Positions 1 through 40,074 of a DNA stretch of 40,074 nucleotides are shown one piece after another. The position numbers and the translations under genes were made by a program. The stretch is from Octopus bimaculoides (lineage: Eukaryota). The first letter of the stretch is position 1, and each line of letters opens with the position of its first letter. Location of the stretch: NCBI RefSeq assembly GCF_001194135.2, contig NC_068985.1, positions 48,583,088 to 48,623,161 on the forward strand, given 5' to 3'. Under the pieces are notes generated by a model. It ran no database searches, had not been told where the DNA came from, and saw only the letters and a list, made by a program, of their open reading frames with translations.

Positions 1-210
1 TATATACTATAAATATGTACGTATAAATGCATTCATATTCTTTGCGCGGTGAGGTGTCTCGAAGCAGATAAAGCTATAGGTAATATCTTGTAGACTTTGG
101 GTTAAAAAGCCTTTTGTATAGCAAAAGTCGTTAGATCGCTGTGAAACTTAAACCCACATCTCGTATAAACATGGCAGTCATTCTACCATGGAGCCAAAAC
201 ACTACTTTCC

Positions 211-246
<36 letters not shown>

Positions 247-289
247 TAAATAACCATTTCAGATAATATATAGAATATATTTTCCACCT

Positions 290-2330
290 TTACTTCAATA
301 CTTTGTTGGTTTTTCGTTGTTTTTTTCTTTTAAATTGTTTATCTTTACCTTGAGCATAGTTAATTTTCAAGTTTCTACTTTGATTCTTAATAGATAGTGT
401 TATGTCTTCTTTTACTACTTTATTCATGTCTCCGAACCAGGCTCCGCGTGGTCTTGAAGTAATTTGACAATTTCTTGTCATACAAACAACTGACGCAAAT
501 CGGCAACAGCCTAAAATTTATAAGGAATGGAAATTGCATTGACTAATAGAATCGCAATTTTTTTGGAAGCTTTGGGTAAATAAGTAAGACTATGAGCCTA
601 GGAAACGAAGGTTATCCACACAAGAAGTGATAAATCTTCAGTAAAGAACCTGGACAAAAATGCGCTGCGTGAATGTTACAGGTGCTAGCAGTTTGAATAA
701 TCACACACCGAACTCTTAGATAATTCTTCCATAACGTAACCACTATGGAATCTGCATGAACTCTTGTTAACAAAGCTCACACATCAGTCACCATGTAAAC
801 GGCTTCATAATCAGTAGACCCATAAACGAAAGTAGCATTCCGTTATGCCCAATCAACATGAGTTCGGTACAATACTCATAAAGCCAGGAACATTCATATT
901 GCTGTATTAGCTAAGTCACGCGATACAGCCCGACATACACTGATGGTTTGTACTAAATAAATCTAACAGTTCAGCGTAGAGCCTTCAGTTATGTGGATGA
1001 ATCAGGCTTTTGAGAGCATTTACAACATACAACTTCGGGTTTGCTTAGAAGAAAGCTTTCCTGTGAGAATATCATTACTGAATATGAAGAAATACCAGTC
1101 TCCTTGGAGTCATATGTTTACATATGACATAAACATTATTTAACTCATTTTTAGAATTTATCTATGCCACATGGTTTTTCTTATATCTTCTGCTAAAATA
1201 TCTGTCCGACCGTACGGAGCACACACTTCAATGACTTTTATTCCATGGATTAATTACTTTCATTTTATTCTGCTTTTCGACTTTCTATATTTCTTATCAA
1301 ATGTTTGTATTAATTGTATGTCTTGTAGATACTTCAATACTATCATTCTGTTTTTGAATTCTATATAACCGTTTTTGTTTATTTTAAATCAGGTTTTTAT
1401 TGGAAATGTTTCATTCGTGTTTATTTATTTTTTCTTTTTTTTCCCGATCATTTCTTTTCTTCAAAACTGGAGATACGCCTTTTGAACTCATCATTTTTCA
1501 TTATTTGCTTTCTTTGTCCTTAATTTTCAATCTTTTATAAAGCATTAGAACTGTTTATATTGTATATCACTCTGTTGTTACTTCGGATTTAGTTTGTCCT
1601 TGTATCTGTTCTTTTACGCTAGACTGATTTTGAATGTTTCCAAGCTGCTTGTATTATACGATTTGTTTATTTTATTCTGAGATATCATGACACTTACAAC
1701 AGCAATTACTGTCCGCAATGGAATTTAATCATTTAATAGTTTCACACCCATTATAATTTTATCCGTTATTTGCCGTATAATTATTTCTAATGAGCCATTA
1801 GCTTCCCTAACCAGAGCTAATATACTGTATCATAACTTACCGATACCCCATACGCAGTCACAATATATGAATTATATATCTACAAATTTACACGTGTTAT
1901 ATTTCCATTATCGCACTTTCTAGATGACTGCATTCAAGCGTTTTACGTTTGCACTCATTAATACTTGGCAGTGCTAGGTTTGATATTGCGTATCTCATTG
2001 TTTCTGTTGCAAAACTTATGTTACTTCTTTTTAGCATGGAATATATTGCTGTAATCTTCTATTATAATACGCTCAACGTTTTTGTTGTTCTCTTGCAACG
2101 TGGATTATATTATATCTTCATTTTCTTTGAGTATTTTTCTCACATATTTCACTATGTTGTTAACGTTACTAGTTCGTTATTTAAAATAACCTGCTTTACT
2201 TACCATCATTTTTATACTAAACATTTGTACACCAATATTTGAATTGTCTTTCCGCCTCATTTAGCAAAAGATTTGGCGTTGTCTTCCGAAGCGTTTAAAC
2301 TTCTGATAAAGGAGCTGTTCACACAAAATC
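290..2330 (-). mobile_element. Possible very old, heavily decayed LINE relic (ORF1-like region, then endonuclease-like region)
   Basis: Manual minus-strand translation gives only weak, stop-riddled resemblances: a charged coiled-coil-like stretch, LIHGIK, NVPGF...ATFV and WFGDMNKVVKE. No RT motif was seen. Confidence 0.25.
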
Positions 2331-2404
2331 ACTAAATACATTTCTCTGACTCTTAGCCGTGTAACAGTTTTAAATTTTATTGTTTTGGTATCAAAGTCGA
2401 GAGC

Positions 2405-2590
2405 TCTAGCTAGTTCTGCATTTGCAACAATAGCTGCGGAATCCCGCTCAAATTACACCCTACCGACGAAAGAAAGGAAGAGTTAACGAACACATTGGAT
2501 GATGTAGTCCTAGATAAACAGTGTGATAAAAAGACGGGATAGACACAACCGAAATGATGTTAAGTTTGGTTATGCTTGATCACGGGTGAA
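2405..2590. repeat. Dispersed SINE-like repeat, diverged copy 1 of 3
   Basis: Shares ordered blocks (atagc(a/t)gc, cac(a/t)tgga, tcctaga, ttgatca) with 16960-17160 and 17810-18000. Confidence 0.5.
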
Positions 2591-2699
2591 GGTAACAGAA
2601 GTACAATCTCGGTGTTGAAGTACATGCGCATGTATTTCCCACCAAAAGATTACCTAAAAATTGGAGTCGCTCCCACGACTTATTGTCTTCATCGATCGT

Positions 2700-2945
2700 C
2701 TTCTTGTTTCTACTATTGCTGTTGTTGTTGCTATTGCTGTTGCTGGTAGTAGTGTCACTTTTGCTTATGTTGCTGCTGTTGTTTGTTTTGTTGTTATTGC
2801 CGCCGCTGCTAGAGTTTTTGATGATGATGTGATTGTTGTTGTCACTTTTGTTGTTGTTGCTGCTGCTGCTACTGCTACTACTAGTGTCGTTGTTGCTTAT
2901 GTTGTTAAGAACGTTGTCGTTACCATTGCTGCTATTGTTTTCGTC
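2700..2945. repeat. Cryptic (GTT/GCT) trinucleotide low-complexity tract
   Basis: Imperfect gttgttgct runs that explain the poly-Val/Ala and poly-Leu ORFs. Confidence 0.85.
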
Positions 2946-3289
2946 TCGTGCAAGATTGTACCCTTACCTTCTCACACTTTATTTTGCCTTTCGTCTTGAC
3001 TTTAAAATCTCTTGAGGTCGAGGTTCCTTGTTTTTCAGCCCTATGTTTTAATTTCATAGCTAACATCTGATGTTAATAGCTACATTTTTCTTTATATTTA
3101 ACTTTTGTTGTTTTTCTATGAGTACATAGTGACAATGTGAAATTTAAAAAGAGCTTCTGCGAATGCTTTTAGTCAAGATAATACGCGCAATTGTTCATTA
3201 TCACACTGATTTACATCCACCCAGCCGAGACTCAAACGTCATTGTGCATGAGTGGCGAAACATTAGATATGATAAGTAATTTAAACAAT

Positions 3290-3575
3290 TGATAGTGTTA
3301 GCGTTGTTGCGGATGCTGGTACTGTTTGTGGTGGTCTTGTAGTTGTTGTTTGTGGTGGGTTTCGTGATGGAGGCGACGGTGGTGGGTTTTGTTGCGGCGG
3401 TGGTCGTGGCGACGACGACAGTAATAAGAACGAATAGGAGTGTGACGTTGATAATTGGAGTGCGGTGATTGCATTCACAGTGACGATCGATGATTGGTCC
3501 ATCAGAAAAAAGAAAATTATGAAGGCGTTGTTTACAGTGATAACAGATGTTCATGACGATGATGCTCATGGACAG
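3290..3575. repeat. Cryptic (GTT/GGT/GAT) trinucleotide low-complexity tract
   Basis: Degenerate triplet periodicity that explains the Thr/Pro-rich minus-strand ORFs. Confidence 0.7.
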
Positions 3576-5829
3576 TAGGAGGATGAGGGAGCTAAATGTG
3601 GAGATGAAGTATGTGTAGATAAATTATATAGCAATCTATATCTCATTATATTTCATACATCAAACAGAACAACGACAGGAATTATCTTAACACACCTGCG
3701 CCTCAAACGAGGTTAAGTCCCTAAAGAGATGCTATAATTGTTTTGTTTGCGTTTTTAACCCTCTCAGATTATTATTCAAGCTTATACAATTATAATCTGT
3801 TGTTAATGAACGATGACTTAGTGGAGATAAGCTTTCAGAAATCTGAGGCAGCGATGAGCATTCGATTGCCAGTTTGACTTTGAAGGATGCACCAAGCATC
3901 TGTAAATTTCATCAATATTGCAAACATCTCATTCTTATTACCCTATATATTTGGGATCAGAATGAAAGACGAATACAATTAATATTCGTTAACTGTAAAG
4001 ATGTTCAAGTGTGCGTATAAGTTTCGGAAGAGTATAATCTGAGATGATCGTGCAAATATGTCATTGAAAGATACCAGTTCGATATTCGTGTGTTCAATTA
4101 CAGTACAAGAATTTCATTGAACAATTAGCGGGTGTGATTGTTTCCCAATCCCTCAAATTTTAAGCCTACTGAAATTCAGTTTAGCCAGATTCAGTCTGTT
4201 ATGTGAAATATCCTATGCAATGGTTTCTTCCAAGTGTATAACAAATAACAGCGAGAAAATAGAGCAGGTCCATATTGGTGGATCGTTTCTCGTAATGTAA
4301 AACAAAATAGAAAATAATTAATTTTCTTGATATATTTTATAATATTTTGTTAATGATACACGCAGACACACACACACACATATAGCAATATGTATGGAAA
4401 TATATACTCATATATATATACATATATACAGAGTCGTCAAGAAGTCACCTGACAGTAAATCTAAACCATTTCATTCCAAGATTAAAACAAACATTACTTT
4501 TTTTATGTGACTTAGCTAATAAATAGACAAATGTTGAAAAACAAAAACGGTGATTTTGACTTAGAGCATTCAATTATTCAACATTCATAATTGAAATGAA
4601 TGAATAAAATTGAATATTAAGTATTTATGGAATTTTGATTTAATGTCGAGTGATTTATGGCCAAAGTGTATATATATATATATGTATGTATGTATNNNNN
4701 NNNNNNNNNNNNNNNNNNNNNNNNNNNNNNNNNNNNNNNNNNNNNNNNNNNNNNNNNNNNNNNNNNNNNNNNNNNNNNNNNNNNNNNNNNNNNNNNNNNN
4801 NNNNNNNNNNNNNNNNNNNNNNNNNNNNNNNNNNNNNNNNNNNNNNNNNNNNNNNNNNNNNNNNNNNNNNNNNNNNNNNNNNNNNNNNNNNNNNNNNNNN
4901 NNNNNTATATATATGCCTATATACATAGGCATAGACACATGCTTGTGTGTGATGTACGAAGCGTAGGGATAAACTTCACAAACTTTTACTATCAGAGATG
5001 TTCTTTTCCGCTATGCTAAAGATAATTAGTTTAAATGCCAGCTAAGTTAAAGTTTAGATTGAGTAAATACTGATAAAGGAGTGTTATTTAGGATTGAACT
5101 TTGCATCAGTCTTATTTATTCTCAACAAAGGCTAATTCCATCCCAGCCTTTGGTTTCGGCAACATTCAGTTGCTTTGGTCATGATTTCCCAAACTGCTTT
5201 CTTGTAAAATTTGGAGGGAAATTTGGTTATTTAAGCCTTTATCATATCATTACGGCATATAACTTCCTCCATCTTATAATAACCATGACACATTCTAACA
5301 TTTACAGTAAAATAAACACCAGATTTCACATGAAAGCTCAACTCATTTTCTAATGTCTTCACTTAACGAAATCCACTGAGAAATTTTATTAAGTTAACCA
5401 TTTTGAAATAATGAATAAAATTGACATTTTCAACCACAAATTTAATTGAGTGGAATCGTAAGTAAATAATCTAATCATAAATTTTGAACATCCTTCTCCT
5501 AATGAATTGCAAGCAACTTTCTATTTGATCTATTGCTGGTGAAAGCTTACCCTCATCCCAATTGACTCAGTGCGACTCTATTTTCATGATGCATACCATT
5601 TTCAGATGCCTTACACCATTTTCAGTTGCCATACACTTCTTGTTTGGTCATCCAGGTATATATTTTTTCTGACTTCTACTCTATGTTGAGTGTACAGACC
5701 GAAACGTCAAATTTTCTCTTCTTCACTACAATTGAACTTATTCAACAGTTAAGGAGGTCATCTTTTATATTGTAAGTACAGTCATTCATTTGACAAAGAA
5801 GCTGGTAATATGTCGCGGAAGTTTATGGT

Positions 5830-7650
5830 TGTTCCACTAAAGGAAATCTCAGCTATGTTACAGTTTCAGATACTGTCAGTCACACATGGTAGCTTTCAAG
5901 GTGCTAAGTCCGTACTTGTGCAGATCCGTACATTTGTTTCTGTTTCTTCACAAAACTCTCCTTGAATCACCTATGATCATATAAGCCTCGAAGTGAGTGA
6001 CATATCTGAATAAATTTTCTTTGATTTCAGACGAATCTACGCTGATGTTTGGTTGAACATATCATATAATTTTTTATTGGTTGCTGTTGTCCTTGTGAAT
6101 AGCGGAGTTATATCTGCCAGAATATTAACTCTATTAGTGTTTTATGGTTTAGGACAGCCTGTAATCAATTGACTGGTTGTTGGAAGGGATTGTGTATGCA
6201 TGTGTTGAGAAACCGAAAGCTAGAGGAGTTTCGGTAAGGATTACATCCCGACTTGAGTTTGTTAGCCTGCTGACCGACATTGTGGTAAGCAATTACTTTC
6301 CACTTTGTCTTCTGGGTTGTAGTATTAAGGTGAGACAGCGGTCAATATTGATCTAAGAACATTATTTACAATGTCCTGTGGATGTTCCTGGTCAAGTTAT
6401 TGGTATTTTGGCTTTGTTACAGAACTTTTTGAAGAACTCGTAAAGAGACAGTTCACGCCATCATATGATGTTATCTGATCAAAGAAATTTGCCAACCTTT
6501 CACTTAATCTAATGCAATCTGTGTACTATGCGACAAAATCAGAACCTTAAATACACAAAGTCCGACCGTATTATCATATCTGGTCCATAATTGGTGTAGA
6601 TGTTCAAAAGCAACGGAACAAACACGAGGCTTGTTACACACTATTATATGATAACACAAATCGAAACATCATATTCTCCAACATATTTTCAGGAATCCTG
6701 TAAGTCTTTTGTAGTCTTTGGAATCTTGTTGAATCTGTAATTTAATGTACACTGAAGATATGTCAACAAAAACTATATCAGCTAACATTCGTTTCATAAA
6801 TCTGTTTAGCATATGTTACGTAAGATTGTATATTCGCTGCTTGACAAAATCTTGCTTTTGCATACGTCTATCAGTGTTCTATTCAGAAGTAAGCACAAAA
6901 ATTATTGAAACGTATGACCGTTTCGTACATTTTGTGAGCTCATGGATTTTCCCCGTTTCAGCAGTCCTAATGATTAATTCTTCCTGCACAACAGAAGATC
7001 ATATATAGTCAGAAAACGATTATATATCTGTAGGAAGTACTTTTCATATTCGACTAAATCCTTGAACTTCTCAGTTGAAATATCATCACAATATATTGCA
7101 GTTTCCATCTCTTCAATTAGGAGTGGTTTTTCAATATAATTGTTACAGAGAGGATTAGCAAATATAATGAATCACAGGGACCTTACAGATTACAAACCAT
7201 AACTTACTCGTTCTGAGATATCTGTAGATTCGTTCAGTGCATTGCTAGTCTTTTCAAAACAATACGATATAGTTCCTATTATTTTGTCACAGATGTTGAA
7301 TTGATTATGATGCGAAGTTAACTGTTTCCAAGTATGTGACGTAGTTATCGCACTGAGCAAATATTTGGAGTGAAAGAAAGAATATTGCTCTCTATGCAGC
7401 TTGGAAAAAATGTATTTCAAATCTTAATGTTAATCGGCATTCTTAACAAAGATTTTCATACGTTTTACCTTCCATTCCAACTGAGTGGTGAATCCATTCA
7501 TGTTCGCTTTCATGTAGAGAAAGAGCTTTCTTGAAACCAGGACCATTGATAACAAGTACGAGATTGATTTGAGTAACTATAGGATGAGAGTTAGTTCATG
7601 GTATGGAATCCTTTAGAATCCCATACACAGACATGCAACGGAACTGACTG
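5830..7650 (-). mobile_element. Decayed non-LTR retrotransposon, Vingi/Ingi-like (I group) reverse transcriptase region
   Basis: Minus-strand motifs appear in the expected order across frameshifts: KANxNGFT (~7500), DDISTEKF, LLKRGK (~6955), LLLNR, IVFVDISS (~6765), PLLLNIYTN (~6600), NIDRCLT, LITGCPKP (~6155), RLKSKK (~6025), LHKYG. The LINE RT call is solid. The clade call rests on recalled family motifs. Confidence 0.7.
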
Positions 7651-8667
7651 TGATCTACGTTTCCAAATGGCGCTTCAGATAAACGTATGAAGCTGGCCTC
7701 ATACATGAAGCTAAGTGGTTTACATGTGAATACTTTCAACTACCCAGTTCGGTTCTTGTCGGACTCCATCTAACACCATTATGTACTATGGCTGTACTGG
7801 GTGTTTCGAACTAATGATCCCTAAGATTAGAAAATATTTCACTCGGCAAATTATGTTTGGTGTTATAGCATTAATACTTCATTTATGGATTAGCGCGAGA
7901 TGAAAGGCAGAGGATGCTGACATTGAAACAAGAAACGAAACCTCGAAATAAATGGGATGTTTAACTAGCAAGTTTGGATGTCGAATACCATTGCCAACTC
8001 TAGCACACTACTTCCGTTTAATGAATAATTACTGAGATCACATAGTTGAAATTGTGTTCAATCCTTACATATGCAATACTGCATAGACATTAATCAGAAA
8101 ATGTGAGTTTAATCAATATCTGACTTTAAAATGATTCATATGGCAAACAGTATCGCTTACTTTCTGAAGTATGAAATAAATTAGATTATACATCAGGAAA
8201 CCTTACGATGTAAAAATATAGAGATATTTACCATCAACTGGCCACGTTCTGTGATACTGCTTTACATTATCACAAACTCCATTTCAATTATGACTTTCGA
8301 TAAATGGTCCTTCTATACTTCTTTCAACTGATTATTAATAATAGCGAAATACAGAAATAACGTGTTAATAATATCAGTTATATATTAATTCAGAGAAAAT
8401 AATGCCATCATCTGATTATGCATATTTCTTGGCAAAGTTTCAGTTTGTAGATAAAAACCTTTCCCGTTATTGGTAAGGATTTTGTTTCAAATATAGTGCA
8501 TAATTATGCGTATGGTAATATCCAGGGCTAGCATAAAATTACCATTGCATAAAAGTGAATTAGAAAGATATGTATCTGCTTGTGGATAAGGAACCAGTGT
8601 AGTGCAGATATCACTTCCAGAAGGTTTGTGATCCATTCTAGAGAAAACGTACGTTGAATTAAATCTC

Positions 8668-9084
8668 ATGTATGTATGTATGTATGTATGTATGTATGAT
8701 CTATACATATTTGTATGTTTAGTTTTATGCATGCATCGTCATGCATATAGCTGCATATCTAGACATGCTGATATATATTTAAATGATAAACTTCTGGAAA
8801 GTTATAAACATATTTATAGTTCCAGTGATAGATTGCATCTGTAGTCTTCGAATTAACTTTCTCCTTTCTGGTTGTGAGAAGCCTAATTTCTCCAGATTGG
8901 ATTTAGGCAGTGCGTAACATATTTCAGGGTTCCAATAATTACAGGTATAAACTGAACTTGTAATTTGGATAGAGTCACTGCAGATTTCTCAATTGTTCAG
9001 CGTACGTATTCTCTTTCTCACTGATCTTCAGCTTTGTTAATATCCGCTGGCGAGCTAATTTTCACAACTACACAGTTTCTCTTC
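8668..9084 (-). mobile_element. 5'-truncated R4/Dong-like RLE retrotransposon, family X copy A (ORF C-terminus plus part of 3' UTR)
   Basis: Clear DNA similarity to 29880-30185 and 24589-24780. Translates approximately to KENTYAE...LEKLGFSQPERRKLIRRLQMQSITGT...FQKFII*. Flanked on both sides by (TATG)n. Confidence 0.92.
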
Positions 9085-9244
9085 GTGTATGTATGTATGT
9101 ATGCATGCATGTATATATGTATATATGTATTTGTATATGTATGTTTGTAGTATTCTTTTATTTTACAGGTTTCGGTCAATGAAATATGGTTCCGCTGCCA
9201 CTAGCGACAGCGTTGTTTTTGTTTCCTTTACAGTTACTGTTTTT

Positions 9245-10655
9245 AGAATATGAGAAAGTGTAGTGTGTTAGTATTGAAGAGAGGCAAAATCAAATGTATG
9301 GACGGGCTAACGATACCGTCGGAGGAGGTTTTATGAAGCAGAGAGATGATAGAGAAAGAAATGACAGAAAAATTTAAGGTGGAGTACTTACACAGACTGA
9401 GACTGATCCTTAAGTGGAAATTAAATGGACGGAATAAGATCGAAGCTATCAACACCTGGGCGGTTTCATTCCTTAGATATGGAGCAGAAGTAATCACATG
9501 GACAGTAGACAAAATAAAAAGCTTAGACAGAAAGACAAGTTGCTAACTAGATATAGGTCACTCCACCCAAAAAGTGACATAGACAGGCAGTGTGTACCAA
9601 GAAAAAGATGGGGAAGACGATGTATTGGATGCAAACACAGCGTTAGAGCAGAAGAAAGCAACATATCATGCTATGTAAAAAATGCCAAAGAACAGCTATT
9701 ATTAGAAGTAAGAGGGTCAGACTTGTGTAGGATGAAAGATTGCAAAGATGAGGCATTATGCAAGAAATTGAAAACAAATGGAACTGAAAATAGATGGGTA
9801 AAGAAAAGAATGCATGGACAATTTCATGGGGATGTTGAAGATAAGACAGACAGAGAAAAAAGATGGCTGTGGATGACTAAAAGTGATTTATAACCTGAAA
9901 CGGAAGCTCTAATCTGTGCTGCCCAAGAGCAAGCACTAAGCGCAAACTACATAAAATACAGAATAGACAACACAGCAGAAAGTGATAAGTGCAGAATCTG
10001 TGGACAAAACGGTGTAACTGTATGGCATATTACCAGCCAATTTACGCCACTAGTCCAGAAGAAATACAAGAGACGCTGCCATAATTTAGCTAGGCTTTTC
10101 CATTGGACACTTTGCAACAAGTATGAACTTGAAAGACAATAAATTGGTCCGACCACAAACCTGAAGGTACCTTCGAAAATAGAAATGCAAAGATCCTGTG
10201 AGATTTTATGATTCATTGAGACCATGAGATAGATAATAGGAAGCCGGATATAGTCTTAATTGAGAAAGAAAACAAACTATGCTGGATCATAGATATAGCA
10301 TGCAAAGTTGAAAACTAGGTATGTGATAAGAAAGAAAGAAAACCGAGATATATGACAGGTTAGCTTGGGAAGTTAAGCAGTTGTGGTCGATGTTGTGGTA
10401 GCAGTAGTGCCAATAATTTTCGGAGCCCTGTGAACAGTGAGCAAAATTCTCCAGAAGTGCGTGGAACAAATAGGGGCTGCAAGGAGGATGCAGCACTTGC
10501 AGAAAAGAGCACTGCTTGAAACCGCTCGAATACTCTGGAAGGTGCTCGAAAAATAATAGGTGTTACCTTAGTTCACTGGCAGTGAACAGCTGACACTGTA
10601 GTACATCTCCAGCGATTAGAAGGCTGTGCAAAGGAAATAATAATAATAATAATAT
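9245..10655 (+). mobile_element. 5'-truncated R4/Dong-like RLE retrotransposon, family Y, with (TAA)n tail
   Basis: Frameshifted peptide RKCSVLVLKRGK...NKIEAINTWAV...MHGQF...ETEALICAAQEQAL. Decayed CCHC knuckle CRICGQNGVTVWHITS (~9990). RLE motif KPDIVLIEK...IIDIAC (~10241). Ends KVLEK* at 10554-10556, followed by an 80 bp UTR and a (TAA)5 tail. Confidence 0.93.
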
Positions 10656-10714
10656 ATAATACATACATACATACATACATACATACATACATGCATACAT
10701 ATATATCTACACAT

Positions 10715-11003
10715 GACAATTATGGTTTCAGTTGGTGTATATGTTTTCTTTCATGTGCGTTAACATCCGCTGGACAGCTGACCGTTATAACAGTATGATC
10801 TTTGTTTCCTGTCCCATAGAAAAAGTCGATTATGTTCGCACCGATTTGATGTTTTTTATTGGGGTGATCCACCAGTATTCCTTGTTTTTAAAGGTGTGAA
10901 TACCTGCATGTTCTAAAATGCCTTTGACATATATATCAGGGCAGCCCTTCCAATGGTTAGTTTTGTAAATAGTCTTTGCAACCGCCTCAAGGGCACGTAG
11001 TAT
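10715..11003 (-). mobile_element. Internal fragment of a diverged R4/Dong-like element related to family X (post-CCHC to RLE)
   Basis: Translates as MRYYVPLR..AVAKTIY...KEYWW.TPIK...LWDRK...VSCPADVN...KENIY. This parallels RYYLPMRHDVVARTL...WWN...RPDIMIWDR...ISCRADVN in the copy at 30100-30390. Confidence 0.8.
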
Positions 11004-11030
11004 CTCATAAACATCTCTCTCTCTCTCTCT

Positions 11031-11034
<4 letters not shown>

Positions 11035-11068
<34 letters not shown>

Positions 11069-11152
11069 TTATGTATGTATGTATGTAAGTATGTATGTAT
11101 GTATGTATGTATGTATGTATGTACATATGTATGTATGTATGTATGTATGTAT
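11035..11152. repeat. Compound (TA)n-(TATG)n microsatellite
   Basis: Directly visible. Confidence 0.95.
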
Positions 11153-11517
11153 GCAAACACGCGCACACTTATTGAACTGTGGCTATGCTGTAGTAAATAA
11201 ATTGAATACTTTCATAGATGTGCAAAATGAGGTTAAGCATATTGCACAACACCAAGAACAACATATCAACAATTACATTATTTTTATCGTATACATTATA
11301 TATTGCCCGTTTTTGATGTCTAGAAACTGTCATTTCAATTCACTTTATGGAATATTTATGCTTGGCAATTTTACACTTCAAAGACCATATGTTTGGTAAG
11401 GAATTATACTTTAGGCATCAATATATAACTTTGAAACTCGAGAGAATTCAGCAAGTAGTTCCAATAATTATTGTTTCTACAGAAGCTTTTCTCTTTTTTT
11501 GTGTGCCTGTCTGTCTG

Positions 11518-11518
<1 letters not shown>

Positions 11519-11565
<47 letters not shown>

Positions 11566-11657
11566 NNNNNNNNNNNNNNNNNNNNNNNNNNNNNNNNNNN
11601 NNNNNNNNNNNNNNNNNNNNNNNNNNNNNNNNNNNNNNNNNNNNNNNNNNNNNNNNN

Positions 11658-11703
<46 letters not shown>
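11519..11703. repeat. (CT)n microsatellite spanning an N-gap
   Basis: (CT)n on both sides of the gap at 11566-11657. Confidence 0.95.
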
Positions 11704-11707
<4 letters not shown>

Positions 11708-12167
11708 TGTGTCTCTCCCTCCATCTGTCTATTCTTGTGTTTGTTATTTGGTGAACTTTATACTGCGGAAGGTGGTACTGCTTTGCTTGGGTTATAGATT
11801 ATCAGTAACTTAATTTTGATCATGTAAATAAGTAAGCTTTGATACCACGTCATACTAGTACGTATTCGAATGCGTGGCTATTATATAGTAGGAGGGGTCT
11901 ATTGAATGTAATGCAAAGTTGAGCATGGTATATTTATTCACTGACAGAATTCGTTTAAACTGCACATGCAGAATAACTCTTCTTCTGTAGAAGGATGCTG
12001 TGTCATCACCACAAGTTAAGTATTTACACCATCATTAAAACTAACTCACATAGATTCAGAAATATAGTGGGTAGCTAGATCGCGAGACATATAGATGCAG
12101 CTATAAATGTATATTTACTTAAACACACACACACACATACATATCTACATATATATATAAAGTGAGG

Positions 12168-12168
<1 letters not shown>

Positions 12169-12221
<53 letters not shown>
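12169..12221. repeat. (GT)n microsatellite
   Basis: Directly visible. Confidence 0.95.
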
Positions 12222-12224
<3 letters not shown>

Positions 12225-12620
12225 CCCGTAGAACTTCTGAAGTTAGCAACTGATTTTCCCCAAACTGGGGATATACATTACATATGTTTCAGATTTGGTT
12301 TTAAAAGTTTTCATATAATGAGTAATGGGGCCTCTAGGGACAACCCCTCCCCACCTTCCCTGGGATACGTACGATTGCCCGCATGTCTCACACATTGCTT
12401 CTGTTCAAACTGGAAAGAACAGCTACTGAAATTATATAAATAGGTTGTATTAAATAGATGAACCGATGTAGGCTTCAGACTGTGTTGTCTAAGTGGTAGC
12501 AATAATAGCCTGTTCCCGCAGTACCATAGGTAGTAATCTGTTGGAATAAAAACCGTTTGGAACGCACTTTGTTTATTATGAAAAATAGTCTAAAATGTGT
12601 TAAATCCTTAGCAACTATTC

Positions 12621-13027
12621 AACAAGAAAAGCACTCGGAGAGCGCAGGCCTCTGCCAAGCTCATTTTAAGATAGATACGCGAGTAAAATTATTACTAATA
12701 GAGAAACGAAAATAAACTTTGGAAATAGCAACGCCACAATAGGTTACGTGGAAACGATGAACATGTTGTCAAGGGAGATAATCAAAGAACGTAACATTGT
12801 AATACTTCATGTAAAGTAAATATAACAAATGAAAAATCCTCCAAGAATCCATTAAAATTTCCAGATCACTACCCAAATTTCATCATCTGTTCCTTGTGTC
12901 ATTACCAACTTTTCCTGCAAGTTTCATCAAATACCATTCACTACTTTTGAGTTATTTTGCACACAGATGGACAGGCGGACAAACCAACGCTGATGAAAAA
13001 CATTATCTCCTTCCTTGGCGGAGGTAA
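12621..13027 (-). mobile_element. Non-autonomous Helentron-type element (HINE/DINE-1-like architecture)
   Basis: Subterminal inverted repeats cctctgccaag (12649-12659) and cttggcggagg (13014-13024) match at 10/11. A 3' stem-loop GCGCTC-TCC-GAGTGC (12631-12645) lies outside the second subTIR. GACA-like microrepeat near the 5' end. T-rich termini. Confidence 0.7.
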
Positions 13028-14059
13028 ATATTTTCTTTTAGCTTCAGTATCAAAGTATTCCTTCTAAGTATAGACGAAGTCCATACAAATATTCNNNNNN
13101 NNNNNNNNNNNNNNNNNNNNNNNNNNNNNNNNNNNNNNNNNNNNNNNNNNNNNNNNNNNNNNNNNNNNNNNNNNNNNNNNNNNNNNNNNNNNNNNNNNNN
13201 NNNNNNNNNNNNNNNNNNNNNNNNNNNNNNNNNNNNNNNNNNNNNNNNNNNNNNNNNNNNNNNNNNNNNNNNNNNNNNNNNNNNNNNNNNNNNNNNNNNN
13301 NNNNNNNNNNNNNNNNNNNNNNNNNNNNNNNNNNNNNNNNNNNNNNNNNNNNNNNNNNNNNNNNNNNNNNNNNNNNNNNNNNNNNNNNNNNNNNNNNNNN
13401 NNNNNNNNNNNNNNNNNNNNNNNNNNNNNNNNNNNNNNNNNNNNNNNNNNNNNNNNNNNNNNNNNNNNNNNNNNNNNNNNNNNNNNNNNNNNNNNNNNNN
13501 NNNNNNNNNNNNNNNNNNNNNNNNNNNNNNNNNNNNNNNNNNNNNNNNNNNNNNNNNNNNNNNNNNNNNNNNNNNNNNNNNNNNNNNNNNNNNNNNNNNN
13601 NNNNNNNNNNNNNNNNNNNNNNNNNNNNNNNNNNNNNNNNNNNNNNNNNNNNNNNNNNNNNNNNNNNNNNNNNNNNNNNNNNNNNNNNNNNNNNNNNNNN
13701 NNNNNNNNNNNNNNNNNNNNNNNNNNNNNNNNNNNNNNNNNNNNNNNNNNNNNNNNNNNNNNNNNNNNNNNNNNNNNNNNNNNNNNNNNNNNNNNNNNNN
13801 NNNNNNNNNNNNNNNNNNNNNNNNNNNNNNNNNNNNNNNNNNNNNNNNNNNNNNNNNNNNNNNNNNNNNNNNNNNNNNNNNNNNNNNNNNNNNNNNNNNN
13901 NNNNNNNNNNNNNNNNNNNNNNNNNNNNNNNNNNNNNNNNNNNNNNNNNNNNNNNNNNNNNNNNNNNNNNNNNNNNNNNNNNNNNNNNNNNNNNNNNNNN
14001 NNNNNNNNNNNNNNNNNNNNNNNNNNNNNNNNNNNNNNNNNNNNNNNNNNNNNNNNNNN

Positions 14060-14124
<65 letters not shown>

Positions 14125-14685
14125 TTATAAATACACTAAATACACAAGTCATAAATACACACTACAGGATACACGCAACGGGTCATATGCGAGAAAAAAA
14201 GACTTGCTTGGTTAAACGATCATAGCTATAACATAAAAATATTTATGACGGCTTGTCTCCATCAATTACTCTGGCAATATATTAACAGCAACTTTAAGTG
14301 GGTCATTTATAAAATTTAAGGATTTCAACAGAAACTGAGGAACTAAAGACAATAAGTAACACATTGAAGTCTATATTCCTGTGTGCTTAAATTTTAGAAC
14401 GGTCTTGAAAGGAAATAAATGTTGCTAATAGCCCGGATGTGTGTGTTTGTGTCTGTATATTTGCTTGTGCGTGTGCTTGTGTATGCATGTGCGTGTGTAT
14501 GCGTGTGTTTGTGTGTATTTGTGTGTATGTGTGCGTGTATATGGGTGTATATATATATATATATATAGGTAAATTAAAATTTAGAGGTAATACTTGGCAA
14601 TTGTAAGCACCTGTGTATGCCAGCTAGTGGTTGCGGTGAAAGAATAAATTGTAAATCCCAAAAATAACAACAAAACTACAAAGGA

Positions 14686-14756
14686 TTCCGCGGTACACGT
14701 GTTTCAAGCTTTCTATGTGTATAATTTACAATATAAAGCCATCCTCAGCCGCAAAA
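14686..14756 (-). ncRNA. Minimal type I hammerhead ribozyme (Penelope-like element type)
   Basis: Minus strand reads UUUUGCGG-CUGAGGA-UGGCUUU[loop]AAAGCUU-GAAAC-ACGU-GUA-CCGCGGAA. Complete core (CUGANGA, GAAA, GUA triplet), 8 bp stem I with two GU pairs, extended stem II, and a 2 bp stem III with a palindromic loop. Confidence 0.8.
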
Positions 14757-14946
14757 ATTATTTATCTCCCAGGAAATTATACCACATCGGCGTTAAAGTA
14801 GGAAGAAAGGTGTGATGTAAGAGGTGAAGATCGTTTCGGTATTCTGTATAGTACTATACCTCGTATAATTCTCCACCCACACATAATCTCTCCGGTCCTC
14901 CGAAAACCTTCCATACCTTGCCACGATTCAGTGTGTAGTGTTAAGT

Positions 14947-14978
<32 letters not shown>

Positions 14979-14995
14979 CACATATACATACATAC

Positions 14996-15026
<31 letters not shown>

Positions 15027-15058
15027 GTATCTATTATACACAAATATCTATGTGTGCA

Positions 15059-15103
<45 letters not shown>

Positions 15104-15265
15104 TGCAGGGATCCAGTATATCTAAATGCAACAAAAAATTACTCCATCCAGTGAGACATAAATATCAGTTTAATAGACGATTACGAAAATACTACTTATG
15201 ATGTCAGATTTATACCATAGGTCCATCCAATTATCATTTCAGGTTCAGTTCATATGTTAGATGTA

Positions 15266-15715
15266 TTTAAAAGCCAGGACGCTGGAACGTGAAAAAAAAA
15301 TGAGAAAGAAAAGTGAACGAGAACAAAGAAAGGTAAGAAGACCAAAATCAACATCCTCATTCATTATAGAAATCGTAATAAATATAGCTGGTGTAGGATA
15401 AATTAACGAAGTAGGCTAAAGTTTCCGAGACAGCTACTCAATGCTCGGTGTTCGAAAGTTTCAACAGGTGCAAGGACATACAACGGTTTCTTTCGTCAAA
15501 CTGGAGGCTACCAGCCCCTCCGGAGTGAGTAGCTGTCTCGCACTTTCGTGTCCCCTCTTATATTATACTGCAGGAGGTACATTAATTATGATTTCCGCAA
15601 TCAAAGTGGTTGTAGATCTTGGTTTTTGTACTTTCCTTTTCTTTCTCCTCGTTTCATTATTTGCATTATCGTTCATTTTCTCATTTTCTTACTGTCCAGT
15701 GTTTTGCTTTTTAAA
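15266..15715. mobile_element. Foldback/MITE-like element with long imperfect inverted arms
   Basis: Perfect 15 bp inverted repeat cgagacagctactca (15426-15440) / tgagtagctgtctcg (15526-15540). Outer arms align by eye to about 15266 and 15715. The spacer is 85 bp. Confidence 0.65.
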
Positions 15716-15789
15716 AATATTGTAATATTAATGTATTAAAGTAATTTTAACATATTAAATATATTATATATTATAGTGCATTATTCTAA

Positions 15790-16200
15790 TGAACAGAACT
15801 CCACCAAATTCGGTTTGTTCTTCCAGAACCTATACATACATGTACGACATATATATTCATTGGCTCAACAGCCCTCACCGTTTGTTTTCTACTGTCTTGT
15901 TCTCACTGTCCTGTTTTTGTTGCCACTTTTACCCTTTGCAAAAAATCCCAAATTTTATTTAATTTGTTTGCAGGAAGAACTGTTTCAACGAAGTCACCTA
16001 TTGTCCTTATCTTCGAAATGCGGAGTAGATGAAACAGGGACAACTGATGAAGGGGAATATTCTTTATGTTACTTGTCTCGTTTCTCTGTTTGTGTGTTTT
16101 GTTGTTCGAAAAAAGTTCGTTTTCTGTTTTCGTTTTTATGTTTTCGTTTCTCATTGTGTTTAACAATTTTTTGATGTCCTGTACCCATATATACATGTAT
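15790..16200 (+). repeat. Dispersed repeat, possibly a Penelope-like terminal repeat relic
   Basis: Carries paired segments and a CTGATGA motif (16044-16050). The family assignment is from recollection and is unverified. Confidence 0.35.
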
Positions 16201-16203
16201 ATA

Positions 16204-16245
<42 letters not shown>

Positions 16246-16477
16246 NNNNNNNNNNNNNNNNNNNNNNNNNNNNNNNNNNNNNNNNNNNNNNNNNNNNNNN
16301 NNNNNNNNNNNNNNNNNNNNNNNNNNNNNNNNNNNNNNNNNNNNNNNNNNNNNNTAATAAAGGAGTTACGACGCAAAAACGTATAAATTCAAAAGAACAT
16401 ATTTATCTTCTTCAATATATATTTCAGTATAAAGCTTACCAATTATTTTTGTTGGTAGTTAATTTATAATATATTGT

Positions 16478-16514
<37 letters not shown>

Positions 16515-16959
16515 TATGTCCATATATGTACGTATATATGCATATATTTATATATTGTATTATATATATGCAAATGTATACATACGCACAGAAAATACAC
16601 ACAAACATACACGCGTATGCGTGTATGTATGTATGTATGTATGTATGCATGTATATATGCATGTATGTATGTATGTACTATATTTGTGTATTTGAGACTA
16701 AATCCTAGATGTGGTTTCTTGTTCTTTGGTAAGAAAATGCTTTCTAATTCTAGGTAATAACTCTAGAGCACACAATTGTCAATTTTACTTACGAATTACA
16801 TGTACTTCTTTCTATACTTCACAACAATTCTACGGTATTATGTCTCGCTGTTTGAAACTGGAATCACCCGACCAAGCCTCCATTACTCAGTCTTGATATA
16901 AAGATACTGATCCAGAGTCAACTAAACTCACGAGAAGTCACTTCTCTAACAAGCTAGCA

Positions 16960-17160
16960 ACAATCCGGTCGTTCGACCTCGTAGATATAGCAGCCAATTA
17001 TCCCACACACATACCAGTACTGTCTCAAGAAAAGGTAAAGGGGCACAATGGACATTTAATCTCGGGACACATCATTCGAAAAAAGAAATTGATGTTATGG
17101 TCGCGACTTGAATATTTTTGATCATATTTATGTCCAATCAAAAGTATCAGGTTGAAATAA
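16960..17160. repeat. Dispersed SINE-like repeat, diverged copy 2 of 3
   Basis: Shares ordered blocks with 2405-2590 and 17810-18000. Confidence 0.5.
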
Positions 17161-17809
17161 TACAAGAGCAGTTTCTCTAAATATGCTAGCTATCGATCTA
17201 TATCCACAACATTTACATTTCAATTTTTGGAAACTACTAACTCTTCCCTCTCAATGAAAATTAGTACAAGATTCAGATGTTCCAGAGGACAGATTTACAT
17301 CAGATATACACGATTTCTTTTGCATGATAAATTTAACAAAAGGAAAGTTTATTTGCTTTTTTTTTTCCAGTTCAGCCAAGCCCACACCGGAATGTACCAT
17401 ATGTATTTATCTGTCATCCGTATAACAACGGTGCCTTCATCTCTGTGCTACAATATACCGACTCCTGTTATCCATGGAATACACTTCGTTTTTTTCCTAC
17501 AATAAAGAAGTTTCTTCATAGTTATGGTCCAGTGAAACACGAAAACATGTGGATCTTCTTAATACAGAATGCATATATTCCCTCATATTTGAAAATGTGT
17601 TTCATATGTTCCAGTTGTTCGTATTCAATTATACCCATGGAATATGTGCTTGGTTCTTTGAAACATAGACAATAAGAGTATATTAGCAAAAAGGATATTT
17701 GTTAATGAAATCTTGGAAATATGCATGTAAAAAAGTGTTTGTTTATCTTTAACAATTCATAAAGACGTTTCTCGATAATGTATGTAACACCAAAGGAACG
17801 TTGCGGCAC

Positions 17810-18000
17810 GAGTTTCCTGTGCTGCCAGAAATAGCAACCATAAATTCATGAAAGTATTTACATCCGAGATTCTGACGTATCCAATGAATAAAAGCATCCT
17901 AGAAAAAATATCTCTGAATCAATGATCTTGGATGAAATCCCCTTGATCATACATCTGTTCGATCAGAAACTGGATCGGACCAACCAAAGAGCAAAAGCTA
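17810..18000. repeat. Dispersed SINE-like repeat, diverged copy 3 of 3
   Basis: Blocks aatagcaacc, tcctaga and ttgatcata are shared with the other two copies. Confidence 0.4.
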
Positions 18001-18378
18001 CAAGAGCGGCAGTAACAATTAGAACGATATTAATTCAGGAACATGGCTTGAACAGGGACACCATACCACTAAACACATAAACATATGAAATGGGTTTTTA
18101 TTTCAATACTATCTTATTCATTACTGATGTCTATACCTTTATAAAAAAATATCACCTCGAAGTATAAGAAACAATTATTTTATTGTTAGACAATACAAAT
18201 GTAAGAAACAATAAAATTGAAGACAGAAAAAAATATATATATTGTATCAGCAAATTTTCAGAAAAATATATGAACAGTTATGTTGTTCAACAGACACACA
18301 CACATGTACTTCTGTATAAGTGTGTGTGTGTGTGTGTGTATAAATATATATATATATAGATAGATGTGTATGTATATA

Positions 18379-18419
<41 letters not shown>

Positions 18420-18703
18420 GCATGTATGTGTGTGTGCGTGTGTGTGTGTGTGTGCGTGCGTGTGTGTGTGTGCGTGTGTGTGTGTGTGTGTACGTCGGTT
18501 TGTTTACAAGTACTGAAGTAACTATCCCTGAGGCTTCACCAGTAGAGTGTCTATTAGAATTTCACTGATACAGTAATTTGATTACTCTTATTTCTCATTG
18601 ATTATCTTTACGCACACGCAAATACTAAACGTACATGCGTATAGATGTACATATATGAGGGCGTCTGTGTGTTTGGTTCTGCATGTATGTATGTATATGT
18701 ATG

Positions 18704-18735
<32 letters not shown>

Positions 18736-20259
18736 TATATNNNNNNNNNNNNNNNNNNNNNNNNNNNNNNNNNNNNNNNNNNNNNNNNNNNNNNNNNNNN
18801 NNNNNNNNNNNNNNNNNNNNNNNNNNNNNNNNNNNNNNNNNNNNNNNNNNNNNNNNNNNNNNNNNNNNNNNNNNNNNNNNNNNNNNNNNNNNNNNNNNNN
18901 NNNNNNNNNNNNNNNNNNNNNNNNNNNNNNNNNNNNNNNNNNNNNNNNNNNNNNNNNNNNNNNNNNNNNNNNNNNNNNNNNNNNNNNNNNNNNNNNNNNN
19001 NNNNNNNNNNNNNNNNNNNNNNNNNNNNNNNNNNNNNNNNNNNNNNNNNNNNNNNNNNNNNNNNNNNNNNNNNNNNNNNNNNNNNNNNNNNNNNNNNNNN
19101 NNNNNNNNNNNNNNNNNNNNNNNNNNNNNNNNNNNNNNNNNNNNNNNNNNNNNNNNNNNNNNNNNNNNNNNNNNNNNNNNNNNNNNNNNNNNNNNNNNNN
19201 NNNNNNNNNNNNNNNNNNNNNNNNNNNNNNNNNNNNNNNNNNNNNNNNNNNNNNNNNNNNNNNNNNNNNNNNNNNNNNNNNNNNNNNNNNNNNNNNNNNN
19301 NNNNNNNNNNNNNNNNNNNNNNNNNNNNNNNNNNNNNNNNNNNNNNNNNNNNNNNNNNNNNNNNNNNNNNNNNNNNNNNNNNNNNNNNNNNNNNNNNNNN
19401 NNNNNNNNNNNNNNNNNNNNNNNNNNNNNNNNNNNNNNNNNNNNNNNNNNNNNNNNNNNNNNNNNNNNNNNNNNNNNNNNNNNNNNNNNNNNNNNNNNNN
19501 NNNNNNNNNNNNNNNNNNNNNNNNNNNNNNNNNNNNNNNNNNNNNNNNNNNNNNNNNNNNNNNNNNNNNNNNNNNNNNNNNNNNNNNNNNNNNNNNNNNN
19601 NNNNNNNNNNNNNNNNNNNNNNNNNNNNNNNNNNNNNNNNNNNNNNNNNNNNNNNNNNNNNNNNNNNNNNNNNNNNNNNNNNNNNNNNNNNNNNNTGTGT
19701 GTGTGTGTGTGTATGTGTGTGTGTGTATGTGTGTGTATATGCGTATATACGTATATACGTATATATATTACATCTACATTATATTATTTTGCATATGTGG
19801 ATATAAGGATACTTATAAGTTTTATATATGTGTGTGTCTGTCTGTTTCTATGTATGTGTTGTGTGCACGTGCGCTTATGTGTGTAATATACAGTTCAGTT
19901 TCATTGTTCACAAAGAATTGGAAAACTCTATGATTGTACTTAAGTATTTATATTTGAGTTAATTTATGTATCATTTCCTTGTATATAATCATGGTGTATA
20001 ACGATGGTGACTGTGTATATGATTGTAACAATGTATCTATACATTAGTGTTTTTTTTATGTAGACTGAATTCCACCACTGACACTATTTTCTGTTTTTGT
20101 AGCAAAGAATGGGCACTGAGTGATAATTACTGATATTGTTGTTTATATTTTTACCTTTTATTGAAAGACATATCTGAAACAATTAGCCTTCCTCCGTTGT
20201 CTGTTGTTCAAATATAAATTCGTATATCACACATATATTGCTGTCTTTCCTTCTCTCAC

Positions 20260-20310
<51 letters not shown>

Positions 20311-21429
20311 NNNNNNNNNNNNNNNNNNNNNNNNNNNNNNNNNNNNNNNNNNNNNNNNNNNNNNNNNNNNNNNNNNNNNNNNNNNNNNNNNNNNNNNNNN
20401 NNNNNNNNNNNNNNNNNNNNNNNNNNNNNNNNNNNNNNNNNNNNNNNNNNNNNNNNNNNNNNNNNNNNNNNNNNNNNNNNNNNNNNNNNNNNNNNNNNNN
20501 NNNNNNNNNNNNNNNNNNNNNNNNNNNNNNNNNNNNNNNNNNNNNNNNNNNNNNNNNNNNNNNNNNNNNNNNNNNNNNNNNNNNNNNNNNNNNNNNNNNN
20601 NNNNNNNNNNNNNNNNNNNNNNNNNNNNNNNNNNNNNNNNNNNNNNNNNNNNNNNNNNNNNNNNNNNNNNNNNNNNNNNNNNNNNNNNNNNNNNNNNNNN
20701 NNNNNNNNNNNNNNNNNNNNNNNNNNNNAAACTGGCGATGCCCCAGTATGCCCACAGCCTTATTTCTAGATAGCAGTGTATAAAAACTTATACACGGAGA
20801 TGAGAAATATCTCTGCTTCTGACTTTTATTACGCATGCTGACCACTGGTAAAAAATCATTTTTTTAAATAATGTTTACCCTGAATTATCTATATAGTTGA
20901 ATTTATTCACTACTGTACTATTCTGACTCAGAATGGTGCTTGAGGATATTTGATTTGAATTCTTGATGTATAAAGATGGAACTAAATACGCATGTTTTAC
21001 CTTGTGTTTTTGTGTACGTATTATAGTTTCATAATTATGCATTTTCCAGCGACTCTACTAATGAACCACGGATGGTTAAGTAATCAGTCGATTGGCTAAT
21101 TAATTGATTTATTTCATGATTAATAGTGAAACACATGGGTATATGGTTATCTGAGATTTTTATTCGTTTAGAAATGTTGCTCGCTTACAAGCAATATGCC
21201 TTAAAGAAGAATCATTTCGTATGGGTACAGCACGTCACCAACGTTGAAAATAACATACACATGAGAGATAGATACAAGACATGGACAGTAATTACAGGAC
21301 AAAAACGAGTGGAATACGTAAACGAAGGAGGAAAAACAAGAACGAGAAAAAATAGAAAACTGGACAAATTCTTTATTAATAAAGCTGCAAAGTCATCACA
21401 AAAACTGTTACTCATATATATTCTTATTC

Positions 21430-21598
21430 TTTTTATTCTTTGATTTCTTTTAATCATTTCATTGCAGCCATACTGGAGCACCGCTTTAAAGTGCTTTAGT
21501 CTAAGAAATCCACCCCAGGTTTTATTCTTTGTAAGGCTAGTACTTATTCTTTCGGTCTGTTTTGAGGAACCGCTATGTAACGGGATCATAAACACACC
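21430..21598 (-). mobile_element. 5'-truncated SINE with RTE-type 3' tail
   Basis: Tail motif gcagccatactggagcacc recurs at 29071-29120, 29380-29420, 38717-38754, 26725-26747 and inverted at 20731-20760. The body resembles a common octopus SINE as I recall it. Confidence 0.7.
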
Positions 21599-22474
21599 TT
21601 CCTTGCAGATGAAACTAACTTGCTTGCTTTAGAATAGGTTAGGAGGGGCGTTTCCACTCAGTGGATTGTCATTTTGTCTCTGGCTTAAAATGATGAACTC
21701 AACACTCATCCTGGCTTAGAAAATGTTCAAATAAGCCAGCTGGAGCTGCCTGAAAAAATATCAAATTTTCCTGTTGTGATGTGATTAACATGGTGCCAGA
21801 TGATGTGGCATTGATCAGGAGTCAGAAGACGTGGAACCCACGGAACAGAAGCCTTCGTCATGTCAAGTTCATTGCAGAGAATATTCTCTCACGTGATATG
21901 CTAATAGCATTGGCTAATTGATTTATAGTCAATCACCTGCCATCCATCACCATGTAGTGAACACGATCTTTTCCAAGGTCTACACGTGTAGATCTTGGGT
22001 CGTCTCCANNNNNNNNNNNNNNNNNNNNNNNNNNNNNNNNNNNNNNNNNNNNNNNNNNNNNNNNNNNNNNNNNNNNNNNNNNNNNNNNNNNNNNNNNNNN
22101 NNNNNNNNNNNNNNNNNNNNAGAGTCTTCGTTCTCTTCCTAAATTCACTGTCCACTTTTGTTCTGCTGATAAACTGAAGCGCCATTCCCTAATGGAGCAA
22201 TGATAACAGCATGAATGTTCTTGGGCTAAACACTTTTAGTGTAGGTATTTATGGTATTCATATCAACACGATGCCAAATTTTGTCCATTTTCAAGAGCAG
22301 TCGCTGCTAGTTGCTTCTAAAGTGTTTTTTTTTTTTTTTAACAGTCAGATGTCAGTTTACCTCGAAAGAAGTAATGCAGTTATTAATAAGCGGTACAGAA
22401 AATAATGCATGCATTTCTCAACTCCAGTATCACACCTTCATTGCCTGCCTATGAACTTTTCAGCCCATCCTCAA
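21597..22474 (-). mobile_element. Mariner transposon relic 1 (5' TIR plus N-terminal half of transposase)
   Basis: ATG at 22288. Translates MDKIWHR...IHA...QKW..EFR...LGDDPRS...DRVHYMVMDGR.LTINQ...ELDMTKAS.PWVPRLLTPDQ...FLSQDEC*VHHFKPETK*QSTEWK, with the mariner WVPRLL motif and the first catalytic Asp. TIR-like end at 22447-22472. Confidence 0.92.
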
Positions 22475-22540
22475 ATTAGAGGATACAAAGGAAAATTAGA
22501 GGATACAAAGGAAAATTAGAGGATACAAAGGAAAATTAGA
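22473..22540. repeat. 20 bp tandem repeat (aaattagaggatacaaagga) x3.4
   Basis: Identical head-to-tail units with no spacers. Confidence 0.95.
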
Positions 22541-23086
22541 CGAAAAATACGCATATTACTCGCATTGGGAATCAAATGTGAACATATTATTAAGTGACTA
22601 GCAAGAAAACCGGCCGGTGGGTTGCCTTTCAGCTGCTATGTACAATGTGAGCATGAAAATATACATACAGAAATACATATAAATTCACTCATAAACATAG
22701 AAATATATACATGTGTGTGTACGTGCACATTTGTATCTGCGTCTCTGTGTGTCTGTTTATCTAAAGTTAGAGATCTCTATCCCCAAAAATTACGTGATGT
22801 CACCAACGGTAGAACACATTTACGTGACAGTTTCAATTTACATATAAAATATGGCGCACCATGAATGGCCTTCCATGTAACATATATAGTAAAGAGATAA
22901 GCCTATACATATTCAAATATGTAATCACTTACATACATTCATATACCTCTACGTAGACACGCACATTTTCATACTCACATTTGCTGTACACAATTGCGTG
23001 ACATGTATGTCTGTGTTTGCGAGTGTATGCATGTCATGTATATGTGTGTAAATGTTATACATACATATATACACACATACGTATGC

Positions 23087-23153
<67 letters not shown>

Positions 23154-23719
23154 CATATACACATGTATGTATGTATATAAAAGTTCATACAGTAATCTCC
23201 ATCACCCAACGTACACAATACACCTCCCACCATTGCTACAACTTACCATGGCTCTGTTTCCTTCCGACGTCGTCTGTCCCCCTCTCTTTGTCCCTAGTGT
23301 ACACTTAATCGTTACGGAAACATCTCGTATTGCAATTCACATAGAGTCGATATAATTTTTAAATTATCAAGGCTCGAGTAATTTTCCTGTCAGACCAATT
23401 TTTAGTCGTGTGAGACACACGTCTTTGCTCTTTAATACTAGCTACAATATTCCGGATTTTGGCATGACTGATTATATATTAGAAATATATAGAGTGTGTT
23501 TCGTGGGCTGACATTACTTCCGCAATAAGAAGTCTTATTGAAATTGTCAGCCCTGTCGTTATTGCTATATTTGTGAACAGTAGTTTTCAAGCATATATTT
23601 CTAAATTTATGTTTGAGTTGTCGCTCTTGTTTAGTGTTGTTTGTGTCGCTTCATGCCTTCATACATACATACATACATACATATAATTATATACCTATAT
23701 CTATCTATCTATCTATCTA

Positions 23720-23760
<41 letters not shown>

Positions 23761-24588
23761 NNNNNNNNNNNNNNNNNNNNNNNNNNNNNNNNNNNNNNNN
23801 NNNNNNNNNNNNNNNNNNNNNNNNNNNNNNNNNNNNNNNNNNNNNNNNNNNNNNNNNNNNNNNNNNNNNNNNNNNNNNNNNNNNNNNNNNNNNNNNNNNN
23901 NNNNNNNNNNNNNNNNNNNNNNNNNNNNNNNNNNNNNNNNNNNNNNNNNNNNNNNNNNNNNNNNNNNNNNNNNNNNNNNNNNNNNNNNNNNNNNNNNNNN
24001 NNNNNNNNNNNNNNNNNNNNNNNNNNNNNNNNNNNNNNNNNNNNNNNNNNNNNNNNNNNNNNNNNNNNNNNNNNNNNNNNNNNNNNNNNNNNNNNNNNNN
24101 NNNNNNNNNNNNNNNNNNNNNNNNNNNNNNNNNNNNNNNNNNNNNNNNNNNNNNNNNNNNNNNNNNNNNNNNNNNNNNNNNNNNNNNNNNNNNNNNNNNN
24201 NNNNNNNNNNNNNNNNNNNNNNNNNNNNNNNNNNNNNNNNNNNNNNNNNNNNNNNNNNNNNNNNNNNNNNNNNNNNNNNNNNNNNNNNNNNNNNNNNNNN
24301 NNNNNNNNNNNNNNNNNNNNNNNNNNNNNNNNNNNNNNNNNNNNNNNNNNNNNNNNNNNNNNNNNNNNNNNNNNNNNNNNNNNNNNNNNNNNNNNNNNNN
24401 NNNNNNNNNNNNNNNNNNNNNNNNNNNNNNNNNNNNNNNNNNNNNNNNNNNNNNNNNNNNNNNNNNNNNNNNNNNNNNNNNNNNNNNNNNNNNNNNNNNN
24501 NNNNNNNNNNNNNNNNNNNNNNNNNNNNNNNNNNNNNNNNNNNNNNNNNNNNNNNNNNNNNNNNNNNNNNNNNNNNNNNNNNNNNNNN

Positions 24589-24975
24589 AGAAACTAGGCT
24601 TCTCAAAACCAGAAAGAAAAAGCTAATTCGAAGACTACAGATTCAATCCATCACTGGAACTGTAAGAATTTGTAACACTTTCCAGAAGTTTATCATTCAA
24701 ATATATATGAGCATGTTTAGATATGCAACTATATGCATGAGAACACATACATAAAACATACAAATCTGCACATACATACATACATACATACAGACAGACA
24801 GACAGACACAAACACACACACACGCACACACACACACACACATACACACACACAAACAAACAAAAATAGCCTGTTGTTGATGTTGAAGTTCCAATGAACT
24901 TGGTTCTAGGTTAGAAACCGGTTCCTTCTCTATTGGCAAGAAATTTTGAAATAAACTGAATAATGACATACATAC
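24589..24975 (+). mobile_element. R4/Dong-like family X copy C (ORF end plus complete 3' UTR; upstream part in gap)
   Basis: KLGFSKPER..LIRRLQIQSITGTV...FQKFII, then a UTR with an internal microsatellite, ending gaataatga-catacatac like the copy at 29688. Confidence 0.92.
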
Positions 24976-25728
24976 TAAGACACATACATGCATATACACA
25001 CACACACATACATACAATCGGTGTTCGTAGTTTTGATAATAAATTCCTACATGATAACCTGAAAAAAACTAGGGTTTTCAGAAAAAAGCCAAGCAGCTAG
25101 CTTACACGTTACTAATACAATATGTAAGTGGAACAGTAAAAATATGCAATCGTTTTCTCAAGATTAACATGTGACTTTGCATTTGTTATCTCTATTCCAA
25201 CGATAGAGCTTTGTATCTTTGTTAGAAACGAGCGATATCCTTACAGGACACATTTAAATACCTTAAATTGGAAGGAAGTATAAATATTACGTAGCATAAC
25301 ATTACATATTTGTATATGATTTAAATACAATCAAGACTATAATATGCCTATCTGTTTGAGAAGAGAGCCGATAAAGTAGTAGGCGTCGTAAGGTTAATAC
25401 AACGTTGATATATACTGAAACCACTGATGCCCCTGGTTCAGCGCAGTGTAAGGAGTAAAAGAAATAAGAAAACATATAACATAATAAAACAATATATTGA
25501 AGTAGCTAATATTTTTCTAAAGACAACCGTTCTGTTAAATAAGTAAATCGACAAAGTATTGTCTCTGAAACATAACAAGGAATACTAAATTTGTTGACAA
25601 TAGATTAGTGATGATAGTAGTCGTTTGTTCTATGAGTTTAATTCAAAACATAGAAAAATTGTGATACTACCAGCGATACATCATCAAGGAAACCGTTAAA
25701 TGTAACAACTGATAAATAATATATGTTC

Positions 25729-25982
25729 TTTGTATTTTGTTAATGCCAAGGGATATACTTTGAATGACAGTGAATAATTTCCCATGACGCACAATATTGA
25801 TGTATAGGAAGTACAAACTCTCTCTCTGCTCTTTTACTTTTTAAACTGTGATAGCTGAAATTTCAGTTTCAAATGTAAGTTTCCAAATAATTAGTAGCGT
25901 GGCCATTGTTCAGGATACGTATGATCTCTACGAGAATGTTTCACAAGAATAATTTATCAACACGATTGTATTGTATTAATGT
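25729..25982 (+). repeat. Direct repeat copy 1 (254 bp, near-identical to 27631-27884)
   Basis: Offset 1902 bp. Two substitutions seen (ctctg/ctctc and tttatc/tttgtc). Confidence 0.95.
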
Positions 25983-26139
25983 AGGTGTGTGTGTGTGTGT
26001 ATGTGTGCGTGTGTGCGCGTGCGAGTGCTTGTATGTGTGTGTGTAAATATATATACTGCATGTTACATCACAAACGCACACACACAAACACGCGCAAACA
26101 CACAAACACACATATATACACAGAGACACAGAGAAATAG

Positions 26140-26153
26140 ATATAGATAGATAC

Positions 26154-26242
<89 letters not shown>

Positions 26243-26245
26243 CAC
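26140..26245. repeat. Compound (GACA)n-(GATA)n microsatellite
   Basis: Directly visible. Confidence 0.95.
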
Positions 26246-27630
26246 AGAGACATACATGCATACATATACAATTAGATTCATATAAACATACTAACATTTA
26301 TATACGTCTTTGTATATGTAAGTATGTATGTGTTTGCGAGTGTGTCTGTATGTTTATTTTGGGTGTGAATATAGTATAAGTCAAAGCGAGTATCTGGACG
26401 CCAATCACACGACAATGCAAATATTAACTGAAGCAACTGTGATAATTAGTTGCAAGAGAATAATCAAGTATGTATTAATTATATTATTTGACTTTATTTC
26501 ATTAAATACACTCATTAAAGGAACATAATTTGTCTCAATGACCTCCTATGAAAGACTCTATCCATGTTAGAATTGAAATTCATCAACTAATGTCACTGAA
26601 ATATCTATTAATTGCAATAATGTTGCAATAATTTGCATAATATCCCCAATCAATATTTACAGAAACAGAAATTGTGTCATTGATATTATTTATTCTTTTA
26701 CTCCTTCACTGGAATTAAACATTGGACTATGGCCATACTGTGGCACCAGTTTGTATTAAAGTTTTACTCATAGACACTGGACGGCAATGTCCCCTCACTA
26801 TTCAATGGTGCATCTTCAGATTTACTCCATTTTGCTCCATTTTAGTATTATTACAAATTAGTACCCATACAGAATATTCTGGAACACCGGCCTGTTTATA
26901 CACGCTGTGTAATAACTTCAAAAGTATTTAACTGGTGCTCGGTCAATCAATAAAATTATTGAATAGTCTATGTTCCCCATACGAAACCAGAAATAATATT
27001 TCTATTTGAAATAACATTTAATTTTTCTTCTGTTCGGTATATAATCCATCTATTCCATTCTGATATATTCGTGATCATGTCCCTTCTGATATACTCCTGA
27101 TCATGTATTCTATCTCATGCATTCAGTCCATCTCTAGTATGCATGTGATTAGCCTTTTTTCTTATACAAGATGTAGAGTATTAATATTTGAGTTTGACTT
27201 ATGCTTCTACTTCCGCCTAAGCCTAAGCTATCTCATCACCACAGAGATGTATAAGCCAATGTTTGAACAGATAAGCGAATGAGTACTAAACGCCTACAGC
27301 TATGTATATTTTGTTAACAAAAGTGATAGTATGCAGCACAACGAAGTAAAGAAATAGTCTCAATTGCACTTTCGGCGCTGTATAAAGTAAGGAATTATTC
27401 TCGACACAGTTGAAGATACGTGAAGACTGACTTTGACTAATAAATACCTATCAAGCATATTCGAGGCACTAACGCTGACGAAATACAAAACAAGGATATG
27501 AAGGCTGACAAAGTGCTGGTTTCTTAATTAGGCAACACGTGCATTGCAGTTTCACCTGATCTATATATACTTTATTTTATCGAAATTAAAATATCAACTG
27601 AAATGACACTAAATCACAATGATATCAACG

Positions 27631-27884
27631 TTTGTATTTTGTTAATGCCAAGGGATATACTTTGAATGACAGTGAATAATTTCCCATGACGCACAATATT
27701 GATGTATAGGAAGTACAAACTCTCTCTCTCCTCTTTTACTTTTTAAACTGTGATAGCTGAAATTTCAGTTTCAAATGTAAGTTTCCAAATAATTAGTAGC
27801 GTGGCCATTGTTCAGGATACGTATGATCTCTACGAGAATGTTTCACAAGAATAATTTGTCAACACGATTGTATTGTATTAATGT
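27631..27884 (+). repeat. Direct repeat copy 2
   Basis: Near-identical to 25729-25982. Similarity resumes briefly at tgcgcgt(a/g)cgagtgcttgt. Confidence 0.95.
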
Positions 27885-27924
27885 GGGTGTGTGGTGGGGG
27901 TGCGCGTACGAGTGCTTGTCTACG

Positions 27925-28760
27925 TTTTTCTGACATTTTCAATTTTCTTGTTTTATTGTAAAATCATCTACCTACAGATTGAAACAAAGGATAACTTGTT
28001 GATAATAAATGCTGTGAGTGTGCTGAATTTTGGATAATATCACCATCTAAACGATCTAACTTTTTCTGGAAAAAGAGTACTTAAATTATCATGCTGGAGC
28101 ATATAACACTTCTGCTTATGGAAGCAGTTACTTTTTCATTGTAATGTTTATATCATCATGTTGCTAGGATTAAACGGTTCCTCTAATAGTATTTCAATGT
28201 TTAAGTAATTCATAATTAACAACACCGTTCGTATTTCAGAAGACACAAAGCAAGAATTTCTGTGTATGAACACTTGGATTTTGGTGCTCACAGTAGTTTC
28301 TCATTTGCTGACCCAGTAAAAACTAAATTCTCTCTCGAATCCTTCACTCCATCGTTGATCCAGAAAGTGTCATGAATGAATCATTGTTTAAAAGAATCTC
28401 GCAGATGCAAAGTTAAATTAAGTTCCCAAATGAGATTTAATAAGATGGCTAAATTCCCTCCTTACACTTTTTACTGATTTGCATGATGTCACCTGGAAAA
28501 TATAACATACATTCAGTTTCTGCCCTAAATCTCAGGTGCTTTTTCGAGGATCTAATCCAAGTATTATTCATAAAAATTGCCCCTCATAGTGACTCCTCTT
28601 CTAGAATGAGCTCTAGTGGAGATATATTAATCGCCATTTTTAAACCGTTAAAAACAAGAAAAGCATTTGCGAGGTTCACTGCATCAAGCTGCACTGCAGA
28701 AATGGTCTCCCTCCCATGTGTAGGTATTTCTCTGTGAAAATTGTTACATAAGCATTGGCG
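27925..28760 (-). mobile_element. Mariner transposon relic 2 (old, decayed transposase)
   Basis: Ordered motifs across frameshifts: RFKNGD, NDSF, PSVHTQKFLLCVF*NTNGVVNYELL, MLQHDN (second catalytic Asp), SYPLFQS. Confidence 0.75.
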
Positions 28761-29582
28761 AATACGTTACTCTTTAATGTATTGATACTCTATGGGTTTA
28801 ATCTTTGTTAAAGACTGTAGTGATACATTTCTGACTAGGAGACATTATAAACAGACCTAGAGGTTATATTACACCATTTAAATGACGTCAAGCCTTGGGT
28901 GAGTAATAATTTACAGCAGTGATATAATTATTTTCCGCGTACCCCAATAATTAACGCACTAAGGCAAGAAATTTCATTAATTACAAATACATTCGTAGCG
29001 GGGAGAAAGAGTTAGCTTAATGATTAATATTAGTCAAGAATGGCTGGGAGGACAACACAAAAATTATATACTCTTTTACTCGTTTCAGCCATGTGGCCGT
29101 GGTCATACTGGAGCACCACCATAATTAAGATTATTTTAAAATCATTTTCAATGCAACAGAATATCTTGGCTCACTACGTTGAATGACTGAAATTACTGAA
29201 AGGAGTGTAATAGAGAAATGAAAATAAAACTTTAAATATTTTTGTTATTTATTGGATGATTATGAAGGTCCACCGTAAACAGGGGTTTCATTAACCGGAC
29301 ACAAAATCTTATGTATGTATAAATTCGTATGTGTCATTTACACTTTGTACTTCATAAAATCGTTTATTATTATTTTTTCACTGGTTTCAGTCATTTGGTT
29401 GAGACCATGCTCGTGCTCAGCCACATATTAACTCCAAGTACTTTAGTATAATATACTACAGCATCTTCATATACTACGAACGACAAAGTGGGCATAGGCG
29501 TTAAAGGTAGATAATTCAGTAAAATACTGATTATTTATCGATCATCCCAAGTTGACAGGTGAACATATATGTGTGTATGTTG

Positions 29583-29650
<68 letters not shown>

Positions 29651-29687
29651 GTATGTATGTATGTATGTATGTATGTATGTATGTATG

Positions 29688-32600
29688 TCATTATTCGAGA
29701 TTTCTTACCCATAGGGAAAGAACCGGATTGTAACCTAGATCCAAGGCTCCATCAACAACAGGGCATTTTTGTTTGTATATATGTATGTATGCATGTATGT
29801 ATGTATGTATGTATGTATGTATGTGTGTGTGTGTGCAGATTTGTTTGTTTTATGTATGTATTCTTATGCATATAGTTCATATGTATTTAAATGATAAACG
29901 TCTGGAAAGTTTTACAGATTTTACAGTTCCAGTGATGGATTGGATCTGTTGTCTTCGAATTAGTTTTCTCTTTTCTGGTTTTGAGAAGCCTAATTCCTCA
30001 AGATTTGTATTTAGGTAGTGTGTTACATATTCCAGGGAACCAATAATTGCAGATATAAACCTGAACTTGTAACTGTAGATTTCTCAATAATTCAGCATAG
30101 GTGTTCTCTTTTTCACTGCTATTGAGCTTTATGTTAACATCTGCTCGACAGCTAATTTCCACAACTGTGCACAGTTTCTTTTCTCTATCCCAAATCATTA
30201 TATCAGGTCTATTCTGCTTTCATTTTATTGGGGTCTTCACTACTACATTCCACCACTATTCCTTTTTATTATGAGTGGCTATGGCTTCTACCATATCGTG
30301 GGTTTTATTTCTTTGTCCTTGGGATTATCCTTCTAACGGATTTCATTATAGTGTCCTAGCTACAACGTCATGTCTCATCGGTAGATAATACCGTGATGAC
30401 ATTTTCGGACAACTGGTTATGGTGTGGGTGAAATCTTGTGGGTGAAATTTTCAGTGTGAACTCCACAAAGTCTGCATCGGTAATCACACGTTACGGGTGT
30501 ACCAGGTACTTTGATATTTCCTGTTACTGGATTGCAAACACCTACCCTTCAAAGTGGGAGGTAGTAATCCGGCTATTCGTCCATGATAAACTGCTCTGAT
30601 GATCGATGTTATTATCATCACGGAGCTTTCTACTAACATCCATGCATAGTCTTCTGCTCATATAGGCTCATCATTTCATCTGACACGTTGCGCTAGAGTC
30701 GTGCGACTGCTTTGGGTTAGCAGACAAAATGTGTTGCTCAAGGAGCTCCCTTCCAAGTCTCATGATGTTATCAGCCTCATGATGTTATCAGCCTCATGAT
30801 GTTATCAGCCTCATGCATGCAATCTTGGTCAAGGGATGCACTTCGACACTTGGTGGTTAAAAGATGTTACCGAAGGGATATGATGCGACATTCAAAGGCA
30901 TTTTTGATTGATGTTGAGCCTCTTCCACCTTGTTTTCGTTTTAGGTAGAGGTGGTCTACATCACTGTTTATGTGGCAATCATGTTCGCTTGTTAATATTT
31001 TTCGGGTTTTCACATCAAGCGGGTTTTCTCATCAAGCGTCCAATCAAGCTGCCTAGACGTTGGTATGAGTACTGGCACTGCAAACACATTGTGAGCCACG
31101 GTTTTATTGAATGCAGAGAATTCTGGGGTCCAAATTGTCCTTATTCGGCGGTAATATTCTTTAGTGACACGTGTTTTGTTACAGGTGCCACTGTAAGACA
31201 TATTTTCATCTACCCCTAGATACCTGTAACATTCATCGTCAGATACAGGGGAAACTGTCAAATTATTGACAGAGATGTCACTAGTGTGGTTTATAGTCCC
31301 CCCCCCCCTTTTTATAACCATATAGCAACATTTATCCTGACCAAACTCCAACCCTACATCTTTTAAGAATGTTGCAACTAGGAAAAGGCTCTTTTTCATC
31401 TCATGCATATTCTTTGCAGAAAGTTTTAAGTCATCCACAGAAAAGCAGCGTGTAATTTTGGTATTTCTGTTTCCTTGTGAAACAGTGAGATACCCATCAA
31501 ATTTCCTTAACATGAATGACAAGGGGTTTATAGAAACTATAAACATCACAGAGGGTGTGTCTCCTCGGAATATGCCTTTGCGATATTGTATTCTATCGGT
31601 GATAATACATTCACTCTTTGTGTTTAATTTCAAGATGGTGGCCCACGATGAAGTCAGGTCAGCTNNNNNNNNNNGTGTTTAATTTCAAGATGGTGGCCCA
31701 CGATGAAGTCAGGTCAGCTGTGGCTTTGACTATTCTCACTGGAACTTTAGCAAGTTGAAGGGCTTCTAGCATCCATGAGTGAGGAACAGAGTCAAAGGAT
31801 TTTTATAATCTAGCCACATTGAAACTAGGTTCCTCCTATACCCTCGCACCTCTACGATCACAGTTTTGTTGATTGACAATTGCTCGGCACATTCCCAGAT
31901 TCCGTTCTTCTCAGCAGCTTATTCTGTTGTGATAATGTTATTGGTTTCACAATGGTGCTGGAGAAAGAGGTTTAAACATGCTGTATATATTTTATACATT
32001 AAGTTCTAGCATACAACTGGCCAGTAGATTTTTTCCATGTGTGTAGTTCTGCATTTGGGAATTAATTTTGTCTCTGCCAGAGCTACTGTTCCCAATAAAA
32101 GCTTGCTGGTACAGATTGATAAGGTATGGTCGGTAGAATGTTAGCTTCTTGTACCAATATCCAACAATCAAGTCTCTTCCAGGTGCTTTTCCATTCTGGA
32201 GTTTCTGGATCACAGTTGCAAGAGTTTCACCATCAATGTTGTATGTCTTGGATGTAACGCAGGAGCAATAACTTTTTCGGATTTCTTCCAGCCAGAGGGC
32301 ATCTTTGTTAAATTCCTTCTCTTCACTCCATATTTTCTTCCAGAAGAAGTCTATGTCTTCTCGTGAAGGCGCTCCTGTGATGTTCACTGATCCTGTCTCT
32401 CATGTCTCTGTATACTGCTGGCCGGTTGCGGTTAATTTTTTTGTTTATTATTCTTCTCTCGGTTATTCTCGTCTGATGTCAGAGTTTTTCACTGACAGCT
32501 TTTAGCTCCTGCTTGAGGGTAATCAGTTTGCAAGTGAGTGTCTCCTTTTTGCTGTCTCCAAACATCATTTTTATCTTCTTTACTTTCTGTTGGTGGGACG

Positions 32601-32993
32601 TATAGTGATTTGCTTGTTTGTATACAATGAGTATCATTACATGACCGATTATCTTCCGTAAACCAATTATCTTTTTCTCTCTCTTCAAAACCCAAGATGG
32701 TGCTTCCTTTATTATTTCGGTTTTGTTTACTTTTGAATATCATTCATTACTGTTTTATAATAGTAGACATCACATATAGACAAGCGTTAATCTGCCAGTA
32801 TGTGGGTTCACCATACTGTTGTAAATACTCATCACCAATTTCGTTAAGAGTTTATAATATCTTATCTGGTGGTTTTTTACTTACCTTAATAGAGAATCCT
32901 CTCGCCTCGAGAGAGTCCTTCAAAGCCAAAGTTATTTTTTGTCTGAAAATTTGACTATGTGCGCATTTTATCGGCATATAATCCTTACTGCTT

Positions 32994-33048
<55 letters not shown>

Positions 33049-33770
33049 AATAACCGTTGCGGTTGTGCCTGCTATTTACCATAGTCGTAGTATGGGGCAA
33101 TGGTCAGTTACTTGAGGCAGTAATGTAGTTTGGCTGGCAGGCACTATGGAATCTGTTGGAACGTTCACGTGGTGGTTTTATAGATTCACGTTTTTGTTTT
33201 TGTTTATAGAGTTGGGAAGAAGGTTATTTTTCGATTTTTAATAAAGTTAGAGTTACTACTTTCTTTCTATGTTCTACAAATGTTGCTCGTTGGCATAGGT
33301 GCTTCGCAGTAAAATGATATAATTCTGGATGCAGATAGTCCGAATATGATTTCAATCGATTCATATAGCCAACAGCGGGGTTTTGTTTCGCTTTTTCATA
33401 GCAGCTAAATAGATCATTGTTCAATTCTTAACTCCAAGAGAAATGGGTTTTTTAGTTACGGTTTCTTCTCTAACTACAGCTAGAAAGAATGTGTTTACCT
33501 ATTGAGCTGTTGTTTTCGTTCTGTTCCTGGATTGTGTTATTGATGTTGTGTCCAGCCATGTTGTTTGTAGCATCTCTCTGTATGGAATATGCAAGCTCCA
33601 GTCGAAAATCACTACGACCGTGAATAAAAGGCTCTCCCAATTAATTCATCTGAAGATTAACCAGTTATTTAACAAGGCTGATAGTTTTGGCTCCAAAGCT
33701 GGAGACAGTATTCTTCGTATGTTTGATAAATAGTCTCCCACGCCAAATACGCGACTTGTCGCTTCGAATG
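29688..33770 (-). mobile_element. Near full-length R4/Dong-like RLE non-LTR retrotransposon, family X copy B (inactivated)
   Basis: Single long decayed ORF: FWKKIWS, KAPGRDLI, WLDYKKSFDSVPH, GIFRGDT, FSVDDLK, YRYLG (ORFs 31992-32387 and 31010-31633), CRLCG knuckle (~30470), RPDIMIWDR...VEISC (RLE, ~30200), ending KFII*. No APE endonuclease. 3' UTR ends in (CATA)n. Confidence 0.95.
32994..33048. repeat. (CTA)~18 microsatellite inside copy B
   Basis: Directly visible. Confidence 0.95.
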
Positions 33771-34354
33771 TTTATATATGTGTGTATGTATGTATGCATA
33801 TATGTATGTAAGTAGGTGTATGATTGAATAACACAATCGCACGGATATATCTACGCCAATATGCTATTTTAATCATTTCTGTGTATGACGAGATTTTTAT
33901 ATCAAGAATAGAGCAAACATACACAAAGGGAATATCTACAATGAAAATGAACTTACTGAAGATAATTCTATAAATGTGTGTTGAAGTAGGTTCTTTCGAT
34001 TTTCTAAGACGAATTCTACTGATTAAAAACATTGATAACAGTATTATAAATTTTCATGCCATAGTCTCAAATGAGTAAATCACATTAGTGAAAAGAGTAA
34101 GGCTGCTTTATTTATTTATTATCTGTAAAATGATGTAAACACGAGATATTGGGAGCCAAAGGACTTAATGTGTTGATCAGAATTTAACAGTGTCATTTAT
34201 TCTATAGTGTGTATACAACTAATTGTTAAGCTTGAACATAGAAACTTTATATGCATAAATGCAGAGACAAATATGCTTTCATGGGTATGTATAAACATAA
34301 ATATATATATATGTAAGTGTGTGTGTGTATGTATATGTATGAAAAAATATATAT

Positions 34355-34382
34355 ATCTATATATATCTATCTATCTATCTAG

Positions 34383-34446
<64 letters not shown>

Positions 34447-34492
34447 ATATCTATCTATCTCTCCATCTATCTATCTATTTATCTATCTATCT
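34355..34492. repeat. (TATC)n microsatellite
   Basis: Directly visible. Confidence 0.95.
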
Positions 34493-36216
34493 TTGTGTGT
34501 ATATATATACACACTTTTGCTTACCTTATAGTAGGATGTATCTAAAATTTTGTACCACTCTTTTACTCTATCTTTTAGTTCTCCTCATAGTTTCTTCTTC
34601 TTTCCTTTTTCTCGCTCCCCCTCTCTCTTTCTCACACACGCATTTCTTGGCCCTGTCTTTCTTTAACTCACACATTTCCTCTTCGCTTATCTCCCCTGTA
34701 CATTTCCCTTCGTCTGTAATGTTTTCCCAATCCTTCAATCCCACTGCCCCTTACCCCTCTCTCATCCTTCTACGTGACCGGTGTCCGGGACAGCCATGAT
34801 CTTTCTTTTTTTGCCTGACTACCAATCGCCAACACTTCTTATGTCCATCTACTATGTTCCTGCCTTTAGGCTTTCACTTCATGCAAGGCAGCCCAACTTG
34901 ATTCGTACTCAGTCGAAAGACACCTGTTGTTATAATCTTGCTGTTTGTATTTGTAATTGTATACCATGTCCTCCGTTTTTTGTCTTTGTCGCCGTAAACA
35001 TTTGCTAGTTTTCTTACAAAGAAATCTAATGCTCTTAGCCTAGACTTTTTGGGAGACAACCAGATCGAACTGTCTCAAGTATAACTGCCTGAAACAGTAA
35101 GGACTTCTGGTAACTTGACTGAGGAAAGAAGGCCACGAATGACCCGACATGTTTAGTCTGTCCTTCTAATTGTTGCTTTTCCTCTCCACCTTTGTATAGT
35201 CTATCTGTCCGAATTTTTTATTGTCCTCTATAATGTTTTATTGTCCTCACATACTACATACATGCATATATACATGCATGCATATGTGCGTATACACTGG
35301 TACATGTTTATAAACATATATAAGCCTCCACACATGTATGCACACTTACATCCGCACACAATTATTCATATACGCCTATATACACACGCAGAATTCTAAA
35401 GATATATTTCTTCCAAAATATAATTCCATAACTTGATTATATATAAAAGACAATATATATATATAAAAGACAAAAAAGCAATCATATATAAAAGACAAAA
35501 ATTGATCATGAAAATTTGACTTATCGAAAACTAAATAGGTATTTTGTAATTTCAGTCTCAAATTACAATTCTATTTGTATTCAGTTCATATGAAAAGTTA
35601 CAATATATTAAATACAGTATATCTATAAGTGTAGCAGCCTGTACCGGGTCGAAAAATTATCGTCTTGCAGTGTCAGTTGGACAACCACATTTCATAACTA
35701 TATGAGAGATGATGACTGTCCCTTCCCAATTGTACATAGGCTGCCAATAACGAATCGCTTGTTATCACCTTAACGAGATATTAATATACGAACCGAAATA
35801 TCTTACATCTGTCTCTATAGCGAACAGCGTAGCTGCACAAACGTCGAGACAGCACATATGCAAGTCTTCGAATAAGGGAATTAATTTACGGGAAGACCCG
35901 TCAGTGCAGTTTGCTGTCAAGATCGTTAGAGATTGCTTTAATGTCTACAATAAAAATATACAGGTAATATTTGTTTACTTACTATGTATCTAAGTTTGTG
36001 TATGCGTGTATTTATGTGAATATGTGAGTGTGTACGCGCGTACGACCGTGGGTGCGTGTGTGCGTTGTGTGTGTGTTTATATTGAATGTACTTACCTATT
36101 ACATTACAGTTTATAGACAAGGTTGGCTATAAATCTAATGTTGGTGTTTACTAAAGTAGTGTCGCTTTGAAGACAAAGGCAAAATTCTACCACGTATTGA
36201 GGAAAAGCGTCGGCCA

Positions 36217-36232
36217 ATTATGACGTCATAAT
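36217..36232. promoter_or_regulatory. 16 bp perfect palindrome containing a CRE (TGACGTCA), overlapping a GGCCAAT box
   Basis: attatgacgtcataat is self-complementary. ggccaat lies at 36212-36218. Sequence match only; no functional evidence. Confidence 0.3.
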
Positions 36233-36825
36233 AGGAGTATATGTCAGAATTTTCAATCGAAAAACGTAATGGAATTAAACTGAGTTAATTTATTATCTCC
36301 CTTTGATTTGTGTTGAAATACTTGTTAAAATATATGGCATGTTTTTACAAAATTTCTTTCACGGAAGATGGAATTTATTGAAATATTCATAATAGTAGTA
36401 ATTCCACATTCATACAGTTTACTACTACATCAGAAATTCGATAAGAAGTTTATTACATTGGACTTGAAAGTTTAAAAGGCGATGTTCAGGATTTCAAATT
36501 TAAAATAAAAGGTGAAGAAATGCCACTAAGCAAGCAATTTGTTCGACGAGCCAACGATCCTGTCAGGTCACTTTTTTAAATAAAAATGTTTTTATCATAG
36601 GCACTAGCGAGGTATTGTTGGGATAGCAGTTGTCTGAAACATTACCATGAAAATTTCAGTTATCCTAGAGATTAGAACTGTATATCTTGTCATTTCAGGT
36701 GTTTCGTATAAATGTATTTGTATTCAGCTGGTATGAACAAGTTCGTGTCTATTAAAATATACGCGTTTGTGCGCGCGTGTGTGTGTGTGCGTGTGGGCGC
36801 GTGTGTACATGATACTGATTCGCTT

Positions 36826-37084
36826 ATGACGACGAGTGTTCCAGTTGATCCGATCAACAGAACAGCCTGCTCAATGAAATTAACTGGCTGAGCACCCCAC
36901 AGACACGCTTACACTCAACTTAGCTCCCAGTGACATTCAGCCTCACACAGAATATGACAAGGCTGATACTCTTTGATATACACGTACAACACATTTTTTT
37001 CAACTGAGTGAACTAAACCGTGAAATAAAGTGTCTTGCGCAAGGACATTCCGCGTCACCGAGAATCGAACTCACAATCTTCACG
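36826..37084 (-). mobile_element. tRNA-derived SINE with CORE-like central motif, A-box end missing
   Basis: Pol III B-box GTTCGATTC (37070-37062) followed by TGTCCTTGCGCAAGACACTTT (37047-37027), which resembles the CORE-SINE motif. Confidence 0.8.
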
Positions 37085-37118
37085 TATAATGTGTGGGATA
37101 ATTCTATAGAAATAGACA

Positions 37119-37615
37119 GAGTTCTGCTTTACGTACGGCATATAATCCCTCGTGAATTTTACTAATTTTTTAGAATTTTTAGAAAATTTTTGCGACTTCG
37201 TATTCTACACACGAGAAATCATACGACTATTCAAAAATCAAAAGAAAAAAGAATTTTTGTGTGATTTATAGGGTATTTAGCCGTTATTTTAGTACAGTTC
37301 ACGACCACCTCATACCGTTCCCGTTTGTTTGTCAATCTGTCGTATTGTTGTTTTTGAATATTTTTCTCCCCGTAAACACATTTAATGGTCTATTGCTGCG
37401 ATTAAACCAAAGATTCGTACTGTTCGTATTTTAAACTGCGATTTTAAAACAATAATGAATATTTTTTTTAATTTCGGAAAATTAGAAAAAAAACTGTATT
37501 GCATATTCCTATGAATTCCCTTGTATAGAACTCAAGTTCACAAAAGTTGTCTGAAATTTAAAAAAAAACAAAAAAAAAACAAGAGTTTATATGCCGTGCG
37601 TAAAATAGCAGAATC
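37119..37615. mobile_element. MITE-like element with long imperfect terminal inverted repeats
   Basis: ttctgctttacgtacggcatataa (37122-37145) mirrors ttatatgccgtgcgtaaaatagcagaa (37587-37613). The arms align by eye for roughly 110 bp. Confidence 0.7.
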
Positions 37616-37770
37616 CCGGCTAGGAACATACGTATGAGCATACATCGTGTGTAGAAGTAATATTCAATTTGTAGTGTTATTTTCTGATCAATCATTCTCC
37701 ATAACTATAACGGACTGATGACTGTTCCATCCTACTCTGTGTTGCTTAACGACAACTAATCGCATGTTAC

Positions 37771-37950
37771 CAGCATAACGAGAGCTTGCTACTCGAATCG
37801 AGATATCTTTAGTTTGATCTACTGCGAACGGTGTGACAACATTAATGTCATGAGTAACAGTTATGCAATACATTGTATACGGTACAAGGTTGGAAAGAGT
37901 ACAGTTGCTTTTCAGTTTTACGGTCAATACTTCTTTCATCTTGAGAAATC
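37771..37950 (-). CDS. Candidate internal exon encoding the C-terminal half of a fibronectin type III-like domain
   Basis: LSNLVPYTMYCITV (37897-37856) fits the FN3 pattern LxxLxPxTxYxIxV. The segment is 180 nt, from AG at 37952-37951 (after a pyrimidine tract) to GTAAC at 37770, phase 1-1. The acceptor is suboptimal because an upstream CAG would put TAA in frame. Confidence 0.35.
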
Positions 37951-38088
37951 CTTACTGAAAATGTTAAAATCACAACCCATCAAACCCTACTGTTCTGGAA
38001 CAACAATGCTTCCCTGTATTAATCTGCGACAAGACCCACCGCATGCATGCAGTTTTCTATCAATGTCGTGGTAGATTGCTATAATATA

Positions 38089-38510
38089 CTAGGAGGTACC
38101 AAAAGAAACCGGAATTTTGTAATATGTTATTCACTTAGTTTAACATGTTTTCACCTTTATTGACTACAAAGTAGTCTCCATTTGAAGCAATCCATCGGTC
38201 CAGGTGTTTTTTCCACTATTCGAAGCAGCGCTGGAACTCTTGCGAAGTGATGCCTCTTAACACCTCCGTCGATTTTTCTTTACCTCTTCCACTTCTGCAA
38301 ATTCTGTATCACCAGCTTTCGTCACGAGTGATGACCTTCGAAAAAAAATTTGGATCAACTTCCAACTCTTTTTGCAGTTCACGACACGCATTCAGTCGTG
38401 ACTGCTTTTGGCCCTTCGTGAGCAAGCGACGCACAAATTTTGCTGCAACTCTTTTAATTTGCAATTTCTCGCTCAAAATTCGTCTTCGATCGTCCTGAAC
38501 GTTGTTGCAA
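38089..38510 (-). mobile_element. Mariner transposon relic 3, internally deleted, with 3' TIR and TA
   Basis: VQDDRR/RILSEKLQIKRVAAKFVRRLLT...FFSKVITRDESW is joined directly to FAEVEEVK...FQRCFE*WKKHLDRWIASNGDYF. TIR-like ctaggaggtaccaaaagaaaccggaat follows TA at 38087-38088. Confidence 0.9.
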
Positions 38511-38664
38511 TATTAGATTTTAAATGACATCATAGCAAGATATATTTCAACTTTTGCAAAACCGTTATCTTTTTATGAAATAATTGAAATTGTCATATAT
38601 TCTCTGCAATGAAAGCATTTATATATAAGATAAAGAACTAATAATATCACTTGTTTTAAATTTT

Positions 38665-38703
<39 letters not shown>

Positions 38704-38937
38704 TTATTTATTTATGTGTTTCAGCCAAGTGGCTGCGGTCATGCTGGTGCACCACGAACACATAAACCCTGTTTTGAACGGCGGACCAAACATATTTTCC
38801 CTCGTTGGAATAAAGGTATAGAGTAAAAGGCGACACAATGTTGAATTGAAAAAAAAAGACATAAAACAGAAGAAAATATGTTTATCAGTTTTTCAGCTTT
38901 TAAAATTGTATGAACAACATTATACATTTCATTACCC

Positions 38938-38986
38938 AAACAATATGTATGCTAAAACAATATGTATGCTAAAACAATATGTATGC
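38938..38986. repeat. 17 bp tandem repeat (aaacaatatgtatgcta) x2.9
   Basis: Directly visible. Confidence 0.9.
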
Positions 38987-39444
38987 ATTCAAGATATTTT
39001 CAATATTTTTATAATTGAGGCGCCTGAGACATCGTCTCAATGTATTACACGGACTTTGATCTGTGAAAAATCTTTACGAGTGAAGGATCGCTAAACCCAA
39101 TGAGAACAAAATACAACTGATTATAGGTGAACGCTCTAGTAGGGAATTAATGCCATATATCGATAAGGCCAGTCATGAACTTTTTATCGACATGGTGAAT
39201 GCAGGTCTGATAGTGAATTGACGCCATAATAAAATGAAGGACGAATCTGCAGAGCAAAGTTGCAGGTTGATGCGGAGTATAAGCAAAATACGTCCTCCAT
39301 CAGAATCAGTAATTTTACTTGATTTTATGAAAGTGTCAGTGAAAGGTTTCTTGAAAATGGCTGTAAGAAATTAATCATTCAGCTATCTTTCTCAAGTGAT
39401 GGAACAGAACAATCTGATAGCGCCTGTGAATCTGCATTATTTGT

Positions 39445-39874
39445 GATGGGATTGAGAGGAAGAAATGGAGAAAAGAGGGAAATAGAAAAGGTGGAGGAGT
39501 TAAACAAATAGAAAAGGAGAGAGAGAGGGACAGAAAAATAGAAGAGGTTATGAAAGAAAAAATAATGAGAGAGAAATAAGACAACGATAATACAGAGAAG
39601 AGAGGAGAGAGAAAGGAAGGAGGGAAAGAAGAGAAAGAAAGAAACAAACAAAACAAACAAACAAACAAACACAGGAGTGAAAGAGAAAAGGGATGAGAAA
39701 AATAAAGGGAGCGAGAGCAGGAAAGAGAGAGAGAAAGACAAAGAGAAAGACAGCCAAAGACAGACAGATGGACAGAAAGAAAGAAAATAGAAAAATAGAA
39801 AAAACAATCGACACAGGTATAAAAAAGAAAAAGAGAACGTGAATATAAGGAGAATGAGAGCGAAAGAAGAAAAG

Positions 39875-39944
<70 letters not shown>
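39445..39944. repeat. Purine-rich low-complexity tract ending in (GATA)n
   Basis: Strongly A/G-biased plus strand; (GATA)n at about 39876-39944. Confidence 0.9.
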
Positions 39945-40074
39945 TGTTTCTTTATTAGCCACACAGGGCTCAACATAGAGGGGACAAAATACAAATGTAG
40001 AGTTTTTTCTTTTCGATGGGGGCGAAAACAAAGCAGAAAAAAAAAACAAAAGTGGGGACAACGATGAAGATAAA
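39945..40074 (-). mobile_element. Probable 3' end of a retroposon running off the window, AATAAA then (TATC)n tail
   Basis: Minus strand reads ...gagccctgtgtggctAATAAAgaaacaTATCTATC..., with a pyrimidine-rich UTR. The coding part lies outside the window. Confidence 0.45.

What the first reader, a model, noticed from the sequence alone, without database searches (positions are those of the whole stretch)
8668..33810. R4/Dong-like retrotransposon family that appears to target (CATA)n tetranucleotide microsatellites
Seen: copies B and C end at the same junction, GAATAATGA|CATACATAC (29688 and 24966). Truncated copy A has (CATA)4 directly at its 5' break (9085) and (CATA)7 at its 3' end. A CATA-rich tract lies about 15 bp upstream of the apparent 5' end of copy B (33784-33810). 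Known: R4-clade elements use a sequence-specific RLE endonuclease, and Dong inserts into (TAA)n. Inference: this family nicks (TATG/CATA)n, and its tails expand and spread those repeats. I do not recall a CATA-specific R4-clade family being described. It would offer a mechanism for the very high CATA density here and a new RLE specificity.
Basis: partly seen in the sequence, partly recalled or inferred. Interest (0 to 1): 0.78.

Follow-up and report, generated by a model that had tools for sequence, protein, structure and literature searches.

The report
Octopus Dong-like LINE inserting into CATA repeats
The window, very probably octopus DNA, holds several dead copies of a very abundant Dong/R4-type jumping gene that has (CATA)n repeats at both ends here, genome-wide and in distant relatives, so it most likely inserts into that microsatellite and spreads it; this is a new target for a known kind of site-specific element.

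Summary
Copies B (29689-33771, - strand) and C (24589-24966, +) end at the same junction, GAATAATGA|CATACATA. Copy A (8699-9085, -) has CATA tracts at both ends. B's 5' end abuts a CATA-rich tract.

New evidence supports insertion into (CATA)n:
- In public DNA runs of the same organism, the family's 3' end is followed by (CATA)n and its full-length 5' end is preceded by (CATA)n.
- There are roughly 25,000-70,000 3' ends but only a few hundred 5' ends.
- Eight elements 43-51% identical in protein, from other assemblies, carry one microsatellite on both sides: CATA in five loci (one has (AT)n at its 3' side) and ACTT in three.
- Two 5'-truncated copies in tandem (L008) are each preceded by CATA.

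The protein is collinear with a Bombyx Dong-like element over 1005 aa (E=3e-153). It matches R2 only in the reverse transcriptase.

- B, C and an O. sinensis copy have an internal CATA tract followed by an 80-105 nt distal segment. A ends at that internal tract.
- Three more Dong-like fragments (D, E, F) lie in the window.
- No 5' ribozyme was detected.
- Some truncated copies lack CATA at the 5' junction.

Nicking specificity is inferred, not shown. Dong-R4 elements are known in octopus, but I found no description of a CATA target.

The parts
29689..33771 (-). Copy B: full-length but dead Dong/R4-like element, about 4.03 kb once the gap artefact is removed. It has a 5' UTR of about 210 nt and a single ORF with an N-terminal three-helix domain, RT, a CCHC motif and a C-terminal restriction-like endonuclease (RPDIMIWD...EISC).
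   Evidence: tblastn of the 1164-aa L003 ORF covers aa 9-1162, with at least 7 frame changes and about 25-30 stops. Weak Pfam RVT_1 hit. Homologue search E=1e-160. The 5' end is set by where other genomic copies stop aligning, at 33767/33771.
29568..29688 (-). B's 3' flank: a (CATA)n tract with (TA)n, starting directly after GAATAATGA.
   Evidence: Genome-wide consensus after the same end is ACTGAATAATGA|CATACATACATACATACA.
29689..29769 (-). B's distal 3' segment (81 nt), ending in GAATAATGA. It is the conserved true 3' terminus of the main subfamily.
   Evidence: Shared with C and with the O. sinensis copy L005. Its summed depth is of the same order as the body's 3' end.
29770..29861 (-). Internal (CATA)n/(CACA)n microsatellite inside B's 3' UTR.
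33772..33812 (-). CATA-rich tract abutting B's 5' end.
   Evidence: Genome-wide loose-end consensus upstream of 33767/33771 is (TATG)n on the + strand.
31665..31674 (.). 10-N assembly gap inside B, flanked by an exact 45-nt duplicate (31620-31664 and 31675-31719). It is an unmerged overlap.
8699..9085 (-). Copy A: 5'-truncated 3' end covering the last ~100 aa and the proximal UTR. It lacks the distal segment.
   Evidence: blastn 77% to B. tblastn to aa 710-810 of P0003. Alignment A1.
8668..8698 (-). A's 3' tail, (CATA)7. It aligns to the internal microsatellite of B and C.
9086..9153 (-). Degenerate (CATA)17 tract directly at A's 5' truncation point. It also separates A from D.
9247..10658 (+). 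Copy D: 5'-truncated element of a second Dong-like family with no nucleotide similarity to B. The ORF stops near 10555. The UTR ends in (TAA)5 ATATAA. The protein match spans 9247-10550; the true 5' limit lies somewhere in 9154-9247.
   Evidence: tblastn, 134 HSPs, best E=3e-44. Sequence.
10659..10705 (+). D's 3' tail, (TACA)11, which is (CATA)n.
10741..11014 (-). Copy E: weak, doubly truncated Dong-like fragment spanning the CCHC motif to the start of the endonuclease.
   Evidence: tblastn E=0.003-0.02 from several relatives, collinear. The motif GTTAACATCCGCTGG is shared with A and B.
11007..11153 (-). Compound (AG)n(TA)n(CATA)30 tract on E's 5' side, read on the element strand.
24589..24966 (+). 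Copy C: 3' end with an internal microsatellite (24769-24862) and a distal segment (24863-24966) ending GAATAATGA. Its 5' part is lost in gap 23761-24588.
24967..25016 (+). C's degenerate CATA/CACA tail.
25064..25159 (+). Copy F (tentative): the extreme C-terminus of a Dong-like ORF (..GFQKKAKQL..SGTVKICNRFL), about 50 nt downstream of C's CATA tail.
   Evidence: tblastn E=0.03-0.1 to aa 776-808 of P0003. Weak.

Best explanation
These are copies of a very abundant non-LTR retrotransposon of the R4/Dong group, very probably in an octopus genome. It has one ORF with an N-terminal three-helix domain, a reverse transcriptase, a CCHC motif and a C-terminal restriction-like endonuclease. It integrates preferentially into (CATA)n microsatellites.

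Proposed mechanism, by analogy with R2 and Dong (inferred, not shown):
1. The protein binds the repeat, probably through the N-terminal domain.
2. The endonuclease nicks the TATG strand.
3. The (CAUA)n end of the RNA pairs with the nicked repeat and primes reverse transcription.
4. The second strand is cut within the same repeat, so the new copy, often 5'-truncated, sits between two CATA tracts.

Each insertion leaves two CATA tracts. The main subfamily also carries a third, internal one. So the family creates its own targets and seeds CATA microsatellites across the genome. All copies in this window are old and dead.
For: Shown:
- Identity. Best homologues E=1e-160. The intact relative L003 is 31% identical to a Bombyx Dong-like element over 1005 aa, E=3e-153. 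PDB R2 proteins match only about 335 aa of RT at E~1e-28. The Bombyx element's 5' end matches the published Dong 5' primer at 14 of 18 bases (PMC3774820).
- Genome-wide 3' junction. 106-122 contigs per run continue ACTGAATAATGA|CATACATACATACATACA.
- Genome-wide 5' junction. 30-40 contigs per run stop at 33767/33771 and continue into (TATG)n on the + strand.
- Abundance. Against single-copy depths of 12.8, 54 and 48, 3' ends number about 2.5-7x10^4 and 5' ends about 10^2-7x10^2.
- Relatives.
  - CATA on both sides in L003, L006 and L011.
  - In L008, CATA precedes and follows both tandem copies.
  - L007 has CATA at 5' and (AT)n at 3'.
  - ACTT on both sides in L002 and L010.
  - In L009, (ACTT)66 lies upstream and the 3' side is interrupted.
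  - In L006 at least 97 CATA units abut the 5' end, and unique DNA, not another copy, lies upstream of the tract.
- Truncated copies with the repeat directly at the 5' junction: A, the two L008 copies, and the third Bombyx copy with its TAA-like repeat.
- Chance expectation in the window is 0.0012.
- The same 3' architecture is found in O. sinensis (L005).

From the literature: R4/Dong elements insert into rDNA or microsatellites, usually (TAA)n (PMC7998251, PMC4640811).
Against: - No biochemical or empty-site evidence. The nick site and the strand are inferred.
- Full-length copies could carry an upstream (CATA)n inside their RNA, because no 5' self-cleaving ribozyme was detected in B or L006. 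The Bombyx control did give a hit exactly at its 5' end.
- The sample of truncated copies is small and mixed.
  - L005 (O. sinensis) and the upstream copy in L010 have no repeat at the 5' junction.
  - D abuts a tract of the opposite orientation.
  - E and F have the tract 25-55 nt away and are weak matches.
- L003 is flanked on both sides by (GATA)n plus the same ~65-nt segment. That could be read as a long target duplication of a non-CATA site.
- L007 has (AT)n at its 3' end.
- The copy numbers are summed k-mer depths at 80% likeness or better, and are rough.
Confidence: 0.8

Rival explanations
1. The CATA repeats are carried by the element and are not its target. The 3' (CATA)n is a templated or slippage-made tail, as in many CR1, RTE and I-type LINEs. 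The 5' (CATA)n of full-length copies is part of the transcript (read-in from upstream) or is the tail of an upstream tandem copy. Integration sites are essentially non-specific.
For: - No HDV-like ribozyme was found at the 5' end of B or L006, although the Bombyx control was positive. Upstream repeat could therefore stay on the RNA.
- L005 and the upstream copy in L010 show no repeat at their truncated 5' junctions.
- L003 is bracketed by (GATA)n plus a ~65-nt segment on both sides, which is compatible with a long duplication of a non-CATA target.
- Tandem copies occur in L008, L009, L010 and the Bombyx locus.
Against: - Truncated copies A and the first L008 copy have CATA directly at different internal break points. 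An RNA 5' leader cannot supply that.
- In L006, L011 and L007 the upstream tract is preceded by non-element DNA, so it is not an upstream copy's tail.
- The 5' and 3' motifs change together between lineages, CATA/CATA versus ACTT/ACTT.
- The clade's known members are target-specific for microsatellites (PMC7998251).
Confidence: 0.12
2. The association is secondary. The elements insert anywhere AT-rich. CATA tracts then arise and expand from short proto-repeats in the tails. Recombination or gene conversion between the many tracts brings copies and repeats together.
For: - The window is extremely rich in microsatellites of many motifs.
- The tracts are degenerate and compound, for example (TA)n(TATG)n at 29585-29688 and 11034-11153.
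- The D/E/A cluster shows rearranged, doubly truncated fragments.
Against: - It does not explain repeats placed exactly at the 5' ends of full-length copies in consistent phase (...CATA| in L003, L006, L007, L011...CTTA| in L002, L009, L010).
- It does not explain the genome-wide 5' consensus.
- It does not explain the same pattern in unrelated assemblies.
Confidence: 0.05
3. The distal 80-105 nt segment with its CATA tail is a separate short non-autonomous retroposon that inserted into the LINE's own CATA tail in B, C and L005. Under this reading the LINE proper ends as copy A does.
For: - A ends at the internal microsatellite and lacks the segment.
- The segment's summed depth is up to about 1.6-2 times that of the body's 3' end.
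Against: - The segment begins at the same point in B, C and L005.
- It has no other copy in the window apart from the LINE 3' ends.
- Its depth is of the same order as the LINE body.
- A proximal UTR followed by a shared distal segment and then CATA is also seen in both tandem L008 copies.
- If true, it would still be evidence for insertion into CATA.
Confidence: 0.1

Closest known systems
Dong (Bombyx mori; Xiong & Eickbush 1993) and Dong-like elements of the R4 clade
   Same: - Single ORF of about 1150-1280 aa.
- Collinear similarity from the pre-RT region through RT, the CCHC motif and the restriction-like endonuclease (31% over 1005 aa).
- An alignable N-terminal three-helix domain with no zinc fingers.
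- The same microsatellite on both sides, frequent 5' truncation and head-to-tail arrays.
   Different: - The flanking repeat is (CATA)n, or (ACTT)n in a nested sister lineage. In Dong it is (TAA)n, which PMC7998251 reports as the Dong target in most insects, molluscs and cnidarians.
- No HDV-like 5' ribozyme was detected, whereas the Bombyx control has one.
- The 3' UTR of the main octopus subfamily contains an internal microsatellite and a distal conserved segment.
- Copy number is in the tens of thousands.
R4 (Ascaris; Burke et al. 1995)
   Same: The same clade in the literature's classification. It is an endonuclease-bearing, site-specific element.
   Different: R4 targets a site in 28S rDNA, not a microsatellite. 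No R4 sequence was available here for direct comparison.
R2 (solved structures 8gh6, 9nl3, 9dou)
   Same: The same superfamily and the same presumed mechanism: target-primed reverse transcription after an endonuclease nick. RT similarity is E~1e-28.
   Different: Only the RT aligns. R2 has N-terminal zinc finger(s) plus Myb and targets 28S rDNA.
Waldo and Mino (R1 clade) and other microsatellite-specific LINEs: Togen (TG)n, Kibi (TC)n, Koshi (TTC)n (Kojima & Fujiwara 2003/2004; PMC4640811)
   Same: They are LINEs that live in microsatellites. From my own recollection, Waldo sits in (ACAY)n, a motif that includes ACAT, which is CATA.
   Different: R1 and Tx1 elements use an APE-type endonuclease, and Togen belongs near NeSL. 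They are unrelated lineages, so any shared target is convergent.
'Dong-R4' families annotated in cephalopod genomes (PMC8967140, PMC9115989, PMC13282606)
   Same: Almost certainly the same elements. Dong-R4 is reported as one of the most abundant LINE groups in octopus, and five families are recently active in O. vulgaris.
   Different: Those papers do not discuss target sites, and PMC8967140 removed simple repeats before analysis. The CATA association is not mentioned in any paper I could search.

Membership tests
[quoted passage not shown] | Single ORF with RT followed by a CCHC motif and a C-terminal PD-(D/E)xK restriction-like endonuclease, and no APE domain | tested here: met
   B reads CRLCG..H..C and then RPDIMIWD...VVEISC...K. 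The relatives L002, L003, L006 and L007 have the same layout in near-intact ORFs broken by only one or two frameshifts. Pfam finds RVT_1 and a weak zf-RVT match, and no endonuclease/exonuclease/phosphatase domain.
[quoted passage not shown] | RT and whole-protein similarity places it with Dong/R4 rather than R2, NeSL, CRE or Hero | tested here: inconclusive
   It is far closer to a Bombyx Dong-like element (1005 aa, E=3e-153) than to R2 structures (RT only, E~1e-28). The NJ tree roots cleanly on the insect Dong-like sequences. No reference sequences of Ascaris R4, Hero, NeSL or CRE were available, so a full clade phylogeny was not run.
[quoted passage not shown] | N-terminus without zinc fingers but with a divergent Myb/SANT-like domain (PMC7998251) | tested here: inconclusive
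   A conserved N-terminal block (W..ELN.DL..CY..A....GY..R.K..W...HP....T...L.QQA) aligns from octopus B to the Bombyx Dong-like element. AlphaFold2 predicts three helices with pLDDT near 90. No CxxC...HxxxH motif is seen by eye. However, Pfam gives no Myb/SANT hit and Foldseek against the PDB gives nothing below E=1.
[quoted passage not shown] | Site-specific insertion: the same rDNA site or the same microsatellite on both sides of copies | tested here: met
   CATA lies at both ends genome-wide, in the window (A, B) and in L003, L006, L008 and L011. ACTT lies at both ends in L002 and L010. Exceptions are listed in the report.
[quoted passage not shown] | HDV-like self-cleaving ribozyme at the 5' end. 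This is reported for R4 and Dong (PMC3774820). It is a shared trait, not a formal criterion. | tested here: not met
   Rfam in E-value mode finds RF02682 (E=3e-4) exactly at the 5' end of the Bombyx control, L004 1717-1813. It finds nothing ribozyme-like in window 33450-33830 or L006 5800-6100. A divergent ribozyme could be missed, and B is degraded.
Dong in the strict sense | Target is (TAA)n | tested here: not met
   The flanks are (CATA)n. Only copy D has a short (TAA)5 before its (TACA)11 tail.
R2 clade | N-terminal C2H2 zinc finger(s) plus Myb, and insertion in 28S rDNA | tested here: not met
   No zinc-finger motif in the N-terminus. No rRNA or other Rfam family in the window at gathering threshold. 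The flanks are microsatellites.

The most novel reading that the evidence does not exclude
A 'site-specific' LINE has escaped the usual copy-number ceiling because it makes its own target. Each insertion of this Dong-like lineage leaves two or three new (CATA)n tracts. This let it reach tens of thousands of copies and become a main source of CATA microsatellites in octopus genomes. Within the same clade the target unit changed by one base, from CATA to CTTA. That gives natural protein pairs in which the residues that read the repeat, probably in the N-terminal three-helix domain, could be mapped and used to retarget endonuclease-type LINEs.
Probability: 0.35. Interest if true: 0.6.

Novelty: new variant of a known kind. 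Interest (0 to 1): 0.45.

Why it matters
- **Origin of the repeats.** It would explain where much of the (CATA)n microsatellite load of octopus genomes comes from.
- **Abundance.** It would explain why Dong-R4 elements are so abundant there although their clade is normally confined to rare targets. Repeat surveys that discard simple repeats would miss this link.
- **Retargeting.** The clade offers closely related elements with different repeat targets (CATA, CTTA/ACTT, TAA). That is useful material for working out how endonuclease-type LINEs choose their sites, a question of current interest for R2-based gene insertion tools.
- **Limits.** The principle is not new: microsatellite targeting by R4/Dong and other LINEs is established. 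The copies in this window are dead.

Tried and rejected
- **The distal 3' segment as a separate, very abundant SINE.** Its depth first suggested this. I rejected it as the main reading because the LINE body's 3' end has the same order of depth and no free copy occurs in the window. I keep it as a minor rival.
- **A and E as two halves of one element split by D.** Rejected: both contain the same GTTAACATCCGCTGG region with different sequence.
- **Read-laying across the junctions.** No empty-site or joint test was therefore possible. Only repeat-free stretches could be laid.
- **Run searches with L003 and L006, to learn which organisms they come from.** The species behind the ENA assemblies remain unknown.
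- **L001 (O. bimaculoides).** It is a doubly truncated fragment inside a zinc-finger gene array, next to a 6.8-kb gap. It is uninformative.
- **Rfam at gathering threshold** on the window, L002 and L003: nothing. The E-value-mode hits over the repeats (mir-297 and others) are repeat-driven false positives.
- **Myb/SANT fold.** Foldseek and Pfam did not confirm it.
- **tRNA-like sequences next to repeats in L007, L009 and L011.** ARAGORN did not confirm them.
- **Literature.** Seven searches found no CATA- or ACAT-specific R4/Dong element. Repbase, Dfam and Kojima & Fujiwara 2004 were not readable here.


Full report
**What the window is**

The window is AT-rich (35% G+C). It holds dozens of microsatellite arrays and nine N gaps. 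The best named protein matches are from Octopus: 78% identity over 14% of the query to O. bimaculoides LOC106878562, and 54% to an O. sinensis protein. The O. bimaculoides assembly GCA_001194135.2 holds a fragment of the same family, 75% identical in nucleotides. Public DNA runs of one organism hold the window's unique stretches at 99-100% identity. The window is therefore very probably octopus DNA. The species itself was not established.

**Check of the observation**

Self-comparison finds three related 3' ends:
- A: 8668-9084, element on the - strand.
- B: from about 29636 up to about 33775, - strand.
- C: 24589-25016, + strand.

The stated junctions are there:
- B reads GAATAATGA|CATACATA, with its last element base at 29688/29689.
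- C reads the same, with its last base at 24966.
- A has (CATA)7 at 8671-8698.
- A also has (CATA)4, opening a degenerate 68-nt tract, at its 5' break at 9085.
- B's 5' side has a CATA-rich tract at 33772-33812.

The six gaps flagged by the scan's program lie between copies and abut simple repeats. None lies inside a copy. Gap 23761-24588 removes C's 5' part. The 10-N gap inside B is flanked by an exact 45-nt duplicate, so it is an unmerged overlap.

**Anatomy**

B covers aa 9-1162 of the 1164-aa ORF of an intact relative. It has at least seven frame changes and about 25-30 stops. It is a full-length, dead copy of about 4.03 kb. Its translation shows, in order:
- an N-terminal block (..THFSWS.ELNNDLFSCYEKAKQNPAVGYMNRLK..);
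- the reverse transcriptase;
- a CCHC motif (CRLCG..H..C);
- a restriction-like endonuclease (RPDIMIWD..VVEISC).

In B and C the 3' UTR contains an internal (CATA)n/(CACA)n tract. An 81-104 nt distal segment follows it and ends in GAATAATGA. Only then does the terminal (CATA)n begin. A's (CATA)7 aligns to the internal tract, and A lacks the distal segment. An O. sinensis copy (L005, 79-82% identical to B) has exactly the B/C architecture.

Protein searches of the window found three more Dong-like pieces.
- D (9247-10550, +; best E=3e-44) belongs to a second family. Its UTR ends in (TAA)5 ATATAA followed by (TACA)11 at 10659-10705.
- E (10741-11014, -) is weak. It has a compound (AG)n(TA)n(CATA)30 tract on its 5' side.
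- F (25064-25159, +) is weak. It lies about 50 nt after C's CATA tail.

**Genome-wide evidence from public runs**

All runs are Logan contigs, laid at 80% likeness or better.

- 3' junction. With C's distal segment as reference, 106-122 contigs per run continue past position 24955 as ACTGAATAATGA|CATACATACATACATACA.
- 5' junction. With B's 5' region as reference, 19-25 contigs per run stop at 33767 and 11-15 stop at 33771. They continue as GTTTGTATGTATGTATGTATG... and ATGTATGTATGTATG... on the + strand, which is (CATA)n on the element strand.

| Region | Summed depth, X2 | Summed depth, X3 |
|---|---|---|
| Single-copy stretch 37620-37943 | 12.8 | 54.3 |
| Distal 3' segment (peak) | about 8.9x10^5 | about 2.6x10^6 |
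| Body 3' end (peak) | about 5.5x10^5 | about 1.3x10^6 |
| 5' region | 1.6-9x10^3 | 6-29x10^3 |

The single-copy depth in run X4 was 48. These depths imply roughly 2.5-7x10^4 3' ends and 10^2-7x10^2 full-length 5' ends. This is the usual 5'-truncation gradient of a LINE. The numbers are rough, because they sum the mean k-mer depths of contigs.

The depths also settle a side question. At first I took the distal segment for a separate SINE. The LINE body next to it has the same order of depth, and no free copy of the segment occurs in the window.

**Relatives elsewhere**

I fetched loci for eight of the best protein hits. Over the 483 RT columns they are 43-51% identical to B. All come from ENA assemblies of unknown organisms. 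On the element strand the flanks are:

| Locus | 5' flank | 3' flank |
|---|---|---|
| L003 | (CATA)66 | (CATA)23 |
| L006 | at least 97 CATA units abutting the 5' end, with unique DNA upstream of the tract | (CATA)26 after an 800-nt UTR |
| L011 | (CATA)4 | about 8 CATA units |
| L007 | (CATA)8 | (AT)43 |
| L008, two tandem 5'-truncated copies (from about aa 197 and aa 177) | each directly preceded by a CATA tract | CATA |
| L002 | (ACTT)16 | (ACTT)12 |
| L010 | (ACTT)n | (ACTT)n |
| L009 | (ACTT)66 | interrupted by another insertion |

The motif at the 5' side therefore matches the motif at the 3' side. Both change together between lineages.

The junction phase is also regular. The upstream tract ends ...CATA| in L003, L006, L007 and L011. 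It ends ...CTTA| in L002, L009 and L010. Read in that phase, the two targets differ by one base.

A neighbour-joining tree on 483 RT columns puts all these elements, octopus B and a Hydractinia protein in one clade with 100% bootstrap, apart from the insect Dong-like sequences. The CATA lineages are basal and the ACTT ones are nested among them. The inner nodes are weakly supported.

**Family assignment**

The nearest Bombyx homologue (P0072, locus L004) is a tandem array of elements.
- Its 5' end, GCCCCCCTAAGTCCTACC, matches the published Dong 5' primer GCTCCCTAAAATCCTACC at 14 of 18 bases (PMC3774820).
- Its tails are TAA-like.
- Rfam finds an HDV-like ribozyme exactly at its 5' end (RF02682, E=3e-4), as published for Dong.

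The intact L003 ORF aligns to this element over 1005 aa (31% identity, E=3e-153). Against solved structures it matches R2 proteins only over about 335 aa of RT (E~1e-28).

The N-terminal block aligns from octopus to Bombyx and is predicted as three helices with pLDDT near 90. This is the position where PMC7998251 describes a divergent Myb/SANT-like domain in R4/Dong. I could not confirm that fold: Pfam gave no hit and Foldseek gave nothing below E=1.

No ribozyme was found at the 5' end of B or of the intact L006. I file the family in the R4/Dong group as a CATA-associated lineage, and not as Dong in the strict sense. The formal clade phylogeny was not run.

**How it most likely works**

Shown:
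- The same repeat lies at both ends, in this genome and in distant relatives.
- Some truncated copies carry it at different internal break points.
- The element has a C-terminal endonuclease and RT of the R2/R4 type.

Inferred, by analogy with R2 and Dong:
- The protein recognises the repeat. It probably does so through the N-terminal domain rather than the endonuclease itself, as argued for R2 and Dong in PMC7998251.
- The endonuclease nicks the TATG strand.
- The RNA's (CAUA)n end pairs with the nicked repeat and primes reverse transcription.
- The second cut falls in the same tract.

Each insertion leaves at least two CATA tracts. This gives a simple route to both the high copy number and the CATA density. 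In the window, 301 of the 413 bases in CATA tracts of three or more units are attached to Dong-like copies.

**Evidence against, and exceptions**

- Because no 5' ribozyme was seen, full-length RNAs might carry upstream CATA with them. The full-length 5' consensus alone therefore does not prove targeting.
- The truncated copies are the critical class, and my sample is small.
  - Repeat directly at the junction: A, the two L008 copies, and the third Bombyx copy (TAA-like repeat).
  - Repeat within 60 nt: E and F, both weak matches.
  - No repeat: L005; the upstream copy in L010, whose 5' end runs straight into another LINE's RT; and D, which abuts a tract of the opposite orientation.
  - L001 is a doubly truncated fragment and says nothing.
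- Against a background of 0.1-1% this is still a very strong enrichment, but it is not a clean rule.
- L003 is bracketed on both sides by (GATA)n plus the same ~65-nt segment. I cannot explain this with confidence.

**Novelty**

Known:
- R4/Dong elements insert into rDNA or microsatellites, with (TAA)n the usual Dong target (PMC7998251).
- Most endonuclease-type LINE clades are target-specific (PMC4640811).
- Dong-R4 is among the most abundant LINE groups in cephalopods and is recently active in O. vulgaris (PMC8967140, PMC9115989, PMC13282606).

None of the papers I could search mentions a CATA, ACAT or ACTT target for this clade. PMC8967140 removed simple repeats before analysis. Repbase, Dfam and Kojima & Fujiwara 2004 could not be consulted, so an existing note there is possible.

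I rate the finding as a new variant of a known kind: a known mechanism and clade with a target repeat not described in what I could read. It has an interesting consequence for copy number.

Noticed in passing
window 36729-37052: A short stretch with summed depth up to 4.7x10^5 in run X2, against a single-copy depth of 12.8. That implies roughly 37,000 copies at 95% likeness or better. It is a very abundant short repeat, probably a SINE, and is unrelated to the Dong-like family.
   Followed up: no
window 25729-25991 and 27631-27893: Two 263-nt direct repeats, 99% identical and 1.9 kb apart. They could be LTR-like ends, a recent local duplication or an assembly duplication.
   Followed up: no
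window 31620-31719: The 10-N gap at 31665-31674 is flanked by an exact 45-nt duplicate (GTGTTTAATTTCAAGATGGTGGCCCACGATGAAGTCAGGTCAGCT). Two contig ends overlap here and were not merged.
   Followed up: yes
window 32986-33048: A (TAC)21 microsatellite inside copy B's N-terminal coding region. On the element strand it reads as a run of about 17 serines, so a repeat has expanded within the ORF.
   Followed up: no
L003 4446-4504 and 8809-8873: The same ~65-nt segment (..CAAGGCTGAGTCTCTACTGGACTACACCTTATGTTT..GGTGCTGG), each time preceded by (GATA)n, lies on both sides of the CATA-flanked element. It could be a long target duplication, two copies of a (TATC)n-tailed retroposon on the other strand, or part of a composite 3' end.
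   Followed up: partly
L009 4806-5295: A ~400-nt insert lies between two (AAGT)n tracts directly after the ORF stop of an ACTT-type element. On its own strand it is flanked by (ACTT)n on both sides. By eye it has a tRNA-like T-arm (GGTTCAAATCCCC). It may be a non-autonomous element mobilised by the ACTT-type LINE. ARAGORN finds no tRNA there.
   Followed up: partly
L007 5380-5425 and L011 3550-3619: In both loci, which come from one assembly, the CATA tract upstream of the element is directly preceded by the same sequence (..CTCTACCACCTGAGCTATCTGACCA). By eye it looks like the reverse complement of a tRNA-like head. A SINE may abut the same microsatellite. ARAGORN does not confirm a tRNA.
   Followed up: partly
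L010 1450-1660: The upstream, 5'-truncated ACTT-type copy begins with no microsatellite, directly after the RT region of a different LINE (..FADDNTLYYCGE..). This may be a chimera made by template switching at the 5' junction.
   Followed up: no
L001 9500-10866 (O. bimaculoides CM046628.1): A doubly truncated fragment of this family lies inside an array of C2H2 zinc-finger repeats. It is annotated as part of a protein (LOC106878562), so the gene model probably includes transposon sequence.
   Followed up: no
window 33770-33806; L006 5801-5873: Rfam in E-value mode reports mir-297 and other microRNA families over the CATA tracts (E down to 1e-6, far below the gathering scores). These are repeat-driven false positives.
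   Followed up: yes
window 29860-31660: A run that the tool labels 'RNA?' (type guessed) holds 40% of this stretch's sampled 31-mers (run X1). Family sequence may therefore be present in transcripts. I did not examine whether this reflects its own transcription or read-through.
   Followed up: no
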